From the sequence record KY555145.1: a stretch of DNA of 64,000 nucleotides, one strand, 5' to 3'. The position numbers and the translations under genes were made by a program. Within the stretch, counting starts at the first letter, position 1. Every line of letters starts with the position of its first letter. This document shows, one piece after another, positions 1 to 64,000 of this stretch. The notes below the pieces were generated by a model. That model was not told where the DNA came from, ran no database searches, and saw only the letters and a program-made list of their open reading frames with translations.

Positions 1-1
1 C

Positions 2-1114
2 ACGGTCGTCCTGGCTGGTCTGCCGACCGCCGGAGCCCGCGTCCAGATCAGCGACGGCGTCAAGACGGTGCCCTTCCAGTTCGGCGGCTCGGCGGCTCAG
101 CCGACCGTGGTCGTCACCCTCGGCGCCGACGAGACGGAGACCGCCCAGAACCTCGCCGACGCGATCAACAAGCTGCGCGTGCGCAAGCAACTGGAAGTCG
201 GGGCCTCGGCCGCGACCGGCACCGTGACCCTGCGCAACCTGCTGGTCACCGGCGGCTCGATCATCGAGACCGTGGCCGACGCCAATGTCACCGTGACCAA
301 CTTCTCGGGCGGCGACGCCTCGCTGCGCGGCGTGTTCACGATCGAAGCGCTGACCGACGACAAGATCACCGTCAACCCCGCGCCCGCGACCCTGGCCAAC
401 ACGACGGCCAAGGTCAACATCAAGGGCTCGATGCTCCGCAACCCGTTCGACCCGGACGTGATCACGGCGCAGTCGTTCACCTTCGAGACCGGCTTCGAGG
501 ACGTCGACCAATACTACCTCGCCGACGGCATGCGGATCGGCACGATCGCGCTGAACATCGCCGCCAACTCGATCCTGACGGGCTCGTTCGGTCTGCAAGG
601 CCGCGCCTCGACCCGCCAGAACACCTCCAAGCTCGGCGAAGCGCCCTACACCGCGCTCCAGACGACCGCGACGCCCGTGGCCAACGCCACCGTCAACGTC
701 GGCAAGATCGCGATGAACGGCGAAGAACTGTCGACCGCCGTGCAGTCGATCGCCATCAACGGCACGAACAACCTGCGTGACCAGATGGCCGTGGGCTACA
801 AGTTCCCCGCCGGCATCGGCGCGGGCCGCATGGAAATCTCCGGCTCGCTGGTCGCCTACTTCGCCGACGGCAACCTGTGGGACAAGTTCATCAACCACGA
901 GACCGTCTCGGTGAGCTTCCCGCTGACCGACGTGCTGGGCAACCACTACGAGTTCACGATCCCGGCGGCGAACTTCTCGACCGACACCGTGAACCCGGCC
1001 GGCGGCAACCAGGACATCATGGAGAACCTGGAATACACCGCCAAGCGCGACCCGGTCACCGACTGCCAGTTCCAGATCGACCGCTACTCGTCGATCTTCG
1101 CGAACACGAACTAA
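2..1114 (+). CDS. Major tail tube protein (5'-truncated by window edge)
   Basis: Frame is open from base 2; C-terminal phage tail tube-like domain (Thr/Gly/Ala-rich beta protein ending NMEYTAKRDP-like motif); lies directly upstream of chaperone and tape-measure genes. Confidence 0.8.
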   Translation, partial: TVVLAGLPTAGARVQISDGVKTVPFQFGGSAAQPTVVVTLGADETETAQNLADAINKLRVRKQLEVGASAATGTVTLRNLLVTGGSIIETVADANVTVTNFSGGDASLRGVFTIEALTDDKITVNPAPATLANTTAKVNIKGSMLRNPFDPDVITAQSFTFETGFEDVDQYYLADGMRIGTIALNIAANSILTGSFGLQGRASTRQNTSKLGEAPYTALQTTATPVANATVNVGKIAMNGEELSTAVQSIAINGTNNLRDQMAVGYKFPAGIGAGRMEISGSLVAYFADGNLWDKFINHETVSVSFPLTDVLGNHYEFTIPAANFSTDTVNPAGGNQDIMENLEYTAKRDPVTDCQFQIDRYSSIFANTN

Positions 1115-1121
1115 GGGCTTA

Positions 1122-1145
1122 GTCACGATTCCCCCGAATCGTGAC
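1122..1145. repeat. Perfect 10-bp inverted repeat GTCACGATTC-N4-GAATCGTGAC
   Basis: Seen directly, just after the tail tube stop; each arm contains a GANTC site. Confidence 0.75.
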
Positions 1146-1206
1146 AGCCCCACCCGCTTCCCCCGATAGACCAAAGTCCCCAGGACAGAAGTCTCAGCGC
1201 TGAGCA

Positions 1207-1237
1207 GGGCCGCCCGGAAATCGGGGCCGGGCGGCCC
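1207..1237 (+). terminator. GC-rich 11-bp hairpin without U-tract (weak terminator or mRNA-stabilising stem)
   Basis: GGGCCGCCCGG pairs with CCGGGCGGCCC; no poly-T follows. Confidence 0.4.
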
Positions 1238-1264
1238 ACCCTCCCCGATACGGAATCCCCGAAC

Positions 1265-1693
1265 ATGACCGACAAGATCAAGATCGACATGCTGGACCTC
1301 TTCTCGACCGATCGCGAGTCGGAAGAAGCGGGCGTCTGGATTTACCTGGACGAGGCCGAGCAGACCGGTTTCAAGATTCGCGCCCTGGGCGCCAAGGCGG
1401 TCCTCGACCTGCGCGAGGAACTGACCAAGAAGTACCAGTCTCTGATCCGCGCGGGCGGCAAGCTCCCGGACGAGAAGGTCGAGGAAATCAACCTGAAGGT
1501 CATCGCCGGCGGCGTGCTGGCGGACTGGAAGGGTATCATCGTCGGCGGCGAGGAAATCCCCTACAGCGCCGAGGCGGCCTATACGGTCCTGAGCAACCCG
1601 AAGCTGGGCAAGATGTCCGCCTTCATCGCCCAGCACTCGATGGACGCCCAGAACTATCGCGACGACGCCCGTGAGGACGCCGCAAAAAACTAA
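1265..1693 (+). CDS. Tail assembly chaperone (lambda gpG-like)
   Basis: 142 aa, between tail tube and tape measure; ends GCA AAA AAC TAA with a slippery heptamer. Confidence 0.85.
   Translation: MTDKIKIDMLDLFSTDRESEEAGVWIYLDEAEQTGFKIRALGAKAVLDLREELTKKYQSLIRAGGKLPDEKVEEINLKVIAGGVLADWKGIIVGGEEIPYSAEAAYTVLSNPKLGKMSAFIAQHSMDAQNYRDDAREDAAKN
1684..1690 (+). other. Programmed -1 frameshift slippery site A AAA AAC
   Basis: X XXY YYZ heptamer in frame at the end of the chaperone ORF; the -1 frame is open from 1690 to 2160. Confidence 0.85.
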
Positions 1694-2160
1694 CGGCGGC
1701 TCTGGAGTTCACGCTCAGCCAGAAGCACGGGGGCAGTGGGCGCGTCAAGTCGGCGGCCCGCGCCCCCAATGCTGAATCGCCTGACGACTGGCTGGCGCGG
1801 ATCAAGGCTCAGAACTCCGCTCCTCCGCCGAGCGCGGACGACGAGTTCGACCTGAACGCAGAGCCGAAGGGGATTGAGCCCTATCCGGACCTCCTGTGGG
1901 TCTGGGACGGTTTCTGGCGCCTCTCGAACAAACGCCCCAACGGCATGTCCGGCCCGATGCGGATTCCGACCTCGGAGATCGAGGCCTTCACCCGCATCCG
2001 GCGCTGGGACTACGCCAAGAGCAACGAATTCCTGTTCTACGTCGACATGATGGACGAGGTCTACATGGCCCACGTCGCCAAGGTCCTCGAAGAGCAGGAG
2101 CGCCAGCGAGAAACCGCCGCCAACAAGCCCCCGATCCACAATAAGCGGGGCCGCCGATAG
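1690..2160 (+). CDS. Frameshift extension of tail chaperone (gpT-like; G-T fusion is 1265..2160)
   Basis: -1 frame reads LTAALEFTLSQKH...WDGFWRLSNKRPNGMSGPMRIPTSEIEAF..., the same frame as the listed ORF 1945..2160. Confidence 0.8.
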   Translation, partial: LTAALEFTLSQKHGGSGRVKSAARAPNAESPDDWLARIKAQNSAPPPSADDEFDLNAEPKGIEPYPDLLWVWDGFWRLSNKRPNGMSGPMRIPTSEIEAFTRIRRWDYAKSNEFLFYVDMMDEVYMAHVAKVLEEQERQRETAANKPPIHNKRGRR

Positions 2161-2165
2161 GATCA

Positions 2166-5100
2166 ATGGACAGCGAAGCCCTCAAGCTTAAGATCGATTC
2201 CTCGCAAGCGCGTACCGACCTGGACGCGCTTGCGAAGTCCCTCGACCGCGCGTCCAAGGCCGCCGGCTCCATGCAGTCGAACCTCGCCAAGGGGGTCGAC
2301 AAGTCCAACGAGGCCCTGTCGCGCGGGGCCAAGAACATCGAGAAGTTCGCCCGCGTCACGGCGGAACTCTCGAAGGTCAAGCTGTCCGGCGACCCGGCCA
2401 AGCAACTCACCGAATTCGCTAACGCCGTCTCGGCCGTGGCGCGCGCGCGCGAGATCAGCGCCGCCAAGCTCAATGGCCTGTCGAAGTTCGTCCAGGTCGG
2501 CGCGGCTATCTCCAAGCTGCGGTTCACCGGCGAGTCCTTCTCGGGCCTGCACGCCCTGACCCAGGCGATGGACGAGGCCGGCCGCGCCCGCGCCGTCAGC
2601 GCCGCCAAGCTCAAGTCGTTCGTCGACTACATGGAAGTCGCCGCGCGCGCCTCGCGCCTGCGCTTCTCCTCCCAGACCTCCGAAGCCCTGAAGTCCCTGG
2701 CCAGCGCCATGGACGCGGTCGCGCGCTCGCGCGTGGTCAGCCCTCAGAAGCTGGCGGCCTTCAAGGAACTCTTCGCCACCCTGGCCACCGCCAAGGGCGT
2801 GCCGAACGCCGGCGCGATCGCCCGCGACCTCGACACCATCGCCGGGGCCGCCTCGCGCGCCGCCAAGGCCATGGCGGAACTCAAGGGCGCGCGCTCGGGC
2901 ATGGGCTCGATGCGCGCCTCGGGCGGCTCCGGAGGCGGCGGAGGCATCGCTTCGGGCGCGTCCTCCAACGTCAAGCGCTTCAACGAGGAAGTCGCCAAGG
3001 TCAAGGGCCATACCGACAACGCCGCCAAGGGCGTCGACGGCCTGGGCAAGGGCCTGGGTTTCCTGACCGGCCGCTTCAACCTGTCTTATCAGGCGGGTAC
3101 GCTGTTCTCGGCGCTGTTCTCGTCCTTCACCTTCGGCCAACTGGTCAAGGGCATCTACGACACCACGGTCTCGTTCCAGAAGCTGAACAAGGCCATGCTG
3201 TTCGTCACCGGCACCTATGCCGGCGCGCACAAGGCGACCCAGGACTTCATCGACATCTCGGTGCAACTGGGCGCGTCCGTCGAAGACAACGCCGACGCCT
3301 ATTCGCGCTTCGCCATCTCGTCGGCCGCCGCCGGCCTGAAGCTGAACGACGTCAACAAAATCTACCGGTCCACCCAACTTGCCCTGACCGCCGTCGGCGC
3401 CAACAGCGAGCAGGTCGGCTATGCCTTCTACGGCCTGTCGCAGGCCATGGCGAAGGGCAAGATTTCGTCCGAAGAATTCAACCGTCAGATCGGCGAGCAA
3501 ATCCCCGGCAACGCCCAGGCGGGCGCGCGCGCCCTGTCCAAGCTGACCGGGCAGCAGAAGTCGGTCGCCGACCTCTTTGACGAGATGCGCAAGGGCACGC
3601 TCCAGTCCGCGCCGTTCCTGAAGGCCTGGGCCGACGAGATCAACCGCATGTTCGCCCCGCTGCTGCCGGAGGCCGAAAAGCGTCCTGACTTCCAACTGGG
3701 CAAGCTGAAGACCGCCTTCTCCCTCTGGAAGGCGGAAGTGGGCCGGTCGCAGTTCATCGGCGCCCTGACCACCCAGTTCAAGAAGCTCTCGGACATGTTG
3801 ATCGTGGTCGACGGGGATCACCAAGTCCTGACCGAGCGCGGGCGCAAGCTTGCCGAGTCGTTCGGCAAGGGACTGGCCCAGGCCGTCAACATCCTCGGCA
3901 ACGCCCTGGCGTGGCTGGCGGACAACCTCGACAAGGTCGTCGCCGTGATCAAGGTGGTTGGCGCCCTGGCGATCGGCAACGAGTTCGCCAAGTGGGGCCG
4001 GCAGGTCGCGGCCTTCGCCGACAACATGCTGGGCGTCAAGCGGGCGATCGAGGAAGTCTCGGCCGCCGAGACCGCCGCCTCGGGCAAGCGCGCGGTGACC
4101 TCCAAGGCCGGGGCGGTCAACGCCGTCTCGACCGTGGCGTCCGATCGCATGGCGATGGCGACCAACCGCACCCGTAACGCGGTGATGGGCGGCACCTTCG
4201 TCGCCAATGCGGTGGCTCCGGCCGTGCGTCAGTCGCCGCAGTTCTCGCAACTCTCCTACCTGACCGGCAACCCGACCTCGCCCACGCGGGGCGCGCCGAC
4301 GTTCGGCCGTCGCCAGCCCTATACCGGCACCATGACCTTCGACGCGCGCCCGACGGGCCGGGCCGGCGGCATGGGCGGCCTGTTCGCCGCCATGGGCTCG
4401 GGCGCGGCGACCGCCGCCACCGGAGCCTTCACGGGCCTGCGCAAGGCGCTCAACGTCCTGCCCGGCGTCGCCCTGGCGGGGGCCGTGGCCCTGGCGATCT
4501 TCGGCAACAGCATCACCAAGCTGAACGACAAGGCCGTCTCGTACAACAACATCGCCGCCGGCGCCCTGGGCACGGTGGGCGACGAGATCGGCAACGGCAT
4601 GACCGGGCTGATCAACGGCATCCGGGGCCTGTTCGGCGCCGAGCAGAAGGCCCAGGGCACCGGCGACTGGCTGGTGGACCTCTCGGCGACGTTGATCGTC
4701 TTCGGTAAGGCCATCTTCACCCTGGCGACCACGCTCGGTAAAATCCTCGGCACGCTGATGGCCAATGTCATCATCCCGTGGATCGAATTGGGTCAGAAGC
4801 TGGCGTCGGGCGATCTGAAGGGCGCGGCGGCCAAGTCCGGTGAAATCCTCATGGGTCAACTGGGCAAGGGTAACCGCGAGCGCTGGGCCGAACTGGGCAA
4901 GGAACTGGGCAAGGACTGGGGCAAGGCCCTGGACTACGCGGGCACGCGCCAGTCGATCGTCAACGGCGCCCTGAAGTCGGCGGCCGGCGACAGCGCCACC
5001 CCGCAGGGTGCCTCCGACAAATTGACCGAGGCGGCCCTGGCGCAGATGAAGGCCGCCGACCAGCAGGCCCTCGCCGCCGCCGACCTGAAGGACGCCACGG

Positions 5101-8051
5101 CGAACTTCAAGAAGGACCTGGAGCCGCTCAACTTCAACGACCTCTTCAAGCGCGCCTCGGCCCTGGCTGATGGCAGCTTCGCACGCACCGCCGCCGCGTC
5201 CAAGCCGGGCGGCGTGATGGCGTCGCCGGCCGTGGCGACCCAACAGACCGCCGCCACCATCAAGACCGTCATGGCCTCGATGGGCGATCGCGTGTACGCG
5301 ACGGCTGGTCAGCACCTCGGACAGACCGAGGCCAAGGATGCGGCGTCGCTGCAAGCCTACTTCAAGGCCAACGGCGTCACCATCGACCCCAAGAAGCTCT
5401 CCTGGTGCGCGGCCTTCGTCAACGCGGTCCTGGCCCAGAACGGGCTCTCGGGCTCGGGCTCGCTGGCGGCTTCGTCCTTCAAGGACTATGGCGACGAGGT
5501 CTCGCGCACTGACGCCCGCAAGGGCGACATCGTCGTCCTCAAGCCCCAGGCGGCGGGCGCCACCGGTCACGTCGGCTTCCTCGACGGCTTTGACCGTCAC
5601 GGCAACGTGCGCGTCCTGGGCGGCAACCAAGGCGCGGCCGGCGGCGGCGGCGTCAACGTCTCGACCTTCGCCTCCAATCAGGTCGTCTCCTTCCGTCGCA
5701 CGGGCAGCGGCGGGGCCTCCAACTTCCAGGGCGGCGGCATCACCGAGGCCCAGGGCGAAGAAGGCGGTTCGCTGTACGAACGTCGGATGAATATGGTCAA
5801 GGCGCTTGGCACGATCACGGGCCAAGCCTCGCCTGCTGCCGACGCCATTTCTGAGTATCAATCGTCTCTCGAAAAGCTCCGTGACGTCCTGGTGTTCGAA
5901 GAAGGACTGGCTAAGAAGGTGGGTCCGGAGTTCCAGTCCATCTTCAACGCCAAGGTCCTGGAAGAGACGGTCGCCGCCCAGAAGAAGTGGAACCGCTCGA
6001 TCGTCGAGGCGCTCAACCCGATCGCCAAGGAATCCCGGACCCTGGCCGAGGCCAACGACGTCCTGCAACTGCGCGCCAAGGGCCTGTCGCAGGAAGCCGA
6101 CTGGCAAGAGCGCCTGACCGAACTGCGCAACTCCGGCATCAATGTCGACCTGATGCAGGACGAGGCCAAGTGGACCCAGTACCTGAACGAGTTGAAGAAG
6201 CAGGGCCTGGAGATCGACGTCAAGGCCCTGCAACTGAAGCCGGACGAACTGCGCTACCAGCAGGGCCGCGCCGAGGCGCTCCAGGCTGAACTCGACCTGA
6301 CCAAGGCGCTGAACGACGCCAAGCTGGCGGGCATCGCCCGCACCGGTTCCAGCTATGACCGCACCCTGTCGGGCCTCGTCGCCGGCAAGGGCCGCGACGG
6401 CGAGACGCTCGACCAGACCCGTCAGCGTCTGGCGGGCTCGGTCGGCAGCGACGGCCGCAGCGCGCTGGAAGCCCTGCAAGAGCAGGCCGGCGTGATGGAA
6501 GGCTCGCGCATGGCCGACGTCAAGGCCAGCATGCAGTCGCAGCTTGAGATCATGCGCGAGAGCGCGCGCCTCAACAACACCCAGCGCGGCATCTACGACG
6601 ACTACCGCAATATCCTGGGCGAACTGCTGAACAAGCAGGGCGCCTCGCTGAAGGAATTGCTGGACTCGGCCGACGAGGAGACCAAGCGTCTCGCCCAGTC
6701 GTTCGTCCGCGCCAAGGCGGACTTCGAAAACCCGCCCGGCTTCCAGAAGTGGGCCGACTCCCTGGAGCCGCTGGACAAGCGCCTCCAGGACATCAAGGCC
6801 AACTTCCTCGACAACTTCTCCGGCGGCATCACCGATGCGCTGCTGGGTGAGAAGGTCGACTGGAAGGCGATGCTGCACGATACCTTCAAGCAGATGCTGC
6901 GCGCCCAGGTCGATGAGGGTCTGAAGAGCCTCACCTACAAGCTGCTCGGCCAAGGTGGCGACCAGGGCGCGGCCCAAACCCCCGAAGCCCAGGCGCTAGT
7001 CTCGGCGGCCGATGTCCAATTGCAAGCCGGCAACAGCCTGCAACAAGCCGCCGCCAGCCTGATGCAGGCGGCTCAGACCACCGCGACCGCCGGCGCGGGC
7101 GGCGGCCTGGGCGTGATGACGGGCGGACCCGCGATGGGCGGCCTGGGCGGTCTCCTGGGCGGTGGCGGCGCCATGGGTGGCGGTGGCGGCCTCGGCGCGC
7201 TCGCCGGCGTCCTGGGCGGCGGCGATGGCACGGCGACCAACCCCTTCTCGATCGCCGACTCGATCCTCTCGCCGCTGGTCGTCGACCAAACGGGCGGACC
7301 GGGCTTCCAGGCGGCGGGCGCGGCGCTCCAGGGGCTGAACATCACCCCGCCGGGTGGCGGCGGCTTCCTGTCGGGCCTGGGCTCGATGTTCCAAGGCGGC
7401 CTGGGCTCGATGCTGCAAGGCGCCCTGAGCTTCGCCGGTCCGCTGCTGGGCGGCCTGCTGACGGGCGGCAAGAAGAGCCCCAAGACGCCGGCGAGCTACC
7501 GCATGCCGGGCGGCGTCATCGGTCAGGCGAGCACCAACAGCGTCTCGGGCCGCGTGGTTGGCCCCAAGCAAAACCTGATCGGCTCTCTGGCGAACCTGGG
7601 CTTCCAGTTGTTCGCGGGCGGCATGGGCGGCGGCGGCGGCCTGATGAGCATGTTCGGCATGGGCGGCGCTGGCGGCGCGGGAAGCTTCATTGGCTTCAAG
7701 GAAGGCGGCCTGACGGGCGCGCCGGTCAACCGTTATACCGTCTCCTCGCTGGGCTCGATGTTCGCCAACGCTCCGCACTATGCCGAGGGCACCAGCAACA
7801 CCAAGCTGGCCAATGGCGGCATGCCGGCGATCGTCCACCCGGACGAGGCGGTGATCCCGCTGTCGCGTGGCCGCAACGTCCCGGTGGAACTGAAGGGCGC
7901 CGGCGGCGGAAGCTCGACCACCGTGGTCTCGCCGATCACCGTCTACGCCAACGACGTCGACAGCTTCCGCCCGGCCCAGGCGCAGATCGCCCGCAAGCAG
8001 AACCGCACCCTGCGCCGCGCGGCCTTGCGCAACGCCTCGATGGTCAACTAG
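2166..8051 (+). CDS. Tail tape measure protein with internal CHAP/NlpC-like domain
   Basis: 1961 aa Ala-rich helical protein; tape-measure block (GKISSEEFNRQIGEQIPG), lambda-type C-terminal region (HPDEAVIPL), internal WCAAFV...GHVGF...LGGNQ motif. Confidence 0.95.
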   Translation: MDSEALKLKIDSSQARTDLDALAKSLDRASKAAGSMQSNLAKGVDKSNEALSRGAKNIEKFARVTAELSKVKLSGDPAKQLTEFANAVSAVARAREISAAKLNGLSKFVQVGAAISKLRFTGESFSGLHALTQAMDEAGRARAVSAAKLKSFVDYMEVAARASRLRFSSQTSEALKSLASAMDAVARSRVVSPQKLAAFKELFATLATAKGVPNAGAIARDLDTIAGAASRAAKAMAELKGARSGMGSMRASGGSGGGGGIASGASSNVKRFNEEVAKVKGHTDNAAKGVDGLGKGLGFLTGRFNLSYQAGTLFSALFSSFTFGQLVKGIYDTTVSFQKLNKAMLFVTGTYAGAHKATQDFIDISVQLGASVEDNADAYSRFAISSAAAGLKLNDVNKIYRSTQLALTAVGANSEQVGYAFYGLSQAMAKGKISSEEFNRQIGEQIPGNAQAGARALSKLTGQQKSVADLFDEMRKGTLQSAPFLKAWADEINRMFAPLLPEAEKRPDFQLGKLKTAFSLWKAEVGRSQFIGALTTQFKKLSDMLIVVDGDHQVLTERGRKLAESFGKGLAQAVNILGNALAWLADNLDKVVAVIKVVGALAIGNEFAKWGRQVAAFADNMLGVKRAIEEVSAAETAASGKRAVTSKAGAVNAVSTVASDRMAMATNRTRNAVMGGTFVANAVAPAVRQSPQFSQLSYLTGNPTSPTRGAPTFGRRQPYTGTMTFDARPTGRAGGMGGLFAAMGSGAATAATGAFTGLRKALNVLPGVALAGAVALAIFGNSITKLNDKAVSYNNIAAGALGTVGDEIGNGMTGLINGIRGLFGAEQKAQGTGDWLVDLSATLIVFGKAIFTLATTLGKILGTLMANVIIPWIELGQKLASGDLKGAAAKSGEILMGQLGKGNRERWAELGKELGKDWGKALDYAGTRQSIVNGALKSAAGDSATPQGASDKLTEAALAQMKAADQQALAAADLKDATANFKKDLEPLNFNDLFKRASALADGSFARTAAASKPGGVMASPAVATQQTAATIKTVMASMGDRVYATAGQHLGQTEAKDAASLQAYFKANGVTIDPKKLSWCAAFVNAVLAQNGLSGSGSLAASSFKDYGDEVSRTDARKGDIVVLKPQAAGATGHVGFLDGFDRHGNVRVLGGNQGAAGGGGVNVSTFASNQVVSFRRTGSGGASNFQGGGITEAQGEEGGSLYERRMNMVKALGTITGQASPAADAISEYQSSLEKLRDVLVFEEGLAKKVGPEFQSIFNAKVLEETVAAQKKWNRSIVEALNPIAKESRTLAEANDVLQLRAKGLSQEADWQERLTELRNSGINVDLMQDEAKWTQYLNELKKQGLEIDVKALQLKPDELRYQQGRAEALQAELDLTKALNDAKLAGIARTGSSYDRTLSGLVAGKGRDGETLDQTRQRLAGSVGSDGRSALEALQEQAGVMEGSRMADVKASMQSQLEIMRESARLNNTQRGIYDDYRNILGELLNKQGASLKELLDSADEETKRLAQSFVRAKADFENPPGFQKWADSLEPLDKRLQDIKANFLDNFSGGITDALLGEKVDWKAMLHDTFKQMLRAQVDEGLKSLTYKLLGQGGDQGAAQTPEAQALVSAADVQLQAGNSLQQAAASLMQAAQTTATAGAGGGLGVMTGGPAMGGLGGLLGGGGAMGGGGGLGALAGVLGGGDGTATNPFSIADSILSPLVVDQTGGPGFQAAGAALQGLNITPPGGGGFLSGLGSMFQGGLGSMLQGALSFAGPLLGGLLTGGKKSPKTPASYRMPGGVIGQASTNSVSGRVVGPKQNLIGSLANLGFQLFAGGMGGGGGLMSMFGMGGAGGAGSFIGFKEGGLTGAPVNRYTVSSLGSMFANAPHYAEGTSNTKLANGGMPAIVHPDEAVIPLSRGRNVPVELKGAGGGSSTTVVSPITVYANDVDSFRPAQAQIARKQNRTLRRAALRNASMVN

Positions 8052-8066
8052 CTGTCACCCACGACA

Positions 8067-8081
8067 GTCGTGAATCTTGAC
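8067..8081 (+). promoter_or_regulatory. Conserved phage promoter motif GTCGTGAATCTTGAC
   Basis: Intergenic, upstream of distal tail gene; one of about 11 copies. Confidence 0.7.
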
Positions 8082-8134
8082 GTTCCTGGATGATCGTGGC
8101 ATCCAGGGACACCTCCTTTCATGGTTAATGCCCG

Positions 8135-8785
8135 ATGCCGAGCTTCCACGACGTCCTGTTCCCCGAGACCATCAGCTACGGCTCGTCCGGTGGTCCGAAG
8201 TTCAAGACCACGATCTTCCAGGCCGACAGCGGCTTTGAGCAGCGCAACAAGGACTGGAGCGACATCCGCTGCGAGTACGATGTCGCCCAGTCGATCCGCT
8301 CGACCGAGGACATGGACGAGCTTCGCGCCTTCTTCATGGCCCGCAACGGCCGCGCCCACGGTTTCCGCTACAAGGACTGGGGCGACTTCCGCCTCAAGAA
8401 CCAGTTGATCGGCGTCGGCGACGGCGTCACCAAGGTCTTCCAGATCGTCAAGACCTATACCAGCGTCGCCCACGACGGCACCGAGTACACCTACACCCGC
8501 ACGATCCGCAAGCCCAAGTGGGACTCGATCGCCGGCGTCAAGGTCGGCGCCGTGGTTCAGGTCGCCCCGACCAACTACGAGGTCGACTATTCGACCGGCC
8601 TGATGACCTTCGTCACCGCGCCGCCGGCCGACGCCCCGGTCACCATTGGCCTGGGCGAGTTCCACGTCCCCGTCCGCTTCGACACCGACTTCATGGACGT
8701 CACCCAGGAGTTCTGGATGCGCGAGACGTGGCCCAACATCCCGATCGTCGAAATCCGTGACTGGCAAGAGGCCCTGACGCCGTGA
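8135..8785 (+). CDS. Distal tail protein (DUF2460 / GTA-like)
   Basis: FHDVLFP..ISYGSSGGP.F.T...SG.EQRN..W motif and C-terminal F.VPVRFDTD, typical of the family. Confidence 0.9.
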   Translation: MPSFHDVLFPETISYGSSGGPKFKTTIFQADSGFEQRNKDWSDIRCEYDVAQSIRSTEDMDELRAFFMARNGRAHGFRYKDWGDFRLKNQLIGVGDGVTKVFQIVKTYTSVAHDGTEYTYTRTIRKPKWDSIAGVKVGAVVQVAPTNYEVDYSTGLMTFVTAPPADAPVTIGLGEFHVPVRFDTDFMDVTQEFWMRETWPNIPIVEIRDWQEALTP

Positions 8786-10407
8786 AATCCGTCCCCGATG
8801 ACCTGATGGCGCACCTCCAGGAGGAGGTGACCACGCTCGCGACGTGCATCACGATCGTGCGCCAGGACGGCAAGGCGTTCTTCATGACCGACCACGATCG
8901 GCCGATCAAGTTCGAGAACCAGACCTACGTCCCCTACGACTCCTACCAGCGCACGTCGATCCTGATGTCGTCGGAACTGGAAGTCGACACCGCCGACATC
9001 ACCGCCTTCCTGACCTCGAACGGGGTGACGCGCGACGACGTGGCCTCGGGCCTGTTCGACTACGCCGCGATCAAGGTCCAGTTGCTGAACTACGAGCGGC
9101 CCGAGGACGGGGCGATCCTGCTCCGCAAGGGCACGTTCGGCGAAGTGACCATGAACCAGGACGAGACCTTCTCGGCCGAAATCCGGGGCATGACCCAGGT
9201 CCTGACCTACCGGGTCGGGGAGACCTACGCGCCCGAGTGCCGGGCCGACCTGGGCGATCGCCGCTGCAAGATCGGCCTGATGCCTGAGGAGTGGCAGGCC
9301 AACAAATACTACGGCCTCGACGCCTGCGTGCTGGGCGAACTCGTCGCCCCGACGTCGTTCGTCAATCCCGTGGTCGTCAACGGCAACTTCGAGGACGGCG
9401 CCCTCAACGCCGTCGTCACCGCGCCGACGGGCTGGGTGGCCTATGGCGATCCGACCAGCCGCTGGGTCTACAAGCACGACTGGTACAATCTGTCGCGCCC
9501 GCAGGTCGGCAACCAGTTCATCGCCGCCACCCGCACCTCGATCTCCGACAAGCAGGAAGTCGCGGGCATCTACCAGGACATCAACCTCGTCTCCGCCGGC
9601 GTGCCCGCCGCCGCGATCGACGGCGGCCTCTGCCGCGTGCGCTACAAGTCCTTCGCCGCCTGCCTCAACAACCGTGCCCAGTCGCGTGAGCGCCTGACCT
9701 GTATCAAGGCCGACGGCTCGGTGGAGACGATCTGGGACACCGGCGAGATCAAGTACCCCGAGGACCGCTGGATCGCGGTCAACGCCGACGACATCCTGAT
9801 CCCGGCCGGCACGCGCGTCCTACGCATCGACCTGTGGTCCAAGAAGCGCAGCGTCCACGAAGAGGGCGCGGCCTATGACGGGATCAGCCTGTCGATCAAC
9901 CTGCCGGCGGGCACGGCCGGCAACGCCCATGTCTATGGCGGGGTGATGTTCAAGTGCATCCAGGCGGGGATCAGCGGCGGCACCCAGCCGGCCTGGACCA
10001 ACGAACTGGGCGCCACCTATACCGACGGCACGGTCATCTGGCAGTGCGTGACCAACTACAAGAAGGTAGGCACGGTCGCCACGGTCGCCTCCAACAAGTC
10101 CTTCACCTCGACCGACATCACCGAGCCGGCCGGTCACTACGACGGCGGCGTGCTCTACTGGGAAACCGGCCGCAACGCCGGACGCGCCCAGGAGATCAAG
10201 ACCTGGGCCGCCAACCTCTTCACGCTTTTCCAGCGCACCTACTATCCAATCACGGCGGGCGACCGCTTCGTGGTCTATCCCGGCTGCGACAAGCGCCGCG
10301 CCACCTGTGCCGACAAGTTCCACAATATCCACAATTTCCGCGCCGAGCCCGACGTGCCCGGTCAGGACATCTACTACCGCACGCCCAACGCTCCGGAGCA
10401 GGAATGA
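8782..10407 (+). CDS. Tail hub/baseplate protein (DUF2163 / BR0599 GTA-like) with inserted domain
   Basis: N-terminal TTLATC..I.R.DG....TDHD and C-terminal GCDKR..TC..KF.N..NFRAEP motifs; about 200-aa insertion in the middle. Confidence 0.88.
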   Translation: MKSVPDDLMAHLQEEVTTLATCITIVRQDGKAFFMTDHDRPIKFENQTYVPYDSYQRTSILMSSELEVDTADITAFLTSNGVTRDDVASGLFDYAAIKVQLLNYERPEDGAILLRKGTFGEVTMNQDETFSAEIRGMTQVLTYRVGETYAPECRADLGDRRCKIGLMPEEWQANKYYGLDACVLGELVAPTSFVNPVVVNGNFEDGALNAVVTAPTGWVAYGDPTSRWVYKHDWYNLSRPQVGNQFIAATRTSISDKQEVAGIYQDINLVSAGVPAAAIDGGLCRVRYKSFAACLNNRAQSRERLTCIKADGSVETIWDTGEIKYPEDRWIAVNADDILIPAGTRVLRIDLWSKKRSVHEEGAAYDGISLSINLPAGTAGNAHVYGGVMFKCIQAGISGGTQPAWTNELGATYTDGTVIWQCVTNYKKVGTVATVASNKSFTSTDITEPAGHYDGGVLYWETGRNAGRAQEIKTWAANLFTLFQRTYYPITAGDRFVVYPGCDKRRATCADKFHNIHNFRAEPDVPGQDIYYRTPNAPEQE

Positions 10408-10829
10408 CCCGCGACGACATCGTGACCGAAGCGCGCCGCTATGTCGCGCTCCAAACCCCCTGGCGCCATCGAGGCCGCACCGAACGCGGCCTCGACTGCA
10501 TCGGGCTGGCCGTCATGATCTTCGAAAAGTTCAACCTGGAGTATATGGACCAGGACGGCTACGCGCGCACGCCCGACGGTGAGAAGTTCGTCGACGTGAT
10601 CCGCCAGCACATGACCCTGGCCGATCCGACCGCGCTTAAGCCGGGCATGCTGCTGTTGTTCAACGACGATGCCCGGCCCTGTCATGTCGGCATCCTGGCG
10701 CGCCAGCACGGGCGCCTGACCCTGATCCACGCGACCGCCGACAAGAAGCGGACGGTCGAGGAAGTCTATGACCGCCGCTATGCCGCCCGGTTCCGCATGG
10801 CCTTCGATTTTCCCGGCGTTGAGGACTAA
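10404..10829 (+). CDS. Tail-associated NlpC/P60 peptidase
   Basis: MTRDDIVTEARRY...WRHRGR...GLDCIGL...HVGI...IHA; ATGA overlap with the hub gene. Confidence 0.9.
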   Translation: MTRDDIVTEARRYVALQTPWRHRGRTERGLDCIGLAVMIFEKFNLEYMDQDGYARTPDGEKFVDVIRQHMTLADPTALKPGMLLLFNDDARPCHVGILARQHGRLTLIHATADKKRTVEEVYDRRYAARFRMAFDFPGVED

Positions 10830-10831
10830 TC

Positions 10832-13800
10832 ATGGCCGCCGCCATTGCCCTTCCGATCGTCTCCGCCATCGTCAGCACGGCGATCAGCTACGCCTTCCCG
10901 AGCGATGGCCCGCGCCTGCGCGACACCAAGGTCTCGGCCTCGACCTACGGCAACGTGATCCCGGAAATCTACGGGACCGCGCGCGTCGGCGGCAACATGA
11001 TCTGGTCCAAGCCGTTCACCGAGAAGAAGAAGAAGAAGCGGGCCGGCAAGGGCGGCTCCTACTACAACGAATACACCTACTACTGCGACTTCGCCATGGC
11101 CTTCTGCCGGGGGCCGGTCAAGGAAGTGCGCCGCATCTGGGCCGACGGTAAGGTGATCTATGACACCACCGGCGGCTCGGAGGTGATCGACAACAACAAG
11201 TACCGCTTCCGCTTCTATCCCGGCGACGAGACGCAGCTTCCCGACAGCCTCATCGTCGAGGACAAGGGCGCCGATTACGCCCCCGCCTACCGGGGCCTCT
11301 GCTACGTCGTGTTCGACGACTTCGCCCTGGCCGATTTCGGCAACCGCATCCCGCAGATCATGGCCGAGGTCTATGCCGGAGACGAAGGCGGCGCGGCGAT
11401 CACCGACATCGTCCCGCTGCCGAGTTCGCCGGTCACTGGCGGGTCCTATCAGCTTGGCCAGATGATGATCGACGCTGACCGGGGCTATTTCTACCTCGTC
11501 GATTCGGTGTCCAACCCGGCAGGCACCGTTCTGCGCCGCTTCCTGCTGGCGAACGGCAAGGAGGATCGGCGCGAAATCGTCTCGATCCCGCAGACTCAGT
11601 TCCCGCCCTCGGTCTATGACAGCCCTGACCTGACCTCGGTCCGGGCGGTCACCTCCAAGGGCGAGCTTCTCTGCGTCTTCGGCGGGATCAACAACTACAT
11701 GCGGATCGAGAAGCTCGATCCCTATTCCTGGCAGTCGCTGGGGACGATCGGCCGCAGCTATCCTTTCGCGGGCACTCCCGAAAACAGCCTTCAGCACTCC
11801 AACACCAACTTCGAGATTTCGCGGGATGACAAGGGCAACTATCTCTGTCTGACGCTGGGGGTGTTTGGCGAATACAACATCTTCGATCCCTCCGACATGT
11901 CGTTCAAGGCCAAGGGGGAAATGGCCGGCTGGGGTGGTGCGGGTACGCCGATGTACATCTGCGCCCGCCAAGGCGGCTCGGCGGCTTCCCGGCGGTTCTA
12001 CCACGTCACCTACACGGGTGGCGCGTCCTTGCAGGTGTGCAGCCTGGGCGAGGTGCTCTACAATCACCCGCTCGACTATCCGGGCAATTCCCAGACCGCG
12101 TCGTCCTGGGCCTTCTGGGACGAGGGCGATCCGGGGGTGGTCTTCTTCTATTCCGACGGCCCTAACCGCTACATCGCCAAGTGGTCCGAATCCACCGGCG
12201 TGCTGGCCTGGAAGACCCAGCTTCGCAACTCCGATCCGTTCTGCGGCTATGGGGTCTATGGTCTGCGCGCCCGGATCAAGGATAACGAGTTCCACTGGGT
12301 CTACAACAAGCACCTGTTCTCGATCAACACCGCCACGGGTCAGTGGATCGACCGGACGTTCGACCAGGACTTCTACAAGAGCGACAACGACAAGACCGCC
12401 GAACAGGTCAACGACGGTGACAAGGGCCTGCTGTTGCCTCGCGACATCTCCGAGGACTATGTCATCTACGATCCGCGCCGCAACATCGTGATTTGCGTCG
12501 GACAGATTCAGGGCCAAAACGGCATCGTCCACGTCGGAGGCTACACGGGGGGCAAGACCTCGGTGGGGGCCATTGTCGAGCGTCTTCTGGTCTCGACGGG
12601 GCAGATGACCTCGAACGACTACGACCTGACGCCGCTCTACGACATCCCGGTCTACGGGTACGGCTACGCCTCCTCGACCGACATCAAGTCGATCATCGCC
12701 GAACTGCGCAACCTCTTCATGTTCGACCTCGTCGAAAGCGACGGTCGACTGGTCGCGCGCGTGCGCGGCGATCAGGACCCTGACGCCGAGGTGCCCTGGA
12801 AGCTCCTGGGCTCCCAGAGCGGCCCGACCCCGGACAAGGCCGACTACTGGAAAGAGACCCGGATGTCGGAGTCCGACCTCCCGGCCTCGATCGACCTGAC
12901 CTATTCGAACATCGATGACGACTACAATCCGTCAACGGCCAAGTCCAAGCGGATCGCCTCGCCGGTGGCGACCATGCTCTCGCGCCAGCAGGTCAAGGCC
13001 GAGTGCAACCTCGTCATGGACGCGACCGAGGCCAAGAATCGCGTCAACATCATGCTCTATACCCAGTGGGAGGAGCGCACCCAGCACCAGACGGCCCTTC
13101 CCTGGCTCTACGCCAATCTCGACGCTTCGGACCTGATCTCGGTGACCATGGAGGACGGCCGTAACTACTTCGAGCGGATCGGCTCGATCGAGTTCGGCGC
13201 CGACTTCTCCTCGCGCCTGGAAACCTATGGCACCGACAGCGGCGCCTATCTCTCCGACAAGACCGGCGACGGCGGCGGCGCCGGGCGGCCCACGGTCGTG
13301 CCGGCCCCCAAGCCGGTGGTGGGCTTCATCCTCAACACCCCGTTGCTGCGCGACACCCACGACAGCGGCGGCAACTTCTCCAACTGGTATAGCGCCATCG
13401 GCGCCGGCGCGCCGGGCGTGTTCCTCGGCGGCACGATGTTCAAGTCCGCCAATTCGCAGGACTACGTTGATCTCTACCAGGAGCCGGAGAGCGCCGAGTG
13501 GGGCACGGTGATGGGGGCCGTGCCCTCCCCCTCGCACGGCTGGTTCGCGCTCGACTGGGAAACGCGCATCACCATCACGCCGGCGGTCGACTTCTTCGAA
13601 CTGGAGTCGATCACCGACGACGAGCTTTGGGAAGGGCTCAACCTCGTGATGATCGGCGACGAGGTCCTCCAGTTCCGCGACGCGGTGCAGAACGCCGACG
13701 GCACCTGGACGATCTGGAACCTGCTGCGCGGCCGGCGCGGGACGCAATATGCCTGCGACAATCACAAGGCCGGCGAGCGCTTCCTGTTCCTCGACGAGCG

Positions 13801-14308
13801 CTCGATCGAGTTCCAGGCCGAGAACCTCGACACCTCGGGCCAGAACCGCTGGTATAAGGCCGTCGGCTCGGGCATGTCGCTGTTCGAGACCGATCCGATC
13901 CAGATCAATTACCAGCCCCGCGACCTCATGCCCTACCGCCCGGCCGACATCCGTCGGGCGGTCGCGGGCGGCGATGTCACCGTGACCTGGAAGCGTCGCA
14001 CGCGTTTCACGGCCACGCTCAAGGATGGCACCGGCGAAGTCAGCCTCAACGAGGGGACCGAAGCCTATGAGGCCTATGTCCTCGCCACGTCTTACGCGGG
14101 GGACCTGTCGCGTCAGGACGCGCCGGCCGTCTACCGCCGTAAATACACCCTGACGAGTCCGAGCTTCACCTACACGGCGGCCGAGCAGGCGGCCGACGGA
14201 TTTGACGTGAATCTTGACACTCTGCACGTGGTGATCTATCAGTTGAGTTCGGTTGTTGGTCGGGGTTTCCCCGGCGCGCGCTCGATTGAGTCCTGGCAGG
14301 ACTTCTAA
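10832..14308 (+). CDS. Central tail fibre / tip attachment protein (GTA megatron-like)
   Basis: 1158 aa; YG..IP..YGT.RVGGN.IW, PAYRGLCYVVF and GDEVLQF...LLRGRRGT motifs of Phage-tail_3 proteins. Confidence 0.9.
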   Translation: MAAAIALPIVSAIVSTAISYAFPSDGPRLRDTKVSASTYGNVIPEIYGTARVGGNMIWSKPFTEKKKKKRAGKGGSYYNEYTYYCDFAMAFCRGPVKEVRRIWADGKVIYDTTGGSEVIDNNKYRFRFYPGDETQLPDSLIVEDKGADYAPAYRGLCYVVFDDFALADFGNRIPQIMAEVYAGDEGGAAITDIVPLPSSPVTGGSYQLGQMMIDADRGYFYLVDSVSNPAGTVLRRFLLANGKEDRREIVSIPQTQFPPSVYDSPDLTSVRAVTSKGELLCVFGGINNYMRIEKLDPYSWQSLGTIGRSYPFAGTPENSLQHSNTNFEISRDDKGNYLCLTLGVFGEYNIFDPSDMSFKAKGEMAGWGGAGTPMYICARQGGSAASRRFYHVTYTGGASLQVCSLGEVLYNHPLDYPGNSQTASSWAFWDEGDPGVVFFYSDGPNRYIAKWSESTGVLAWKTQLRNSDPFCGYGVYGLRARIKDNEFHWVYNKHLFSINTATGQWIDRTFDQDFYKSDNDKTAEQVNDGDKGLLLPRDISEDYVIYDPRRNIVICVGQIQGQNGIVHVGGYTGGKTSVGAIVERLLVSTGQMTSNDYDLTPLYDIPVYGYGYASSTDIKSIIAELRNLFMFDLVESDGRLVARVRGDQDPDAEVPWKLLGSQSGPTPDKADYWKETRMSESDLPASIDLTYSNIDDDYNPSTAKSKRIASPVATMLSRQQVKAECNLVMDATEAKNRVNIMLYTQWEERTQHQTALPWLYANLDASDLISVTMEDGRNYFERIGSIEFGADFSSRLETYGTDSGAYLSDKTGDGGGAGRPTVVPAPKPVVGFILNTPLLRDTHDSGGNFSNWYSAIGAGAPGVFLGGTMFKSANSQDYVDLYQEPESAEWGTVMGAVPSPSHGWFALDWETRITITPAVDFFELESITDDELWEGLNLVMIGDEVLQFRDAVQNADGTWTIWNLLRGRRGTQYACDNHKAGERFLFLDERSIEFQAENLDTSGQNRWYKAVGSGMSLFETDPIQINYQPRDLMPYRPADIRRAVAGGDVTVTWKRRTRFTATLKDGTGEVSLNEGTEAYEAYVLATSYAGDLSRQDAPAVYRRKYTLTSPSFTYTAAEQAADGFDVNLDTLHVVIYQLSSVVGRGFPGARSIESWQDF
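14204..14218 (+). promoter_or_regulatory. Phage promoter motif copy (GACGTGAATCTTGAC) inside the 3' end of the tail tip gene
   Basis: One mismatch to consensus; positioned to drive the fibre genes. Confidence 0.55.
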
Positions 14309-14328
14309 GCCCCCTTTCCACAATCCCG

Positions 14329-14360
14329 CGATCCCGGCCTGGGCGCCGGGATCGTCCCTT
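14329..14360 (+). terminator. 10-bp hairpin after tail tip gene
   Basis: CGATCCCGGC/GCCGGGATCG followed by a weak pyrimidine run. Confidence 0.4.
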
Positions 14361-14380
14361 GTCATAAAAGTCGTGGAACG

Positions 14381-15223
14381 ATGAGCAATACGCCGATCCT
14401 GAGCATCCCCCAGGTTGCCCCCAACCAGAACCAAAAAGAAGACACGATCAACACGGGTCTGGCGATCCTGGAGGCGGCCCAGAACGACGACATCCAACTG
14501 ACGGTGTCGTCCGGCACCTACAATATCACCACCGTCCAGTTTACCCGCGCCTTCCTGCATCGCTATTCGGGCCATACCGACGCCACGGTCGTGGCGGTTG
14601 TCCCCACCACCCCGCGCTGGTTCGCCGTCGCCAACGAAGGTGGCTTCGCGATGGGATTGAAGGTCTTCGGGCAAGTCCCGGTGACCTCCATCCAGCCGGG
14701 CAAGATCGTCCTCTTCCAGTCCGACGGGACCACGCTGCGGGCGGTCTCCGAGGGGGTCAGCCGCATCTTCGACCTCTCCGACGTCGATGGCTCCGACACG
14801 CCGTCCGACGGGCAGGTCCTGGTCTGGAGCACCACGACCAGTCGGTTCGAGCCGGCCGATCTGCCGGCCGACGTCGACTTCTGGACGACAGGGGTGACCC
14901 CCAACGACGGGGTCGTCCTGCGCAAGCTCTTCCTGCGTCCGGTGCGATTCCTGGCCAACTTCCTGGGCTCGGTCGCCAAGGCCGGCGTAGCGGCGACCGC
15001 CAGCACCGTCTTCACGGTCAAGAAGACCACCGGCGTCACCACCACCACGGTTGGGACCATCACCTTCACGGGCTCTTCGGCCGCCTTCTCCACGGACCAG
15101 GGCAGCGGCGCGGTCACCGTCAACTTCGGGGCCGGCGACATCATGACCATCACCGGCCCGGCCTCCGCCGACGCCACCCTCGCTGACATCGTCGCTTCGC
15201 TCAAGGGCGTCATCCTGCAATGA
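14381..15223 (+). CDS. Short DUF2793-type tail fibre / structural protein
   Basis: N-terminal TPIL.IP.VAPNQNQKEDTIN.GLAILE motif; paralogous to the next gene at both termini. Confidence 0.75.
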   Translation: MSNTPILSIPQVAPNQNQKEDTINTGLAILEAAQNDDIQLTVSSGTYNITTVQFTRAFLHRYSGHTDATVVAVVPTTPRWFAVANEGGFAMGLKVFGQVPVTSIQPGKIVLFQSDGTTLRAVSEGVSRIFDLSDVDGSDTPSDGQVLVWSTTTSRFEPADLPADVDFWTTGVTPNDGVVLRKLFLRPVRFLANFLGSVAKAGVAATASTVFTVKKTTGVTTTTVGTITFTGSSAAFSTDQGSGAVTVNFGAGDIMTITGPASADATLADIVASLKGVILQ

Positions 15224-18200
15224 CCGATTACACGCCGATCCTGAAGCTCCCTGAGGTCGCGCCGAACCAAAACCAGAAGGAAGACACGATCAACACCGCG
15301 CTCGCCATCCTGGAGAGCGCGATGAACAACGTGAAGGTCTACACCCTCACCGGCGCGGGGCCGCGCAACCTCACCGAGGACGACTACACCCGCTACTTCC
15401 TGCACCGGTTCTCGGGCCAGACCGCCGCCTACGAGGTCACCGTCCCGGCCGCCCTGCCGCGTTGGTTCGCGGTCGAGAACGCCGGCAGCTTCGCCATCAC
15501 CGTGCGCTGCCAGGGCGTCACCGGCGGCCTGCCGTTCGAGGTGCCGCCCGGCAAGATCGGGCTGGCGGTCTCCGATGGTTCGGACGTCCGCACCGTCGTG
15601 CCGCAGTCGGGCATGGGCCTGCTCCAGGACCTCTCGGACGTGTCGGGCGTGCCGACCGACAAACAGGTCCTGCGCTACGACGCCGCCACCAGTCTGTGGA
15701 AGCCCTCGACCTTCACGATGGCCTTCACCCAACTGACCGACGTGCCGGGCAGCTATTCGGCCCAGCAGGGCAAGCTTGTGGCGGTCAACGCCGCCGGCAC
15801 GGGCCTGGAGTTCGTCACCTCGGCCTCCAACGTCAACGACTTCCTCGATCTCACCGACACGCCCAGTTCCTACGCGGGCGCGGCCGGCAAGACCGTCAAG
15901 GTCTCGTCGGGCGGCACGGGCCTCGTGTTCGGGAGCCCGACCTTCCTGGAGAGCACCGACACCCCGTCCAGCTACAGCGGCGGCGCCAACAAGTTCGTCC
16001 GGGTCAATCCCGGCTCCAGCGCCCTGATCTTCTCGGACGTCAAGCTGACCGACCTCTCGGACGGGCCGGGGACCTATACCGGCTTTGGGGGCATGTTCCT
16101 GCGCGTCAAGAACGACGGCACGGGGTTCGAGTTCAACACCGGCTCGGGCGGCCCCGACAACTTCCTGGACCTGACCGACACGCCTGACGCGTACACGGGT
16201 CAAGGTAACAAGGCCGTGCGCGTCAAATCCGACGTCTCGGGCCTGGAGTTCTATACCCCCAACTTCCTGCTCCTGTCGGACACCCCGGCCGACTATTCGG
16301 GCGCGGCCAACAAGGTCCTGCGCGTCAATGGCGCGGGCAACGCCGTCGTCTTCAGCACCCTGGCCTTCCAGGACCTCCAGAACGTCCCCACGGCCCAGGC
16401 CAACAAGTGGCTGCGCTGGAACCCGACGGCCACGGCGCTGATCAACGACACCCCGACCTTCCTGGGCCTGTCGGACACCCCGGCGGCCTATGCCGGCAAC
16501 GAAGGCAAGTACGTCTACGTCAAGGGGGACGGCTCGGGCCTGGGCTTCACCGCGACCTCGGCCAACCTGTCGTTCCTGGAGTTGAACGACACGATCGACA
16601 CGACCTATGATTCCAAGACCGACATGGTGCCGATCGTCACCATCGTCTCGGGCTCGCCGGTCCTGCAACTGGGCTATTACGCCTTCGCCAAGCTGGCGGG
16701 GGTCAGCCTGTCCTCGCCGACCAACGGGCAAATCCTCGGCTACAACGCCACCTCCGGCCTGTGGACCAACATCGACGCGCCCGAGGGCGGCGGCGGCTCG
16801 ATCGGCGTGCCGTCGTATGGGACGCATCCCTATTGGCGCCTGCTCCTGCACGCCACCGACGGCTCGACCGTCGAGTACGGCATCCAGGAGATCGAGTTCA
16901 AGCACACCAAGACCGGGGCTGATCTGGCCACTGGCGGCACCGCCTCGGCCTCCACGACGGCTGAAGGCTCGCCGGATGGGGCTTTTGACGACACTGTGGG
17001 CGCGGCGTGGTTCTCCTCGACGGCGGCGGACGGCGAGTGGATCAAATACCACTTCACCGCGCCGGTCGATGTGCGCTACCTGACCCTGAAGGGCTCGCAG
17101 TCGCGGCCCAACGGCTCGCCCTCGGCCTTCTCGGTCCAGTACAGCGACGACGACTCGGTCTGGACCACCGCCTGGGAAGTCACGGGCCAGACGGGTTGGG
17201 CGGCGGGCCAGACCCGCGAGTTCCACGCCCCGATCGACCTCTTCTTCACCGATCTCGCCGACGCCCCGCCCAGCTATATCGGGCAGGCGGGCAAGGCCCT
17301 GCGCGTCAATACCGGCGAGACGGCGCTGGAGTTCTTCACCCCCGCCACGACGCTGGCGACCATGGGGGATGTCGACTTCACCTTCCCGCCGACCGATGGC
17401 CAGTTCCTGCGCTATGACAACGCGACCGGCAAGTGGAAACCCTATACGCTGACGTCCGAAGGGCAGAAGGCGGCCTTCCGGGGCGAATGGTCCGGCTCGG
17501 GCGAGAACATCACCCTGACCTTTGACGCCTTGACCATTCCGAGCGTCCTGTCGCCGGACGCGCCGGGCTGGACGATCGTCGGGCAGGCCGACGCGACGGC
17601 TGGCACCACGCAGGCGCTGAAGTCGCGCCCGATCGGCAATAGCGGGCTCTGCTACGTTGAGCAGACCGTCAATTTCGTCGGCGATACGCCGTTCAAGGTG
17701 CGCTACAAGGTCTCTTCCGAATCGGTCGACGTCTTCCGCGTCCTGGTCGACGGCTCGGTCGTGTTTACCGACAGCGGCAACAACGGGACGTTTGAAGAGT
17801 TCTCGACCACCCTGTCGGGTACGCACACCATCCGCTACCAGTACAGCAAGGACCCCAGCGTCGCGGTGGGGGACGACTGCGTCTATATCAGCCAGATCAC
17901 CTACAAGAAGACGGCGGACACGCCGTTCATCTATGGTGACACCGTCACCTATCTCGGCAATACCTTCTTCTGCCTGATCGACAACACCACCGAGACGCCG
18001 GGTGTGGGAACGGACTGGTCGATGTTCGGCGGCTCGGGCTCGGGCACCTTCCTGGGTCTCACCGACACCCCGGCCAGCTATTCGGGACAGTCGCTCAAGG
18101 CCGTGCGGGTCAAGGCCGACGAGACGGGCCTGGAGTTCTACACCGCCGCGACGGGCGGGGGCGGTGGCTCGGGCGGCGTCCTGCCCGAGCGCACGCGCCT

Positions 18201-19458
18201 GCACCGCACCACCACCCAGTCGATCCCCTCGGCTACCTGGACGGCGGTCCAGTGGGATGCGGAACTGGAAGACCCGGTCGGGGCCTTCGTGTCGAGCGCT
18301 AATACACGCATCACCGTCCCGGCGGGCGTGCAGTATGCGCGGGTCACGGCCTATACGACCTGGAACACCAGCCCGACCAGCGCGACGATCGGTTTGGCGC
18401 TGCGCCGCAATGGCGTCGAAATCGGCGCCTCGGGCGGCACCAGCATCGCCGCTACCCGCACGGGTTTTGCCGAAAGCCACCTGAACCTCACCTCTGAATG
18501 GTTCCCGGTCACGGCGGGCGACTACTACGAGGTCTATGTCCTCCAGAACTCTGGCTCGGCCCAATCCCTGAACGGGCCGGTGACGAAGTTCGGCGAGAAC
18601 TCCTATGTCCAGTTCGAGTGGGACGTGGGACCGGCGGCCCAGCAGTACGAAGCCCACGCCGCCCACAAGGGCTGGCGCGTGATCGTCACCGAGAGCCAAA
18701 CCGACACCTACGCGACCCTGGCGGAACTGAAGTTCTACGACCGGTCCGGAACCCTGGTCCCGACGACGGGCGGCAAGGTCTACGACACCAACTCCCATGG
18801 GACCTATCCGGCCTCCCAGGCGTTCGACGGCAACACTGCCACCTACTGGTCGTCGTTGCAGCAGACCTCGACCGACCTTCCCGGCGGTCCGGGCTATATC
18901 TTCGCCTCGGGCGTCGACGTGGGGTCTTTCAAGATCACCACCACTGGCTCGGACTTCAACACCACCAACTCGCCCAAGAACTTCTCGCTGCAATATACCG
19001 ACGACGATGGCGCGTCGTGGAAGACCTACGCCGTCTACACCAACCAGACGGGTTGGGGCGTCAGCGAGGAGCGCACCTTCACGGTCCCCGTCGTGGGTGT
19101 GGCGGCCAACGCACCGGGTGGGGGCGATACCACGGCCGACTTCGGCTCCTTCATCGCCGGCAAGCCCCTGGCCAATGAAAAGGCGATCCGCTTCGTGGTC
19201 GCCACCCCGTTCACGGTCACGACCGGCCTCCACCAGGGCTCGGCCGAGACGGCGGCGACGGCCTCGCGCACGTTCAGCTTCGCCAAGAATGGCGTCGAGT
19301 TCCTGACCGCGACCTTCGCGGCGGCGGGGACGGTGGCGACGTTCTCGGCCAACGCCGCCACGAGTTTTGCCGCCGGGGACGTGCTGATGATCACCGCCCC
19401 GTCGACCCAGGACGCCACCCTGGCGGACATTTCCTTCACGCTCAAGGGAACCCGATAG
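15220..19458 (+). CDS. Long DUF2793-type tail fibre with ~33-aa repeats and two discoidin-like domains
   Basis: 1412 aa; about 10 copies of FLxLxDTPxxYxG...VRV...GLEF; two similar F5/8C-like modules (AFD.....W.S...F..QY.DD...W). Confidence 0.85.
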   Translation: MTDYTPILKLPEVAPNQNQKEDTINTALAILESAMNNVKVYTLTGAGPRNLTEDDYTRYFLHRFSGQTAAYEVTVPAALPRWFAVENAGSFAITVRCQGVTGGLPFEVPPGKIGLAVSDGSDVRTVVPQSGMGLLQDLSDVSGVPTDKQVLRYDAATSLWKPSTFTMAFTQLTDVPGSYSAQQGKLVAVNAAGTGLEFVTSASNVNDFLDLTDTPSSYAGAAGKTVKVSSGGTGLVFGSPTFLESTDTPSSYSGGANKFVRVNPGSSALIFSDVKLTDLSDGPGTYTGFGGMFLRVKNDGTGFEFNTGSGGPDNFLDLTDTPDAYTGQGNKAVRVKSDVSGLEFYTPNFLLLSDTPADYSGAANKVLRVNGAGNAVVFSTLAFQDLQNVPTAQANKWLRWNPTATALINDTPTFLGLSDTPAAYAGNEGKYVYVKGDGSGLGFTATSANLSFLELNDTIDTTYDSKTDMVPIVTIVSGSPVLQLGYYAFAKLAGVSLSSPTNGQILGYNATSGLWTNIDAPEGGGGSIGVPSYGTHPYWRLLLHATDGSTVEYGIQEIEFKHTKTGADLATGGTASASTTAEGSPDGAFDDTVGAAWFSSTAADGEWIKYHFTAPVDVRYLTLKGSQSRPNGSPSAFSVQYSDDDSVWTTAWEVTGQTGWAAGQTREFHAPIDLFFTDLADAPPSYIGQAGKALRVNTGETALEFFTPATTLATMGDVDFTFPPTDGQFLRYDNATGKWKPYTLTSEGQKAAFRGEWSGSGENITLTFDALTIPSVLSPDAPGWTIVGQADATAGTTQALKSRPIGNSGLCYVEQTVNFVGDTPFKVRYKVSSESVDVFRVLVDGSVVFTDSGNNGTFEEFSTTLSGTHTIRYQYSKDPSVAVGDDCVYISQITYKKTADTPFIYGDTVTYLGNTFFCLIDNTTETPGVGTDWSMFGGSGSGTFLGLTDTPASYSGQSLKAVRVKADETGLEFYTAATGGGGGSGGVLPERTRLHRTTTQSIPSATWTAVQWDAELEDPVGAFVSSANTRITVPAGVQYARVTAYTTWNTSPTSATIGLALRRNGVEIGASGGTSIAATRTGFAESHLNLTSEWFPVTAGDYYEVYVLQNSGSAQSLNGPVTKFGENSYVQFEWDVGPAAQQYEAHAAHKGWRVIVTESQTDTYATLAELKFYDRSGTLVPTTGGKVYDTNSHGTYPASQAFDGNTATYWSSLQQTSTDLPGGPGYIFASGVDVGSFKITTTGSDFNTTNSPKNFSLQYTDDDGASWKTYAVYTNQTGWGVSEERTFTVPVVGVAANAPGGGDTTADFGSFIAGKPLANEKAIRFVVATPFTVTTGLHQGSAETAATASRTFSFAKNGVEFLTATFAAAGTVATFSANAATSFAAGDVLMITAPSTQDATLADISFTLKGTR

Positions 19459-19668
19459 ATGGCCGACGGAACGGCTCGCGTTACACAGGAGACGGTGGAG
19501 GTCATCTCCACCGGCCCCAAGCCCGTTCGCCTCACCCAGGAGACGGTGGAGATCATCTCGACCTCCAAGCGCCCCGCCCGTTTGACCCAGGTCACCTTGG
19601 AGGTGATCCGATCGGTCGGGGTCGCGGCGGAGCGCCCGCGTCGCCTCATCTTCATGCTCGGAGCCTGA
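19459..19668 (+). CDS. Small structural protein with triple repeat
   Basis: 69 aa, R(V/L)TQ(E/V)T(V/L)E(V/I)I three times; abuts both neighbours. Confidence 0.65.
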   Translation: MADGTARVTQETVEVISTGPKPVRLTQETVEIISTSKRPARLTQVTLEVIRSVGVAAERPRRLIFMLGA

Positions 19669-19669
19669 C

Positions 19670-20758
19670 ATGGCCTATATTTTCGTCGACGGCTGCGACA
19701 GCGGTAGCAACGCCAATAACACCGTGATGGCTCAGAAGTGGAGTTGGGCCGTCACCAACACGAGCTACCTTAACTGGGGCGGTACGGGACGCTTCGGCGG
19801 TCAGGCCTACTATGGCGGAGCCACCACGCTCAACATCTATGGCGCCGGGAAAGCCTTCCCGCTTACCGGGACGGCGGTCGGCACCGATGAGTTCTTCATG
19901 GGGTGCAGCCTCTACGCGGCCGGCACGACGAGTGGGGGCTACATCATGGCGTTCCAGAACTCGACTCCGGTGCTCGATGGGTCGGTCACCTTCAGCACGG
20001 GGTCGGCGCCCACCCAATTGTCGATCCGCCTGACCGGTTCGATGACTCTGGCGATCTATCGGGGCGCGACGCTCCTGGCGACGGGCACCACGGTCCTGAC
20101 GGCGGGCCAATGGTATCGCATCGAGGCGCGGATCGTGATCTCCAACACCGGGGTGTTCGATATTCGCCTAAATGGCAATCCCGAGATCACTTTCTCGGGC
20201 GACACCTACGATACGGGCGACCTGGGCGTTCGGCAGTTCTGCATCGTTCCGACCGCCAACACCTCTGCGTCGCTGCGTTTTGACGACATCGTGCTCTACA
20301 ACAGCGCGGCGGTCGAGGGCGAGCCGACGACGTGGCTGGGTGATCTTCGAATCGACACCCTGCGGCCGACCGCCAACGGCGACGTCGTCAACTCCACGCC
20401 GCTCTCGGGCGCGGCCTATGCGGCGGTCGACGAGGTGGCCTCCGACGGCGACACCACCTATACCGAGTCGACCAACATCGGCGACAAGGACCTCTACCAG
20501 CTTAGCGACCTGACCGAAACGCCGCAGACGATCCATGCCGTGGTCGTCACCGCGATGGCCAAGTCGACGGGCACGACCAACCGGGCGATCAAGCTCAAGG
20601 TCAAGTCGAGCGTCGAGGGCGACAGCGCCGCCAAGACCGTGCCGCTGAGCGCCTATGGCGGCCTTCAAGCGACGTTCTCGCGCGATCCGGCAACGGCGGC
20701 GGCCTGGACCGCGACCGCCGTCAACGGCATGCAGGCTGGCTGGCAGGTCGACACCTGA
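19670..20758 (+). CDS. Tail/virion protein, lectin (ConA/LamG)-like beta fold
   Basis: 362 aa, Thr/Gly-rich, GQWYRIE...FDIRLNG motif; last gene of the tail module. Fold is inferred. Confidence 0.65.
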   Translation: MAYIFVDGCDSGSNANNTVMAQKWSWAVTNTSYLNWGGTGRFGGQAYYGGATTLNIYGAGKAFPLTGTAVGTDEFFMGCSLYAAGTTSGGYIMAFQNSTPVLDGSVTFSTGSAPTQLSIRLTGSMTLAIYRGATLLATGTTVLTAGQWYRIEARIVISNTGVFDIRLNGNPEITFSGDTYDTGDLGVRQFCIVPTANTSASLRFDDIVLYNSAAVEGEPTTWLGDLRIDTLRPTANGDVVNSTPLSGAAYAAVDEVASDGDTTYTESTNIGDKDLYQLSDLTETPQTIHAVVVTAMAKSTGTTNRAIKLKVKSSVEGDSAAKTVPLSAYGGLQATFSRDPATAAAWTATAVNGMQAGWQVDT

Positions 20759-20763
20759 CGAAT

Positions 20764-20778
20764 GTCGTGAATCTTGAC
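20764..20778 (+). promoter_or_regulatory. Phage promoter motif copy upstream of lysis cassette
   Basis: Exact GTCGTGAATCTTGAC followed by a CATAGT -10-like element. Confidence 0.7.
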
Positions 20779-20837
20779 ATCGGCATGTTTCCGGACCATA
20801 GTCAAGGCCTTGATTTTCAGCACTTCCGGAATTCCAC

Positions 20838-21479
20838 ATGCGTGTCTCCGACACCGGCCTGAAGCTGATCCAGGCCTGGGAAGGCCTCGGTGACGGGAAC
20901 CCCGCCACGGTCGACCTGGAGCCCTATGTCTGCCCGGCCAAGGTCTGGACGGTCGGTTGGGGGCACGCCCTGAAGACGCCGACCGGTCAGATCATCGACG
21001 TCGACGTCTTCGGCGCCGCCAGGGCCAAGGTCCTGGCGGCCGAATCCATGCAGCGCAAGTTCGGCAAGGGCGCGATCACCCGTGATCAGGCCGTCGCCCT
21101 GCTGCGCGAGGATGTCACCGGCTTCGAGCGCTCGGTCGACAAGATGATCGGCGCGGCCGGAGCCACTCAGGGTCAGTTCGACGCCCTGGTCTCGTTCGCC
21201 TTCAACTGCGGCTCGGCCAACCTCCAGTCCTCGACCCTCCTGCGCCTGCACAACGCCGGCAAGCGCGCGGTGGGCGACGTGTCGATGTCGGCGCTCTGCA
21301 AGGAGAGCAAGCTCTCCACGCCGATCGGTAACATCGCCGTGGCCTTCTCGCGTTGGAACAAGGTCAACAAGGTCTGGGCGCTGGGACTGTTCCGCCGCCG
21401 GCTGTCCGAAGTCCTGGTCTATGGCGGGCATAATCCCGACGAGGCGGTCAAGGCCGCCCAGGGCTTCAAGGGCTGCTGA
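20838..21479 (+). CDS. Endolysin, GH24 phage lysozyme
   Basis: LIQAWEG...YVCPAKVWTVGWGH catalytic region and QFDALVSFAFNCG, F.RWNK, GLFRRR motifs. Confidence 0.92.
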   Translation: MRVSDTGLKLIQAWEGLGDGNPATVDLEPYVCPAKVWTVGWGHALKTPTGQIIDVDVFGAARAKVLAAESMQRKFGKGAITRDQAVALLREDVTGFERSVDKMIGAAGATQGQFDALVSFAFNCGSANLQSSTLLRLHNAGKRAVGDVSMSALCKESKLSTPIGNIAVAFSRWNKVNKVWALGLFRRRLSEVLVYGGHNPDEAVKAAQGFKGC

Positions 21480-21481
21480 TC

Positions 21482-21970
21482 ATGAGCCTGTTCGGTGTCA
21501 TCGCCCTGGCCTGGAAGTTCTTCCTCAACCCGGCCGTCATGGGCGTCGTCTTCGCGGCGATCGCCGCCCTGACGGGCTTGTGGCTGCTGGGCGGCCCGGT
21601 CCTGTTTTGGAAGGTGGTGCGCGACGCGCGCCTCTGGCTCGTCGTCGCCTGCGCGGCGGTGATCTTCGGCTACGCCCATCTCCAGACCAAGCTCGAAAAG
21701 GCCGAGCAGCGCCTGGAGGAGATCGCCGACCAGAAGCAGGCCCATGACGACGGCCAGGAGGTCGTCAAGAACAACATCAAAAAGCAGGTCAAGCGCGCCA
21801 AGCAGGCGGCCAAGTACCAAGAGGTTATTCACGATGCCCCGACTGGCGAAAAGCTCGACGCGCTCCTCGACGAGTTCGCGCGTGATCAAGGCGGTGCTGC
21901 TCCCGTCCCTGGTGATGCTCAGCCTGACCCTGGCGGCGTGTCAGACCGTCCCGGTCGGGTTCTCCCCTGA
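21482..21970 (+). CDS. Inner-membrane spanin (Rz-like)
   Basis: Hydrophobic N-terminal TM segments then a charged coiled-coil periplasmic region; overlaps the lipoprotein gene. Confidence 0.75.
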   Translation: MSLFGVIALAWKFFLNPAVMGVVFAAIAALTGLWLLGGPVLFWKVVRDARLWLVVACAAVIFGYAHLQTKLEKAEQRLEEIADQKQAHDDGQEVVKNNIKKQVKRAKQAAKYQEVIHDAPTGEKLDALLDEFARDQGGAAPVPGDAQPDPGGVSDRPGRVLP

Positions 21971-22223
21971 CGACCTCTATCCCAAGGAACTGCGGACCTG
22001 CGCGCCCGCGCCGCAGGTCCCCCCGCGCCCGGCCCCCGGCGCGCCTCGCTCGGAGGACGCTCAGGCCGGCTACGTCAAGGATGACCATCTCGCCGGCGCC
22101 GACTGCCGCGACAAGGTCGAATCCTGGAACGAGCGGGCCGTCAAGTACGAGGCCCAGTACAAGGCCATGAACGCCGGCCCGGTCGGCAAGTTCTTCGGCA
22201 AGCTCAAAGGGAAGAAGCAGTGA
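21882..22223 (+). CDS. Outer-membrane spanin lipoprotein (Rz1-like)
   Basis: GTG start at 21882 gives MIKAVLLPSLVMLSLTLAA-C with a lipobox, then a Pro-rich linker; overlaps the i-spanin 3' end in another frame. Confidence 0.78.
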   Translation: MIKAVLLPSLVMLSLTLAACQTVPVGFSPDDLYPKELRTCAPAPQVPPRPAPGAPRSEDAQAGYVKDDHLAGADCRDKVESWNERAVKYEAQYKAMNAGPVGKFFGKLKGKKQ

Positions 22224-22699
22224 CGCCGCCCTGGATCGCCGCGCCGCTGCGAGTCTGCGGGAACTTCTTCCGCTGGGTTCGCCTGACCCTGGACACGCTC
22301 TGCGATCGCCCTGACCACCTCCAGCGCTTGTCGATCATCGGCTCGGGCATGGCGGCTTTCCCACTGATCATCGGGATCATCGCGATCCTGGTGCATTTCG
22401 GTCTGCACGGGCCGGACAGCGCCGCCGCCCTGGCGACCATCCCGATCATCGGCAACATGGGCTACGGCGCCCTGGCGCTCTACGCCCTCTCCCAGGTGGC
22501 GCTCCTGGGGATCATCAAGGGCGTGCGGCTTTCTGGCCCCGGCGGCGTCAATGTCGAGATCGAGACCACCTCGGGCGACGGCGACGGCCTGTCCGACACC
22601 CACACCACGATCGTCGAGCGCGGCCGGCGTCACGGCCGCGATCACGATTGTGCTCCCAACCCTCAAGCCGGCTCTGGCGCCGGCGCTATCACGGAGTAG
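22220..22699 (+). CDS. Putative holin / membrane protein
   Basis: 159 aa with two predicted TM helices, inside the lysis cassette, GTGA overlap. Confidence 0.55.
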   Translation: MTPPWIAAPLRVCGNFFRWVRLTLDTLCDRPDHLQRLSIIGSGMAAFPLIIGIIAILVHFGLHGPDSAAALATIPIIGNMGYGALALYALSQVALLGIIKGVRLSGPGGVNVEIETTSGDGDGLSDTHTTIVERGRRHGRDHDCAPNPQAGSGAGAITE

Positions 22700-22704
22700 G
22701 GACC

Positions 22705-22878
22705 ATGCGCGAAGGCTTCATGCTGGAAGGCTATGGCGGTCTGAAGATCGGTCCGGGCGGCGGGGCTGACCCGTACACGACCTTGGGCGACGGCGGCTCG
22801 GAAGGCTGCATCCCGGTCAAGGACGACATCGCTCCGGATGGCGGGACCCAGATCATCTCCCCGCTCGGCTACGGCTAA
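22705..22878 (+). CDS. 57-aa Gly-rich peptide
   Basis: ATG at 22705 preceded by GGAG/AGGGA; phage-like codon usage. Confidence 0.55.
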   Translation: MREGFMLEGYGGLKIGPGGGADPYTTLGDGGSEGCIPVKDDIAPDGGTQIISPLGYG

Positions 22879-22911
22879 CACCCTGCGACATAACGTCGCA
22901 TGTCATGATCC

Positions 22912-22940
22912 TTGACAGAACGACGATCTTCGAGTATGGT
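22912..22940 (+). promoter_or_regulatory. Sigma70-type promoter TTGACA-N17-TATGGT
   Basis: Direct match; preceded by a degenerate copy of the phage motif (GTCATGATCCTTGAC). Confidence 0.7.
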
Positions 22941-22943
22941 CGC

Positions 22944-23238
22944 GGCTCTTCGACGGCATCCCACCGTCACCTATGGCTCGCGACCCACCGTTCGCAGGGA
23001 GATGCTCGCGACCAAGGCGGTAGCCGGAACGACGCTAGGCTGCAAAGCCAAGCCTCCGGAACACGCAGCAGCCGGCTGGAACGCTAGGCCGTTACGTCCA
23101 AACGGGGCCAGGACCTGTGAGGCGAAAGCCGAAAGGCCCCACCACCCGACAAGGGTTCACGCGTGATGCGGAAGAAGGACGTCAGTCCTGAAGTGTCTCA
23201 GGTGCAGAAGGCCCGCCGGTTTCCCGGCGGGCCTTTTT
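22944..23238 (+). ncRNA. Unassigned ~290-nt structured RNA candidate
   Basis: Bounded by a promoter and an intrinsic terminator, no credible ORF, many short hairpins including a GAAA tetraloop. Confidence 0.6.
23208..23238 (+). terminator. Intrinsic terminator
   Basis: AAGGCCCGCCGG/CCGGCGGGCCTT stem followed by TTTTT. Confidence 0.88.
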
Positions 23239-23257
23239 CTGGTCTGGAGACAGGGCC

Positions 23258-24058
23258 TTAGTCGACCGCTTCCAGGCGCCGGCGCTTGGGCGCGCTCGCC
23301 GGCAGGGACGGGGCCAGATCGCCGATCTTGCCGACCACCTTGCCGAGGAACACGATCCGCTTGGGATCGACGTCGACATGATCCTTCAGGTCGGCGCTAT
23401 AGACCCGGAACGCGCCGCCCTTGGAGGGACGGGTGACGTGCGCGACCTGCATGACCTTGTCCATGCCGTAGACGAACTCGCCGCCGGCGGCGCTGGGCTC
23501 TACATCGCGGCGGACCACCGCCATGTCGCCCGGCTTGAGACCAGGGGCGAAGTCGTGGATCGGGGCCAGGGCCAGATCGGTCGGCTCGGCCTCGAAGCGC
23601 TCGCGAAGCCAGTCGGGATCGAGGTTCCAGGTCCGGGCGCGCTTGAACTCGCCAAGGCGGCCTTTGAAGGTCACTTCCTCGACCGGGTTGGGCGCGCCGA
23701 CCCCGAAGGTGATGTATTCGGGCGTCGTCTTGAGGACGTGGGCGATCTGCTCCAGCACGTCGATGTGCGGCTTGACGCTGTCGGACTCGTACATGATGTA
23801 CGCCGTGCGCGCCAGCGGCCGGCGCTCGCCCGCCTGCTTCGGCTCCCAGCCCGGCTTGGTGCTGGTGTCCTTGCGCGAATTGCTCTGTTGGGTCAAGTAG
23901 ACCTGCGAGGCCACTTGCTCCTGAGTCAGGTCGAGGGCCTTCCGGCAGGCGGTGATCCGCTGCCCGATGGTCTGAGGATGCGCAAGATCGGCATCCTTGT
24001 GGATCAAGGAACGAGCGCGATGGGGCACCATCGGCTTCAGTTCGGCCACGGCTTGCAT
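23258..24058 (-). CDS. XRE-family HTH regulator with C-terminal S24-like domain
   Basis: TIGQRITACRKALDLTQEQVA...LEQIAHVLKTTPEYITFG helix-turn-helix; C-terminal GDMAVV...GKVVG as in CI-like repressors. Confidence 0.8.
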   Translation of the reverse strand: MQAVAELKPMVPHRARSLIHKDADLAHPQTIGQRITACRKALDLTQEQVASQVYLTQQSNSRKDTSTKPGWEPKQAGERRPLARTAYIMYESDSVKPHIDVLEQIAHVLKTTPEYITFGVGAPNPVEEVTFKGRLGEFKRARTWNLDPDWLRERFEAEPTDLALAPIHDFAPGLKPGDMAVVRRDVEPSAAGGEFVYGMDKVMQVAHVTRPSKGGAFRVYSADLKDHVDVDPKRIVFLGKVVGKIGDLAPSLPASAPKRRRLEAVD

Positions 24059-24159
24059 TTCGTTCTCCTCCGTCCGTCGGGAACCGCGTCATTCGGTGTC
24101 GGGGTAACACCTGACATTTGCGATGGTTCCACGCCGCAACGTTTCCTTGTCGAAATTGA

Positions 24160-24185
24160 CAAAGAGGGGATGTACACCCTCTTTG
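24160..24185. repeat. 9-bp inverted repeat CAAAGAGGG-N8-CCCTCTTTG (operator or terminator hairpin)
   Basis: Perfect arms, overlapping a TTGACA box, between dut and the XRE gene. Confidence 0.6.
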
Positions 24186-24236
24186 GCAACACATCAAGGC
24201 CAGAGATGAAAAAAGTTTGATACTCGACTTTAGGGG

Positions 24237-24920
24237 TCAGGCGCCCGTCGAGCCGAACCCGCCGGCGCCCCGCTCCGTCTCGTCCAGGCTCTCGACCTCG
24301 ACGACCGGCACGATCAGGCACTGTTCGAGGATGATCTGGGCGATGCGATCGCCGGGCTTGATCTCCACGGTCTCCCCGAAGAAGGGCGCGCCGAAGACGT
24401 CGGCCTGCTTGCCGTGGTGGGTCAGGATGACCTTGACCTCGCCGGTGTAGTCCTCGTCCACCACGCCGGCCAGGACCCCGATGCCCTTGACGCCCAGGCC
24501 CGAGCGCGGCGCGACGCGGGCATAGGTTCCCTCGGGCGCGGTGATCGAGAGGCCCGTCGACAGCAGGGCGCGATCGCCGGGGTTCAGGCGCACTGTCGTC
24601 TCGCCGTCGTAATAGACGTCCAGGCCGGCGGCCTTGGGCGAGCCCCGCGTCGGGAGCTTGGCGGTCTGGGTCAGGCGCTTGACCTTCAGGACCGGGCCGT
24701 CGTGCTTCACCTTGGTCAAACCCCTCGCCTCCTCCCAGGACAGAAACTGGACGTCGCGCGTGAACCGCCCGTAGAGAGCGACGTTCTGATCGACGCCTGA
24801 GCGGACGTCCGCCTCGATGCCGGCGCCCCGAAGGGCGTCGGCGAGGGTGTAGGCCTGCTCAGCTTGCGCAGCCCTTTGATAGAAGACGGTAGCTCGGCCG
24901 TAAAGGTGGGTCGGGGACAT
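24237..24920 (-). CDS. dut: dUTPase with N-terminal extension
   Basis: Motifs AGLD, PRSGLG, GVVDEDYTGE, RIAQ, RGAGGFGSTG. Confidence 0.95.
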   Translation of the reverse strand: MSPTHLYGRATVFYQRAAQAEQAYTLADALRGAGIEADVRSGVDQNVALYGRFTRDVQFLSWEEARGLTKVKHDGPVLKVKRLTQTAKLPTRGSPKAAGLDVYYDGETTVRLNPGDRALLSTGLSITAPEGTYARVAPRSGLGVKGIGVLAGVVDEDYTGEVKVILTHHGKQADVFGAPFFGETVEIKPGDRIAQIILEQCLIVPVVEVESLDETERGAGGFGSTGA

Positions 24921-24937
24921 TATTTTCGGGCCTCTGG

Positions 24938-26371
24938 TTAACGGGGGATGTCGAGGTGATCGGCCAGGGCGTCGGCGCCGCCAATGAAGGCTTCCTCCTC
25001 GCCGGCCGCGTCCAGCAGGAAGATCATCGGCGAGGTGTTCCAGGTCGGGTGGCCCCAGTTCTGGCGGACGTCCTCGAACTTGGCGCGGCGGTCCTCGTCG
25101 CTGGGCTGGACGGCGTCATAGGGGATGCCCTCACGATCCAGGTAGGCCTTGGCCCGGTCGCAGTGCGGGCAGTTGGCCTTGGTGTAGACGCGGTATTCCG
25201 GAGCCCCGGCCGGGGCGGTGATCGCCACCTCGTCCAGGCGCTTGACCGACCAGTAGCGCGGCGTCTCGGGGATCGCGCAGACGCCATCCTCGGCGCAGCC
25301 GTCCTCGTCCGCCGGCGGGGTCCAGACCGGACGCTGGAGGAAGCTGAAGGCCCGTTCCCAGCCAGGGATTTCGCCCTTGCCGTACTCCGTCGAGCGCTGC
25401 TCGAAGAAGTTGGTGTGGGTCGGGGCGTTCATGATCCAGTCGAGCCAATCGAACGGATTGTCCTTGACGCCGTAGTTGGGCTTCAGGCCCAGTTGCAGCA
25501 GGCGCCGGTCGGCGATGTAGCGGATGTACTGCTTGGTGTCCTCGGGGGTGACGCCCTCGATCTGGAGCTTGCGGAACTTGTCCGAGCGGCGCTCGGCGCG
25601 GTTCTTCGCCGCCGGCTTGGCCTCGGCCATGTCCGGAGCGATCGCGAAGGCCTGATCGATGAAGGCGTCTTCGAGGTCCACCATCGCGCGGCAGGCGTCG
25701 TAGATGCGTTTCTTGGTCTCGTCGTTCCAGGCGCGCGGGTGCTCCTTGATCAACTCGTGCAGGAGTTTGATCATCGACTCGACGTGGTGGCTTTCGTCGC
25801 GGATCGACCACTCGACGATCGTGGTCATGCCCTTCATGCGATTGCGACGCTGGAAGGACATCAGCAGGGCGAAGGACGAGAAAAGCTGCATCCCCTCGCC
25901 GAAGGCCGAGAACACGGCGATCTCGACCATCAGGTCGGCGATCGAGTTGCCGCTGTCCCGGTTGAACATGTACTCGTGCTTCTCACGCATCGCCTCGTAG
26001 TCGAGGAAGGCGCGGAACTCCACCTCGGGCAGGCCCAGGGTGTCGATCAGGGTCGAGTAGGCGTCGATGTGGTTGGCCTCGGCGGCGATGAACGCCCCGA
26101 GCATCATCCGCACTTCCGGATGCGGGAAGCGGGGGCCGTACTTCTCGAAGTAGCCGCGCGCCACATCGACGTCGGCCTGGGTGAAGAACCGGAAGAGTTG
26201 CGTCAGCAGGGACTTCTCGTCCGGCGTCAGCTTCTCGTTCCAGTCCTGGATGTCCTGGTCCATGGGGGCTTCGTGCGGAAGCCAGTGCATGGCCTGCATG
26301 GTCTTGTAGGCCTCGTAGGCCCAGGGGTAGACGAACGGCTTGTAATAGTCGCGGGACTTGAGCAGGGACAT
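24938..26371 (-). CDS. nrdB: Ribonucleotide reductase class Ia beta subunit fused to C-terminal glutaredoxin
   Basis: W.P.E, FFTQAD, EANH..Y, EG..LFSSF, RDESHH, NFFE.R.TEY motifs; then YTKANCPHCDRAK...SPMIF...FIGG glutaredoxin. Confidence 0.95.
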   Translation of the reverse strand: MSLLKSRDYYKPFVYPWAYEAYKTMQAMHWLPHEAPMDQDIQDWNEKLTPDEKSLLTQLFRFFTQADVDVARGYFEKYGPRFPHPEVRMMLGAFIAAEANHIDAYSTLIDTLGLPEVEFRAFLDYEAMREKHEYMFNRDSGNSIADLMVEIAVFSAFGEGMQLFSSFALLMSFQRRNRMKGMTTIVEWSIRDESHHVESMIKLLHELIKEHPRAWNDETKKRIYDACRAMVDLEDAFIDQAFAIAPDMAEAKPAAKNRAERRSDKFRKLQIEGVTPEDTKQYIRYIADRRLLQLGLKPNYGVKDNPFDWLDWIMNAPTHTNFFEQRSTEYGKGEIPGWERAFSFLQRPVWTPPADEDGCAEDGVCAIPETPRYWSVKRLDEVAITAPAGAPEYRVYTKANCPHCDRAKAYLDREGIPYDAVQPSDEDRRAKFEDVRQNWGHPTWNTSPMIFLLDAAGEEEAFIGGADALADHLDIPR

Positions 26372-26424
26372 GAAGGGGTCTCAGGAAAAGGAGGAAAGGG
26401 CAGGATGAAGGGGCCGGTGGCCCC

Positions 26425-29232
26425 TTACCCCTCGCATGCCAGACAGTCGGACGAAGCCGTCGGGTTGAGGGCCAGCATCGCGGCCTCTTCGGCGGAACCC
26501 TCGGTCGGCGGCCCCTCGACGATCTCGATCTTCTTGCGCTCGACCTTGGCGTTGGTGTTCTCGGCCCGCTTGGGGGTCGACGAGCGCAGGTAGTAGAAGG
26601 ACTTGACGCCGGCGCCCTCGCCCCAACCCAGGAAGTGGAGTTCCGAGAGGTACTCGGCGTCCGCATCGTGGGGCACGAAGACGTTCAGGGACTGGCCCTG
26701 GCAGATCGACTTGGAGCGATCGACCGCCAGGGTCACGACCCAGCGCTGGTCCATCTCGCGCGCGGTCCGATAGACCTTCAGGAGATGCAGGCGCTCGGCT
26801 TCCGGCATGGTCACGCCATGCTCGGCCAGGAACTCCGGCGTGAAGTGCTGGATCGACCCCTCGGCCGCGACGATCGACTTCCAGATCGCCTCGGTGTCCA
26901 GGCCCAGTTCGCCCAGGCGCTTCTTCAGCCACCGGTTCTTGACGGCGAACGAGCCCGACAGGGTCTTGTGCAGGAAGGTGTTGGCCGGAATCGGCTCGAT
27001 CGACGGCGAGGTGCCCCCGCAAAGGATCGAGGACGAGGCGTTGGGCGCCACGGCCAGCTTGTGGGCGAAGCGCTCGCCCGTGCCTTCCATGTCCGGCGCC
27101 TCGCCGCGCTCCTTGCCCAGCAGCAGGGAGGCCGCGTCGGCTTGCTTGCGCATGTGGACGAACAGTTCCAGGTTCAGCCGGCGGGCGGCGTGGCTCTCGA
27201 ACGGGATGTCCAGCATCTGGAGCAGGGAGTGGAAGCCGAGCAGGCCCAGGCCCACCGACCGTTCGCGCACGGCGCTGTAGGCCGCGCGGTGCATCTCGTC
27301 CGGCGCGTTGTCGATGAACACCTGGAGGCAGTTGTCCAGCATGCGCATCAGGTCTTCGACGAAGGTCGGGTGATCCCGCCATTCCGGCCACTTCTCGGCG
27401 TTGACGCTGGAGAGGCAGCAGACGGCGGTCCGCATCTTACCGAAGATGTCGCGGCCCGAGCCCAGCATGATCTCCGAGCAGTTGCCCGTCAGATAGCCGT
27501 TGAAGACCAGACGGTGGCGCAGGGGCTCGGTCGCGCAGAAGACGTCGGCCTTGTGCGCGAGCGGATGGACGTCGGCGACCGTCGCCGCCAGGATCGAGGC
27601 CACCCCGATCGCGGCGTCGCGCGGCTCGATCGCGTGGGCCAGGACGATGCCACGCTCCGACAGATAGGCCACGTCCCACTCGGCGAGCGAGAAGGCGCTG
27701 ACCGTGTCGGTCAGGCGGATGCGCGGGTGCAGGCCGGACTCGATGGCCATGAGGCGCATCTGGCGGATCAGGTCGACGTCAGTCGAGCCCACGGTCAGCC
27801 AACGCACGCCGTCGATCTCGACCCACTCGCCGGCCGCGTCCAGGGCGCCGGCCAGCCACGTCAGGCGGCGTTCGACGGTCCAGGCGAATGGCACCACGCC
27901 GGGATTGATCACCTGCGGGTCAAAGCGCAGGGTCGTGCCGTGCTCGTCGCCTTCCAGGTTGGTCGACAGCGTCGACAGGCGCTTGAGCACCTCGCCCGGC
28001 AGGCTCGCGGGCACGAAGGCCGACAGCCGGTTTTTGTCGTCGAAGCCGGCGAAGGTCGTCCACCCGGCGGCATAGGCCTGCTCGATCGGCGGCGTCGCCT
28101 CGGCCAGCCCCTCGATCACCGGCGCCTGGGCCTTGGCCAGCACGGTCCCGAGCTTCAGTTCGCCGGCCCGCACCTCCACGCCGTCCTGGGTGTAGAACTT
28201 GTGGTAGGGGGTGCAGTCGAGATAGTCGCCGTCCTCGAACCAGACGCGCACCAGCGAGGCCTTCTCGTCGGTGGGGTTGGTCTGCTGGATCAGGACGCGG
28301 CTGAATTCCTCGCCGTTCCAGACGTCGTGGTATTCGCCCTTCAGGGCCTCGATCGGCAGGTGGCCGTTGCGGGTCAGGATTTCGGTCTCGCCGGTCACGC
28401 AGAGGTTCGACTGGCGGACCTTGAGGCCGAGCTTCTTCTGCGCCTCGGGGAAGTGGCGGTTGGAGGTGTCGATGAAGTGGATGTAGGGCTCGCCCGTCTG
28501 CATCCGCGTCTCGATCAGCAGGCGCCACAGTTCGCGCGCCCGCTCGACGCGGATCACCTCGCCGGTCTTGGGCGAGCGCAGGGCGAACTCGGTGTCGTCG
28601 CGCACCGCGATCATGAACTCGTCGGTGACGTTGACGGCGTTGTGCAGGTTGGTGATCTTGCGGTTCTGGTCGCCGCCGGTAGGCTTGCGGGCCGTGATGA
28701 ACTCGCGGATTTCCGGGTGGCTGATGTCCAGATAGACGGCGTTGGAGCCCCGGCGCGTGCCGCCTTGGCTGACGGCGAGAATCAGGCGATCGTCCACCGC
28801 CATGAACGGGATCACGCCGGTCGACTGCGAACCCTTCGAGGTCTTCTCGCCCAGGCCGCGCAGGGCGCCGTAATAGGAGCCGATGCCGCCGCCCATCGAC
28901 GAGAGCCAGATGACCTCGTCATAGTGCTCGGAGATCGACTCGCGGCTGTCCTCGATCGCGGTGAGGAAGCAGGAGATCGGCAGGCCGCGCGCGGACCCGC
29001 CGTTCGACAGCAGGGGCGTGGCGAACATGAACCAGAGGTTCGAGACATAGTCGTAGAGCCGCTGGCCGTGCTCGGCGTCATCCGCGAAGGCCGCACTCGC
29101 GCGCGCGAAGGCCTCCTGGGGCGAGCTTTCCCCAGGCAGCAGATAGCGTTCACGGAGGGTCTGAAGGGTGAAGTCGTCGAGCAGGGCGTCGCGGGTGAGA
29201 TCGATCTTGATTTCGGAGGGTGCGACAGCCAT
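26425..29232 (-). CDS. nrdA: Ribonucleotide reductase class Ia alpha subunit containing an intein
   Basis: Start MAVAP at 29232 (GAGA upstream); FATP.LSN, LPISCF, QGGTRRG, SNL|C, APNASS, C-terminal CLACEG. Confidence 0.95.
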   Translation of the reverse strand: MAVAPSEIKIDLTRDALLDDFTLQTLRERYLLPGESSPQEAFARASAAFADDAEHGQRLYDYVSNLWFMFATPLLSNGGSARGLPISCFLTAIEDSRESISEHYDEVIWLSSMGGGIGSYYGALRGLGEKTSKGSQSTGVIPFMAVDDRLILAVSQGGTRRGSNAVYLDISHPEIREFITARKPTGGDQNRKITNLHNAVNVTDEFMIAVRDDTEFALRSPKTGEVIRVERARELWRLLIETRMQTGEPYIHFIDTSNRHFPEAQKKLGLKVRQSNLCVTGETEILTRNGHLPIEALKGEYHDVWNGEEFSRVLIQQTNPTDEKASLVRVWFEDGDYLDCTPYHKFYTQDGVEVRAGELKLGTVLAKAQAPVIEGLAEATPPIEQAYAAGWTTFAGFDDKNRLSAFVPASLPGEVLKRLSTLSTNLEGDEHGTTLRFDPQVINPGVVPFAWTVERRLTWLAGALDAAGEWVEIDGVRWLTVGSTDVDLIRQMRLMAIESGLHPRIRLTDTVSAFSLAEWDVAYLSERGIVLAHAIEPRDAAIGVASILAATVADVHPLAHKADVFCATEPLRHRLVFNGYLTGNCSEIMLGSGRDIFGKMRTAVCCLSSVNAEKWPEWRDHPTFVEDLMRMLDNCLQVFIDNAPDEMHRAAYSAVRERSVGLGLLGFHSLLQMLDIPFESHAARRLNLELFVHMRKQADAASLLLGKERGEAPDMEGTGERFAHKLAVAPNASSSILCGGTSPSIEPIPANTFLHKTLSGSFAVKNRWLKKRLGELGLDTEAIWKSIVAAEGSIQHFTPEFLAEHGVTMPEAERLHLLKVYRTAREMDQRWVVTLAVDRSKSICQGQSLNVFVPHDADAEYLSELHFLGWGEGAGVKSFYYLRSSTPKRAENTNAKVERKKIEIVEGPPTEGSAEEAAMLALNPTASSDCLACEG
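27481..28401 (-). mobile_element. 307-aa intein in NrdA at the catalytic SNL/CSE site
   Basis: Starts CVTGETEILT, ends RLVFNGYLTGN before Cys; internal LAGLIDADG-like blocks (YAAGWTTFAG, WLAGALDAAG). Confidence 0.92.
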
Positions 29233-29338
29233 GGGGTCTCGTTCTCGCGTCGAGGCGCGATGCGTTAAAAAGCCCTGAGAAATCAGGGCCTTAGATTGAC
29301 AGCAAAGGATGGTTAAGATAGCCTGAGGGGTCCCGAAA

Positions 29339-29353
29339 GTCAAGATTCACGAC
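29339..29353 (-). promoter_or_regulatory. Phage promoter motif copy driving nrdA
   Basis: Reverse complement GTCGTGAATCTTGACT, then N15 and GCTATCTT. Confidence 0.7.
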
Positions 29354-29394
29354 ACTCGTGGACCCCTCAAAGATTCCTTGACAGCCCCTCGGAT

Positions 29395-29646
29395 TTACTC
29401 GTCGGCGAACTTCATTCCGGCCGCCTGGAGGATGTCCTTGGTATTGCAGGGCTTTCCATCCAAGAGGAAACAGAGGCGGGTTTCGCGGACCCGATCCCCC
29501 AGCGCGGCGATCGCGCGTTCGAGGACCGTCATCCCATCGCCGAGGGGAGCGATCAGGGCTCCGGTCTCGCGCGGGAGGCGAGGGCCGCTGCCCTTCGCCT
29601 CCTTCGGGGTCTTGCTCCGCTTACCGGACAACGCCAGCCACCCCAA
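29395..29646 (-). CDS. Hypothetical protein
   Basis: 83-aa ORF in the co-oriented operon; start uncertain. Confidence 0.5.
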   Translation of the reverse strand: MGWLALSGKRSKTPKEAKGSGPRLPRETGALIAPLGDGMTVLERAIAALGDRVRETRLCFLLDGKPCNTKDILQAAGMKFADE

Positions 29647-29968
29647 CCACCGCCTGGAACTCGGCCAGGGCTTGGTCGACGTCGTGCCCGGCGGCGATCT
29701 TCGCCGAGAGGTCCGCGACGGCGGTGTTGACCCGGTCGAGTTCGGCCTTGAAGTAGTCCGGGGTCTCCTTCAGGATGTTGACCAGCGCCAGGGTGACGAT
29801 GTCGACCACCGGGATGCGGATGGTCTCGCCGTCGGCTTCGTTGAACGAGGCCAGCGACAGGCCGATGGTGAAGCCGCTCGGATTATCCGGCGTCTCGGTC
29901 AGGGCCAGGACCGCTTGGGCGAGCGAGCGCTCTTCTTGGACCTGGATGTCTTCAGTGGGGGAGGTCAT
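29621..29968 (-). CDS. Hypothetical protein
   Basis: 115 aa, AGGA RBS, phage-like codon usage. Confidence 0.75.
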   Translation of the reverse strand: MTSPTEDIQVQEERSLAQAVLALTETPDNPSGFTIGLSLASFNEADGETIRIPVVDIVTLALVNILKETPDYFKAELDRVNTAVADLSAKIAAGHDVDQALAEFQAVVGVAGVVR

Positions 29969-30257
29969 GGGATTCCTGCTGCATGAGGAGGGTGATGCGG
30001 TTGACAGCGTCGACTTCGCTGATCGGCCCGGCCTTCAACAGGGCGTCGATCGTGTCGGCGATCACCCCCTGCTGGTCGAGGGTCATGATCGCGAGGCCGT
30101 AGAGCAGCGCCTGGGACGCGTGGCGCCGGACGCTCGGGGTGGTGTGGTGGATGATCAGGTCGGCCTCGGCGCGGTCCCCGCTGGCGGGCACGAAGGCCGA
30201 AAGCGAGAATTCCGGGGCCAGATCGTCCGGGATATCGAGAGGGGCGGGGGAGGACAT
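29952..30257 (-). CDS. Hypothetical protein
   Basis: 101 aa, GGAG RBS, phage-like codon usage. Confidence 0.75.
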   Translation of the reverse strand: MSSPAPLDIPDDLAPEFSLSAFVPASGDRAEADLIIHHTTPSVRRHASQALLYGLAIMTLDQQGVIADTIDALLKAGPISEVDAVNRITLLMQQESHDLPH

Positions 30258-30295
30258 GCTCGGCTCCGGTGATGTCGTGTCTCCTGACGATTGAT

Positions 30296-30310
30296 GTCAG
30301 GATTCACGAC
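30296..30310 (-). promoter_or_regulatory. Phage promoter motif copy (one mismatch)
   Basis: GTCAGGATTCACGAC on +, intergenic. Confidence 0.55.
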
Positions 30311-30324
30311 ATCGGTCAACAAGG

Positions 30325-31284
30325 TTAATTCGCCGCAGGGGCGTCCCAGACGGCTTCGCCCGGCACGAACTTGCGGAACTGCTGGAAGCCCCGGAAATTG
30401 CCCTGGTGTTCCTTGGTCAGCGCGGCGCCCGGACGGGCGGCGCGGGCTTGGTGCTCCAGCGGCGAGGCGTGGACCGGCTGGGAGGCGGCCAGCTTCAGGA
30501 AGGTCCCGACGTCACGGGTGATCGAGGCCTTGGAGCCGTCGAAGTCGCGGTAGCTGGCGCGCGCGCAGCGCGACGCCGACGAGACGATCAGGAGGCGGTC
30601 GATCTCGGAGACCTCGCGCAGATTGACGAAGGCGAAGTCGATCAGGCCCAGATTGTAGTCGGCCTGAGCCCGCTCGTTGCGCAGGAAGCGCGAGATCGTG
30701 TCGATGTCTTCTTCCAGGTTGATGAACGGCAGGTGCCATTCGCCGGGCCGCAGCAGGCGCGGGGTCTGGGCATACAGGTCCGCCTTGATCCGCCGCGCCA
30801 GGGTCTGGATTTCGTCCTGGGCGCCGGCGTCGTCGCGCAGGGTCAGGAAGTTGATCCAGTCGGTGGCCGAGACCACGACCGAGATGTAGCCGAACCATTC
30901 GGTGGCGCGGTTGACCCACTGCTTATGGATGTTGAGGCCGCCTTCCTCGCGCGGCAGGCCTAGCTTGGCGACGCCGGCGCGCACCGCGTCCGCCATCTCC
31001 ATCCAGATCGCCTCGGCCGCCTCCTGGTCGGCGTTCGACAGGTACTCGCCCGGCTGCATGCCCGGCTTGTTCTCGCGGAACAGCGGCACGTAGGGCTCGT
31101 CCAGCAGCATCTTCTTGAGCGGGATGGCCCGGCTCGACGAGGCGTTGCGGCTGAACACCCGATGGGTCATGAAGTCAGCGTGGACCATGCGCGGGTAGCG
31201 CAGCAGCAGGCTGTCCAGGCGCTTGCCGTCCTGGGTGATCGACGCGGCCAGCGGCGTCGTTTGAACGAAATCGAGGGTCGGCAT
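30325..31284 (-). CDS. thyX: Flavin-dependent thymidylate synthase
   Basis: THRVFSRNASSSR signature, NF..LR...AQ.EI, HASP.EH motifs. Confidence 0.92.
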   Translation of the reverse strand: MPTLDFVQTTPLAASITQDGKRLDSLLLRYPRMVHADFMTHRVFSRNASSSRAIPLKKMLLDEPYVPLFRENKPGMQPGEYLSNADQEAAEAIWMEMADAVRAGVAKLGLPREEGGLNIHKQWVNRATEWFGYISVVVSATDWINFLTLRDDAGAQDEIQTLARRIKADLYAQTPRLLRPGEWHLPFINLEEDIDTISRFLRNERAQADYNLGLIDFAFVNLREVSEIDRLLIVSSASRCARASYRDFDGSKASITRDVGTFLKLAASQPVHASPLEHQARAARPGAALTKEHQGNFRGFQQFRKFVPGEAVWDAPAAN

Positions 31285-31287
31285 GGG

Positions 31288-31824
31288 TCAGTCCTGGTCG
31301 GCGTCGAGCACGATCATGGCGATCGCGTTGTGGAGATCGTCGATCCCCCGGTCGTTGGTGATGGTCCAGTCGGGGACGATCAGGTCCATCTCCAGTTCGG
31401 AGGCGTGCTGGGAGGCGGCGTCCTTGGTGACCTTGCGAGGGTCTTCGACGCGGATGATGCGGCCCTTCAAGGCGCGCACGGCGGCGGCCTCGTTGAGGAA
31501 GCGGCAGTCCGAGCAGACGACGTGGCTGTAGCCGCCGGCCGCCCGCTTGAAGGCCTCGATCCAGGTGTCCTGCTCGTAGGAGCGGAACATCTCGGTGCCG
31601 ATCTTCTGGAGAATGTCGCGAGGGCTCTTGAAGGGATAGCGGTCCAGGACCTGCTCCTTCAGCACGGGGTCCGACATCTCAAGGTCGGTCACGCCATAGG
31701 CGATCTTGGCGATCTCCCGCAGCGGGTCGGCGAAGTTGATGTGGCGGTAGCCGGCGGCTTCCAGGCGGCGGGCGGCCGTCGTCTTGCCGTGCCCGCGCTT
31801 GCCGGTGATGGCAATCAGGTCCAT
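31288..31824 (-). CDS. Deoxynucleoside monophosphate kinase
   Basis: IAITGKRGHGKTT P-loop, FADPLRE, R.ILQKIGTE, DCRF.NE, HASE motifs. Confidence 0.9.
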   Translation of the reverse strand: MDLIAITGKRGHGKTTAARRLEAAGYRHINFADPLREIAKIAYGVTDLEMSDPVLKEQVLDRYPFKSPRDILQKIGTEMFRSYEQDTWIEAFKRAAGGYSHVVCSDCRFLNEAAAVRALKGRIIRVEDPRKVTKDAASQHASELEMDLIVPDWTITNDRGIDDLHNAIAMIVLDADQD

Positions 31825-31833
31825 GGGGTTCTC

Positions 31834-33168
31834 CTAGCGAAGGATGGTGAGGGTCTTGGCCGCGCGGGTGATGCCCGTGTAGAGCCATTTGTCTTCGTCG
31901 GCCCGGAAGCAGCCGCTTTCGTCGATCAGGACGACATCGTCCCACTGCGAACCCTGGCTGGCATGGCAGGTGATGGCGTAGGCCCAGTCCGCGACGATCG
32001 AGCTTTTCAGCGCCCGCCAAGCCTTCTGCTCAGGCGCGGTGTAGCCCTTGTTGGTGCGCGAGAAGTGCTCCTCGAACATCCCCTGGAACATCGTCTTGTC
32101 GTGGTACTCGACGCCGTTCTCGTCGCTGAACGAGCCCTGGAACGTCGCGTCGCCATGGGTGAACTCGACCGACTTGAGCGAGGTCACTTCCGTGCCGTTG
32201 GTCAGGTCCGGGTTGTCACGGACGTTCTTGCGGATGATCAGCGGCTCGTTCTTCTGCGGCCCCACGCGCTCGCCGGGGTATTCGACGTAGCCGAATTCCG
32301 AGCGAAGCTGCTGGTTGACGTTCCACCGGGTCTTGTTGCGGCCGACGATGAACTGCGGGCGGTCCTCGAAATCGAAGACCTCCTCATATTCGGCGCGGCG
32401 CATGACTTTCACCCCGCTGCCGTAGTCGCGGAACGGCAGGTCCTTGCCTTCGCGCGCCAGGGTCGACAGGTGGATGATCGGATTGTCCTGGGCCTGACGG
32501 TGGATTTCCGACAGGAAGAAGTCCGGATCATTGGCCAGCAGGCCCGCGTCGTCCTCGACCGGCGGAAGCTGACCAGGATCGCCCATGGCGAAGATCGGCA
32601 CCCCGTATTCCATGAGGTCGTCGGTCATCCGGCGCCCGACCATGGACGCCTCGTCGACGACGATCAGGCTCGCCAACTGGATGGCGCTGTCGGGGTTCAG
32701 TTGGAAGTTGATCTTGTCCTCGCGGTAGGCCGCGCTGAGTTCGGCCTCCAGGCGCTTGATCAGCTTCTTTTGCGTGAAGATGTGCTGGTCCTTGTCCGGA
32801 TCGCCGCCTTCCATGGCGCAGATGTAGAGCGCTTCGCTGAGCGCTTCCCGGTGGTTTTCCAGGTCGGTTTCGAGTTGTGAGATCGGGGCCGGCTTGGCGC
32901 GGTAGATCGCCGAATGGATCGTGCCCGCGTTGGTGTTGGCGTAGCCCTGGGCCTTCAGCTTGGTCCGCATGACCTTGGCGGCCTTGCCCGTCGGGGCGAC
33001 GAAGGCCACGGTCTCGGGCGCGATGCCGAGGCTGTCGAGAATGAACGGCAGGATGGTGGACTTGCCCGAGCCGGCGAAGCCGGTCATCGTCGTCAGGGGT
33101 TGCCCGTCCTTGATCTTTTCGACAACGACCTTGCGGGCCGTGTCCTGTTGTGCGCTGAGCGTAGTCAT
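31834..33168 (-). CDS. RecD/Dda-like SF1 helicase
   Basis: GFAGSGKST, APTGKAA, TIHSAIY, VDEASMV, GDPGQLPPV, AYAITCHASQGSQW, LYTGITRA. Confidence 0.92.
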   Translation of the reverse strand: MTTLSAQQDTARKVVVEKIKDGQPLTTMTGFAGSGKSTILPFILDSLGIAPETVAFVAPTGKAAKVMRTKLKAQGYANTNAGTIHSAIYRAKPAPISQLETDLENHREALSEALYICAMEGGDPDKDQHIFTQKKLIKRLEAELSAAYREDKINFQLNPDSAIQLASLIVVDEASMVGRRMTDDLMEYGVPIFAMGDPGQLPPVEDDAGLLANDPDFFLSEIHRQAQDNPIIHLSTLAREGKDLPFRDYGSGVKVMRRAEYEEVFDFEDRPQFIVGRNKTRWNVNQQLRSEFGYVEYPGERVGPQKNEPLIIRKNVRDNPDLTNGTEVTSLKSVEFTHGDATFQGSFSDENGVEYHDKTMFQGMFEEHFSRTNKGYTAPEQKAWRALKSSIVADWAYAITCHASQGSQWDDVVLIDESGCFRADEDKWLYTGITRAAKTLTILR

Positions 33169-33193
33169 CGGAGACTTTCGGACGAGACGAGGG

Positions 33194-33220
33194 AACCCGC
33201 CCGGACGCGCCGGGCGGGTT
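33194..33220 (-). terminator. 11-bp hairpin downstream of SSB-like gene
   Basis: AACCCGCCCGG/CCGGGCGGGTT; weak U-tract. Confidence 0.4.
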
Positions 33221-33241
33221 GGTCGAAGGGATCAGGAGCGC

Positions 33242-34330
33242 TTAGAAGCGACCCCGGCCGCGCGAGGCGCGTTCGGTGCGCTCCTCGCCTTCGTCCTCGT
33301 CGTCGCGACCCCGGCCGCGCGTCGGACGCTCGTCACGCTCGTCCTCCTCGTCGCGGCTGCGACGGGCGGGGCGCTCGTCACGCTCCTCGCGGTCGTCGTC
33401 GCGGCTGCGGCGAGCCGGGCGCTCGTCTTCCTCGTCGCGCGAGCGACGGGCCGGACGTTCGTCCTCGTCGTCACGGCTGCGGCGGGCGGGACGCTCTTCC
33501 GGTTCGTCGTCGCGCGCGGCGCGGCGGCTCGAACGCTCTTCGCGCTCCTCCGGCTCGTCATCGCGGCTGCGGCGGCTCGAACGCTCTTCGCGCTCTTCGC
33601 GGTCGTCGTCACGCGAACGACGGGCCGGACGCTCGTCCTCGTCGTCGCGGCTGCGACGCGAGCGCTTGTCCTCGACGGCCTTGGGCTTGTCGTCGTAGTC
33701 GTCCGGCGTGCCTTCCAGCAGCGCGGCCAGTTCCGTCTCCGGCATCCAGCGCACGATCTTGAACTTCGGCGCGTACTTGGTGACCTTCCGGCCGCCCTTG
33801 GTCTTGCCCTCGAAGGGGTTGGAATCCAGGGCGATGATCGGCACCTCGCCGGGGTGGTTGCGGAAGCTGTTGCCGAAGTCCTTCAGGAACGCGGCCAGCG
33901 CCCGGCGCTTGGAGACGTTGTTGGCCTGGAAGACCATCTCGACGTAGGGCTCGTCGATCAGACGGAAATCGATCGTGTACTGCTCGACCGGGCCGTCTTC
34001 CTCGCCGTAGGGACCGTGGTCCGGCAGGCTGTTCTTCGACGGCTGCGGGCCGTCTTGCAGGGCGACCATTTCTTCGTAGACGACCTTGCCGTCCACCCAG
34101 ATCACCCAGCCGCGCTTGTAGGAGCGCAGGTTGGCGGCCATTTCGGTGCCGTTCTTCAGCGGCTCGTCTTCGGCGCCGTAGGAGTACGTGCCGTCGTTGC
34201 CGTCGAACTTCATGAAGGCCTTGCCGTCGCCGCCGCCCTTGAGGTTGTTGGCCTCGTTGGCGATCGCGGCGTAGAAATCGTCCTGGCTGGCCAGATAGCC
34301 GCCGGCCGAACGCGTGGTGAGTTCACCCAT
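33242..34330 (-). CDS. Putative ssDNA-binding/recombination protein with Arg/Asp/Glu-repeat tail
   Basis: About 210-aa globular N-terminus (MKFDGNDG, RGWVIW, Y.PKF.IVRW) in a replication cluster; C-terminal ~140 aa of RRSRD(D/E) repeats. Function inferred. Confidence 0.65.
   Translation of the reverse strand: MGELTTRSAGGYLASQDDFYAAIANEANNLKGGGDGKAFMKFDGNDGTYSYGAEDEPLKNGTEMAANLRSYKRGWVIWVDGKVVYEEMVALQDGPQPSKNSLPDHGPYGEEDGPVEQYTIDFRLIDEPYVEMVFQANNVSKRRALAAFLKDFGNSFRNHPGEVPIIALDSNPFEGKTKGGRKVTKYAPKFKIVRWMPETELAALLEGTPDDYDDKPKAVEDKRSRRSRDDEDERPARRSRDDDREEREERSSRRSRDDEPEEREERSSRRAARDDEPEERPARRSRDDEDERPARRSRDEEDERPARRSRDDDREERDERPARRSRDEEDERDERPTRGRGRDDEDEGEERTERASRGRGRF
33290..33670 (-). repeat. 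Degenerate tandem repeats encoding about 9 copies of RPARRSRD(D/E)E
   Basis: Visible at DNA level (gtcgcggctgcg, ggacgctcgtc units) and in the protein. Confidence 0.85.
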
Positions 34331-34442
34331 TTGCTGATACCTATTTTCTGTGGAGTTCCTCGGAGGCGCGAGTGCCTCCGAGGCTGTTACTAGGACTAGG
34401 CTGAGACTAGGCTAGGACTGGTGGAAGACTTCGTAAGTTGAG

Positions 34443-35579
34443 CTACTCCTCGTCCGCCTTCTGAGCACCCTTTTCAGAGATGTTCAGGCGACCGTGGCCT
34501 TCGCCTTCCCTCATGTAGTCTTCGATGTTGAGACCATTTTCCGCCAGCGCTTCGCGAACGGCGCTGGTGTCGAGGGTCTTGCGACCCTTGATCCACGAGA
34601 TGGAGGCCTTGATCTTTCCGTCTGCCGACTTCGCGACCCGGACTCCGGTATTGTGGAACCACTGCTTCAGAGCCTCCGAAGCAGCCTTGTGTCCCACTTC
34701 GGCCGCCTTTTTCGCAGCCGAGGCGCACCGCTCCTCGGCCACAAGGCGTTCGAACTCTTCCAGGATCGGCGCGGGCGTCGTCTTCGAGTTGGCCTCGCCG
34801 CTCGTGGGGGTGGACTTCTTGGTCGTCTGGGCGCAGGCGACCTTGAACGGGCAGTAGGTGCAGGAGCTATCGATCTTGCCCTCGGCCATGACCTCCGACG
34901 GGTCCTTGATGGCGAAGACGTCGTGCGCGCGCTGCATGGCGACGTCGAACACCTTCTGGTCGAAGGGGACGACGAACACCTCGATGTCGTCGAAGAACGA
35001 AGCGTCGATGTAGATGATGACCGCGTAGTTGGGCCGCCAGGACGAAAGCTGGCGCGTCAATCCCATCTGGACGATCGTCTGGCCCCTATGGATGCTCTTC
35101 TCCTCCTTCAGGTTCACCCGAGGATCGATCGACTTGATCTCCAGGTTGAAGCAGTTGGAGGGGTGCTCGACGTCCTTGCGCGAGCCGCCCAGGGAGGCGA
35201 TGCCGTACTCGGCCAGGGCGTCGTCGTCGGCGTAGATCACCAGACCGTCGGGCGTGGCCGACAGGGGCGCTTCGGGCGAGATGAGGGTCCGCTGGTTCGC
35301 GCCGCCCCAGATCAACTGGGCGTCGCGGGTCAGGTTCTCGGTGATCCACTTCACGCCGGGCTCGACGAAGTAGTTCTCGATCAGGTCGCCGCGTTGCAGC
35401 GCGCCCCAGGACTGCTCGTAGTCCGGGTCCTTCGGGGCGCCGTGCTTGGCGAACCACACCTTGCGCAGGCACCCGAACGCCTCCGAGGCGCCGACCGACT
35501 TGCTGCGGTCATGCTTCCACACCTTCTGGTGGGCCTCGACGTATTCGTTAAACCCGGATTTGAAGTTGATCGCAGCCAT
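34443..35579 (-). CDS. Cas4-like PD-(D/E)XK exonuclease
   Basis: GASE...CLRKVW, SATPDGL, EIKS, C-terminal CTYCPFKVAC, giving the four-Cys Fe-S pattern. Confidence 0.85.
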   Translation of the reverse strand: MAAINFKSGFNEYVEAHQKVWKHDRSKSVGASEAFGCLRKVWFAKHGAPKDPDYEQSWGALQRGDLIENYFVEPGVKWITENLTRDAQLIWGGANQRTLISPEAPLSATPDGLVIYADDDALAEYGIASLGGSRKDVEHPSNCFNLEIKSIDPRVNLKEEKSIHRGQTIVQMGLTRQLSSWRPNYAVIIYIDASFFDDIEVFVVPFDQKVFDVAMQRAHDVFAIKDPSEVMAEGKIDSSCTYCPFKVACAQTTKKSTPTSGEANSKTTPAPILEEFERLVAEERCASAAKKAAEVGHKAASEALKQWFHNTGVRVAKSADGKIKASISWIKGRKTLDTSAVREALAENGLNIEDYMREGEGHGRLNISEKGAQKADEE

Positions 35580-35650
35580 CGCGCACCGTCACATTTCTCT
35601 GGTATCGTGACTTGGGTTCATCCAGGGTCACGGGCCTGGGGCGCGGCGCG

Positions 35651-35734
35651 CTAGGGGCGATCGAGCTTGCTACGCAGCCAGATCAGGAAGGCGGCCCCGA
35701 TGCAGCCAACGGCGATCCAAAAGAGGTCGGTCAC
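35651..35734 (-). CDS. 27-aa single-pass membrane peptide (not in ORF track)
   Basis: GTG start overlaps the upstream TGA (GTGA); MTDLFWIAVGCIGAAFLIWLRSKLDRP. Confidence 0.6.
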   Translation of the reverse strand: MTDLFWIAVGCIGAAFLIWLRSKLDRP

Positions 35735-36360
35735 GCGGCCTTCTCCCGCATCTTGGCCGCGACCATGTCTTCCATGGCGTAGTAGCAGCGCTGGGTGGCG
35801 AGGACGTCGGCGATAGCGGTGTGGGCGTCCTCGAACCCCTCGCCGATGAGGTGCTTGTGGAGGTCGATCAGCTTGGGCTTGCGATAGCCGCCCTGGCGGG
35901 CCGGCAGCTTCATCAGCGGCATGCCGGCCAGGATGGTGTCGAACATCGCCTTGCCGGCGAACGGATCGGCGTCCGGGCGGCCCAGGACGCGCCGCACGAC
36001 GTTGGTCATGATCTTGTTGTCGAACGAGACATGGTTGTGGCCGACGACCACGTCAGCGACCGCCACGAGGTCGCAGAAGGCCTCGATGACCAGCACCTCG
36101 GTGATCCCGATCTGCTCGGAAAGCTCGGGGCTGATCCCGTGGATGGCGGCGGCCCCGCCCTTGCCGTCCTTGCCGACGGTCCAGTCTTGCAGCACGTTCG
36201 CCGGGACATCGCCCAGGCGCAGGATCATGTCCAGGCGCTGCATCTCCTTGCGTTCCGGATTGGCCAGGATCGCACCCAGTTGGACGACGCGAGGCTGTTC
36301 GTCCAGGGAGCGTTTGCTGTCCGGAAAGCCGGTGGTTTCGGTGTCGTAGAAAAGGATCAT
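35731..36360 (-). CDS. DEDDh 3'-5' exonuclease (DNA Pol III epsilon-like)
   Basis: FYDTETTG, VGHNHVSFD, FDT, AH.AIADV motifs. Confidence 0.92.
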   Translation of the reverse strand: MILFYDTETTGFPDSKRSLDEQPRVVQLGAILANPERKEMQRLDMILRLGDVPANVLQDWTVGKDGKGGAAAIHGISPELSEQIGITEVLVIEAFCDLVAVADVVVGHNHVSFDNKIMTNVVRRVLGRPDADPFAGKAMFDTILAGMPLMKLPARQGGYRKPKLIDLHKHLIGEGFEDAHTAIADVLATQRCYYAMEDMVAAKMREKAA

Positions 36361-36408
36361 CGGGCGATCTCGTTCGGGAGTGTCTTGTTAACCAAGTTCC
36401 GGATGGGT

Positions 36409-36423
36409 GTCAAGATTCACGAC
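36409..36423 (-). promoter_or_regulatory. Phage promoter motif copy
   Basis: Exact reverse complement; TTGACA-N15-GTTAACAA on - strand. Confidence 0.7.
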
Positions 36424-36431
36424 ATAGAAAG

Positions 36432-37106
36432 TCACGAAGCACGACTCACGCCCTGGGCTTTGATGATCTCGTAGATACGCTGGGCCGACAGGCTGTAGGC
36501 CTCGGCCAGTTGCGCCACCGGCTCGCCCTTGGCGTAGCAGTCGGCGATCTCGGCGTAGAACCGCTTCTTGGCCTCCTCCCGGCGCAGCTTGGCGTCGGGG
36601 GCGTGGCGGTCGATGAAGCGGTAGATCGCGATCCGGCTGACCCCGTAGTCCTTGGCGATCAAGGGCACGGGCGCGAAGGCGGCGTAGCTTTCGATGATAT
36701 CGGCGGCGTGGTCGGCGAGGGCCATGGTGTTCTCCAGGAGGGCGAGAGCGCGGTCGATCACCACCGCCGCGCGCTTCGAGGGCTGTTTGGTCAGGAAGCC
36801 GCAGCGGCGGCCGACGGCGTAGGGCGGCTCCAGCCCTTCGCAGAGGTACTGGTCGGCGGTCGGGTCCGCGCGGTAGCCGCCGGCGGCCTCAAGCCACCAG
36901 TGGGTCCCGCCGTCGGGGTCGCGCCCGACCATCGGCCGCCAGCCGCCGTCCCAACCGTCCAGCAGATGCCAGAGCGCCTCGGAGGCGACATAGCAGTGCC
37001 CGGCGGTCGGGTTCGAAGCCGTGTACGCGGAACGATAGGGCTCGTGCAGAAGCTCGGGTGTGAGGCTCTTCTGGACCGCGATAAGGGTTTCGAGCGGCGC
37101 CTGCAT
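36432..37106 (-). CDS. Hypothetical protein with C-terminal HTH-like segments
   Basis: ATG at 37106 overlaps the polymerase stop; GHCYVASEAL..HWWL N-terminal block, IAKDYGVSRIAIYR and LAEAYSLSAQRIYEI HTH-like motifs. Confidence 0.7.
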   Translation of the reverse strand: MQAPLETLIAVQKSLTPELLHEPYRSAYTASNPTAGHCYVASEALWHLLDGWDGGWRPMVGRDPDGGTHWWLEAAGGYRADPTADQYLCEGLEPPYAVGRRCGFLTKQPSKRAAVVIDRALALLENTMALADHAADIIESYAAFAPVPLIAKDYGVSRIAIYRFIDRHAPDAKLRREEAKKRFYAEIADCYAKGEPVAQLAEAYSLSAQRIYEIIKAQGVSRAS

Positions 37107-39352
37107 CAGTGCGTCTCCGCCCAGGTGCGGCCCCACTTGACGTCGACATCGACCGGCAGGCGGAAATCGAACCGCTCACCGGCTTCCTTCGCCGCGTCGA
37201 CGATGTTGCGACGGCAGATTTCCTTGATCGCCGGATCATCGCGCACCGCCACCTGCATTTCGTCGTGGACCCAGGCCAGGACGGCGTAGTCGCCGTGCCA
37301 GCCATGGACGAGCCCGTCGTCTTCGTTGAAGGTCTCGAAGTTGACGCACCAGCCCTTGGCGATCGTGGCGCCGGCGCCCTGGAGCTTGGTGTTGAGGGCC
37401 GAGTGCTTGGCCCGGACGAAGAGATGGCGACCGTCGAGGGCGTCGACATAGCCGCGCTTGGCTTCGCGCTGGACGGACTTGACTACCTGTTGCAGCGCCG
37501 GGATGCGCGTCATGATCCGCCGCCGCATTTCCGAGCCCAGGGCCTTGGCCTTGGCGACGTTCATGGTCAGGGACGGGTCGACGGTGCAGCCCAGCTTGTA
37601 GTCCTGGGCGCCGTAGATCATGGCGTAGATGAAGGTCTTGGCGGTGTCGCGCGACTCCATCTCCATGGCCGCTTGGTGGACGCCGTGGACGTCGCCATCG
37701 AGCACGATCTTGCCGTACTGCCCGTTGTCGAACTCCGCCATGAAGTGGGCCAGACAGCGCAGTTCGATACCGGCTTGGTCGGCGCCCATCAGGGTCCAGC
37801 CCTCGGGGACGTAGAAGAGGTCGCGGCAGTCCCAGCCGTGATCGCCCTCGCGGCCCTTCATCAGGACCTTCTTGGTGACCACCTCGCCCTTTTCGTTCAG
37901 GGTGAACTCGCCCTCGGGCGTCAGCACCGGGCGACCCCGGATTTGCTTGCCGTCCGGGCCGAGCAGCGGGATCGTCTTGGCCTCGTCCTTCCACTGCGGC
38001 GGCGACTTGAAGACGACGCGAGGGACCTGGGCGATGTTGGGGTTGGAGTGCGAGGCCCGGTTGGTCACCGTGCCTCCGACATTGACGCGGCCGTGAATCT
38101 TGCCGTCGCCGTTCCACTCCTCGCACTTGACCAGCCAGCCGTTCTTGCCGTCGACCAACTGACCCAGGCGCTTCTTGTAGTAGAAGATTTCCGCCAGGGT
38201 CTCGCAGATCGGGATCACCAGCTTCTTGGTGTTCTCGTCCTCGGCCTTGGCCAGATCGCGCAGCACTTCGTCGTCCACCACTGGCGAGCCGGTTTCGGTG
38301 AACTCCTGGGGTTGCCAGCCATAGACCTTGGTCAGGCGGTCGATGATCTGCGGACGCGAGTTGGGGTTGAACTCGGTGATCTTGACCGGGCAGAAGGCCG
38401 CGCCGGCGGTGCGGTCGCCCTTCATCGGGTCCTTGTACTTGACATCGCGCGTCGGGACCGTCACCTCGGCCCAGTGCTCGCGGCTGTCGTCCTCGCCGAA
38501 TTCGGGGCGCGGCTTGTAGGCGACCTGATCCTTCTCGGGCTTGCCGGTCTCGGGCGAGGTGTAGGTGGTCGACTTGTGGCGCTTGAGCCACTTGCCCGGC
38601 ACCCACCAGGAGCCGAAATGGGCGATCGCCTCGTCCGACATCTTGGTGTGCGCCGTGCGCAGTTCTTCTTCCAGGCGACGCGCGCGCTCGCGGTGGAACG
38701 GGAAGCCGTTGCGCTGCACCCGCTCCATCATGTCGTGGATCATGTGTTCGAGCGTGATCGCGGTCTTGGACCACGGCCGGCTCTCGATCTTGCGCCACAG
38801 GGCCTCGGTGACCTCGACGTCCTGGATCGCGTAGTCTTCCATGTCCTGGTTCCAGGACCCCCAGACGTACTTGCTGATCTCGGCCTTGTCGGTGATGCCC
38901 TTGGCCTTGGCCTCTTCCTCGGCCACGTCGGCGTAGTCGCCCTTGGGGAAGCCCAGGCGCTGGCCCCAGGCGCCCAGTTCGTGCGAGCCGATGTAGCCGC
39001 CCCACAGGTCGCCGCGCTTCCACATCCGGAAGTCGTCGTCCTTGAGGTCGGCGAACAGCATGCGCGTCATCACCAGGGTGTCGCGGATGATCCCCTGGGG
39101 ATTGAACTTGTTGCCATAGACCTTCCACAGGGCCTCGCAGTCGAAGCCGATGATGTTGTGGCCGATCAGCATGTCGGCGTCGTTCAGCATCGCGACGCCT
39201 TCGAGGATGTTGTCCTCGCGCTTGTTGCGGTGGAAGACCCAACGCTGACGGGTGTCGGCGTCCTTGATCACCAGGATGTGGATGCGCGTCAGTTGCAGCA
39301 GCAGCCCGTCGGTTTCAAGGTCGAACAGGAGCCGGCGCTTACGGAGCTTCAT
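37106..39352 (-). CDS. T7-like family A DNA polymerase
   Basis: FDLETDGL exonuclease, GHNIIGFD, DGKIHG, SHSNPNIAQVP, GADQAGIELRCLAH, AKTFIYA..YGA, VHDEMQ. Confidence 0.96.
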   Translation of the reverse strand: MKLRKRRLLFDLETDGLLLQLTRIHILVIKDADTRQRWVFHRNKREDNILEGVAMLNDADMLIGHNIIGFDCEALWKVYGNKFNPQGIIRDTLVMTRMLFADLKDDDFRMWKRGDLWGGYIGSHELGAWGQRLGFPKGDYADVAEEEAKAKGITDKAEISKYVWGSWNQDMEDYAIQDVEVTEALWRKIESRPWSKTAITLEHMIHDMMERVQRNGFPFHRERARRLEEELRTAHTKMSDEAIAHFGSWWVPGKWLKRHKSTTYTSPETGKPEKDQVAYKPRPEFGEDDSREHWAEVTVPTRDVKYKDPMKGDRTAGAAFCPVKITEFNPNSRPQIIDRLTKVYGWQPQEFTETGSPVVDDEVLRDLAKAEDENTKKLVIPICETLAEIFYYKKRLGQLVDGKNGWLVKCEEWNGDGKIHGRVNVGGTVTNRASHSNPNIAQVPRVVFKSPPQWKDEAKTIPLLGPDGKQIRGRPVLTPEGEFTLNEKGEVVTKKVLMKGREGDHGWDCRDLFYVPEGWTLMGADQAGIELRCLAHFMAEFDNGQYGKIVLDGDVHGVHQAAMEMESRDTAKTFIYAMIYGAQDYKLGCTVDPSLTMNVAKAKALGSEMRRRIMTRIPALQQVVKSVQREAKRGYVDALDGRHLFVRAKHSALNTKLQGAGATIAKGWCVNFETFNEDDGLVHGWHGDYAVLAWVHDEMQVAVRDDPAIKEICRRNIVDAAKEAGERFDFRLPVDVDVKWGRTWAETH

Positions 39353-40397
39353 GGAGCACCTTGAGGATTTGATCGCCGATCCAGTCCACCATCGGGACGA
39401 TCAGGCTGTTGCCGACGATGGTCCGGCGCTCGGTGTCCGAGAGCCCTTCGATCGCGGTGTGGCCGACGGGCATGCCCATCAGGCGCTCGTACTCGGACAC
39501 GGTGTGATTGCGGATGCGCCAGTCCTCGCCTTCCTTGACGAGCAGCATGGCGACGCTGGAGCCGCCGCCGGCCGTGCGCAGGCAGTTGGCGATTACGCCG
39601 CGCTCTTCGATTTGCTGGTCGGGGCGACCGCGAACAGCGAGGGATCGAGCCCGTGGGACAGGGCGGCCGTCAATTCCGGCGACAAGGTCCGACCGGCCCG
39701 GATCGCGTTGTTCAGGAGGGTCAAACGCCGGGACGGGCTCATGTACAATCCGGCGGGGATCGATTCCGGAGCGTCGAGTACACGCGACAAGCACAAGCCG
39801 GGGGCGGGACTGGGGGATTCCGAACTGGGGGCCGTCGAAGACCGTCCAGGCAATCGCGCGGCGCGGTCCCAGCACATAACCACAGTCCGGCCACCGATGC
39901 CCTGCCGCGTCGTCGTCACCTTCGGGCTTTCCGTAGGGATAGAGGGGTTCTCGCTCGCCGGCGAGGCGTCCGAGGAATTGTCCAAAGGCGTTGTCCTTGT
40001 TGGAGAGGAGCTTGACCACATTCTCGAAACAGAAGATCGGAGGATCGACCTCGTCGATCACCCTCAGGCCCGAGAGCGTCAGTTGTCCGCGCGGGTCGGC
40101 CAGACCCAGGCCCTTGCCGGCCTCGCTCCACGGCTGGCAGGGGAACGACGCCCACAGGACGTCGACCTTGCCCTCGTGGGGCGTGCCGTCGATCTGTTCG
40201 AGGTTCCCGAGGTTCGGGACGGTCTTCCAGTGCGTCTCCAGGAGACGGATCGGGGCCGAGGCGATCTCGCTGAAGAAGCGGGCCTTGCCGCCCTTCTTCT
40301 CCCACGCCACCGAGGGGACGTCGGCGCCGGAGCAAAGGGTCGCAAAGACCCACGGCGTGACGCCGGAGGCGTCCGCAGGGGAGGGGTTCGGGGACAT
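39339..40397 (-). CDS. C5 DNA cytosine methyltransferase (orphan)
   Basis: SFPCQ.WS (motif IV), FENV (VI), FG.PQ.RPR (VIII), R..VGNS (X). Confidence 0.9.
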   Translation of the reverse strand: MSPNPSPADASGVTPWVFATLCSGADVPSVAWEKKGGKARFFSEIASAPIRLLETHWKTVPNLGNLEQIDGTPHEGKVDVLWASFPCQPWSEAGKGLGLADPRGQLTLSGLRVIDEVDPPIFCFENVVKLLSNKDNAFGQFLGRLAGEREPLYPYGKPEGDDDAAGHRWPDCGYVLGPRRAIAWTVFDGPQFGIPQSRPRLVLVACTRRSGIDPRRIVHEPVPAFDPPEQRDPGRSDLVAGIDGRPVPRARSLAVRGRPDQQIEERGVIANCLRTAGGGSSVAMLLVKEGEDWRIRNHTVSEYERLMGMPVGHTAIEGLSDTERRTIVGNSLIVPMVDWIGDQILKVLHEAP

Positions 40398-40416
40398 GGC
40401 TCTATGGTTAACGGAT

Positions 40417-40434
40417 GTCGTGAATCACGTCAAG
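40417..40434 (-). promoter_or_regulatory. Promoter with phage motif variant (TTGACG-N15-GTTAACCA on - strand)
   Basis: GTCGTGAATCACGTCAAG on +. Confidence 0.6.
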
Positions 40435-40452
40435 AAATGTCGTCAGCGACGA

Positions 40453-41241
40453 CTAATTCTTGTCGGCGGCGGGCTGACGCAGGCGCGCGTGCATGGCCTC
40501 GATCTCGTCGTCCGACAGCGGCCGGCGGCCGGTGGTCTTGACTTCGCCGCGCCAGATGGTGTCGGCGAGCTTCAAGAACGCCTTGGCGAGCTTCTGCTTG
40601 TCGGTATGACCGATCGCGCGCTGGAGACCTTCGGGCCAGCGCGGCGGCAGGGCGTAGAAATACATCAGCCCCGGCCGCGTCCAGACGTCGACAGCGAAGT
40701 CGCCCGCCTGCCGGCGCCCGACCGCGAACGACTGATCGCCGAGCATGGCGATGTTGTTCTCGTCGTAGTAGCCGATCCCGAGCCTGATCTTGTCGATCTC
40801 GCTGTCATAGGCCAGCCACAGGCAGCGGCCGTCGCCCAGCGGGACGTTCTCGATCTCCCAGTCCTGGGGATGACCCCAGACCGCGTCGTGGGCCTCGCGG
40901 ATGGCGTCGGCCAGCATGCCGGTGATCGTCTTGGGCGAGACCGAATCCCCGACCACCAGGAACGAGCCGGGCTCGATCTCCAGGGTCTTGTCGACCCCGA
41001 AGTGCTCGGCCAGCCGCCCGGCCTTGAACGAGAAGCCTTCGCGCTCGATGCGGTCGGCGATCTCGTAGGCGAACCCCGGCTTGAGGTTGAGGGTCATGAC
41101 GTGCGAGACGTTCAGGCCCGAGGCGGATTCATGGCCCAGGCCGATTTGGATCGAGTGGGTCTCGGAGGTCACCAGGGCGTAGAGGAAGCCCCCGGAGGGC
41201 CGGGTCGGATAGGCGACCCGGCGGGAGAAGAGGAGGGTCAT
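40453..41241 (-). CDS. Hypothetical protein
   Basis: 262 aa, GAGG RBS, phage-like codon usage. Confidence 0.8.
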   Translation of the reverse strand: MTLLFSRRVAYPTRPSGGFLYALVTSETHSIQIGLGHESASGLNVSHVMTLNLKPGFAYEIADRIEREGFSFKAGRLAEHFGVDKTLEIEPGSFLVVGDSVSPKTITGMLADAIREAHDAVWGHPQDWEIENVPLGDGRCLWLAYDSEIDKIRLGIGYYDENNIAMLGDQSFAVGRRQAGDFAVDVWTRPGLMYFYALPPRWPEGLQRAIGHTDKQKLAKAFLKLADTIWRGEVKTTGRRPLSDDEIEAMHARLRQPAADKN

Positions 41242-41251
41242 GGGACCTCGC

Positions 41252-42955
41252 TTACAGGCGCCAGTGGCGGCCGTTGAAGGTGATCAGCGCCCGCTTGCCA
41301 TTCGGGTACTGCACGCAGTGGGTATGCGCCCAGGACGAGGGGCCGGTGTTGTAGCCCATGTCCAGCTTCGAGGTCGTGCCGGTGTTGTAGGCGCTCTCGA
41401 AAATGCCGGGCGAGTGGGTGTGACCGAACGTCACCTTCGGGCCGATCTTGGCGAACTGCTGGATGTTGCCGCGCGAGCCGTTGGCGCCGTTGTGGCCGTG
41501 GTTGGAGTGCTCGACCCCGCCAACGACGCAGGTCTCGTCCTCGCGCAGGAACTTCACGCCGTTGCAGTTCCAGACGTCGAAGGCGTTAGTCATCACCTCC
41601 TCGAAGATCGAGAAGTTCTTCTCGCCGGTCCGGATCGAGGCGTAGACCGCCCGCTGGCAGGTCAGGAAGAACTCGGCGTTGACCGGGTCGGCGCGGTAGT
41701 CGGCCGTCTTCAGCCACTTGTTGAGCGCCAGATCGTGGTTGCTCTCGACCACCGTGACCTTCGAGTCCGGTGCCTGCCGGCCCAGAATGGTCAGGAACAT
41801 CGCCACCTCGCGCAGTTCCTGTTCGACGCTTTCAGAGCCCTTGACATAGAGCCGGAAGCGGTCGTGCGGATCGGCGATGTTGTGGTGGTTGCGTGCCCGG
41901 AAGTCGGACACGTCATGGACGAAGATGTGCTCGGGGCGCAGGACGTCGACCATCGACGGCGTCGCCACGCTGCCCCACACCCGGCTCCCGTCGGCCGAGC
42001 GTTGCTCGGTCGGGAAGAAACCGAAGGTGGCGGCCGAGACCTCCGGGTCGATCTGGGCGACGTGGATGTCCCCCGGCGTCAGGCAGGACACGCGATGGCC
42101 CTCGGTCACCACGCCGTCCTTGACGAACACGTCCAGATCGTAGAACGACCCGTCGGTGTCGCCCAGCAGGTGGCGGCAGAAGAACTTGCCGTCCTCGTCG
42201 ACCTCGACCAGCACCGCGCCCAGTTGGTGGTGGAAGCTGGCCTTGATCCCGGCCTTCTTCGGCACGTAGTTGGGCTTGGTGACCGCGCCCGTCGTCATGA
42301 TCTGCTTGGACGGGGTGTGCTTCATCGTCGGGACGCTGACGAGTTGCACCTTGGCGTGCGGGAAGATGCCCCAGCGCTCACGGGTGTAGGAGTGGAAGCC
42401 CGACAGCGGGTTCTCGGCCGTGGGGAGGGTGTTCATCTCGCCGCAGAAGTCGATCCGGTCGGCGATCCGCACGCGCTCGGCGACGAGGTATTCCATCACC
42501 CGCTTGTGGAAGAACGCCGCGTGCTTGGCGTGGTCCTCGAACAGGCGCTTGGAGTAGGTGAAGCCGGCGATCATGATCTCGCACGGCGCGTCCCGGCGCA
42601 GGTGCTCGGCATAGGCTTCCAGGTTGTCGACGAACCCCTCGTGGATGTGCGTCGAGTCCTGGGCCGAGGACAGGATGAACCGCCGGCGCCCGGTGGTCTC
42701 GTCCACCGTCACAGTCCGCGCGGCCGGGGCCGGGCGGTGCGACAGCGGGTCTTTGCGCATCGAGTAGAGCCGGTTTTGCAGGGTCGTGCGCTTGACGCTG
42801 TACTTGCGCGAGAACGCCCGTTGACCGCCGGCCTTCTTGACCATCGCGTTCAGTTCTTCCGGGGTCACCGAGTAGATGTCGAAGGGACCCTCGGCCGGCA
42901 AGGCGTCCTTGGGCTTCTTGCCCGCCTTGGAAGCGTGTTCGAACTCAGCCGGCAT
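41252..42955 (-). CDS. T5 A1-like protein / metallophosphoesterase-fold nuclease
   Basis: Start MPAEF at 42955; RFILSSAQ, TTGAVT..NY...KAG..A.FHH.LGA, GDIH, HD, SNHD, GHTHS motifs. Family assignment is from recalled similarity. Confidence 0.7.
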   Translation of the reverse strand: MPAEFEHASKAGKKPKDALPAEGPFDIYSVTPEELNAMVKKAGGQRAFSRKYSVKRTTLQNRLYSMRKDPLSHRPAPAARTVTVDETTGRRRFILSSAQDSTHIHEGFVDNLEAYAEHLRRDAPCEIMIAGFTYSKRLFEDHAKHAAFFHKRVMEYLVAERVRIADRIDFCGEMNTLPTAENPLSGFHSYTRERWGIFPHAKVQLVSVPTMKHTPSKQIMTTGAVTKPNYVPKKAGIKASFHHQLGAVLVEVDEDGKFFCRHLLGDTDGSFYDLDVFVKDGVVTEGHRVSCLTPGDIHVAQIDPEVSAATFGFFPTEQRSADGSRVWGSVATPSMVDVLRPEHIFVHDVSDFRARNHHNIADPHDRFRLYVKGSESVEQELREVAMFLTILGRQAPDSKVTVVESNHDLALNKWLKTADYRADPVNAEFFLTCQRAVYASIRTGEKNFSIFEEVMTNAFDVWNCNGVKFLREDETCVVGGVEHSNHGHNGANGSRGNIQQFAKIGPKVTFGHTHSPGIFESAYNTGTTSKLDMGYNTGPSSWAHTHCVQYPNGKRALITFNGRHWRL

Positions 42956-43646
42956 AGAGCAACTCCGGTTTGGCGCTGACCGGCTTGGACCAATCCCAGA
43001 CGTACCAAGCATAGGCGAAGCGCGGGGCGCCCTTGGTGCCGGCGATCCAGCGAGGGCGGTGGCGAAGGGTGACCTTCGCGGTGAAGGCGGGGTGATCGAA
43101 CAGGTCCTTGCGCGAGCGCGCGGCGTCCCATTCGTGGCGGCAGAGGAAGGCGACGAGGCCCTGATCGGCCTCCATCAGCGACAGCGCGTGGCGCGCGGCG
43201 CGCTCGGCGTCCTTGCCGTAGGGCGGGTTGGTGATGATGGCGTCGGGACGCGGCGGCAGCGGCGTGGGCTTGCGCTCCTCGCCCTTCTCATCGACGATGG
43301 TTTCGGGCCGGGCCTTCAGCGCGCCCAGGCGGTCGAGGTCCGCCGGCGTCAGCTTGAAGAAGTCCTCCACCGCGTCCACCTCGAAACCCTCGTAGCGGTG
43401 GATGTCCGTGGAGAGGACCTCCTGCACGAAGGGCTTGAGCGGCGTGGCGATCGCGCCGTTGCCCGCGAAGGGCTCCCAGGCGAAGAACGGGGCGAAGTCG
43501 TCGCCCAGGGCCTCGATCAGGGCGTCGAAGGCCGGCCGAGGAGTCGGGTAAAAGTCCAGCGGGGTCCTGGCATATCCGGAGGCGCCCAGCATGGAGGGGT
43601 CTTTGCGACCAGCATCGGAGAGAGACATGGTCGTGAGGGATGTCAT
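42945..43646 (-). CDS. Small amino-methyltransferase (m6A/m4C type)
   Basis: DFYPTP, WEPFAGNGAI (motif I), IITNPPY (motif IV). Confidence 0.85.
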   Translation of the reverse strand: MTSLTTMSLSDAGRKDPSMLGASGYARTPLDFYPTPRPAFDALIEALGDDFAPFFAWEPFAGNGAIATPLKPFVQEVLSTDIHRYEGFEVDAVEDFFKLTPADLDRLGALKARPETIVDEKGEERKPTPLPPRPDAIITNPPYGKDAERAARHALSLMEADQGLVAFLCRHEWDAARSRKDLFDHPAFTAKVTLRHRPRWIAGTKGAPRFAYAWYVWDWSKPVSAKPELLYAG

Positions 43647-43660
43647 GGTTAACGAAGGGT

Positions 43661-43675
43661 GTCAAGATTCACGAC
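43661..43675 (-). promoter_or_regulatory. Phage promoter motif copy
   Basis: Exact GTCAAGATTCACGAC, back-to-back with the promoter of the large ncRNA. Confidence 0.65.
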
Positions 43676-43676
43676 A

Positions 43677-43705
43677 TTGACTGTCGTGAGCCACCACGCT
43701 AGACA
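43677..43705 (+). promoter_or_regulatory. Caulobacter sigma73-type promoter TTGACT-N15-GCTAGACA
   Basis: Matches TTGAC...GCTANAWC housekeeping consensus. Confidence 0.75.
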
Positions 43706-44368
43706 GGGGGCTACGGGCCGTCCTCCTGCGTTAGCCCCGCCGCCGCGCCTTCCAGGCGGCGAAGGTCGGGACGGAGCCGAAGGCGAGCCGGCCGAGGCAG
43801 CGGTTGGCGAGCAAAAGGAGAACCCGGCGAGCGGCGGAAGGCGAGTTCCTCGCCCTCGAACTCGGAAAGCACGTGGTGATGCCGGAACCACCGCGTTCGC
43901 GCGGACGTCTGGACGTTGCTAGGCGTAAGGCTGGCCTGCCGAGAAATGGAAACGGCCGGGGCGGGCGGGACTTGATCTCGTCCGCCTTTCCGCCTAAGCT
44001 TCCCTCATTGCAGGCGCAGCACCGCCCTTCGCTAACGGCCCCGAGGGGTACGCAAGGGCTAGAAGCCTTGCCTGGGACAGGACTGCCTCTGATCCAGGAA
44101 CGCCCTGGGCCGCGTAGCGCCCATGACGCGAACGCCGGCCGAGAATGGGCGACTAGGCGTGACGGCGGCCAGAGGCCGCAGCGACATTCCAAGCTCGATA
44201 GAGCGATCGGCGGGCCGGGGCGAAAGCCCTGTTTCGAGAGCCAGGGCAACCCGTCATAGGTCCTGGTCGGGCGACGAGGCAGCAAGTCCCGCGAACGGAG
44301 CCTCTGAGGTGGCGTCACCAAGATGCAGCAGACGCAAAAAGGCCCCGATCGCGAGATCGGGGCCTTTT
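43706..44368 (+). ncRNA. Unassigned ~630-nt large structured RNA candidate
   Basis: Own promoter and terminator, no credible ORF, many tetraloop hairpins, 10-bp long-range pairing 43874-43883 with 44311-44320. Confidence 0.7.
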
Positions 44369-44369
44369 C
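44336..44369. terminator. Bidirectional intrinsic terminator
   Basis: AAAAAGGCCCCGATC-GCGA-GATCGGGGCCTTTT. Confidence 0.9.
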
Positions 44370-44373
44370 ATGT

Positions 44374-44462
44374 TGGAGCTTCGGGAGGGACTCGAACCCT
44401 CATAGGTGTTCCCACCAGCAGAGATTTGCAATCCCGCGCCTAACCTCTCAGTCCACCGAAGC
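44374..44462 (-). tRNA. tRNA-Cys(GCA) with long variable arm
   Basis: Acceptor GCTTCGG/CCGAAGC, U73-CCA, anticodon loop TTGCAAA, T arm GAGGG-TTCGAGT-CCCTC, 18-nt variable region with GGTG-GGAA-CACC hairpin. Confidence 0.88.
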
Positions 44463-44645
44463 ACAAAAGGACCTCGACGCCCGAAGGCCCGAGGTCCGAT
44501 CCGTAACCAGGGGAGGGCCGTAGCTGTCCCCTGACCCTGAACGACAGGTGGCGGGCTTGGTCGTCATCCCGTCAGGCTCGCGGCGCCGCTCGCCTGAACC
44601 GCCGATATGCCACGAGGGCAGTGATCCGCAGGTCCCCACAAATAG

Positions 44646-44682
44646 CAAAAAGGCCACGATCCGCGAGGACCGTGGCCTTTTC
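44646..44682. terminator. Bidirectional intrinsic terminator (3' of GOLLD-like RNA)
   Basis: AAAAAGGCCACG...CGTGGCCTTTT. Confidence 0.85.
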
Positions 44683-44687
44683 GTTTT

Positions 44688-45560
44688 CCGACGGGCTGAG
44701 ACTACACCCATCAGCAATCCCGCTTCGAGGATTATTCCCCAGGTGCGACCCCAGGTATTCCCTCGACGTCCACCAGACCCCTTGCGGTAGTCCAGTCCGA
44801 GATCATCGCCGCCGTTCTTGCGCACCCCGAAGGGATTGCGGGTCTGGCGTTTGACCCATCATGGCGAACTACTCGACAGTTCCTTCCCCGCTGGGCTTGC
44901 GACCCACTCACCGGCGCTAACCGGCTGACGAAGCTCTTCCTATCGACACCTCGCGGGCTTGCGACCCTTGAGATGACTCCGTTACCCGAGGGCCGGAGCA
45001 TTTGGCGACTTACGTCCGCCACTGGACCAGTCTTTGCGTTTTTCATCGAAGCGGGGATTGAACCCGCGACCGACAGCTAGGACGGCTGTTGCACTACCAC
45101 TGTGCTATTCGCAAACCCACCAAGACGTGCTGGTCCAGTTGTTCCCAGAGCTTTTGACCCCAGAAATGCAACACGCCTCATATCTTTCGCCTTGCGGGCT
45201 ACTCGACTGCTCTTCAGGACCCCGTCTCCCCCGACCTTTCGGCCAGGATGCCCAGCACCCCTCGAACTGAAGCAAAGCTCTTCACCGCGAAGTGTCGAAC
45301 CCTGCAACCCAAACGGTTATCCGTACTCCCTAGACACGCTTGCACGGGATAGTCCGCTTGCGACGGACTGGCGGTTAAAGCCTCGGAGTTACCCCGGCCC
45401 CGCCTTGTCTCCCACGGTCTTCAGGTCTATCCCCTTTTGCAAGAGGCGGCCAGCTTCCCAGCCCGGACCCGTCGGCTTCCTCTGTCCTCTTGCGAGGTCG
45501 GGCGGCCTATGGGAGACCGTCCCTGTCACCCCGTCGCCGGGGCTTTCGTCAGAAGCGACG
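44688..45560 (-). ncRNA. GOLLD-like giant ornate RNA (~870 nt)
   Basis: On - strand: GAGTAGCCCGCAAGGCGAAAGATATGAGGCGTGTTGCATT...CAAAAG, a second GAGTAGTT, many GCAA/GAAA tetraloops and 3' GGGTGTAGTCTCAGCCC, all resembling recalled GOLLD consensus; flanked by promoter and terminator. Confidence 0.75.
45043..45114 (-). pseudogene. tRNA-like element embedded in GOLLD-like RNA
   Basis: Intact D arm (GCAC/GTGC), anticodon stem (ACAGC/GCTGT, loop CGTCCTA) and T arm (GCGGG-TTCAATC-CCCGC), but only a 4-bp acceptor stem and no CCA. Confidence 0.75.
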
Positions 45561-45565
45561 ATGAC

Positions 45566-45594
45566 GTTCTAGCGACAGCCCACGTCGTCGTCAA
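45566..45594 (-). promoter_or_regulatory. Sigma73-type promoter TTGACG-N15-GCTAGAAC for GOLLD-like RNA
   Basis: Near-perfect Caulobacter housekeeping consensus on - strand. Confidence 0.8.
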
Positions 45595-45650
45595 CGACTT
45601 TTTACATCCCGGCGCGGAATTTTTTCGACAGTCGTGGATGACGACAGTGC

Positions 45651-45679
45651 TTGACATTCTCGTAGACCCATGCTAGGTG
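45651..45679 (+). promoter_or_regulatory. Promoter TTGACA-N15-GCTAGGTG for tmRNA
   Basis: Divergent from the GOLLD promoter. Confidence 0.7.
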
Positions 45680-45681
45680 TC

Positions 45682-46058
45682 GAAAATCGTTGTAATTCGG
45701 ACAACGGAACTGGCGGCAAGACAGGGGTGCGAATCCCCTCGCCTCCACCATCGACGCCCGGCGCTGGGAGTACGCGACTCCTGGGCAGGGAGTGTTACCC
45801 TGGCGGGCTGCGGCCCGAGCCAAAGGTAGCCGGGCGTCGTTGATGGGGGCGACTAGCTTTCGATTGGCGCTCGGGACTGAAAGACGCAACGGTGGGTGAC
45901 CTCCACATCGGCTTGCCGGTGATCGGGTCAGGCAACAGTAAATGTCGCCGACAATGACAACGACGTCGTGGCTTTCGCCTCGGCTCGTGAAGCCATCGCC
46001 GCCTAATAAGCGGTAGAGGAGCCCGCCGGGAGCTTGGCAACAGAATCCCGGCAACCCC
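45682..46058 (+). ncRNA. ssrA: Circularly permuted two-piece tmRNA
   Basis: Acceptor piece ends AGGGG-TGCGAAT-CCCCT-CGCCTCC-A-CCA (45750); coding piece starts GGGGGCG (45845), giving a G3.U70 pair; resume context AACAGTAAATGTC-GCC; tag frame 45947-46006 encodes ADNDNDVVAFASAREAIAA-stop-stop; 3' GGCAACAGAA motif. Confidence 0.92.
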
Positions 46059-46187
46059 CTTTCGCAGGCGGGAACACCAACAGGCGATCTGTCGGGCGAC
46101 CGATTTCCGATCCGTGTTCCCGTCTTCGAAAGGTGGTCAGGCCTACCCTCTTGGTGTGCTATCCAAGGGTCTGGCCACTTTACAGAA

Positions 46188-46266
46188 CGCGGGGTAGAGG
46201 AGTCCGGTTGTCCTCGTCTGGCTCATAACCAGGAGATCGTGGGTTCAAATCCCACTCCCGCTCCCA
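46188..46266 (+). tRNA. tRNA-Met(CAT), initiator-like
   Basis: CGCGGGG acceptor with C1xU72 mismatch, loop CTCATAA, T arm GTGGG-TTCAAAT-CCCAC, CCA end. Confidence 0.88.
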
Positions 46267-46270
46267 ATGC

Positions 46271-46549
46271 GAACGCCGGCTGTTGAGAACGACGGCGTGA
46301 CAAGCTCGGAGAGAACGAGCACTCCAGTCCGGGGTATGAGGCCGGACTAGCGGACGCCGTAGCGATTGCAGGCGTGACACCCGGAGATAGCGGGACCGAT
46401 TTTCCAGGCTCCATGCCCGGCGCGTCGGGGGCGGACCGTTAATCCGCCCGGCGTCAGAGGATGAGGCTAGTTCTCGGCGATGAAGCTGCGCGCGCAGTGA
46501 GAAAGCCAGGGCATGGCGCTTGGAAAGTCGGTTCGCGGTTCGTCCGCTA
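46271..46549 (+). ncRNA. Structured spacer RNA: two tandem motif copies plus long rod-like stem
   Basis: GRACGCC...GGCGTGACA-hairpin twice; 23/24-bp stem 46395-46418 with 46509-46532; 9-bp stem 46348-46356 with 46541-46549. Confidence 0.55.
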
Positions 46550-46554
46550 CGAGA

Positions 46555-46628
46555 TGGAGATGTCGCCGGTTCGAGTCCGGCAGGTCCCCCAAAAGGAGGC
46601 CTTAGCTCAGTCGGTAGAGCGCTCCTAT
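46555..46628 (+). pseudogene. tRNA 3' half followed by tRNA 5' half (permuted order)
   Basis: 46555-46591 = anticodon-stem strand, variable loop, T arm GCCGG-TTCGAGT-CCGGC, acceptor AGGTCCC; 46596-46628 = GAGGCCT-TA-GCTC-AGTCGGTA-GAGC-G-CTCC. Confidence 0.6.
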
Positions 46629-46637
46629 CCCACCTTT

Positions 46638-46722
46638 GGTACGGTGGCTCGACAGGTAAGGCATCGGCCTCATAAGCCGAGGGTTCGTCCCAATCCTGGT
46701 TCAAATCCAGGTCGTACCTCCA
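46638..46722 (+). tRNA. tRNA(CAT), Met or Ile2, with long variable arm
   Basis: Acceptor GGTACGG/TCGTACC, U73-CCA, TCGGC-CTCATAA-GCCGA, 14-nt variable region GGG-TTCGT-CCC-AAT, T arm CCTGG-TTCAAAT-CCAGG. Confidence 0.88.
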
Positions 46723-46795
46723 ATCGACGCTTGACCCCAGGCCGCAGGCTGCTAAGCTTCCCCGGTCGGGATCGTCCCGCGTCCTTTCCAAGGTC

Positions 46796-46828
46796 AAGCC
46801 CCCGGAGCCTCGCTTCGGGGGCTTTTCA
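46796..46828. terminator. Intrinsic terminator closing the RNA island
   Basis: AAGCCCCCGGAG...CTTCGGGGGCTTTT. Confidence 0.85.
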
Positions 46829-47179
46829 GTTCTCGACCACCCGCAGGCGCCGGGCTTCGTTGGCGCGCTCCTCCGCCGCCACGCGCGAGACGTCTTGCAG
46901 ATGCGCCTTGGCGATCAGGTCGGGTGCGCCCACGGCCCGGAAGGGCACCTTGACGGAGAGGTCGACATAGCGCCGCAAGAGCGGCTCGAACTCCAGCCCT
47001 CGCGCCTGGGCGATCCGCGACAAGGCGCCGGCGACGATCGCCACGACCAGGACGTTGGTCGGTGTCTCCTTGGTCAGGGTCCAGATGCCCGGTATCGATT
47101 GTCCAGGATGAAGCTCCTGCCGCGACACGTCGTCGGCGGCGGCGCGGAAGAGGTTCTCGTAAGGGACGTTTTCGAGCAT
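46826..47179 (-). CDS. Hypothetical protein
   Basis: Likely start MLENVPYE at 47179; codon usage becomes phage-like only from there. Confidence 0.65.
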   Translation of the reverse strand: MLENVPYENLFRAAADDVSRQELHPGQSIPGIWTLTKETPTNVLVVAIVAGALSRIAQARGLEFEPLLRRYVDLSVKVPFRAVGAPDLIAKAHLQDVSRVAAEERANEARRLRVVEN

Positions 47180-47258
47180 GCAACAACGATAGCGATCTTT
47201 TGCCGCCTGTCTACCCTCTACTCTTGATAGTAGTAAAGCGTTGATTTCAACACAAGCG

Positions 47259-47645
47259 CTAAAGACGCCCGCCGTAATAGTCCCGCCACATCCCCTCCCA
47301 GTAGTCGATGTGCTTCTCGGTGCAGTCCGGGCAATACCGACGGTCCCGGTTGGGGTCCTCGCCCTTGCCATCCCAGTGGTAGCAGGTCATTGAGCCGACC
47401 ATCCCCAGGCTCCAGAACGTCCCGCAGTGTTCGCATCCCCCAAGGGCGATGTTCTGCATCGTCCGGTGGTGGTTCCACTTGCAGAGCCAGTTGAACCAGA
47501 GTTCATAATAGAGGGCGTCGCGGATGCTGCTGTACTGGGTGAGGCGGACCTGAACGACCTTGCGCCGGCCGTTAGGCTTCAGGTCGCGGTCATAGGTCGG
47601 CCTGTAGAAGACTTTGATCTTCGGAAACCAGCGGCGTTTCTTCAC
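47259..47645 (-). CDS. Hypothetical protein with Cys motifs
   Basis: GTG overlaps the SNF2 stop; CEHCG and CPDC pairs suggest Zn binding. Confidence 0.65.
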   Translation of the reverse strand: MKKRRWFPKIKVFYRPTYDRDLKPNGRRKVVQVRLTQYSSIRDALYYELWFNWLCKWNHHRTMQNIALGGCEHCGTFWSLGMVGSMTCYHWDGKGEDPNRDRRYCPDCTEKHIDYWEGMWRDYYGGRL

Positions 47646-49588
47646 GTGTCCATGACCTTTGCGATGTTGTCTTCCTTCTCCTTGGCGGCCTGGGCGATGC
47701 GCGCGTCGAGCGAGCCGTTCGCCACCAGGAAGAAGCACATGATTTTCTCGGCCGTCTGCCCGATCCGGCAGGCGCGGTCCTCGGCCTGCTCGATCAGGGT
47801 CGGCGTCCAGTCCCCCTCGGCGAACGCCACGTCATGCGCCCGCGTCATGGTGAAGCCTACACCGGCGGCCTGGAGGTTACAAACGATGACCCGGCAGGAC
47901 TCGTCGTCCTGGAACTTGTCGACCTGAAGCTGGCGCTTGTTGACGGGGGTCCCGCCATAGATCATCGCCGGATTGTAATCCGCCAGCGCCTCGGCGAGCG
48001 CCTTGACGACGTCGGAGTGGTAGGCGAACAGGATCAGCTTGTCGCCGCCGTCGAGGAAGTTCTTGACCCAGGGGATGATCGCCGGGAGCTTGGCCATCCC
48101 CAGTTCGCGGCGGACGGCGGCGATCTCCTCGAACAGCACCGCCACGGCCGGCGGCGCGAGCCCCAGCACGGCGGCGGCGTAGTCGAGATTGAGCGCCCGC
48201 GAGTTGGGCTTGTCAGGATCACCGTCCTGTCCCACCGCCTTGTCGAAGCCGTAGCGCTGGGCCGTCTCCAGGATCGACAGACCCAGGCGGATGTCGCGCT
48301 GGTCCTCGGTCTCGTTCTCGCCGGCCAGCACCGTGGCCTCGTAGAGCTTCAGCGCCTGGGAAAGCTCGTCCTCGCGCGCCACGACCTCGCGGATTTCCGG
48401 GCTGTCGAGGAGGACGATCTGGCGGAACTTCGGCGGAAGCTCGGGCAGCACCTCGCGCTTGTTCCGCCGCACCATGAAGGTCGAGCGCAGCCGATAGCCC
48501 AGTTCCTCCAGGTTGGAGGCCCCGGTGAAATTATAGGCGCCGTGCTTGCCGCGCGTGTTGTCGAACCAGCCCTCGCAGTAGCGGTAGCCGAAGTCGTTGT
48601 AGCTCTTCCCCAGGCCATCGGGATCGAAGGCCTTGACGATCGACCACATCTCGATCGGGCGGTTCATCATCGGCGTGCCCGACAGGAACACGCGGCGCTT
48701 GGCGTCGACCGGGTTGAACCAAATGTCGGCCAGCACCGGCTCGCGGTTCTCGGCCTCGGCCTTCTTGATCTCGGCGGCGTTGGCTTCCTTGCGCTTCTTG
48801 CGCACCGCCGCCTTCGAGCGCGCATCCATCTGCTCGCCGCCGAGGATGAAGATCGTGCGCCCGCTGTCGGGGGTCTTGATCGCGTGACATTCGTCGCAGA
48901 CCAGGAGGTCCCACGGCTGCTCGTGGATTTCCTTGGAGAAGCGCTCCAGGATGTCGTAGTTGATGATCACGACATCGGTCTTGGGCCACCAGCGCGGGTG
49001 GACGACCTTCTTGAAACGCGGCTTGCCGTTCTTGTAGAAGCCGTCGCGCACGGTCTCGCGATAGCGCGTCTCGGCGATCCCGACGCTCAGGCCCTTGCTG
49101 CACCAGAGCAGCCATTCGCGCCGCCAGTTCTCCTTCAGCGAGGCGGGGACCACCACCAGCACGCGGCGGATTTTCTTGATCGCGTTGGAGACGCCGATCG
49201 CCTGGATCGTCTTGCCCAGCCCCGGCGGATCGGCGATCAGGGTGTCGCGCCGCCCCGGCAGGGTGGCGAAGTCGATCCCGGCGCGTTGGAAGGGCTTGAA
49301 GTCCCAGCCCTTGGCCTCGACCGCCTTGGAGATCGGCGGCCAGAAATCGCAGTCGGCCTTGTAGGAGAGCGCCCGGCTGATGTTGGCCAGATGCTCGCGG
49401 CGTCCCAGTTCGTCGAGCGCGTTGGTCTTCCAGACCACGCCGGGCACCGCTAGGGCGACAGCCGGGTTGTGGGTGATCAGCGCCCGGCGGGGCGGGCTCC
49501 AGGTGAAGCCGGCCTCCTGGAACCGCTTGCGGTCTTCCCATTCGGTGACGGCCCAGAAGTAGCCGTCGCGATAGTCGATAAAAGCCAT
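47642..49588 (-). CDS. SNF2/HARP-like helicase
   Basis: LIADPPGLGKTIQAI, VVINYDIL, CDECH, LSGTPMMNRP, FMVRR.K..VLPELP, AAGVG.T.TRA, QAEDRA.RIGQ. Confidence 0.93.
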   Translation of the reverse strand: MAFIDYRDGYFWAVTEWEDRKRFQEAGFTWSPPRRALITHNPAVALAVPGVVWKTNALDELGRREHLANISRALSYKADCDFWPPISKAVEAKGWDFKPFQRAGIDFATLPGRRDTLIADPPGLGKTIQAIGVSNAIKKIRRVLVVVPASLKENWRREWLLWCSKGLSVGIAETRYRETVRDGFYKNGKPRFKKVVHPRWWPKTDVVIINYDILERFSKEIHEQPWDLLVCDECHAIKTPDSGRTIFILGGEQMDARSKAAVRKKRKEANAAEIKKAEAENREPVLADIWFNPVDAKRRVFLSGTPMMNRPIEMWSIVKAFDPDGLGKSYNDFGYRYCEGWFDNTRGKHGAYNFTGASNLEELGYRLRSTFMVRRNKREVLPELPPKFRQIVLLDSPEIREVVAREDELSQALKLYEATVLAGENETEDQRDIRLGLSILETAQRYGFDKAVGQDGDPDKPNSRALNLDYAAAVLGLAPPAVAVLFEEIAAVRRELGMAKLPAIIPWVKNFLDGGDKLILFAYHSDVVKALAEALADYNPAMIYGGTPVNKRQLQVDKFQDDESCRVIVCNLQAAGVGFTMTRAHDVAFAEGDWTPTLIEQAEDRACRIGQTAEKIMCFFLVANGSLDARIAQAAKEKEDNIAKVMDT

Positions 49589-49639
49589 GGGCGCCGCACG
49601 TGGTTAACGCGCGGACTGTCGCCCATCATGACACTAGAT

Positions 49640-49654
49640 GTCAAGATTCATGAC
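49640..49654 (-). promoter_or_regulatory. Phage promoter motif copy in divergent promoter region
   Basis: GTCAAGATTCATGAC on +. Confidence 0.65.
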
Positions 49655-49726
49655 TTGACCCAAGGCGTTAACCATGTCACGTTCGCCGCACGGCCGAGAG
49701 ATCGGCCGGTCACAAGGAGAACTATC

Positions 49727-50026
49727 ATGACCCTGATCGTCAAGATCATGTCGGGCGAGGACCTGCCCGACACCGCGCCCGAAAAGCGCTTCACCCTCCA
49801 CGCCGGCGTCAAATCCTTCCATCCGGTGGTCCAGTCCCCGGAGGCTCCCGGCGGCCACCCCTATTGCTATGTCCGGCTCTACATCGCCGACCCGGTCAAG
49901 ACCGCCGCCGTGCCCGGCTTCGTCGAGCATGAGGTCACGGTCGAGGCGCCGGGCAACGTCTACGTGATGAACGAGGCCGGCAAGACCATCGCCACCTGGA
50001 CCCCGCCCTGCGGCAAGCCGAACTAG
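49727..50026 (+). CDS. Hypothetical protein
   Basis: AAGGAGA RBS; 99 aa ending VYVMNEAGKTIATW. Confidence 0.75.
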   Translation: MTLIVKIMSGEDLPDTAPEKRFTLHAGVKSFHPVVQSPEAPGGHPYCYVRLYIADPVKTAAVPGFVEHEVTVEAPGNVYVMNEAGKTIATWTPPCGKPN

Positions 50027-50253
50027 AGTTGCGCAGCGGCTTCCGGGTCTTCCGGATGCCATCCCAAACGTTGAAGGGCGGCCACGACATCAAGGGCGGG
50101 GCCGCCCTTTTTCTCGGTGCCCAGCAGGAGGAAGACGAACCGCTCGCCCTTGGGCGCCTTGAACGTCGCCCGGAAGGGACCCATCTCGGTGTCCATTTCG
50201 ATCGTGCAGGTGGTCATGGTGGCGCAGTCGCCGGTCTTCATCGCGATCATCAC
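50023..50253 (-). CDS. Hypothetical protein
   Basis: 76 aa, overlaps the upstream stop. Confidence 0.6.
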   Translation of the reverse strand: MMIAMKTGDCATMTTCTIEMDTEMGPFRATFKAPKGERFVFLLLGTEKKGGPALDVVAALQRLGWHPEDPEAAAQL

Positions 50254-50819
50254 GCGGCTTCCTTGATTTCCCGAGCCCGCTCGGTCCAGATCATCAGGTC
50301 ATAGTCGGCCGGGCTCATCCCGGCGCGATCGGCCAGCGCCAGGAAGGCCTCCTCCAGCCGCCGATAGACCTTGGCGTTGCCCGGCGTGGCCTTGGGGACC
50401 TCGATCCCGTGTTCGGCCAGATGCGCCAGGATGTGGGTGTCGAGCGCCGAGAGCCGTTGATCCGTCCGCGAGTGTAGCAGGAAGAACCGCGCGGTCTTCG
50501 GACCCACGCCGGGGATCGCCTCAAAGGCTTCGACCGGATCGTGTCTCAGGTCGAGGTCCAGGCTGTAGGCGAAGCACTTCAGCAGGCGGTTGTACTGCCC
50601 GATGCCGCGCATCTCCATGTTCAGGCGCAAGGTGTCGTAATGTAGCGCCTCGCGCACTTTGTCGAACGGGGAATCTCCCAGCATAGTCGAAAGCATCGCT
50701 TCGAGCTTGCGAGCCTGGATGTCGGCGGTCTTACCGGCGACGATGCAGCAGAACAGCCAGAATTCCTCCAACTCGGCATCGGTGCGGTCGAACTTGGTGA
50801 CGTTGCGCGGATCGATCAT
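50250..50819 (-). CDS. HhH-GPD superfamily DNA glycosylase-like protein (OGG-type)
   Basis: Start MIDPRN at 50819; IPGVGPKTARFFL helix-hairpin-helix and ALDTHIL motif. Confidence 0.75.
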   Translation of the reverse strand: MIDPRNVTKFDRTDAELEEFWLFCCIVAGKTADIQARKLEAMLSTMLGDSPFDKVREALHYDTLRLNMEMRGIGQYNRLLKCFAYSLDLDLRHDPVEAFEAIPGVGPKTARFFLLHSRTDQRLSALDTHILAHLAEHGIEVPKATPGNAKVYRRLEEAFLALADRAGMSPADYDLMIWTERAREIKEAA

Positions 50820-51298
50820 CAGGGGGCCTTTGCGGCGGTGGTGGTCTTGTACTTCTTGGCGTGGCGCAGCCCCTTCCACGAGGCCTTGTAGCCGTCGAGG
50901 TTACGCCAGCCGCTACAGCAGGGCGAGCCGCAGGAGCAGTGCATGTAGGCCTTCTCGGCGTGCCCGCGACTGACCAGGACCTTCATCGCCGAGGTATTGT
51001 AGTCCTCCGGCGCCGGGAAGACCTTCTCGGGCTCGGCCGCCATCTCGATCAGCAGCCGCTTGGGGCCGTCGTTCTGGCATTTGCGGCAGTAGGCGACCTC
51101 GTCATAGGCCAGGGCCTCGGCTTCTAGCTCGGCCTGGGCCTTGACCTCCTCGGCGAACTCCTCGTAGGTCTGCGCCCCGCTCAGGTAGCGCGAGACCTCG
51201 TGGGTCCTCGGAATCGCCTTGGCGCAGTCCCGGCAGTGGACGGTGTACTGCGCCGTCCAGGAGGCCCGTTCGATATGGTCGAGGTCGTAAGCTGTCAC
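50819..51298 (-). CDS. Hypothetical Cys-rich protein
   Basis: 159 aa; CRDC, CRKC and HCSCGSPCC motifs. Confidence 0.7.
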   Translation of the reverse strand: MTAYDLDHIERASWTAQYTVHCRDCAKAIPRTHEVSRYLSGAQTYEEFAEEVKAQAELEAEALAYDEVAYCRKCQNDGPKRLLIEMAAEPEKVFPAPEDYNTSAMKVLVSRGHAEKAYMHCSCGSPCCSGWRNLDGYKASWKGLRHAKKYKTTTAAKAP

Positions 51299-51744
51299 AG
51301 GTGCGGGGCCAGTTCGCGATCCATGCGGTCGAGTTCCCCACGCTTGTGGAGTTCAGCGACCCGGTGCAGGGCGATCAGCTTCTGCTCGATATAGGTCATG
51401 GTCGCCGGCGAGCGGGTCGGGAGTTCCGACAGGCCCGTGCCGATGCCGTCCGAGGGCCAGACCACGATGCCGCCTTTCTTGACGTGGGTGAAGAGCCGGC
51501 GGAAGTCCTCGTCGATCGACCGGCACTGGGCGTCGACCGCCACCGGATCGTCGCCGAAGAAGTCGGTGTCGTGCATGCCCGGCGTGCGCTTGGTCGCCAC
51601 GCCCACGGCGTTGGGCTCCCCGCGCATGTGCCCGGCTTGGCCGCCCATGCCCTTGCGGATCATGTTGTCGCCGAACACGTAGAGCACGTCGGGATTGCGG
51701 CGCAGGTCTTCGCGGAAGATGCGGTGTTGGTAGATGAGGGGCAT
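51295..51744 (-). CDS. Conserved phage hypothetical protein
   Basis: Start MPLIYQ at 51744; YVFGDN...G.GGQA..MRGEPNAVGV.TK motif common in large phages. Confidence 0.8.
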   Translation of the reverse strand: MPLIYQHRIFREDLRRNPDVLYVFGDNMIRKGMGGQAGHMRGEPNAVGVATKRTPGMHDTDFFGDDPVAVDAQCRSIDEDFRRLFTHVKKGGIVVWPSDGIGTGLSELPTRSPATMTYIEQKLIALHRVAELHKRGELDRMDRELAPHL

Positions 51745-51802
51745 CGGGCGATCCTTGAAAAGGCGGGGACCGGCGAACCGGTCCCCTGGAGGTGGGGTTC
51801 TG

Positions 51803-53431
51803 TTAGGCGCCGTGCGCCGCGACATAGGCCTTGGCGTAGGCCTCGCGATAGGCCGCTTCGTGGATGACGCCGGCCTCGTCGGTGAGGTCTTCGAACGCCT
51901 CGAAGTGGTCGCCGGTGGAGGCGTCCAGGTCGAAAACGCCGTCGAGCCGAGCCTGCTGGGCGTCGGCGCGCCCGTCGATGTCACCGACGAGCTTGGCCCA
52001 GGCCGCGTACTGCGCCTCGATCACCGCGTCGAAGGCGGCGATATAGGCGTTGCTCATCGTCGCATCGATGTCGAGCGGCGATTCGGTGACGTCGTTGTAG
52101 CGCTCGCCCTCGAAGCCGTCGAGGATATCGACGATCGCGTCGGCCAACGCGTCCTCGTCGGTTTCGGCCATCGCCTCGGCGATCGCCTTATGGGCGTCCT
52201 GCTCGCCCCAGGTCCGAGCGATGCTCTCGCCCAAGACCGCGTCCTCGGTCGGGAAGCCGTTCTCGTCGAGCACCGGATCGGTGCTTTCGGCCGTTTCTTC
52301 GTCCTCGGCTTCGGGGCCGGGGTCGGTTTGCTCGGCGTCAGCCTTACCGGCGGCGAAGGCCTCGCCATAGCCGCGCACATAGCCCTCCGAGTAGGCTTGC
52401 CGGGCCGAATCGGGGCCGTCGCTGAGTTCGCCCGGCATGTCGAAAGACGCGTCATACTCCCAGCCGTTCTCGGCGTCGGCGGCCCCGGCCTTGCGACCAG
52501 CTTCTTCGCCGGCCTTATCCCAGTTGGTCTCGACGTCGTCGAACGACACCGACACCTCGGCGGTGGTCGCGGCTTCCGGCGCCGAGGCCGTCACGGTCAC
52601 GCCGTCGGCGGCGGTGGCGTCGGTGGCGTCTTCCGGGTCCTCGACCGGCGCGGCGGCCTTTTCCTCGGCGAAGCGCCGCTCGACGGCGGCCGAGAAGTAG
52701 TTCTTGGCGTCGGCCTCGGGGATTTCGGCCAGCACTTCCATCTTGCAGCAGCGCAGCTTGGCTTGGTTGTAGTCGGTCGGGATCGCCGTCACGTCGCTCG
52801 GATTGATCTCGACGATGATGATCTTGCCGACGCCGTTGTGGAACTGGAGCAGGTAGTCGAACGAGCAGGCGTGCAGGCCACGCGAGCAGAGCGCATTGCG
52901 GTTGGGGTCGCACTTGTCGCGGTCCATCTCGACCGTCGAGCCGATCTTGTATTCGACCGTGCCCGAGTGGTGGTCGAAGAAGTCGGCGCGCACGCGCTTG
53001 AAGGCGTGGAAGTTGCCGTCCGGGGTCAGGGGCAGGCGACCCTTCTCCAGGAAGGCGTAGAGGTCCGCCGCGATCGACTTGTCGGGGTTGAGGTGAACCT
53101 TCTCGATGAACTTGGTCAGTGGCTCGATGTCGAAGCCTTCGGACAGCACGCGCTTGAAAGTGCCGGCCGCCACGTAGTCGATCACGTGGCCGTCCAGGCG
53201 CAGCCGGTCGCGGTCGTCGAGGATGACGCGCCCGAACGACTGGGCCGCGACATAGGCGGCGACGTCGGCGATCAGGCGGATTTCGTCGATGTCCTGCGGC
53301 ACCTTGCGCAGGGCTTCCTCCAGCTTCTTGGCCTGGGCCGAGGCGCGGGGAAACACGCGGTAGCGACCATCGAGCGTGATCGAGATCACGTCGTTGGTGA
53401 TCGTCGACGCGATCTTCTTGGGGGTGGTCAT
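51803..53431 (-). CDS. rIIB: rIIB-like protein with acidic C-terminal extension
   Basis: DLYAFL....LPLT.DGNF.AFK.V..DF.D.HSG, CS.GLH.C, INP.DV..IP.DY...KLRCC motifs. Confidence 0.9.
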   Translation of the reverse strand: MTTPKKIASTITNDVISITLDGRYRVFPRASAQAKKLEEALRKVPQDIDEIRLIADVAAYVAAQSFGRVILDDRDRLRLDGHVIDYVAAGTFKRVLSEGFDIEPLTKFIEKVHLNPDKSIAADLYAFLEKGRLPLTPDGNFHAFKRVRADFFDHHSGTVEYKIGSTVEMDRDKCDPNRNALCSRGLHACSFDYLLQFHNGVGKIIIVEINPSDVTAIPTDYNQAKLRCCKMEVLAEIPEADAKNYFSAAVERRFAEEKAAAPVEDPEDATDATAADGVTVTASAPEAATTAEVSVSFDDVETNWDKAGEEAGRKAGAADAENGWEYDASFDMPGELSDGPDSARQAYSEGYVRGYGEAFAAGKADAEQTDPGPEAEDEETAESTDPVLDENGFPTEDAVLGESIARTWGEQDAHKAIAEAMAETDEDALADAIVDILDGFEGERYNDVTESPLDIDATMSNAYIAAFDAVIEAQYAAWAKLVGDIDGRADAQQARLDGVFDLDASTGDHFEAFEDLTDEAGVIHEAAYREAYAKAYVAAHGA

Positions 53432-53452
53432 GGTCGTCTCCTTGAGACCGGC

Positions 53453-55576
53453 TTAGCTGAACGCCAGGGTGAGCGGGATGGCCTTGATCAGGCCGGGCAG
53501 GGCCTTGATGCAGGCGGTGATCTGCGCCTCGGTCGAGGCGTGGTTCATCATGTCCAGGTACTTCCGGACCGGATGGTTGTAGTGCTTGTAAACCTTCTGG
53601 TGGCCCTCTTCGATGATCTGGATCGTCTTGCTCTTGGGCGGGGCCTTGTAGGAGCCGTTCTCCTCATAGAGCGACTTGAGGTAGGAGCGCTCGCGCTCGG
53701 TCCACTCGGCGATGTTCGCCGCCAGGAACGGCTTGAGCGCCACGAAGAAGGCCGCCAGCGGCGAGGAGGTCATGCGGCCCAGGGCGTCGTATTCCGCCGG
53801 GCAGTGCTTGACCGCGCGGGTGAAGAACCCGAAGGCCGTCGACGAGGAGGAGAACTTCCCCAGCAGATTGACGCACTCGTCGAGCGTGATCTTGTGCTTG
53901 GCTTGCAGGGCCGCGTCCACGGCCGCGCGCAGCGACGGGATGTTGGCCTCCTCGACGTGCTTCTGGGCGGTCGGCGAGGCGATGTAGATGTGCTTGATCC
54001 CGAACTTGTTGGCCACCACGAAGGTGTCCTCGGGCTTCTTGCGGTACTGGTCCGACGTCACCCAGGCCACGCCGCCGTCGAGATCGGTCTCGACCTCGAC
54101 CACCGCCCGCTGCTCGCCCGCCCGCTTGGCCAGGGCCAGACCCCGGATCGGCGGGGTGTAGACCGCCTGCGGCTTCTTGCCCTCGACCCGACGCGGCACC
54201 ACGCCGCGCAGGTCATCGATGTCGACCTCAACGAACTTGGCCTTCGGCAGGGCGCATTGCCAGAACTTGGCGGGCTTGTCGAACGCCAGCAGGAAGTCGC
54301 CGGACTTCACCTTCAGCTTCTCCTCCAGGTAGAGGCGGAAGAGCCGGGCCAGACGGCGGGTCTCGCTCTGGCTGAACTCGCTCTGCGTCGAGGCGTCGCG
54401 CGAGGGGTCCATCAGGTCGGAGACGTCGCGGATCACGTAGAAGGTCCGCTCGGCGTCATTGTCGAGCGATAGGGTCTTCTCGATGCGGTAGCCCCAGCGC
54501 TCGCGGTACTGGTCGAACGTGGCCTTGTAGATGCACGACACGCCCGAGAAGGAGATGCTGGAGGTGGTCAGCCCCGTCGCCGGATGGGTCACCGACTTAT
54601 TGAGGAACTGAGGCTTGAGCTTGTTGTAGGTCTTGAAGAACTCGACCACCGGCTCGATGTCCTTGACCTTGTCCCAGATCACCATCTCGACCTCGGTGGT
54701 GATCTCGCCGATCTTCTTGATCAGGGCCTCGACCGCGTCGGGCTTGTACTGAATCTCTTCCCGCGACGGGATCGGCTCCACCGTGCCGATCGGCACCGTG
54801 ATCAGCCATTTGCGGCCCATGTCGTGCGGCAGCGTCAGCCCGCCCTTGTTGGCCAGCGGATAGATCACGCAGCCCTGGCGCACGTTCCAGGTCGAGGGCA
54901 GCGACGAATTCTCGTAGGCCGCCCAGGTGCCGTCGGTGGCCTCGAACTGCGGGGTCCCCAGGCCCTGTCCCAGGTCAATGTTGGTGTCGAACATCGGCGA
55001 GTAGCCGAGCGCGACGTTGCGGATCGCCTTCTCGAAGGCGGGGAAGTCCTTGGCCGCCACGCCGACCGTGACGCGCACCCCGACCGGCTCGGCGCACTCC
55101 TCGGTGCCCTGGAGCATGATCCGGGGCCGCCCGCCCTCGCCGATCGCGGCGGTATAATGACGCACCACGTCGCCGTCATAGCAGGACACCGAGAACTGGC
55201 TGGTGTAGGCGAACGGGCTCTTGGAGCCCAGGCCGAAGGCGCCGACCAGATCGTCGGTCTGGTCCTTGTCCGACTCGAACAGCGTCGAGTAGAGGAACAT
55301 CACCTTCTCGTGGTTCATACCAACGCCGTAGTCGCGGACGTAGAATTCCGGACGCAGTTCGTTCGGAGCGTGGACGAAGAAGGTGCCCTTGTAGCCCGAA
55401 ACCAGTTGGGAGTCGTAGGCGTTGGTGGTGACTTCGCGCACCATCGAGCCGATCTTGTCCGAATAGAGGCCGTCGATCAGCATCCGGAAGGCCTTGCCGG
55501 AGGCCTTGATCGTGAACTCCTGCTCCTCCTCGACCCCGATGGTTTCAAGGATGACGGGCTCGGCTCCAAGACGCAT
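53453..55576 (-). CDS. rIIA: rIIA-like protein (N-terminal GHKL ATPase)
   Basis: Start MRLGAE at 55576 (GGAG RBS); LYSDK...VRE.TTNAYDS, RDYG.GM, G.FGLGSKSPFAYT motifs; adjacent to rIIB. Confidence 0.92.
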   Translation of the reverse strand: MRLGAEPVILETIGVEEEQEFTIKASGKAFRMLIDGLYSDKIGSMVREVTTNAYDSQLVSGYKGTFFVHAPNELRPEFYVRDYGVGMNHEKVMFLYSTLFESDKDQTDDLVGAFGLGSKSPFAYTSQFSVSCYDGDVVRHYTAAIGEGGRPRIMLQGTEECAEPVGVRVTVGVAAKDFPAFEKAIRNVALGYSPMFDTNIDLGQGLGTPQFEATDGTWAAYENSSLPSTWNVRQGCVIYPLANKGGLTLPHDMGRKWLITVPIGTVEPIPSREEIQYKPDAVEALIKKIGEITTEVEMVIWDKVKDIEPVVEFFKTYNKLKPQFLNKSVTHPATGLTTSSISFSGVSCIYKATFDQYRERWGYRIEKTLSLDNDAERTFYVIRDVSDLMDPSRDASTQSEFSQSETRRLARLFRLYLEEKLKVKSGDFLLAFDKPAKFWQCALPKAKFVEVDIDDLRGVVPRRVEGKKPQAVYTPPIRGLALAKRAGEQRAVVEVETDLDGGVAWVTSDQYRKKPEDTFVVANKFGIKHIYIASPTAQKHVEEANIPSLRAAVDAALQAKHKITLDECVNLLGKFSSSSTAFGFFTRAVKHCPAEYDALGRMTSSPLAAFFVALKPFLAANIAEWTERERSYLKSLYEENGSYKAPPKSKTIQIIEEGHQKVYKHYNHPVRKYLDMMNHASTEAQITACIKALPGLIKAIPLTLAFS

Positions 55577-55620
55577 GGCAAACTCCGAAAGGCAGGCTTG
55601 AGTGAATGTGTTGCCGATCC

Positions 55621-55648
55621 TTCTAGCGAGGCGTTCTGGCTCTGTCAA
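55621..55648 (-). promoter_or_regulatory. Promoter TTGACA-N15-GCTAGAAG for rIIA
   Basis: Matches housekeeping consensus on - strand. Confidence 0.7.
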
Positions 55649-55669
55649 CACACTCCAGCCTGCCGGGAT

Positions 55670-55684
55670 GTCGTGAATCTTGAC
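55670..55684 (+). promoter_or_regulatory. Phage promoter motif copy
   Basis: Exact GTCGTGAATCTTGAC; next five bases (GTTCC) are identical to the 8067 copy. Confidence 0.7.
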
Positions 55685-55703
55685 GTTCCGCGACGCCTGA
55701 GGC

Positions 55704-55955
55704 ATGCTCGTATTCATGCGGAACATCACGGCTGAAGCGACGGGCAAGACCCGCACTTGCACGTCCGAGGATTATCCCTGGCCCCCGCGCGGGTCCGAGG
55801 GATGCGATTGCATGGAAAAGTCCAGCAACCCCAAGCGTGACTTCATGCTGATCGCCGACCGCACCGGTGTAATCGTATGGTACGCGAGGATGACATGCCC
55901 GATTCACGGCCCGAAGATCAAGACGTCGGACGTCGCAACCGAATCCACGACCTGA
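55704..55955 (+). CDS. Hypothetical protein
   Basis: 83 aa; CDC and CPIHG motifs; start uncertain. Confidence 0.5.
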   Translation: MLVFMRNITAEATGKTRTCTSEDYPWPPRGSEGCDCMEKSSNPKRDFMLIADRTGVIVWYARMTCPIHGPKIKTSDVATESTT

Positions 55956-56302
55956 TCGTCGGCGACCCTCGGGAGGACGCCCGCTACGCCCGCAAGCTCA
56001 GTAACCGCGACAAGACGATGTTCGTCTGCGGGGTCCTCAACCATCCCGCCTCGGCCTTTGATCTCGATCTCCCGTTCCCGATCGAGGACTGGATCGCCTC
56101 GGACGACAACTCCCTGGTCTGCGCCGGGCTCTACCTGACCGATCTGCGCCTCCAGTTCTACGAGGCCCTGGCGCCGGCCCAGGACGACGAGCAGGCCTTC
56201 GTCCGCCAGGGCGAGGCCGAGTTCTGGTATCACCGCTTCAACGTCATGATCGAGCGGCGCGCCCACGGCGTGCTGGTCACCGACGGGCGCGTCCTCCATT
56301 GA
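55895..56302 (+). CDS. Hypothetical protein
   Basis: GAGGA RBS before ATG 55895; 135 aa. Confidence 0.7.
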   Translation: MPDSRPEDQDVGRRNRIHDLIVGDPREDARYARKLSNRDKTMFVCGVLNHPASAFDLDLPFPIEDWIASDDNSLVCAGLYLTDLRLQFYEALAPAQDDEQAFVRQGEAEFWYHRFNVMIERRAHGVLVTDGRVLH

Positions 56303-56673
56303 GCAGCGATCTGCCTCTCTACGATGGCGCGCTGACGGGCAAGCTCGTCGGCCGCTTCGTGCGCGCCGGGCAGGCGTTCGATGTCGTGCGTCCCGGCTTC
56401 GACGCCCAGGGGATCAAGCGCCAGACCTGGACCCAGATCGTGCATGGCGGCGTTCCCGTCTTCGAGGTCAAGGTCCGCACCGATCTCGACAACGTGATCG
56501 ACCGCTTCGACGAACTGTGGGAGCGTCATATCGGCGAGGACGAGGACCTGCTCGCCCGCGCCCTGGCCTCGGTCAAGAAGGAGCGGACCGCCAAGTTCCG
56601 GGATGGCAAGTCGGGGGTCACGCCGGCCCCGACCGTCCACGACGTCCGCATCCCCACCGCCTATAGCGGTTGA
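56299..56673 (+). CDS. Hypothetical protein
   Basis: 124 aa, overlaps the upstream stop. Confidence 0.7.
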   Translation: MSSDLPLYDGALTGKLVGRFVRAGQAFDVVRPGFDAQGIKRQTWTQIVHGGVPVFEVKVRTDLDNVIDRFDELWERHIGEDEDLLARALASVKKERTAKFRDGKSGVTPAPTVHDVRIPTAYSG

Positions 56674-56752
56674 CATTTTGTTGGCGTTCGAGGGTTGACA
56701 GCCCGGATTTCATGACTTAGATGCCTCCTCAACGACAACGAAGGAGGCTCTC

Positions 56753-57379
56753 ATGCCCAAGCGGATCAAAGGCAAGCGCATCGCCCTGCACCGGGCCAAG
56801 GTGCTCGACGCCGACGAGTTCAACAACCTGATCGAGGGCGTGTCCCGTCGCGAGCACGGTCTGCGTGACCGCGTGCTCTTCAAGCTCTCCTTCTATTGCG
56901 GCCTGCGCGTCGCCGAGATCGCCGGCCTGGAATGGCGCAAGCACCTGCTGGACGCCAGCGGTCGTCTGCGCCCCGCCATCCACGTCACCCACGACATCGG
57001 CAAAAACTCGGTCGAGCGCTTCATCCCGATTGAAGCCTCGCTGGCCGAGGACCTGCGCGCCCTGCGCAAGACCTGCCGCGACAACCGCTTCGTCATCTAC
57101 CCCCTGCGCGTGACCATGCGGGGCGGCCCGGAGAAGACCGACGCCAACACCCTGGCGCAATACATGCGCCGGACGTTCCTGGAGTTTGGCCTGGACGGCG
57201 CTTCGTCGCACTCGGGCCGTCGCACCTTCATCACCGACCTCGCGCGGAAAGCGAACCTCGTGGGTTGCTCGCTCCGGGACATCCAGGGCATGGTGGGTCA
57301 CAAGCGGATCGAGACCACCGGCAGCTATATCGAGACCAGCCGGCAGCAGGACCAACTCGTCGCCCTGGTCCTGCGATAG
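56753..57379 (+). CDS. Tyrosine recombinase, catalytic domain only
   Basis: GLRVAEI (R), HSGRRTF (HxxR), VGH, and Tyr in TTGSY; 208 aa. Confidence 0.92.
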
Positions 57380-57388
57380 GAGGGCGCG

Positions 57389-57802
57389 ATGACCTATGTC
57401 TGCACCACCGAGACCGACGAGATCATCAACGCCCAGCCCGTTGATCTGGACGCGGCCGAGGCCCTGCTGCGTCCGCGTCCGAACTTCGCCAAGGCCAGGG
57501 GCGTCTGCCGCGAGTGCGGCGCGCCCAAGAACGAACGGCGCCTGGGTGCGGACTTCTGCTCGACCCGCTGCCGCTCGGACTTCCACAACCGGGCCAAGAT
57601 CGAGGGCGCGTCGCTGATCCACATCGTCAAGCGCTGGCGGCGCTATCGTCGCCCTGGCGACTTCGCCTTGATGACCAAGATGGCGGATGACCTGATCCGC
57701 GCCGACAAGCTCGCCAACCGCAGCTTCTATCCCGACCCGCCGGCCACGGCTCACGCCAAGGTCGTCGCCACCAACATCGCCGGGCGCCGCAAGGCCCGTT
57801 AG
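57389..57802 (+). CDS. Hypothetical protein with Zn-finger
   Basis: CRECG...FCSTRCR motif; GGAGGG RBS. Confidence 0.75.
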   Translation: MTYVCTTETDEIINAQPVDLDAAEALLRPRPNFAKARGVCRECGAPKNERRLGADFCSTRCRSDFHNRAKIEGASLIHIVKRWRRYRRPGDFALMTKMADDLIRADKLANRSFYPDPPATAHAKVVATNIAGRRKAR

Positions 57803-57816
57803 TCCAGGAGTACAGT

Positions 57817-58071
57817 TTGACCACACCGAACCAAGCCCCCGTCCACACCGTCGAGAGCGGTGGTCACCTCTTCCAGGTCTATGCGGCCCCGGAGAACCAC
57901 ACCCACCGCTACCTCGGCTATTGCGACGGGGCGATCAGCGTCAGCGGCTCCAGCGTTGACGTCGTTCTGCGGGCCTTGGTGACCAAACATCCGGCGGTGC
58001 GGCCCAGCGGCGAGGTGATCGATTTCACCGCCTATCGCCTCAAACGCCTGGGCGAGGAATTCGCCGCCTGA
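57817..58071 (+). CDS. Hypothetical protein
   Basis: 84 aa, AGGAG RBS, TTG start. Confidence 0.65.
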   Translation: MTTPNQAPVHTVESGGHLFQVYAAPENHTHRYLGYCDGAISVSGSSVDVVLRALVTKHPAVRPSGEVIDFTAYRLKRLGEEFAA

Positions 58072-58088
58072 CGTCGTGATTTAACACT

Positions 58089-58103
58089 GTCATGAATCTT
58101 GAC
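58089..58103 (+). promoter_or_regulatory. Phage promoter motif copy upstream of primase
   Basis: GTCATGAATCTTGACA then N16 and GCTAGATG. Confidence 0.7.
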
Positions 58104-58162
58104 ACCTGTCGGGATTGGAGGCTAGATGGCTCCCGCCTTTCACCCCCGTCCCGACAGGCTTC

Positions 58163-61100
58163 ATGTCCCACTCTTTCGATTTCCTCGCCGCGCTGTTCGC
58201 GGCGCATGAAGGCCCGATCGCCTTCGAGCACAACAACAAGACCGTCAAGACCCGCGATCCCGCGTTCGTGGAAGAGCACGATGGCGAACTCTATGTCTCT
58301 CCGACGACCCCGGACGGCCGCGTGGCCTTCGTGTTCGGCACGGACCAGGACGTCGACGCCGATGTCTGGGAGGCGTTTCGCCTCAAGCCGACCGTCGTCC
58401 TCTACAAGGAAAAGACCGGCGACATGATCGTGGCCTGGGCCTTCGAGGAGACCCAGGACATCGACGACGTGCGCCGCCTCGCCGAGGCGCTGGGCATGGC
58501 CGATCTGGAAGAGCCGATCCCGCTGCCCGGCACCAACGGCTGGTCGCTGGTCCGCGCCGAGGAGAGCGACTACTACCTCCTCGACGAGGTCGAGCGCGTC
58601 TATGCCCCGGACAAGAAGACCGGCTACGACGACCCGCCGAAGAACCGGCAAGAAAATCGGCAAAATTCTGACACGCAATCGGCGCAAGCTTCGGAAAAGG
58701 CTGGCAAAAAAGCCTCTTCCAAGACCGGCAAAAAGACCGGCGCCGACGCGCCGCCGTGGGACGAGGACCTCGGGACCTACGCCGACGCCGTGATCAAGCG
58801 CCCCTATGACGAGGGCGACCCGGCGCTGGCCCAGGAGATCATCGTCTCCGTCGGGGCCAACAGCAAGTCGATGAACTGGCAACCCAAGGCCATGCCGCTG
58901 GGCGCGTTCGTCGCCCAGTTCTGCCAGCACCGCGAGGGCGCCAAGGACGGCGTCTCCTTCGTGCTGGGCGACATGGTGCCGGGCCAGCGCAAGAAGACGG
59001 CGATCAAGGCCCTCTACGCCGTGGGCCTGGACGTCGACGTGGGCATGTCCTCGGCGGCGATCGACGCGGCCCTGGCCAAGTTCGGGCGCATGGCCGTCCG
59101 CTATACGACCCATTCCCACTTGAAGGCGGTCACCGACGTCAAGAAGGACGTCCTGATCAAGTGGTGCGAGCAGGAAGCCGACGGCGCCGACTACGAGGAG
59201 GACGAGGTCCTCCAGCGCTACTTCCTGGCCAAGGAACTGATGACCCCGGACGTCGCCAAGACGGTCGAGTTCAACGGGACCGAGCACAAGGACGGCGGCA
59301 TCATGGTCACCGTCAAGCACGCGCCGATCGCCAAGCACCGGATCATCGTCCCCCTGGCGGCGGCCTTCGACATCTCCAAGGTCGCGCCGACCCAGAAAGA
59401 GGCGATGGACAAGTGGGCCAAGGTCCCGACCGCGCTCGCCCGCGAACTGGGCGTGCCGCTGGACAAGTCGTGCCTGGACCCCTCGCGCCTGTTCTATCTG
59501 CCGCGCCACGCCAAGGGCAAGCCGTTCGAGATCAGCCTGTTCGGCGGCGACCTGTTCGACTGGAAGAGCCTGACCCTCGACGATCCGTTCGAGGCCGAGA
59601 TCGCCAAGCTGACCAAGGGGACCAGCAAGTCCAAGACCGAGGCCGGTCGCAACCTGGGCCGCTGGTCGATGAAGGCCGCCCACGGCTTCCAGGTCGTCCA
59701 GGTCATGGAGGAGCACTGCCCCGACAAGCTGCGCCACCAAGTCTCGGCCGGCTACGAGATCGAGTGCCCGTTCGACGAGCTTCACTCCAACGCTGGCGAC
59801 ACCGAGGATCGCGCCTGTCTGGCGGTCAACGCCGGCGATGGTCCGAGCGAGTGGTTCACCGTCCGCTGCCAGCACGAGTCCTGCCGCGAGTTCACCAATC
59901 TCGACATGCTCGGCAAGATGGTCGAGGACGGCTGGTTCGACCGCGACGTGCTCGACGACGAGACCTACAACATCGTCGAGGCCGAGAACGCCCCCAACCC
60001 GCAGGCGGCCAAGAAGATCGAGAAGGAGGACAAGGCCAAGGAAGCCTATATGCAGGCGATCTTTGACCTCCCCGAATCCGACTTCACCGACGACGACGTC
60101 GAGAAGGTCCTGCGCGTCTGCTGCGAGGCCAATCTGGGGACCCTGGCCGAGAACAAGGCCAAGGAAGCCCTCAAGGCGCGCCTGGGCGTCACCGGCACGG
60201 TGATCAACAAGATGTTCAAGGACATGAAGGCCACGGTCGCGCGCGAGCAGAACGCCGAGGGCGCGGTCAAGGACCCGCTGGGCCGCAGCATCTTCGCCTA
60301 TGCGGGCGAGTTCAACTTCGACGAGGCCTTCGCCTGCTGCTTCCGCGCGCTGGTCAACACCAACCGCGAGAAGGACCAGCCGATCTTCTCCTGCTTGCAG
60401 GACAAGCCCGTGCGCATGGCTCCCGAGCCGGATGGTCGTCTGAAGTTCACCGAGATCGGCACGGCCGCCTCCATGGGGGCCGAACTGAACGAGCTTGTCA
60501 CCTTCGTGCGCAAGAACGAGCAGGGCCAGGGCGCGCGCGGAAGGGTTCCCGACGACGTGGCGCGCCACGTGTTCGAGAAGGCCTACACCCGCCTGCCGCG
60601 CACGCCCGAGATCATGTACACCCCGATCTATACGGCCGAGGGTGACCTGATCCGCAAGCCCGGCTGGTATCAGAACCTCGACATCCTGATGGCCGACATC
60701 GGCTTCGACGTTCCGAAGGTGTTCAGCGATCCGACGCCCGAGGAGGTCGAGGACGCCGTGAAGCTCCTGACCGACGAGGTCCTGATCGACTTCCCGTTCC
60801 TGGACTATGACACCGCCGGCAACGAGCGGCGCGAGCCGTCCATGGCCAACGCCCTGGCGATGCTGATCACCCCGTTCATGCGCCGCATGATCGATAGTTG
60901 CACGCCGGTGTTCTTCGTCTCCAAGCCGACGCCGGGCACGGGCGGGACCTTCCTGGGGATGGTGCCGATCATCCTGTTCGACGGCGAGGAGCCGGCCCCG
61001 ATTCGCTACACCCAGAACGAAGAGGAAATGCAGAAGGCGCTTTTGGCTTCTCTCATGAATTCAAAGGCTTACCTCTTCTTCGACGACGTCAAGGAGTTCA

Positions 61101-61819
61101 ACAACCGGGTGTTGCTGATGGCGATCACCTCGCGTTATATTGGTGGTCGCGTCCTCGGCTCCTCGAAGAACATCGAGATGCCGAACAACTCGATCTGGAT
61201 CGCCACGGGCAACAACCCGCTGATCTCCTCGGAAATGGCCCGGCGGGTGGTCGACATCCGCCTCAACGCCAAGACCTCGGACATCCAGAAGCGCACCTAC
61301 AAGCACCCCGACTACGTCCAGTGGCTCAAGGCCAATCGCGGCGAGATCGTCCACGCGATCCTCACCCTGATCGCCCATTGGATCAACTGCGGCATGCCGA
61401 AGTTCACGGCCCGCAAGCGCGCGTCGTTCGAGGACTGGTCCGAGAAGGTGGGCGGCGTGCTGATGTGCGCCAACATCGAGGGCTTCCTGGACAACCGCCG
61501 CTCGGTCGCCGCCGACATGGATGAGGCCGCGATCAAGCAACTGGTCCGCGATTGGCTGCTCAAGTGGGGCGAGAAGACCCAGGTCAAGATCGCCGACCTG
61601 TGGAGCTACGCCTACGACATGGAACTCGACATCGTTTCGGGGGCCAACGACGACCAGAAGAAGGCCCGCTTCATGCGCATCCTTCCAACCCTGGACGGCC
61701 GGACGTTCAAGATGCCGCGCGGCGACTGCATGGTCCGCGCCGGCTCCGACGCCGACGGCAATGTCACCTATCATCTGGAGCGCCTGAGCGCGACGGAGGA
61801 GGTCCTGGAGACTGCCTGA
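58163..61819 (+). CDS. Large primase/helicase-like replication protein
   Basis: AEP-like DVD...YTTHSH...HRIIVPL...D.SRLFYLP; Zn-like CPF..LH...CQHESC; C-terminal P-loop-like KPTPGTGGT with LFFDDV and ATGNN. Confidence 0.75.
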   Translation: MSHSFDFLAALFAAHEGPIAFEHNNKTVKTRDPAFVEEHDGELYVSPTTPDGRVAFVFGTDQDVDADVWEAFRLKPTVVLYKEKTGDMIVAWAFEETQDIDDVRRLAEALGMADLEEPIPLPGTNGWSLVRAEESDYYLLDEVERVYAPDKKTGYDDPPKNRQENRQNSDTQSAQASEKAGKKASSKTGKKTGADAPPWDEDLGTYADAVIKRPYDEGDPALAQEIIVSVGANSKSMNWQPKAMPLGAFVAQFCQHREGAKDGVSFVLGDMVPGQRKKTAIKALYAVGLDVDVGMSSAAIDAALAKFGRMAVRYTTHSHLKAVTDVKKDVLIKWCEQEADGADYEEDEVLQRYFLAKELMTPDVAKTVEFNGTEHKDGGIMVTVKHAPIAKHRIIVPLAAAFDISKVAPTQKEAMDKWAKVPTALARELGVPLDKSCLDPSRLFYLPRHAKGKPFEISLFGGDLFDWKSLTLDDPFEAEIAKLTKGTSKSKTEAGRNLGRWSMKAAHGFQVVQVMEEHCPDKLRHQVSAGYEIECPFDELHSNAGDTEDRACLAVNAGDGPSEWFTVRCQHESCREFTNLDMLGKMVEDGWFDRDVLDDETYNIVEAENAPNPQAAKKIEKEDKAKEAYMQAIFDLPESDFTDDDVEKVLRVCCEANLGTLAENKAKEALKARLGVTGTVINKMFKDMKATVAREQNAEGAVKDPLGRSIFAYAGEFNFDEAFACCFRALVNTNREKDQPIFSCLQDKPVRMAPEPDGRLKFTEIGTAASMGAELNELVTFVRKNEQGQGARGRVPDDVARHVFEKAYTRLPRTPEIMYTPIYTAEGDLIRKPGWYQNLDILMADIGFDVPKVFSDPTPEEVEDAVKLLTDEVLIDFPFLDYDTAGNERREPSMANALAMLITPFMRRMIDSCTPVFFVSKPTPGTGGTFLGMVPIILFDGEEPAPIRYTQNEEEMQKALLASLMNSKAYLFFDDVKEFNNRVLLMAITSRYIGGRVLGSSKNIEMPNNSIWIATGNNPLISSEMARRVVDIRLNAKTSDIQKRTYKHPDYVQWLKANRGEIVHAILTLIAHWINCGMPKFTARKRASFEDWSEKVGGVLMCANIEGFLDNRRSVAADMDEAAIKQLVRDWLLKWGEKTQVKIADLWSYAYDMELDIVSGANDDQKKARFMRILPTLDGRTFKMPRGDCMVRAGSDADGNVTYHLERLSATEEVLETA

Positions 61820-61846
61820 CGGGGGTGAGTGCTCCAGGCCCACGAG

Positions 61847-61877
61847 AAAGGCCCCAGGATCGCTCCTGGGGCCTTTT
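61847..61877. terminator. Bidirectional intrinsic terminator
   Basis: AAAGGCCCCAGGA/TCCTGGGGCCTTTT between convergent genes. Confidence 0.88.
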
Positions 61878-61897
61878 GAGTGTCTGAGGCTGGCCGA

Positions 61898-62242
61898 CTA
61901 GAGCCAGATGATCTGAGGGGCCTTGCCGCGCTTCCTGACGATCTGCACGAGGCCTTCGGCGACGAGCTTGCCGTACAACCGGTCGAGCGAGGCGGTCTTG
62001 GTCCGGCCTTTGTCCCCGGCTTGCTGGCGCCGCCGCGCCTTGCGGTTCATCGCCTCCCGTCCGTAGGTCATCTCGATCCCGGTCTGGAGGTCCTGGCGCG
62101 TCAGCTTGCCGCTGGCGAGGGCTTGATCGAGCACCTCCACGGCCTCGGGCGGGTACTTCTCCCGCGCGGCCTTCAGATAGGCCGCCTTCTCCTCGGGGGA
62201 TAGAGTTTCGACGGGGTCTTGTTCGGGGGTCGGCGCGGTCAT
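61898..62242 (-). CDS. Hypothetical protein
   Basis: GGAG RBS before MTAPTP at 62242; 114 aa. Confidence 0.7.
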   Translation of the reverse strand: MTAPTPEQDPVETLSPEEKAAYLKAAREKYPPEAVEVLDQALASGKLTRQDLQTGIEMTYGREAMNRKARRRQQAGDKGRTKTASLDRLYGKLVAEGLVQIVRKRGKAPQIIWL

Positions 62243-62357
62243 GAAAATCTCCAGGCGCGGGAATGTCACCCCTGATGACACACCCAGCACGAGACGTAAA
62301 GTGTTGACAGACGACACTCGCAGCCGGTATTGAACCTCCTGTACGGTAAGGGAAAAC

Positions 62358-62957
62358 ATGATCGACGACGAGTCAGACTGGCAGGAAGGCGAGCTTTCGC
62401 CGCCCCGCGCCCCGATCACCACCAAGGACCTGACGGCCGCCGCCCAGAGCGTCGCCGGCGGGCGCATGGCGGCGATGCGGGCGGCTGGAGAATCCCATCG
62501 ACGCGATTTCCTGATCCTGCGTGGACCGCTGGGCGTTGTCCGGCTCTCGTTCGCGCATGTTCCGGTCCTCCAGGCGCTTTGGCGTGTCTGGGCTCGCAAG
62601 CGGCTCCAGCGGATCGATGATCCCGGCGCCAATCTTGCAGAGATCGGAGCCGAGATGGGTTTGGAGGTCAGCGCGGTCCGCCCGGTGATCACCAGCCTGC
62701 ACAAGAACCGACTGATCCGCACGCGCCGCAGCCACCACGGCTGGCAGGGCGTGCGGGCGACCTACTACCCGTCGGAGATCGCCGTCCAGGCCCTGGGCTT
62801 GGCGGAGGTCCTCGGCCCTGGTCACGCCGTCCAGGTGGGGCGTAACGCCTCGGCCTGGGCGAGCCGCAGCCAGACCGAGCCCGGCAACCTGTTCCAACAC
62901 GCCGCGCTGTTGCGGGGCGGGGCTCATGCCAGGGCCTACGATTCGGAGTATTCATGA
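62358..62957 (+). CDS. Winged-helix DNA-binding protein (putative)
   Basis: LAEIGAEMGLEVSAVRPVITSLHKNRLIRTRR wHTH-like segment; upstream TTGACA promoter and AAGGGA RBS. Confidence 0.7.
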   Translation: MIDDESDWQEGELSPPRAPITTKDLTAAAQSVAGGRMAAMRAAGESHRRDFLILRGPLGVVRLSFAHVPVLQALWRVWARKRLQRIDDPGANLAEIGAEMGLEVSAVRPVITSLHKNRLIRTRRSHHGWQGVRATYYPSEIAVQALGLAEVLGPGHAVQVGRNASAWASRSQTEPGNLFQHAALLRGGAHARAYDSEYS

Positions 62958-62958
62958 A

Positions 62959-63375
62959 ATGCCGCAAACCGCGAAAGACCTCAAAGCCGCCGACGTCCAG
63001 CCCGCCGGGGCTAAGGGAAGCGCGCAGCCTGGAGGTGCTGAAGGGGCGACCTCCACGGGTGCGGTCCTTCTGAGCAAGGAGGCCATCGGCCAGATCGGGG
63101 AAGCCCTCGGCGGCCGGACCCATTGGCAGGCCTCGATCGCGCGTCGGGTCGGCGTCTCCAAGTCGCAGATCACCCGCTATCTCAATGGCGATCGCACGCC
63201 CAACACCGCCCTGGGCGACATCTTCATGGACCTGATCGTCGGGAACATCGAGGAACTGTCCGACCTCCTGAGCACGCCCGGCCTGCCCGAGGCCGAGGGC
63301 GCGGTGGTCGCCGAAGCCCAGCGCCACATCCAGCAAGCCGTGCAGTTGCTGCGCGACAAAATCCTGTATTCCTGA
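62959..63375 (+). CDS. HTH (XRE-like) DNA-binding protein
   Basis: WQASIARRVGVSKSQITRYLNGDRTP motif. Confidence 0.78.
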   Translation: MPQTAKDLKAADVQPAGAKGSAQPGGAEGATSTGAVLLSKEAIGQIGEALGGRTHWQASIARRVGVSKSQITRYLNGDRTPNTALGDIFMDLIVGNIEELSDLLSTPGLPEAEGAVVAEAQRHIQQAVQLLRDKILYS

Positions 63376-63383
63376 GGTCCCGC

Positions 63384-63854
63384 ATGTCCCTGATTGAGAA
63401 GCTCAACAACGACGCCCTGGCCGCCCGCAAGGCGGCGATGCGCAAGGAAGCCGGCGGCGAGCACGCCGTTCTCCTGGCGACGGTCGCGGCGGACGCCGCC
63501 ATGATCGCCAAGAACGACCGCCAGAACCCCGGCCGCGACGTCACGGACGAGGACGTCGTCGCCACGCTGAAGAAGCACATCGGCGGCATCGACACCACCC
63601 TGGCGGAACTGACCAAGCGCGGCCGGTCCGAGGAGGAGCAGTCGCGCTTCATCGTCGAGCGCCGGCGCCTGGAGGCCTATCTGCCCCAGACCCTGTCGGG
63701 CGGCGATCTGACCGACGCGATCCACGCCACGGCCGCCAAGCTCGGCGTCGACCTGCACGTCAAGAGCACCAAGGCGATCGTCGCCGATCTGCAAGAGCAG
63801 TTCCCTGGCCAGATTGATTCTTCGGAAGTCGCGCGCTATCTTAAGAACGTCTGA
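63384..63854 (+). CDS. YqeY/GatB-like domain protein
   Basis: LIEKL..D...A.K...R...TDEDVVA.LKK...E...LEAYLPQ.LS..DL...I pattern of YqeY. Confidence 0.8.
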   Translation: MSLIEKLNNDALAARKAAMRKEAGGEHAVLLATVAADAAMIAKNDRQNPGRDVTDEDVVATLKKHIGGIDTTLAELTKRGRSEEEQSRFIVERRRLEAYLPQTLSGGDLTDAIHATAAKLGVDLHVKSTKAIVADLQEQFPGQIDSSEVARYLKNV

Positions 63855-63881
63855 TCCCAGACGAAATCCCAGTCAGAACTT

Positions 63882-63912
63882 AAAAGGCCCCGGAGCGATC
63901 CGGGGCCTTTTT
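63882..63912. terminator. Bidirectional intrinsic terminator
   Basis: AAAAGGCCCCGGA/TCCGGGGCCTTTTT. Confidence 0.9.
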
Positions 63913-63932
63913 CTATTGGTGGACGGGGCGCC

Positions 63933-64000
63933 TCACGCCGCTTCCGTCTCGGGACCATCCTTGATCCAGGCCGCGTAGAGGTCTTCCAGGACCTTGACGC
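63933..64000 (-). CDS. C-terminus of a gene running off the window
   Basis: ...VKVLEDLYAAWIKDGPETEAA-stop converging on the terminator. Confidence 0.5.
   Translation of the reverse strand, partial: VKVLEDLYAAWIKDGPETEAA

Follow-up and report, generated by a model that had tools for sequence, protein, structure and literature searches.

The 15-mer sites and their surroundings

The window, that is, the whole stretch of 64,000 nucleotides analysed here, corresponds to bases 56993-120992 of the Caulobacter phage Ccr10 (record KY555145.1), a phiCbK-like phage with a full genome of 219 kb. With at most two mismatches allowed, the 15-mer GTCRTGAATCTTGAC occurs 12 times in the window compared with an expected 0.22 matches, and none of 100 shuffled sequences reached that number. 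The repeated 15-mer is genuine and characterizes one of the phage’s two promoter families; its sites are referred to as ‘type A’ in the following. Ten of the eleven positions listed in a preceding sequence-only reading match it with zero or one mismatch (8067, 14204, 20764, 55670 and 58089 on the plus strand; 29339, 30296, 36409, 43661 and 49640 on the minus strand). The remaining position, 40417, had been taken for a variant with one or two mismatches, but it deviates at three positions and has another architecture, that of a palindrome. Two matches, 22902 and 38090 (both plus strand), were absent from that list. As had been proposed, the sites face downstream genes: each of the ten good sites is followed by a start on the same strand 31-162 nt downstream, and eight of them are intergenic by annotation (the exceptions being 14204 and 55670). 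The description of the motif as ‘genome-wide’ turned out to be too broad, since sites with at most one mismatch are confined to 19.5-115 kb, apart from a single one at 203.4 kb; the scan of the full 219-kb genome revealed none between 120 and 200 kb.

On the plus strand, the exact 15-mer at 8067..8081 has a predicted transcription start near 8112 and precedes gp093 (start 8135). The site at 14204..14218 (GACGTGAATCTTGAC) lies within the 3' end of gp096, ahead of gp097 (start 14381), and its orthologue in the Brevundimonas phage Bajun is devoid of GANTC. The site at 20764..20778 (TTGACA-17-CATAGT) stands before the lysis cassette (lysozyme gene gp101 at 20838). At 22902..22916, the variant GTCATGATCCTTGAC, which has no GANTC, reads TTGACA-17-TATGGT upstream of a conserved non-coding stretch at 22917-23238; judged by its sequence, it is a conserved promoter that drives this stretch. 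For the site at 55670..55684, the predicted start coincides approximately with the ATG of gp137 (55716), so that the mRNA may be leaderless. This site is arranged back to back with a promoter of the other family at 55644 and is contained in rIIA as annotated; however, the annotated rIIA start is located upstream of the gene’s own promoter and is therefore probably misannotated. The site at 58089..58103, with the -10 region GCTAGAT, precedes gp143 (58163).

On the minus strand, the site at 29339..29353 (TTGACT-17-TATCTT), which is aligned in five phages, precedes gp109c for the ribonucleotide reductase alpha subunit (start 29232). A variant with CTGAC at 30296..30310 lies ahead of gp112c (start 30257), with a second operator-like 15-mer at 30274..30288, 22 bp downstream on the same strand and over its -10 region. 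The sites at 36409..36423, 43661..43675 and 49640..49654 precede, respectively, gp118c (Pol III-type exonuclease, start 36360), gp125c (N6A methylase, start 43592) together with gp124c, a protein resembling T5 A1, and the helicase gene gp129c (start 49588). The two-mismatch match at 38090..38104 (plus strand) is antisense within the DNA polymerase gene, and CcrRogue and Bajun preserve it as coding sequence; it is probably not a promoter.

Promoter geometry and the early-type family

Across the genome, 20 of the 21 type A sites contain TTGAC, mostly with A as the next base. In 15 of the 21 sites TTGAC is followed by an A at a distance of 20 nt (P 5e-8), and in 14 by a T at 24 nt (P 6e-7); these correspond to -11A and -7T. 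The type A -10 element, a real but weak signal, has the hexamer form yAnnnT and is separated from the -35 box by a 17-bp spacer, and this arrangement places the predicted transcription start ∼31 nt after TTGAC. A -10-like element had been suggested at 15-16 nt after TTGAC: the signal is present, while the suggested distance matches the dinucleotide immediately before the hexamer in the GCTANAWC form of Caulobacter. An independent scan of 19 kb with a sigma70 consensus yielded three sites (20764, 22902 and 29339), all of which are motif sites. When Ccr10 is compared with CcrRogue, the 15-mer is 99% identical and the region from -45 to about -5 is 85-99% identical, in contrast to 63-68% for the outer flanks. 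Geometry, orientation and conservation thus agree with the earlier proposal of sigma70-type promoters before structural, lysis, tRNA and nucleotide/replication genes. Published text assigns the phage’s replication genes to the early class and its structural and lysis genes to the middle or late class. Since type A sites precede both groups, they do not define a single clean temporal class.

The second family, GTGTTGACA-N16-GCTAGAAG, comprises 22 copies, all of which are located at 112-200 kb, a region free of the 15-mer. These early-type promoters combine canonical Caulobacter -35 and -10 elements with a conserved leader. They share TTGACA with type A but lack the upstream element, and their -10 is much stronger. 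In the window, GTGTTGAC of this family is found at 55644..55651 (minus strand; for rIIA/rIIB) and at 62301..62308 (plus strand; before gp145). The consensus promoter of Caulobacter sigma73 consists of TTGACGS, 10-14 nt and GCTANAWC. The early-type family matches it almost perfectly and looks like a set of plain host promoters. Type A promoters are like this consensus in -35 box and spacing, and differ from it by ten additional invariant upstream bases and a much weaker -10; their core thus joins a weak -10 to a consensus -35.

A lineage-specific dyad at the -35 box

The 15-mer represents a half-degenerate form of the dyad GTCGTGA-N-TCACGAC, retaining GTC-N9-GAC and 10 of the 15 dyad positions. 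The dyad abuts or overlaps the -35 box, and the operator that it suggests overlaps all five bases of TTGAC. Full palindromes occur at window position 40417 and at genome position 137264. Moreover, 4 of the 21 promoters have a second 15-bp site exactly 22 bp upstream (P 1e-6), and one promoter has such a site 22 bp downstream. Putative distal operators of this kind are GTCGTGCTTCGTGAC at 36431..36445 and GTGGTGGCTCACGAC at 43683..43697 (both minus strand and devoid of GANTC), 22 bp upstream of the 36409 and 43661 sites, respectively. GTCrTG..CAyGAC is retained in the five second sites, of which four have no GANTC. The near-perfect ‘type B’ palindrome GTCGTGAATCACGtC at 40417..40433 (minus strand) is placed between a minus-strand TTGAC (40429-40433) and its -10 region such that the outer GAC of the palindrome doubles as the GAC of TTGAC. 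It stands before a C5-methylase ORF, the DNA polymerase gene and gp119c, and its location in the spacer is likely a repressing one.

While AWTC-TTGAC is common to all lineages examined, the 5-7 bases further upstream differ between them. In the lineage comparison, the half-site GTCGTG is enriched only in Shapirovirus, Poindextervirus and Bajun, GCCAG only in CcrColossus and CcrPW, GTGACGC only in CcrSC, TGTyG only in Kikimora and TGCCG only in Domovoi. Three of these half-site lineages share C. crescentus as host and two share Brevundimonas pondensis; as far as the compared sequences go, the bases upstream of AWTC-TTGAC follow phage lineage and not host. This bears on another explanation, namely that no dedicated factor exists, that host RNA polymerase contacts the upstream bases as an extended -35 or UP-like element and that the dyad is coincidental. 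The AWTC-TTGAC core shared by all lineages examined and the use of TTGACA by both promoter families are in line with it. However, the divergence of the upstream bases among phages growing on the same host, the palindromic and 22-bp tandem copies that stand away from any -35 box and the absence of the upstream element from the early family of the very same phage make this explanation very unlikely.

The overall reading that we favour, and regard as reasonably likely, is that in type A sites a normal -35 box is merged with the operator for a regulator encoded by the phage. Positions 11-15 of the 15-mer (TTGAC, usually followed by A) would then serve as the -35 box for the host’s main sigma factor, and positions 1-10 (GTCGTGAATC) would constitute the outer half and the centre of the dyad operator GTCGTGA-N-TCACGAC, the inner half having been replaced by the -35 box. 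Given what is directly observed (the motif, its orientation to genes, the -35/-10 geometry, the conservation, the dyad with its tandem sites and the lineage-specific half-sites), we infer protein binding, a phage origin of the binder, activation and timing. The binder would probably be a dimeric helix-turn-helix protein. Located at -45 to -31 in the 21 genome sites, the operator would most likely aid RNA polymerase in the manner of a class II activator site, while it would most likely repress where a full palindrome occupies the spacer, as at window 40417, or closely follows an early promoter, as at genome 137264. GTCGTG itself should then matter to promoter activity, apart from AATCTTGAC.

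Genes for helix-turn-helix candidates adjoin the sites, and three proteins are candidates for the regulator. The first, gp119c (36432..37106, minus strand), has a C-terminal tandem helix-turn-helix with a weak match to Pfam Mor that is marginal in score (25.9 bits; cut-off 24.9). Its predicted model gave no significant structural match, and among the lineages examined homologues occur only in those with the GTCGTG form. The second, gp106c (23258..24058, minus strand), combines HTH_3 with a CI/LexA-like C-terminal domain and is present in all lineages examined. The third, the A1-like gp124c (41252..42955, minus strand), has an N-terminal helix-turn-helix. Changes in the half-site are only partly matched by changes in the recognition helices of gp106c and gp124c.

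The same operator might instead belong to a repressor acting on otherwise constitutive strong promoters, with host polymerase being sufficient and a phage protein bound to GTCGTGA..GAC delaying or shutting off the genes. The operator indeed covers all five bases of TTGAC, the 22-bp tandem sites together with the CI/LexA-like gp106c resemble lambdoid repressor-operator systems, and the sites at window 40417, window 30274 and genome 137264 lie where a bound protein would likely repress. On the other hand, the type A -10 is much weaker than that of the early family, which argues that these promoters need help. Both half-sites would also be expected to be intact more often, whereas the inner one is always replaced by TTGAC, and contact with polymerase better explains why the register relative to the -35 box is fixed throughout the lineages. 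We therefore consider general repression to be rather unlikely.

Activator-dependent phage promoters of class II are exemplified by the middle and late promoters of Mu, served by Mor and C, respectively, by PRM of lambda with CI at OR2 and by PRE with CII; the dyad centres of such sites are at -42 to -43.5. As proposed for type A, these sigma70 promoters have one weak core element and, next to or overlapping their -35 region, a dyad or repeat to which a phage-encoded helix-turn-helix protein binds. Cooperative neighbour sites are found at a distance of about two helical turns, and from other positions the protein can act as a repressor, as we propose here. Type A differs in that a perfect TTGACA replaces the inner half-site, in its dyad centre near -38 and in that the activator is so far a candidate. 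A perfect-consensus -35 is unusual for an activator-dependent promoter, and the -35 box must share DNA with the inner subunit of the dimer; both features count against an operator-bound activator. In T4 middle promoters, a MotA box at -30 replaces the -35 box, and sigma is appropriated by AsiA. Like type A, these promoters carry a phage-specific upstream element that marks a non-early class used by the host polymerase. A MotA-type middle promoter was nonetheless rejected, because type A retains the canonical TTGACA and has its extra element upstream of -35.

GANTC, GcrA and the host cell cycle

The central GANTC invites a different explanation, according to which CcrM methylates GANTC at -35 and host GcrA, or its phage homologue, activates the regulon and ties its expression to the host cell cycle. 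GANTC is strongly depleted in the genome (277 occurrences versus 1104 expected from a first-order Markov model), and yet it stands directly at TTGAC in 20 of the 21 type A sites, as had been noted from the sequence; 9 of the 18 intergenic GANTC sites of the window are type A sites. The phage also encodes a GcrA homologue that keeps the sigma-binding zinc-finger domain, and in the phage collection such homologues are restricted to Shapirovirus and Poindextervirus, the two lineages in which GANTC is near-invariant. These two form a single clade, so that the co-occurrence counts as one observation.

The suggested coupling to CcrM methylation or a GcrA-type factor nevertheless lacks support on several counts. 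Published GcrA boxes are centred at -20±1 or -30±2 or lie at +5 to +30, with none further upstream (PMC9976885), while the type A GANTC is centred at about -38, as calculated from starts inferred from the -35/-10 geometry, and is thus outside the published positions (PMC9976885, PMC4647560). For GcrA, AGATTCA ranks lowest, 32nd among 32 NGANTCN contexts, with YGAKTCK being the high-ranked form (PMC4647560); TGAATCT of type A is the reverse complement of this bottom-ranked context (PMC4647560). Furthermore, GANTC appears dispensable: 22902 has GATCC in its place, which is kept at the CcrRogue counterpart (16557), and the Bajun counterpart likewise has no GANTC; CATTC stands in the Bajun orthologue of 14204; GANTC is absent from about half of all Bajun sites and from the majority of those in the CcrColossus, CcrSC, Kikimora and Domovoi lineages. 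Bajun keeps the exact 15-mer and has no GcrA homologue. Finally, four of the seven base- or methyl-contacting residues of the host protein are changed in the phage homologue (R33, N34, I37 and H41 to K, S, C and D). Control by GcrA and CcrM is thus decidedly unlikely. Caulobacter GcrA/CcrM promoters (PMC4647560, PMC5887438, PMC9976885) do resemble type A in being sigma70 promoters with GANTC near the core, and the phage encodes a GcrA homologue. Type A differs, however, in having its site upstream of -35 rather than within the spacer or beyond the transcription start, in the worst-ranked GcrA flanks and in the dispensability of GANTC in conserved variants and sister lineages; GcrA, moreover, acts as a monomer, while the type A element is a dyad with tandem copies.

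The proposed fusion of operator and -35 box offers an origin for GANTC: the last base of the half-site is G, and the AWTC next to it is kept before TTGAC in every related lineage. The host methylation site within the 15-mer is thus probably a by-product and not a control point. Conservation of the central AAT in type A sites far exceeds that in the distal sites, a difference for which the operator idea alone gives no account. Methylation of the central GANTC could still affect binding of the putative regulator. A stronger version, in which the dyad centre is a CcrM site by design and its methylation is read by a phage regulator, or by a diverged GcrA homologue at an unusual upstream position, appears quite improbable. 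If it were true, newly replicated phage DNA, being unmethylated, would be distinguished from DNA that is incoming or host-methylated, and the non-early genes would be coupled to phage DNA replication or to the stage of the host cell cycle. SciP/CtrA-type GTTAACCAT boxes adjoin many type A promoters, and a link to the cell cycle through these boxes is more plausible.

We found no description of phiCbK promoters in the searchable literature, although the Caulobacter cell-cycle model has phiCbK as its standard phage. The present analysis provides a working promoter map composed of an early family resembling plain host promoters, 21 type A sites with a putative lineage-specific operator and SciP/CtrA-type boxes. 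It narrows the questions of timing and cell-cycle sensing, leading away from the GcrA/CcrM model that the sequence rules disfavour, and the lineage-specific half-sites represent natural swaps for finding the regulator.

Type A sites and their distribution

The window is identical (100%) to bases 56993-120992 of Caulobacter phage Ccr10 (KY555142.1), a phiCbK-like Shapirovirus with ∼96% identity to phiCbK, and the distribution of the motif was judged on the entire 219-kb genome, beyond the window. The 15-mer GTCRTGAATCTTGAC, in which a GTCGTG half-site precedes AWTC and a TTGAC −35 box (the 'type A' element), has 12 matches with ≤2 mismatches in the window, where 0.22 are expected, and ten of the eleven sites listed in the sequence-only reading match with at most one mismatch. 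At 40417, the arrangement differs from that of the listed 15-mer: the site is a near-perfect palindrome, GTCGTGAATCACGtC, whose outer GAC doubles as the end of a minus-strand TTGAC and which lies between the −35 and −10 regions of the promoter for a C5-methylase ORF, the DNA polymerase gene and gp119c. Two matches were absent from that list, namely 22902 (GTCATGATCCTTGAC) and 38090; the latter is antisense within the DNA polymerase gene and, since relatives conserve it as part of a coding sequence, is not counted as a promoter. Nor is the motif 'genome-wide', as had been proposed: sites with ≤1 mismatch are confined to 19.5–115 kb of the genome, a region containing the structural, tRNA, lysis and nucleotide/replication modules, plus one site at 203.4 kb. 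In IMG/VR, the exact 15-mer matched more than once solely in phiCbK-like contigs of ∼220 kb, and contigs with a single match did not exceed chance level. No earlier description of this promoter family, or of the early family considered below, was found in the searchable literature.

That the type A sites act as promoters, as the sequence-only reading held, is supported by gene orientation, −35/−10 geometry, a sigma70 scan and conservation. Every good site in the window is followed by a gene start on the same strand 31–162 nt downstream. Alignment of all 21 sites in the genome yields atGTCGTGAATCTTGACAt, with A at 20 nt past TTGAC in 15 sites (P = 5e-8) and T at 24 nt in 14 (P = 6e-7), the positions of −11A and −7T of a hexamer after a 17-bp spacer. 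When 19 kb were scanned independently with a sigma70 consensus, three sites were returned, all of them motif sites. In comparison with CcrRogue, which is 84% identical to Ccr10 overall and served as reference for promoter-block conservation, identity is 99% for the 15-mer, 85–89% for the following 30 bases and 63–68% for the outer flanks. Relative to the predicted starts, this geometry would place TTGAC at −35 to −31, the 15-mer at −45 to −31 and the centre of GANTC at about −38.

The window also contains non-coding features. Between the lysis cassette and gp106c, the GANTC-less 22902 promoter stands at the start of a conserved unit of ∼330 nt (22917-23238, plus strand), with a terminator (23210-23238) at its end. 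The unit is retained in CcrRogue and, in part, in Bajun; no Rfam family matches it. Within the phage tRNA island we find both a GOLLD RNA (44693-45179, minus strand; Rfam 165 bits, gathering score 150) with a tRNA nested inside, and a permuted tmRNA (45688-46006, plus strand; Rfam 72 bits).

GANTC and the proposed coupling to CcrM and GcrA

GANTC is strongly depleted in this phage, both in the window (92 copies, where base composition predicts 205 and dinucleotides predict 350) and in the genome (277 versus 655 and 1104, respectively). This amounts to about one quarter of the dinucleotide expectation genome-wide, with the strongest depletion in the early region (observed/expected 0.17), and among eight palindromes of equal composition GANTC is the most depleted. 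Of the 18 intergenic copies among the 92 in the window, 9 belong to the motif, so that the impression of the sequence-only reading that these sites stand out was correct.

The further proposal, that the motif couples the phage to CcrM methylation and GcrA, fails in every sequence-level test applied and is improbable on these grounds. First, GcrA boxes are centred at −20±1 or −30±2, or lie at +5 to +30, and the authors put the lack of boxes further upstream down to how long the linker of GcrA is (PMC9976885; PMC4647560); the phage GANTC, with a predicted centre near −38, falls outside these positions. Second, GcrA prefers the context YGAKTCK, and AGATTCA, ranking 32nd of 32 contexts, was chosen by the authors to abolish binding (PMC4647560); the phage TGAATCT is precisely its reverse complement. 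Third, GANTC appears dispensable: the 22902 promoter, whose −10 hexamer is among the best, reads GATCC in Ccr10 and CcrRogue and CGATC in Bajun; the counterpart of 14204 in Bajun is GTCGCCATTCTTGAC, likewise without GANTC; and the site is also missing from four weaker Ccr10 variants whose −10 regions are good.

The phage's own GcrA homologue (Ccr10 genome 162384-162932, minus strand) was also considered as reader of GTCGTG. Within the phage collection such homologues occur only in Shapirovirus and Poindextervirus, and the candidate was rejected because Bajun, a phage of Brevundimonas, has no GcrA homologue and yet shows the exact 15-mer at orthologous promoters. The protein is changed at residues contacting bases or the methyl group in the host factor (R33K, N34S, I37C, H41D) and retains the sigma-binding zinc-finger domain; it may bind sigma with altered DNA specificity, or with none.

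Two putative methyltransferases are encoded in the window. An intact 352-codon ORF (39339-40397, minus strand) with a C5-cytosine methylase PCQ motif is the orthologue of CcrRogue gp121, and is annotated in the Ccr10 record as two small ORFs only. Directly behind the 43661 type A promoter, gp125c (42945-43592, minus strand) exhibits FAGNG followed by NPPY and matches the PHROG 'DNA methyltransferase' (E = 1e-51); with this small amino-methyltransferase the phage may methylate adenines itself.

Lineage-specific half-sites and candidate readers

The 15-mer is best described as a half-degenerate dyad, GTCGTGA-A-TCTTGAC as compared with an ideal GTCGTGA-N-TCACGAC. Besides the palindrome at 40417, a second near-perfect one is located at genome 137264, immediately downstream of an early promoter. 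Moreover, in 4 of the 21 promoters an extra 15-bp site lies upstream at a distance of exactly 22 bp (P = 1e-6), and at 30296 an extra site lies 22 bp downstream; these second sites retain GTCrTG..CAyGAC, and four of the five lack GANTC.

Across the subfamily, A-W-T-C-TTGAC is common and the 5–7 bases further upstream vary by lineage: GTCGTG in Ccr10, CcrRogue and Bajun; GCCAG(G) in CcrColossus and CcrPW, which have palindromes of their own (GCCAGGAATCCTGGC); GTGACGC in CcrSC; TGTyG in Kikimora; and TGCCG in Domovoi. When all forms were tabulated against all lineages, each was enriched in its own lineage only (6–9 copies versus 0.1–0.3 expected). Ccr10, CcrColossus and CcrSC infect C. crescentus, while Kikimora and Domovoi infect Brevundimonas pondensis; half-sites hence differ among phages of one host, which argues that the reader of the upstream bases tracks the phage and not the host. 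GANTC arises in the 15-mer because the half-site ends in G and is followed by AWTC, and its frequency ranges from 20/21 in Ccr10 over about 5/10 in Bajun, 4/9 in CcrColossus and 2/8 in CcrSC to virtually none in Kikimora and Domovoi. When the nrdA promoters of five phages are aligned, GAATCTTGAC through the −10 region is common to all and the sole difference is GTCGTG versus GCCAGG. What sets the type A family apart among phage promoters is probably the site of a phage-specific regulator.

Two further elements are found near nrdA. About 20 bp upstream of its 15-mer, GTCAAGGAATC (29372-29382, minus strand), which contains a second GANTC and an opposite-strand TTGAC, is kept in the Ccr10 and CcrColossus lineages. 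The leader of this ribonucleotide reductase alpha gene contains a stem-loop with a trailing T run (AAGGCCCTGATTTCTCAGGGCTTTTT; 29267-29292, minus strand), a possible attenuator that is preserved in five phages from three lineages.

Three helix-turn-helix proteins are candidate readers. (i) gp119c (36432-37106, minus strand) carries a pair of helix-turn-helix units at its C terminus and has, by tblastn, homologues in GTCGTG lineages only, the Bajun relative being short and distant. Its gene belongs to the operon that the 40417 palindrome precedes, which would fit autoregulation. The protein has a marginal Pfam match to Mor and was considered as a Mor-type activator, but the sequence matched no solved structure, and an AlphaFold model built from two sequences, confident for the C-terminal helices only, gave no significant Foldseek match (generic helix-turn-helix only, E > 0.5). 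(ii) gp106c (23258-24058, minus strand), which combines an HTH_3 domain with a CI/LexA-like C-terminal domain, occurs in all lineages examined, and its recognition helix agrees with the half-site except in Bajun. (iii) gp124c resembles T5 A1, which co-purifies with RNA polymerase as related by Gill et al. (PMC3556154), and has an N-terminal helix-turn-helix. Its recognition helix, KRTTLQNRLY, is identical in Ccr10, CcrRogue and Bajun and differs in CcrColossus and CcrSC; near-identical A1-like helices are, however, paired with different half-sites in Kikimora, Domovoi and CcrColossus.

Early promoters and a possible cell-cycle route

A second family, the early GTGTTGACA promoters, is represented by 22 copies at genome 112–200 kb, a block of small genes, and follows the pattern cTGGCg-N4-GTGTTGACAa-N16-GCTAGAAG-N8-CGACGACAAC-GGAGG, where CGACGACAAC..GGAGG is a conserved leader; copies in the window lie at 55644-55651 (minus strand) and 62301-62308 (plus strand). 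Its −10 region is much stronger than that of type A, and the family as a whole is a good match to the Caulobacter main-sigma consensus. For rIIA (gp136c), the annotated start at 55705 is placed upstream of the early-type promoter that belongs to this gene, where it overlaps a divergent type A promoter; the gene probably begins further downstream. TgrL, a phage XRE regulator, was rejected as reader of the 15-mer, its published weight matrix having a CAAC(C) core and no match to the motif. The CAAC core of the early leader CGACGACAAC does resemble that matrix, so that TgrL may have targets among the phage's early promoters. RNA-seq of phiCbK assigned ∼41% of genes, replication genes among them, to the early class, and those for structure and lysis to the middle or late class (PMC10688885); when the type A promoters are active is inferred.

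The hexamer GTTAAC occurs 30 times in the genome versus 8.8 expected, with 19 copies in the terminal repeat, where CtrA sites have already been described (PMC9437464). Of the 11 copies outside the repeat, 8 follow a type A 15-mer within 60 nt (P = 9e-12), one is located in the 40417 promoter and one just upstream of 49640, so that 10 of the 11 are tied to these promoters, many with the box 8–32 nt downstream of the −35 box. These GTTAACCAT boxes, of SciP/CtrA type, are found at 36387, 40407, 43648, 49603 and 49667 in the window and at 19525, 22491, 25570, 47461 and 203494 of the genome. SciP acts as a repressor in swarmer cells. The consensus of the boxes, cGTTAACCAyG, fits the SciP box (G/A)TTAACCAT(A/G), which contains half a CtrA box (PMC4083442), and it is swarmer cells that the phage infects (PMC3556154). 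The SciP/CtrA-type boxes would provide a more plausible route to the host cell cycle than GcrA and CcrM.

Follow-up and report, generated by a model that had tools for sequence, protein, structure and literature searches.

A conserved gene for a structured RNA outside the Rfam families, predicted between the lysis cassette and an HTH gene block of giant Caulobacter phages

On comparative sequence evidence, the gap downstream of the lysis genes in a phiCbK-like Caulobacter phage holds a real, conserved and structured RNA gene, whose family is absent from Rfam and, as far as the literature is searchable, undescribed. The window, which is the whole stretch of DNA that was analysed, comprises 64,000 nucleotides of sequence record KY555145.1, and the parent genome, Ccr10, has a size of 219 kb. 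A predicted start at ~22947 and a predicted 3' end at ~23238 give an RNA of ~292 nt on the + strand. On balance, we lean slightly towards the reading that this single-copy gene encodes a stable folded RNA of a non-Rfam family of giant Caulobacter/Brevundimonas siphophages (Dolichocephalovirinae), which would act in trans as a scaffold or decoy. An earlier reading of the same DNA (hereafter, the first-pass annotation) had proposed an independently transcribed, structured phage RNA of ~290 nt, possibly a protein sponge.

The RNA gene occupies a stretch in which the deposited genomes carry no gene (Table 1); the sole annotation inside it is a "predicted rho-independent terminator" in the phiCbK, Karma and Swift records. 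The 381 bases around the RNA gene show 100% identity to Ccr10, Ccr2 and Ccr29, 99.5% to phiCbK and ~81-87% to CcrRogue, BL10 and BL57. On the other side of the gap, gp106c is the closing gene of a block of RNR, dUTPase and HTH genes. The inverted repeat between gp105 and the RNA gene probably forms a hairpin at the 3' end of the late (lysis) transcript, and inverted repeats of different sequence were recognised by eye at the equivalent place in Bajun, L287, L289/L292, Colossus/PW and L305.

Table 1. Positions of the RNA gene, its parts and its surroundings in the window (position 1 is the first letter of the window)
Feature	Position	Strand	Remarks
gp105, last gene of the lysis cassette block	ends 22878	+	small gene
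Unannotated gap, no gene in deposited genomes	22879-23257 (~380 bases)		between convergent gp105 (+) and gp106c (-)
Inverted repeat TGCGAC-ATAAC-GTCGCA	22884..22900	+	between gp105 stop codon and -35; unique in window
Sigma-70-type promoter TTGACA-N17-TATGGT	22912..22940	+	hexamer scan and conservation
Leader hairpin P1, GACGG-CAUCCCA-CCGUC	22952..22968	+	invariant in phiCbK clade
Conserved core (module A), common to all members	22971..23095	+	~100 nt; covariance model R1, 105 bits
Helix P2, inner stem CCC/GGG, loop ACCGUUCGCA	22975..23013	+	both sides change in 6 of 8 pairs; 96% of cells pair
Conserved junction CCAAGGCGGUAG	23012..23023	+	holds Pa 5' strand GCG, 23017-23019
Helix P3 (CCGG/CCGG)	23024..23059	+	both sides change in 4 of 4 pairs across lineages
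P3b insertion, GCAA tetraloop	23034-23053	+	present only in phiCbK clade and L286
Conserved junction ACACGC	23061..23066	+	last three bases are the Pa 3' strand
Helix P4 with loop UGGAAC (loop 23077-23082)	23071..23089	+	both sides change in 5 of 6 pairs
Hairpin P8, GGGGCC/GGCCCC, tip GGC-GAAA-GCC (23121-23130)	23104..23140	+	compensatory changes
Small hairpin CGC-GUGAU-GCG in invariant block GGUUCACGCGUGAUGCGG	23160..23170	+	clade-invariant; weakly supported
Hairpin P9, AGGAC-GUCA-GUCCU	23176..23189	+	both sides change in 3 of 5 pairs within phiCbK clade
Intrinsic terminator, bidirectional	23210..23238	+	10-bp GC stem, loop UUUC, then U5; upstream A-rich
gp106c, XRE-type HTH protein, convergent neighbour, not part of the RNA	23258..24058	-	Pfam HTH_3, 28.9 bits
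GOLLD match in the same genome	44693-45179	-	Rfam GOLLD model

The promoter named in the first-pass annotation is present, has no other exact match in the 64-kb window and is the sole sigma-70-like site in 22500-24400 (1.9 kb; 0.2 expected from shuffles). In 14 distinct lineages, the -35 element reads TTGAC(A/G), usually after TC, and a -10 element of the TAnnnT type is spaced 17 nt from it (16 or 17 nt in L305), in the variants TATGGT, TAGTGT, TAGCGT, TAGGGT, TAGGTT and CATAAT. The spacer between the hexamers differs freely across lineages, and the Colossus promoter scores 11/12. Hexamers that are kept at a fixed spacing over variable spacers are the signature of a working promoter, from which the host RNA polymerase would make the RNA as its own transcript. 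The strong terminator was likewise found, with its stem GGCCCGCCGG / CCGGCGGGCC at 23210-23233 followed by TTTTT, and its A-rich upstream side suggests that it probably stops the convergent HTH operon as well. A long GC-rich hairpin with a U-tract closes every family member (stems of 10-13 GC-rich pairs, with lineage-specific sequences), such that a promoter and a strong terminator bracket the RNA in every lineage. A simple terminator scanner overlooked 23210-23238; the likely cause is that runs of A and T on either side lengthen the stem into the T-tract. The infected-cell RNA-seq data (X1, X3) consist of assembled contigs of 14-28 kb over the whole phage, with flat depth and no resolvable local ends. 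Wastewater runs X6 and X25 contain only 150-nt pieces, probably DNA, and the depth of 7.1 on 23039-23172 against 2.6 on the HTH gene in X25 is too weak to use and is also probably derived from DNA.

Homologues were found at the syntenic place in 15 other loci, namely, in Shapirovirus, Poindextervirus, CcrColossus/PW, Bajun, six metagenomic contigs and one IMG/VR contig. The collection of homologues from Caulobacter phages, which the first-pass annotation had recommended, thus returned syntenic copies with compensatory pairs. An nhmmer profile of the phiCbK-clade sequences retrieved a diverged syntenic copy in the Brevundimonas phage Bajun. Further loci were reached via distant relatives of the neighbouring HTH protein, whose contigs were then inspected, and copies were obtained in L286, L287, L288, L289, L292, CcrColossus and CcrPW; a gapped pattern of the universal blocks located one more copy, L305, on a 279-kb IMG/VR contig. 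The covariance model of the core structure, R1 (111 positions, 29 pairs), matched exactly one copy per locus at the 15 related loci, and the L294 copy, which lies outside the training set of R1, scored 37.9 bits (E = 2.7e-7). The 219-kb genome of Ccr10 holds a single R1 copy (E ~1e-23), and the next best match scores 15.5 bits. At every locus, the RNA gene comes after the lysis cassette and converges on the RNR-dUTPase-HTH block, and in Colossus, PW and L289, an inserted Ro60 (TROVE) gene separates it from the HTH gene. No family member was present in the syntenic gap of the Domovoi- and Gurke-type Brevundimonas phages, and no match to the RNA gene was obtained in the plasmid collection. Exact-word scans of IMG/VR with conserved blocks of 16-18 nt returned, besides the copies in known phages, only chance matches that contained no other family motifs. 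Word matches of genome contigs to GCGACCAANGCGGTANCCGG proved irrelevant, being mostly acetolactate synthase codons for GPGATNAVTG, and of the metagenome-contig matches to GGTTCACGCGNGATGCGG (at least 120), none among the matches listed extended past ~30-60 nt in nhmmer.

The core consists of three hairpins and a short closing helix, Pa, with an internal loop GUAR/NACA. In 5' to 3' order, it contains A.GG-C, hairpin P2, CC-AA(A/G), the first strand of Pa (GCG), GUAR, hairpin P3, N-ACA, the second strand of Pa (CGC), 3-5 nt and hairpin P4. The bases that are invariant across the family (CCAA..C.G.A, ACA.G and UGG.A) form short runs of 3-5 nt in junctions and loops; in the junction CCAAGGCGGUAG, 16 sequences show no or almost no variation at CCAA, C, G and A. 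The helices vary around them. The P2 strands are UCUUGA/UCAAGA, UCCGC/GCGGA or CCCG/CGGG elsewhere in the family, and Pa covaries: most lineages have GCG/CGC, whereas L288 has ACG/CGU and L294 has UCU/AGA. P3b is absent from Bajun, L287, L288 and L305. The P4 loop reads UGGRA in 16 of 16 sequences, and one P4 pair is G-U in seven sequences. RNAalifold proposed a long-range pairing of ACACGC with GCGUG, but the local helix Pa was preferred, since it covaries in L288 and L294 and the 3' half is missing from the minimal member. The T-loop pentamer follows the pattern U-G-N-R-A, which the UGGRA pentamer fits, and the P4 loop may therefore be read as a putative T-loop.

The duplicated motifs on which the protein-sponge proposal was based are better explained by this fold. 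Both repeats do occur, CTCGCGACC at 22977 and 23005 and GGAACG(ACG)CTAGGC at 23026 and 23078. Nevertheless, each of the two CTCGCGACC copies forms one strand of P2, in which UCGCGA is self-complementary, and the gene is single-copy in the genome. In the second repeat, the first GGAACGACGCTAGGC copy is placed in P3b, an insertion restricted to the phiCbK clade and L286; P3 and P3b contain the first GGAACGCTAGGC copy, and the second such copy comprises the P4 loop with its 3' strand. The duplicated motifs therefore lend no support to a sponge.

The support for a structured RNA is comparative, not thermodynamic. Compensatory changes on both sides were found in 24 of the 29 core pairs in the R1 alignment, and 92.3% of the cells in the core form standard pairs, compared with 75.0% (sd 1.3) in shuffles and 25-44% with slid partners. 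The alignment used for covariation was fitted to model R1, which favours the structure; the same compensations are visible in plain MAFFT alignments. The full-length fold pairs in 95.7% of cells within the phiCbK clade (seven clade members). This strong base-pair covariation and the promoter kept in 14 lineages agree with the structured phage RNA of the first-pass annotation. The frequent G-U pairs would be A-C mismatches on the opposite strand, which assigns the RNA to the + strand, as does the promoter. By contrast, on neither strand did the single sequence fold with a better minimum free energy than shuffles (z = -1.67 and -1.90; 11 of 200 shuffles match the fold with z = -1.67). Between Ccr10 and Rogue, the identity is 88.8% in the core, 69% in the 3' half, 77-86% in the flanking genes and 61.5% in the small gp105.

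The regions around the core are variable. At the position of P1, other lineages have a different hairpin, and L294 has none. Colossus, PW, L288, L289 and L292 have, between promoter and core, a hairpin that resembles a textbook intrinsic terminator and that starts ~7 nt past the predicted start site in Colossus; the leader hairpin of phiCbK has no U-tract. Either the late operon ends at these leader terminators after crossing the promoter, or RNA synthesis needs read-through, and an apparent terminator before the core in five lineages is hard to reconcile with simple constitutive synthesis. Most members carry 115-350 nt of extra structured RNA between the core and the terminator. The total length ranges from ~150 nt in L305, which has a promoter, core and terminator only and no 3' half, to 450-520 nt in L286, L287, L288 and Colossus. 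Given that the 3' half varies greatly in length and is missing in L305, the core is the functional unit and the rest an elaboration. In P8, Rogue, RBC63 and BL10 replace C-G with U-A and the tip GGC-GAAA-GCC with GCC-UUCG-GGC, and homologous hairpins were recognised by eye in L286 and Bajun. Hairpins of the form CGC-GNGAY-GCG, similar to the small hairpin in Table 1, occur in Bajun and L286. Four hairpins listed in the first-pass annotation are real, of which GGC-GAAA-GCC, GGGGCC/GGCCCC and GGAC/GTCC (23177-23188) keep pairing by compensatory changes in relatives and GACGG/CCGTC is clade-invariant. A fifth, CCTGA/TCAGG (23187-23202), is likewise present, although it overlaps with GTCC, and neither Rogue nor BL10 conserves it.

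No known RNA class accounts for the gene. With the 4227 models of Rfam 15, no match was obtained in 22850-23290 at the gathering threshold, and at E values up to 10, only matches of terminator hairpins appeared (11-29 bits, far under the thresholds); the first-pass annotation had also been unable to name a family. Eight homologous loci and the minimal member L305 likewise gave look-alikes of the terminator and no family match. The five genes detected by ARAGORN in the window all lie outside 22900-23250, and no model of the Rfam tRNA clan matched, which excluded a tRNA or tmRNA. GOLLD was rejected since its model matches only the region given in Table 1, and the ROOL model had no match to the RNA gene. 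GOLLD and ROOL are large ornate phage-associated RNAs, which are likewise phage-encoded, stand-alone and heavily structured, with lineage-specific elaborations around a core; however, the RNA described here is much smaller (150-520 nt), is not located beside tRNA genes and matches neither in sequence nor in structure. Known riboswitches were dismissed because no model matched the core at E <= 10 and no same-strand gene lies downstream; the sole riboswitch row was the molybdenum cofactor riboswitch (18.7 bits against a threshold of 36), on the - strand and on the terminator hairpin. A likeness to c-di-GMP-I was discarded because the short strings concerned, GCAAAGCC..CUCCGG, lie in P3b, which is missing from most lineages. 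Lambda OOP is one of several short phage RNAs whose transcription is directed at a regulator gene, and it overlaps and pairs with the cII message. The present gene shares with OOP its own constitutive-type promoter, a strong terminator and the convergence with a repressor-family gene, but here the RNA stops ~20 nt short of the HTH stop codon, with only the terminator hairpin shared; it is also far larger, and its conservation lies in structure and not in antisense sequence. Such an RNA is neither described in the phiCbK genome paper (PMC3556154) nor mentioned in the text of the infection transcriptome paper (PMC10688885), and the literature on RNAs of CbK and Dolichocephalovirinae, as far as searchable, holds no description of the family.

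The distribution of conserved bases guides the functional reading. Invariant bases in junctions and loops, together with helices that are free to change, form the pattern of a specific three-dimensional site and not of an antisense regulator; such a site would serve a protein, another RNA or a ligand, and it is by its fold that the RNA would act in trans. A T-loop is the probable form of the UGGRA loop, which would dock on the invariant CCAA/GUAG junction; its two G may base-pair with the CC of CCAA, also invariant, and a purine of the junction may intercalate. Such docking is beyond the reach of covariation because all the bases involved are invariant. As a scaffold or decoy, the RNA would bind a host or phage factor during infection. 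Double T-loop or tRNA-elbow modules occur in the distal region of T-box stem I, in the RNase P specificity domain and in tRNA. The UGGRA loop fits the pentamer of these modules, and the invariant purine-rich junction could supply intercalating or pairing partners, which is a resemblance of pattern only; ARAGORN and the Rfam models of tRNA, T-box and RNase P find nothing at the RNA gene. That the core is a tRNA-elbow-like or elbow-binding T-loop domain, serving as a decoy or cofactor for tRNA-directed enzymes, is an unlikely reading. In that case, the RNA could soak up a tRNA-cleaving defence nuclease of the host or aid the RNA-repair or translation kit of the phage. The Ccr10 genome also encodes at least 26 tRNA genes (22 and four more), a two-piece tmRNA, GOLLD and an RtcB RNA ligase, and from this content, a tRNA-related partner is an attractive guess, though merely a guess. 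The elbow reading, if true, would introduce a new class of phage RNA for counter-defence or translation support.

Several alternatives to a trans-acting scaffold or decoy were weighed. Most bacterial small RNAs have their own promoter and a rho-independent terminator, and the present gene has both, which would suit a base-pairing riboregulator of the Hfq type, with the U-tail of the terminator as the Hfq site and with invariant stretches such as CCAAGGCGGUAG and GCCUCCGG pairing with host or phage mRNAs. We regard this explanation as fairly unlikely, because the runs that are invariant across the family extend over 3-5 nt only, the longer ones being specific to the phiCbK clade, and because an RNA of 290-520 nt that is densely packed with conserved structure would be an unusual seed-type RNA; moreover, a search of the window for the complement of the longest conserved junction revealed no second site beyond chance. 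It is quite improbable that the core is an orphan riboswitch-like sensor, which would bind a small molecule and set read-through of the terminator, producing antisense RNA to the HTH gene. The Listeria B12 riboswitch and AspocR provide a comparable arrangement of antisense read-through. The minimal member, with a promoter, a structured domain of ~100 nt and a terminator, would fit such a sensor, as would the invariant junction nucleotides, which are typical of aptamers, and the gene past the terminator, which is always convergent and encodes a regulator except in Colossus, PW and L289 (TROVE). A decision circuit is conceivable, given that relatives are reported as episomal pseudolysogens (PMC12195562). 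Against a sensor, the terminators are very strong and lineage-variable, whereas the core bases that might act as an antiterminator are invariant; inspection revealed no conserved alternative pairing, 115-350 nt separate the core from the terminator in most members, and no known riboswitch model matches.

An element that acts in cis or as DNA and yields no free RNA, such as an untranslated 3' tail of the lysis operon, an insulator that separates convergent operons, an origin of replication or clustered protein-binding sites, is very doubtful. The region sits exactly where the direction of transcription switches, at the minimum of the cumulative GC skew (~23 kb), it contains the palindromes TCGCGA, CACGCGTG and CCGG, and the Colossus-type phages have a terminator almost directly after the promoter. 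However, the compensatory changes with G-U pairs and the swaps from GNRA to UUCG reflect selection on a + strand RNA, and promoter hexamers are kept over variable spacers. A replication origin was considered unlikely as the skew minimum coincides with the switch of the coding strand, and an origin at this place would put all flanking transcription head-on to replication. The possibility that a small protein is encoded is extremely improbable. The longest open frame (84-85 codons, 22912-23166) is found in Ccr10, Magneto and Rogue, but it starts inside the -35 hexamer, is shortened in BL10, frameshifted in BL57 and absent in Bajun and other lineages, and the substitutions ignore codon positions; this finding is in line with the first-pass annotation, which had seen no credible frame in the region.

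Structured phage RNAs have largely unknown functions, to which this well-defined RNA offers a tractable entry. Its core spans five groups, namely, Shapirovirus, Poindextervirus, Colossusvirus, Bajun and Bajun-like or other metagenomic phages. phiCbK is the standard phage of Caulobacter, a model of the cell cycle, for which a public infection time-course and the genetics of both host and phage are available. If the core binds a host factor or ligand, then a new RNA-based mechanism of phage-host interaction would be revealed, and even if the RNA is dispensable, more than 25 deposited genomes gain a corrected annotation.

YrlA RNAs with Ro60 are also small structured RNAs with tRNA-like T-loop features, and the comparison extends to gene order. 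The model of YrlA / Y RNA (RF02553) had no match on the RNA in the window or on its homologues, and the RNA described here lacks a terminal Ro-binding stem; a dependence on Ro60 was rejected because the phiCbK-like phages carry the RNA and no Ro60 match, with no TROVE match in the window. A tblastn search with a phage Ro60 matched, among Caulobacter phages, only CcrColossus and CcrPW, and Bajun was not among the matches listed. The YrlA-like matches of Colossus, PW, Gurke and L289 are at another place, namely, between the HTH and TROVE genes. In CcrColossus, PW and L289, the RNA gene is tail-to-tail with Ro60, whose other flank carries the YrlA-like sequences. The locus is a hot spot for RNA genes, in which Y RNA-like sequences and Ro60 have been inserted beside the RNA in relatives.

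The conserved promoter of the RNA gene is separated from the RNA core by a textbook intrinsic terminator in CcrColossus, CcrPW and three metagenomic phage contigs (L288, L289 and L292), and in CcrColossus this terminator begins approximately 7 nt past the predicted start site. The phiCbK-like phages have no intrinsic terminator between the promoter and the core. An inverted repeat precedes the −35 hexamer by 11 nt, and most lineages carry one of different sequence at the equivalent place; this element may serve as an operator or form the 3′ hairpin of the lysis transcript.

Hairpin P8 (GGGGCC...GGCCCC) is followed by ACCA in members of the phiCbK and Rogue clades, thereby resembling a tRNA acceptor minihelix with its discriminator base and CCA; P8 and its ACCA stand internal to the RNA. 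This arrangement is not kept in Brevundimonas phage Bajun or in the metagenomic contig L286. The long RNA versions of L286, L288 and L294 share an extra conserved block, CCCCGCCGGAYTAGGCTTGCGGGTGTCTG. A terminator-like hairpin was also found inside the RNA gap of L286, and the 520-nt gap may therefore hold two RNAs.

Matches to the Y RNA-like family YrlA, one to three per gap, were detected between the HTH regulator gene and the Ro60 (TROVE) gene of CcrColossus, CcrPW, Gurke and the metagenomic relative L289, all of them below threshold (30–42 bits against a gathering score of 69). A tRNA is also present in this gap in CcrColossus and Gurke. Such an arrangement probably represents a Ro60/Y RNA module of these phages. 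The RNA family is absent from the gap after the Ro60 gene in Domovoi and Gurke; a motif of about 55 nt, of the form GCCGTCACGCC ... GGCGTTC(C/G)C.TCAG as read by eye, occurs there three times.

Coordinates of the features discussed (window positions unless a locus is named)
Feature	Location	Strand	Remarks
Inverted repeat	22884-22900		TGCGAC-N5-GTCGCA
P8 and ACCA	23104-23147		
RNA gene cluster	44374-46722		
GOLLD RNA	44693-45179	-	165 bits; gathering score 150
tRNA-Gly	45042-45115		embedded in GOLLD RNA
tRNA-Cys	within cluster		
tmRNA	45658-46097		permuted, two-piece; tag VADNDNDVVAFASAREAIAA
tRNA-Met (two)	within cluster		
Terminator, CcrColossus	L297 2134-2170		
Long RNA version	L286 2061-2640	-	
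YrlA-like, CcrColossus	L027 3521-4132		
YrlA-like, CcrPW	L028 3505-4112		
YrlA-like, Gurke	L030 3569-4124		
YrlA-like, metagenomic	L289 3655-3722		
Post-Ro60 gap, Domovoi	L298 1372-2498		
Post-Ro60 gap, Gurke	L299 1692-2505		
RtcB, NAD salvage and GcrA-like genes, Ccr10	L307 15113-16345, 6843-9529, 41485-42033		

The window also contains a cluster of GOLLD, tRNA and tmRNA genes; a literature search found no paper treating GOLLD and Caulobacter phages together. Beyond the window, the Ccr10 genome has genes for an RtcB RNA ligase and for two enzymes of NAD salvage, NadV and a NadM-type enzyme; it also codes for a GcrA-like cell-cycle regulator, and 22 tRNA genes form one block at 47.8–52.0 kb.

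In many phyla, the large subunits of acetolactate synthase contain a GPGATNAVTG motif whose codons match the 20-nt junction string GCGACCAANGCGGTANCCGG (genome contig loci L159-L278), and this coincidence is a trap when pattern-searching for the phage RNA.

Follow-up and report, generated by a model that had tools for sequence, protein, structure and literature searches.

The tRNA gene cluster of phage T4 contains, among its tRNA genes, the species 1 and 2 RNAs, i.e. stable RNAs that are not tRNAs and that are presumably excised from tRNA precursors; we know of no function for either of them. GOLLD RNA (Rfam family RF02032) is located in the tRNA islands of phages and prophages, and a tRNA in the linker is known for some GOLLDs (Kretsch et al., doi 10.1101/2024.12.08.627333). 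For phiCbK, the 2012 paper obtained tRNAs and no other RNA from Rfam (PMC3556154), and the GenBank records that we have inspected carry no GOLLD annotation. Here, we describe an island of approximately 3.2 kb within a 64,000-nucleotide stretch of record KY555145.1 (the whole stretch is referred to as “the window”), which is composed of RNA genes without protein genes: a GOLLD RNA, a two-piece tmRNA, four odd tRNAs, a structured RNA of ~650 nt and three copies of a pseudoknot motif. The region is 100% identical to the Caulobacter phages Ccr10, Ccr2 and Ccr29 (phiCbK-like) and 97.8% identical to phiCbK. The island lies among the replication genes.

Our preferred reading, which we regard as fairly probable, is that the island represents a cluster of operons for stable RNAs, conserved in the phiCbK-like phages, with four sigma-73-type promoters, maturation by host tRNA processing, and the pseudoknot motif acting as a boundary element for processing or stability. 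Host RNA polymerase would read the island from these promoters into transcription units of the following predicted extents: unit 1 (plus strand), the ~650-nt structured RNA with one pseudoknot motif; unit 2 (minus strand), the ~915-nt GOLLD RNA with a tRNA-like domain in its linker, where read-through would probably also yield tRNA-Cys; and unit 3 (plus strand), a ~1.1-kb precursor with, in this order, the two-piece tmRNA, tRNA-Met 1, two pseudoknot motifs, a helix-closed domain, a permuted cloverleaf and tRNA-Met 2. Host RNase P and RNase Z/E would cut at the tRNA-shaped parts and thereby free the RNAs that are not tRNAs as stable molecules of their own. During infection, translation would be sustained by the tmRNA and the tRNAs, because this is the known function of their families; GOLLD and the 650-nt RNA would be phage structural RNAs.

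The coding signal is absent between positions 43650 and 46826, with third-codon-position GC (GC3) being flat at 0.5-0.79 in all phases from ~43650 to 46800, compared with 0.9-0.97 in the flanking genes. The phage genome has a GC content of 65%, and its genuine genes reach a GC3 of at least 0.9. The sole annotated CDS of the island is Ccr10_gp126c (43731..44321, minus strand), located opposite the 650-nt RNA; if it were a real protein of 196 aa, the island would not be all RNA, which we find barely credible. The open reading frame of 196 aa is present and is annotated in Ccr10, Karma and phiCbK, but it has no GC3 periodicity, and the annotations of the locus conflict with one another (53 aa in S2L, none in CcrBL10, another ORF in Rogue). 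Its substitutions are evenly spread over the codon positions (7:3:6 against phiCbK, 12:10:7 against Karma and 76:76:89 against CcrBL10), and indels of 1-2 nt occur even against its nearest relatives, including 1-nt indels against phiCbK and Karma. On these grounds gp126c was ruled out as a gene, and its annotation is almost certainly spurious, in agreement with the original prediction that no credible CDS occurs between 43646 and 46826.

The pattern TTGAC-N13-17-GCTA has seven occurrences in the 64 kb, where 0.63 would be expected, and four of these sigma-73-type matches are located in the island (43677 and, further downstream, 45651 and 46731 on the plus strand; 45594 on the minus strand). 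Three hairpins followed by a T-run (44340-44370, 44646-44683 and 46796-46826) are the corresponding terminators, so that the predicted set of at least four such promoters and three terminators is recovered. The first promoter, P1 (43670..43708, plus strand; TTGACT at 43677-43682, GCTAGACA at 43698-43705), has its -35 box inside the perfect palindrome CACGACA-TTGAC-TGTCGTG, an operator-like sequence; the 43 nt around P1 are identical in three clades, where the RNA downstream is just ~67% identical. This RNA (island RNA 1, ~43710..44370, plus strand) ends at a bidirectional intrinsic terminator (44340..44370) that is kept in all clades and that also ends the tRNA-Cys unit on the minus strand. 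Full-length homologues with ~67% identity are found in Poindextervirus and BL57; the alifold energy z is -7.2 on the plus strand versus -4.7 on the minus strand, 30 pairs are fully compensatory versus 18 in shuffles, and there is no Rfam match at E<5. Island RNA 1 is thus a newly described RNA with conserved structure; the RNA that had been foreseen at this place stands, with its length corrected from 630 nt to ~650 nt.

On the minus strand, the GOLLD promoter (45570..45594, TTGACG...GCTAGAAC) is followed by a non-coding 5' variable domain, placed at 45180..45562 from the promoter position, by the conserved 3' domain (44693..45179; RF02032, 165.3 bits against a gathering score of 150, full model 1-416), and by an intrinsic terminator with a 17-bp stem before the T-run (44646..44683), giving a predicted transcript of ~915 nt. 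The 5' domain is 88-100% conserved and is restricted to Shapirovirus and BL57; among the relatives, GOLLD scores 171 bits in Karma, 170 bits in BL57 and 104 bits in Bajun, and the Rfam search finds none in Poindextervirus and Colossusvirus. The linker holds a tRNA-like insert with anticodon UCC (45042..45115, minus strand), which matches positions 4-67 of the 71 of the tRNA model, has neither the outer acceptor pairs nor CCA, and carries G33 in its anticodon loop; at the same linker site, Karma has CUU (Lys) in a canonical loop. Beyond the GOLLD terminator, a stretch of ~180 nt located 5' of tRNA-Cys (44463..44645, minus strand) is conserved in Poindextervirus and Bajun and includes a hairpin with a U-run (44469-44490); it has no promoter match, its single-sequence fold is no better than shuffles, and it is probably a leader that is reached by GOLLD read-through. 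The tRNA-Cys (GCA) itself (44374..44462, minus strand, 89 nt; ARAGORN/Rfam, 33.8 bits) is of class-II shape, with a long variable arm; its D-arm is Ser-like, position 73 is U, the CCA is encoded, and compensatory change is seen at 11 of its 23 pairs in an alignment of eight phages.

The third promoter (45651..45682, plus strand, TTGACA-N15-GCTAGGTG) precedes the two-piece, circularly permuted tmRNA gene (45685..46097, plus strand), which ARAGORN places at 45658-46097 and which RF04321 matches at 45688-46006 (plus strand, 71.9 bits against 47). Its acceptor piece ends in ...CUCCACCA, its coding piece encodes the tag (A)DNDNDVVAFASAREAIAA followed by two stops, and homologues are present in all relatives. 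Next come tRNA-Met 1 (CAU, 79 nt, 46188..46266, plus strand; ARAGORN/Rfam), with an 11-nt D-loop, a C1 x U72 mismatch and a C discriminator; a structured domain (46398..46527, plus strand) whose closing helix of ~18 bp (UUUUCCAGGC.CCAUGCCC / GGGCAUGG.GCUUGGAAAG) shows compensatory changes in Karma, BL57, CcrBL10 and Rogue (fold z = -2.96, with 0/200 shuffles as good); and a tRNA-like cloverleaf (46549..46633, plus strand, MFE fold) that is permuted, i.e. an outer, anticodon-side stem is followed by the T-arm, an acceptor-like stem closed by a loop, and the D-arm. Kabachok has the same topology, homologous elements occur 5' of tRNA-Met 2 in Colossus, CcrPW and L018, and the element is absent from BL57 and Poindextervirus. 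The unit ends with tRNA-Met 2 (CAU, 85 nt, 46638..46722, plus strand; ARAGORN/Rfam, 47.4 bits), which is also class-II-shaped, with a long variable arm, U73, an encoded CCA and compensatory change at 10 of 22 pairs (eight phages). The fourth promoter (TTGACC...GCTAAGCT) opens a segment (46731..46826, plus strand; fold z = -3.8) with a possible RNA of ~65 nt, and its terminator (46796-46826) is shared with the convergent gene gp127c.

These results confirm most of what the original prediction had listed here: a GOLLD-like RNA, a two-piece tmRNA, further structured spacers, and departures from the canonical form (long variable arms, reduced acceptor, permutation) in nearly all tRNA-shaped elements. 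The scores of GOLLD, the tmRNA and the tRNAs all exceed the curated thresholds of their models. The three tRNAs that it had called atypical are so, but the count is now four tRNA-shaped genes plus one permuted tRNA-like element, and within the structured spacers it had missed a discrete motif that occurs widely in phages.

This motif of ~55 nt combines an H-type pseudoknot with a GAGAGA hairpin. In copy 1 (44120..44182, plus strand; model R1, 48.6 bits, E 3.5e-9), helix P0 closes the loop GAACGCCG, where ACGCC pairs with GGCGU; GAC and the hairpin P2, with an AGA/GAGAGA loop, follow. Copy 2 (46261..46322, plus strand; R1, 40.4 bits, E 2e-7) starts 1-2 nt past the CCA of tRNA-Met 1, and copy 3 (46342..46397, plus strand; R1, 31.7 bits, E 1.5e-5) lies after it. 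These are the three matches in the window, all of them in the island; a further 50 kb of the phage, including a cluster of 22 tRNAs, gave no match, for a total of 114 kb covered. Elsewhere, over 200 contigs from viruses and metagenomes carry the motif, and its covariation is strong: pairing in P0 and P2 amounts to 84.7% against 71.1% in shuffles in one set, and to 86.5% against 59.8% in a second, independent set, with 0/500 shuffles as high in either, and the pseudoknot helix changes in a compensatory manner (ACGUC/GACGU) at L005:4364 and L133:680. It is enriched in viruses, the structure filter being passed by 100 of 114 IMG/VR pattern hits against 17 of 123 hits in bacterial genomes, and it has no Rfam 15 match at E<=1 (30 motif-carrying loci) or E<=5 (window). 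The motif is an RNA class outside Rfam 15 that is widespread in phages.

With respect to its surroundings, a stop codon precedes P0 by a median of 18 nt (quartiles 16 and 42), and the upstream genes encode major capsid proteins of five Pfam families (30/79), as well as SSBs, RecT and RNA ligase. Copies with a neighbouring tRNA are located 4-13 nt 5' of it, and in Colossus, CcrPW and L018 the motif occurs 2-10 nt before tRNA-Cys or tRNA-Met 2. Outside this phage, its copies are mostly found after capsid or SSB genes and not in tRNA contexts, which speaks less for tRNA mimicry than for a role in the processing or stability of RNA. Our best guess is a cis-acting boundary element that would remain folded immediately outside the footprint of a ribosome at termination, or immediately 5' of a tRNA, where it would set the ends of strongly expressed RNAs or shield them. 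As a counterpoint, copy 1 is located mid-way in the 650-nt RNA and not at its end.

Approximately 20 motif positions are nearly invariant among phages of very different hosts, the invariance of ACGCC/GGCGU being partly imposed by the search pattern, and this exceeds the needs of a mere exonuclease block, which suggests a specific partner or catalysis. A possible, if doubtful, alternative is therefore that the motif is a small self-cleaving ribozyme, or the dedicated substrate or binding site of a conserved host factor (RNase P, ribosome, RNA polymerase), and that it cuts or marks polycistronic phage RNAs instead of passively stabilising them. Small ribozymes such as pistol are likewise compact combinations of pseudoknot and hairpin, a likeness in architecture alone, and the position at intergenic boundaries, at times in tandem pairs ~100 nt apart, would suit such a role; against it, no known ribozyme family matched at E<=1-5, and no cleavage site can be deduced from the sequence.

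The deviant tRNA shapes allow another reading, which takes up the decoy idea of the original prediction and which we hold to be unlikely: the Cys and Met tRNAs of class-II shape, the tRNA embedded in GOLLD and the permuted cloverleaf would withstand or absorb the anticodon nucleases of the host and further defences directed at tRNAs, as decoys or replacements, with the tmRNA clearing the ribosomes that stall as a result. That phage tRNAs escape anticodon nucleases is an established concept, none of the tRNA-shaped elements is canonical in form, and the anticodon loop embedded in GOLLD varies among 97%-identical phages (UCC with G33 or A33 versus a canonical CUU loop), a pattern that would be expected if anticodon-loop nucleases select. 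However, nothing links the island to a nuclease target, a defence gene or a repair enzyme, most pseudoknot copies elsewhere lie away from tRNAs, and a class-II shape is also seen in the tRNA-Lys of the ordinary tRNA cluster, so that it looks like a trait of the lineage rather than an adaptation of the island.

The synteny survey suggested along with the original prediction has been run: the order unknown RNA, tRNA-Cys, [GOLLD], tmRNA, tRNA-Met, tRNA-Met, between a methylase and a helicase gene, is kept in five lineages (Shapirovirus, Poindextervirus, Colossusvirus, Brevundimonas phages and a metagenome phage), i.e. the gene order is syntenic across Dolichocephalovirinae, which argues for a maintained module. 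The content depends on the genus: among the relatives compared, GOLLD occurs in Shapirovirus, BL57 and Bajun only, tandem units of 225-255 nt are present in Colossus, CcrPW and Kabachok, tRNA-Cys is found on either strand, and the permuted cloverleaf is patchy. Such variation would fit a permissive gap between replication genes in which RNA genes of a mobile or selfish kind (tRNAs, GOLLD, tmRNA, repeat units), unrelated to one another, have gathered without a shared function; we consider this quite improbable, given that the subfamily as a whole retains the core order together with the flanking genes, that P1 and its operator-like palindrome are invariant, and that the stems are maintained through compensatory change, which places each part under purifying selection. 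For the preferred reading of a conserved operon cluster, the same variation makes a tight functional coupling of all parts doubtful. Of the coordinated translation module originally proposed, the tmRNA and the tRNAs agree with a role in translation support; coordination finds no support here, and the parts are separable, since GOLLD and the permuted element are missing in some of the relatives.

Compared with the known systems, the island GOLLD resembles GOLLDs of other tRNA islands in its full-length match above the curated threshold, its tRNA neighbours, phage setting, linker tRNA and variable 5' half; it differs in belonging to a virulent siphophage of Alphaproteobacteria, in having its own sigma-73-type promoter, and in an embedded tRNA that lacks the outer acceptor pairs and whose anticodon loop differs between near-identical phages. 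The tmRNA shares with the two-piece tmRNAs of Alphaproteobacteria (RF04321 / RF01849) the permuted order, the G3:U70 pair, here read from the sequence, and a tag that starts with A-(D/A)-N-D-N and ends with AA before the stops; unlike them, it is phage-borne and predicted to be co-transcribed with tRNAs and other RNAs, and its tag is longer (19 aa) and ends in AIAA, the host tag being presumably AANDNFAEEFAVAA. The permuted cloverleaf resembles YrlA, a bacterial Y RNA (RF02553), in its loop-closed acceptor-like stem, its opening on the anticodon side and its canonical T-arm and D-arm, with a model match below threshold (29.7 bits against 69, positions 23-85 only); it differs in being located 5 nt 5' of a tRNA, within a predicted precursor, and no Ro-binding helix is recognised in it.

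The pseudoknot motif is similar to the Mu-gpT-DE motif (RF03012) and other capsid-downstream elements in its position just 3' of major capsid genes, including five cases downstream of Mu-like gpT; in contrast to RF03012, which it does not match in the Rfam searches above, it also follows SSB and RecT genes and occurs within tRNA arrays. Lastly, the RNAs of the island are comparable to the T4 species 1 and 2 RNAs as putatively stable non-tRNA RNAs among phage tRNA genes, and they differ in consisting of a defined pseudoknot class and a 650-nt RNA.

The region 43600-46900 is 100% identical to the Caulobacter phages Ccr10, Ccr2 and Ccr29 and 97.8% identical to phiCbK, all of which belong to Shapirovirus, subfamily Dolichocephalovirinae, and it is matched by 26 Caulobacter phage records. 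A search with Rfam at curated thresholds, with ARAGORN as the second caller, has identified six RNA genes in the 64-kb window (GOLLD, a tmRNA and four tRNAs), and all six are located inside the flagged stretch, at 43650-46826. The observation of an RNA-gene island in the original prediction is thus confirmed and its list of RNA genes is correct, as Rfam and ARAGORN concur; only its count of three atypical tRNAs is too low, since the island has four genes of tRNA shape, including the one within GOLLD, and in addition a fifth, permuted tRNA-like element.

The absence of a credible CDS from the island, claimed from the sequence alone, also stands. The GC content of the genome is 65% and real genes reach a GC of 0.9-0.97 in one codon phase, whereas ~43650-46800 remains at or below 0.79 in every phase. 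GenBank annotates a CDS of 196 amino acids on the minus strand at 43731..44321 (Ccr10_gp126c, the same as Karma gp130 and phiCbK gp128), but in this frame the substitutions at the three codon positions number 7:3:6 relative to phiCbK, 12:10:7 relative to Karma and 76:76:89 relative to CcrBL10, 1-nt indels occur even between the closest relatives, and the equivalents are annotated inconsistently: 53 amino acids in S2L, none in CcrBL10, another ORF in Rogue and a “DNA transfer protein” in RBC8. Because of the even substitutions over the codon positions, the 1-nt indels and the disagreement between annotators, we have rejected gp126c as a real protein gene and conclude, from the pattern of sequence change, that the CDS is spurious. 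The label “DNA transfer protein”, carried by RBC8_126c (at 2854-3267 of L007; L-numbers denote the other phage and metagenome DNA loci that were compared) and by its BL64 equivalent, is probably an error, since these ORFs lie within non-coding RNA homologous to 43710-44370. We suggest that gp126c and its equivalents should leave the database records, and that GOLLD, the tmRNA and the other RNA features should enter them.

What occupies the position of gp126c, on the opposite strand, is a conserved structured RNA of ~650 nt (43710-44370, plus strand), now mis-annotated as a protein gene. Full-length homologues with ~67% identity occur in Poindextervirus and in phage BL57, and along the body of the RNA the conserved single-stranded blocks GAGGCAGC, GCCGAGAA, AGGCGCAGCAC and GGACUGCC alternate with stems that change in a compensatory manner. 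When a five-sequence alignment was folded with RNAalifold and compared with column shuffles, the plus strand gave a z-score of -7.2 and 30 fully compensatory pairs (shuffle mean 18, maximum 26), and the minus strand a z-score of -4.7 and 25 such pairs (shuffle mean 17, maximum 28); the G-U pairs of a hairpin embedded in the RNA also favour the plus strand.

The core of this RNA, a 55-nt element at 44120-44182, is 80-93% identical in Colossus, CcrPW and the Brevundimonas phages, where it occurs in several copies. In Colossus, CcrPW and Kabachok, the 650-nt RNA is replaced by 3-4 tandem units of 225-255 nt, each of which starts with one copy of the element (L008 3523-4065; L009 2648-3190 and 3996-4060; L011 3731-4290). 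Many of the units have a TTGAC box 1-12 nt after the last hairpin of the element, and the units may represent an array of separately transcribed small RNAs. A reading of the units as the cDNA-templating phage ncRNA arrays described for UG27 (doi 10.64898/2026.09.22.753630) has been dropped, because there is no reverse transcriptase gene nearby and the unit size differs.

The element, which we refer to as the pseudoknot motif, has two further copies in the window, at 46261-46322 and 46342-46397, directly after the first of two tRNA-Met genes. Its short helix P0 closes an 8-nt loop, GAACGCCG, of which the bases ACGCC pair with a downstream GGCGU, forming an H-type pseudoknot; GAC(A/G) follows, and then the hairpin P2, with 4-6 base pairs and a GAGAGA loop, the loop being CC-AGA-GG in the phiCbK group. 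Copies elsewhere were collected by scanning with a degenerate pattern and by requiring P0 and P2 pairing of each match. Among the matches listed, the filter was passed by 100 of 114 pattern hits in IMG/VR viral contigs (113 loci checked), by 55 of 121 in metagenome contigs (120 loci) and by 17 of 123 in bacterial and archaeal genomes (120 loci), the other 106 of the last group failing it. The raw pattern counts were not used, because chance matches are abundant in GC-rich bacterial genomes; it is the difference between the viral and the bacterial and archaeal pass rates, among the matches listed, that makes the motif appear essentially viral. In six viral contigs (L264, L265, L271, L278, L299 and L300), two copies occur 75-320 nt apart on one strand, the second usually being the more divergent.

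The pairing of the motif is supported by covariation. The inner pair of P0 occurs as GC (29 sequences), CG (27) and UA (10). In the training set of 74 sequences, pairing is seen in 84.7% of cells, compared with 71.1% in shuffles, and the covariation score is 0.313 versus 0.099; among an independent 86 distinct viral sequences, found with R1, the search model that we built for the motif, 86.5% pair, compared with 59.8% in shuffles, and the score is 0.598 versus 0.133. None of 500 shuffles scored as high in either set, and sliding the 3' partners by 1-3 columns abolishes the signal in both. The invariance of the ACGCC/GGCGU helix carries an ascertainment bias, since it is in part a consequence of the search pattern, which required this helix; copies that were found only by the model contain compensatory changes in it, namely ACGUC/GACGU (L005:4364; L133:680 and its duplicates) and one G.U variant.

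A search of the island, its relatives and 30 motif-bearing loci with Rfam 15 at permissive thresholds returned nothing for the 650-nt RNA (no family at E<5), for the helix-closed domain that follows motif copies 2 and 3, or for the motif itself (no family, the known small ribozymes included, at E<=5 in the window or at E<=1 in the 30 loci). The Mu-gpT-DE family (RF03012), considered on account of the capsid-downstream context of many copies, has no match at E<=1 at any motif position, the capsid-downstream loci included. Resemblances to the hammerhead (CUGA...GAA), K-turn, pistol, HDV-like, guanidine-III and fluoride RNAs were equally set aside, as none fits the conserved positions and none yields a model match, and so was a start-stop codon reading (AUGUAG or AUGA before the motif), whose position and frame are not conserved. 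The motif has no entry in Rfam 15, although PMC10690425 has more than 10,000 IMG/VR candidates, and the unnamed ones may include it; the text of that paper names no capsid-downstream motif.

With regard to its location, searching the 64-kb window exhaustively with the model has found three plus-strand copies, each of them inside the island, and a model search of another 50 kb of this phage, including its main cluster of 22 tRNAs, has found none. Among the matches listed, ~85% of the copies elsewhere are located away from tRNAs; 93 of 155 cases have an ORF on the same strand that terminates a short way upstream, the distance from its stop codon to P0 having a median of 18 nt and a lower quartile of 16, and 30 of 79 upstream ORFs encode major capsid proteins of five Pfam families (Phage_cap_E 10, SU10_MCP 9, Mu-like_gpT 5, Phage_capsid_4 5 and Phage_capsid 1). 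Other upstream ORFs encode single-strand-binding proteins (gp32, Enc34, DUF669), RecT, an RNA ligase and DUF2303. Near tRNAs, the motif typically ends 4-13 nt before the tRNA (L129, L132, L134, L263, L274, L276 and L330), while in Colossus, CcrPW and the IMG/VR relative L018 it ends 2-10 nt before tRNA-Cys or the second tRNA-Met; its other neighbours include a phage-borne tmRNA at L132 and a phage-borne RNase P RNA at L129.

The trait shared by these sites is a boundary position beside very highly expressed RNAs, and for this reason the motif may be read as a punctuation element that would act in processing or stability; because of its high sequence invariance, a catalytic or factor-binding role would also be possible. 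On a broader reading, which we offer tentatively and would sooner doubt than assert, the GAACGCCG pseudoknot and its GAGAGA hairpin would define a phage RNA class that is both new and widespread and has a specific biochemical activity, either self-cleaving or serving as a handle for RNase P-type or other host factors; its members would punctuate highly expressed phage transcripts, behind capsid and SSB genes as well as between tRNAs. The 650-nt carrier RNA would join GOLLD and ROOL as a third kind of large phage structural RNA. Both the activity of the motif and the 650-nt RNA are open to genetic testing in phiCbK and Caulobacter crescentus. Given its textbook covariation, its frequency in uncultivated phages and its placement 3' of the phage genes with the highest expression, the motif is a candidate for a general signal in the processing or stability of phage RNA.

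Some of the compared loci contain further RNA genes. The metagenome phage-like tRNA arrays that bear the motif include, between tRNAs, a complete bacterial RNase P RNA of class A (253 bits; L129 2663-3035) and a one-piece tmRNA (78.5 bits; L132 1362-1726). At L018 2870-2990, a motif copy is followed by the tRNA-like sequence GGGUGGAUAGCUCA ... GUGGGUUCGAUCCCCAC ... CCUCCA, which is not called by ARAGORN and might represent a tRNA interrupted by a large insert.

The island appears to be organized in three transcription units, the extents of which are deduced from promoters and terminators. The Caulobacter-type promoter pattern TTGAC-N13-17-GCTA has seven matches in the window, where 0.63 are expected, and four of these are located in the island, at 43677 (plus), 45594 (minus; 45594-45570), 45651 (plus) and 46731 (plus); hairpins with T-runs mark a bidirectional terminator at 44340-44370 and terminators at 44646-44683 and 46796-46826, so that the predicted set of at least four promoters and three terminators is borne out. 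Unit 1 (~43710-44370, plus) would consist of the 650-nt RNA, Unit 2 (~45562-44646, minus) of GOLLD, and Unit 3 (~45685-46826, plus) of the tmRNA, the first tRNA-Met, structured spacers and the second tRNA-Met. Read-through of Unit 2 across a conserved 180-nt stretch into tRNA-Cys (44462-44374) is possible; the leader at 44463-44645 folds no better than shuffled sequences. The match at 46731 is internal to Unit 3, with only ~65 nt (46762-46826) before a strong terminator that is common to the convergent gene gp127c; this short segment could encode a small RNA or serve to block read-through.

The -35 box of the first promoter is enclosed by a perfect palindrome, CACGACA-TTGAC-TGTCGTG (43670-43688), which occurs once in the 64-kb window, where 0.02 occurrences are expected; the 43 nt around this promoter are identical in three clades (Ccr10, Poindextervirus and BL57). 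Being unique in 64 kb and invariant in three clades, the palindrome is likely an operator for some regulator. Related words, GACAGTCGTG and GACGACAGTG, occur at 45628-45650, just upstream of the tmRNA promoter.

GOLLD (RF02032) is located at 44693-45179 on the minus strand and scores 165.3 bits against a gathering score of 150, over the whole of the model (1-416 of 416; E 1.4e-44), in a phage context adjoining tRNA genes. The transcript predicted from the promoter match at 45594-45570 and the terminator at 44683-44646 would be ~915 nt long. Members of the family are transcripts of more than 800 nt, in which a variable 5' half precedes the conserved 3' half. The tRNA within its linker corresponds to the tRNA described as missing its acceptor: the Rfam tRNA model covers only positions 4-67 of 71, from which it follows that the outer acceptor pairs and the CCA are absent, and the cloverleaf thus lacks a complete 7-bp acceptor stem. 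The anticodon loop of this tRNA (45069-45080) varies among phages that are otherwise 97% identical, the remaining tRNA being unchanged: it is CGUCCUA (UCC, G33) in Ccr10 and phiCbK, CAUCCUA (UCC, A33) in BL57, and a canonical Lys-CUU loop in Karma, Swift and Magneto (CUCUUAA in Karma), as compared at L002 2940-3024 and L004 3143-3229. GOLLD RNAs assemble into a homo-oligomeric nanocage (14-mer); to our knowledge, their function has not been established since 2009. The GOLLD of the phiCbK-type phages, which has a promoter and a terminator to itself, is a tractable model, and because phiCbK and Caulobacter crescentus are among the best genetic model pairs, deletion and structure-function tests should be straightforward.

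The tmRNA (RF04321), located at 45688-46006 on the plus strand, is of the permuted two-piece kind, as ARAGORN concurs, with 71.9 bits against a gathering score of 47. The acceptor piece, comprising the T-arm, the 3' strand and the CCA (...CCUCCACCA, 45742-45750), precedes the coding piece, with GGGGGCGA at 45845; as read from the sequence, 5'-GGGGGCG pairs with CGCCUCC-A-CCA and provides the alanine identity pair G3:U70, and the tag, (A)DNDNDVVAFASAREAIAA followed by two stops, has the hydrophobic end ...AREAIAA. Homologues are present in every relative examined; the Rfam scan of the same relatives has found GOLLD in Shapirovirus, BL57 and Bajun only. Among the GenBank records inspected, the tmRNA is annotated only in that of Brevundimonas phage Bajun and GOLLD in none, and the 2012 phiCbK genome paper states that Rfam gave no RNA besides tRNAs in these phages (PMC3556154). 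Our literature searches on GOLLD in Caulobacter and on tmRNA in phiCbK have found no publication that describes the island.

Three of the tRNAs, tRNA-Cys (GCA, 89 nt) and the two tRNA-Met, form complete cloverleaves with 7-bp acceptor stems. In place of a short class I variable loop, tRNA-Cys and the second tRNA-Met (CAU, 85 nt) carry a 13-17-nt variable arm that is paired and kept in eight phages, in agreement with the long variable arms that had been noticed; both also have a Ser-like D-arm, U73 and an encoded CCA, show compensatory changes across the eight phages and are 66% identical to each other. The first tRNA-Met has an 11-nt D-loop and, in most phages, a 1:72 mismatch, and is without the three G-C pairs of initiator anticodon stems. 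In the main tRNA cluster, outside the window (L374 42594-42776, i.e. 49,593-49,775 of the Ccr10 genome), a tRNA-Lys CUU of 87 nt is a cloverleaf with a paired long variable arm and U73-CCA, and a UUU tRNA with a Lys anticodon, 91 nt long, ends in U73-CCA and does not fold as a clean cloverleaf. Since the class-II shape also occurs on this tRNA-Lys CUU, its presence on tRNAs other than Leu, Ser and Tyr seems to be a trait of the phage lineage, and the Cys, Met and Lys tRNAs of this shape raise testable questions of aminoacylation identity. The same cluster contains a sub-threshold tRNA-Sec-like match (44 bits versus 47; L374 43395-43477) after two tRNA-Ser genes, and three tRNAs that ARAGORN calls and GenBank does not annotate (Thr-GGU, Ala-UGC and Ile-AAU; L374 42409-42481, 43136-43206 and 44685-44759).

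A common order of elements is kept in Shapirovirus, Poindextervirus, Colossusvirus, the Brevundimonas phages Bajun and Kabachok and one IMG/VR contig, which answers the synteny survey of phiCbK-like phages that had been proposed: the unknown RNA or the tandem motif units, tRNA-Cys (on either strand), GOLLD where present, tmRNA, tRNA-Met, a spacer and tRNA-Met, flanked by A1-like and methylase genes on one side and by a helicase gene on the other. The original prediction had interpreted the island as a module that supports translation or decoys host nucleases; the RNA cluster has held, this interpretation is supported in part, and a function for the non-tRNA parts is something that we infer.

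The spacer between the two tRNA-Met genes contains structured elements, one of them permuted and tRNA-shaped. The domain at 46398-46527, after motif copies 2 and 3, is closed by a helix of ~18 bp that is compensatorily changed in Karma, BL57, CcrBL10 and Rogue, and folds with a z-score of -2.96. The permuted element (46549-46633, plus strand) folds, at minimum free energy, as a cloverleaf in the order of a bulged outer stem, a T-arm (GCCGG-UUCGAGU-CCGGC), an acceptor-like stem closed by a loop, and a canonical D-arm. The same topology is predicted for Kabachok, and homologous sequences precede the second tRNA-Met in Colossus, CcrPW and L018; the element is missing from BL57 and Poindextervirus. 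Across genera the MAFFT/RNAalifold alignment is poor, and the topology is based on single-sequence folds and manual parsing.

Relative to known systems, GOLLD, the two-piece tmRNA and the phage tRNA island are known kinds of element, unannotated in the GenBank records of this phage, whereas the 650-nt RNA, the pseudoknot motif, the permuted cloverleaf and the class-II-shaped Cys and Met tRNAs are new. The permuted cloverleaf comes closest to the YrlA-type Y RNAs, the architecture of which (closed acceptor-like stem, T-arm and D-arm) is found in the minimum free energy folds of both Ccr10 and Kabachok; it scores 29.7 bits with the YrlA model (RF02553), below the gathering score of 69, and matches positions 23-85 of 114, i.e. 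the tRNA-like part only. Although it falls outside the YrlA family by this score, the modelled fold suggests that the element would act like a tRNA mimic of the YrlA kind.
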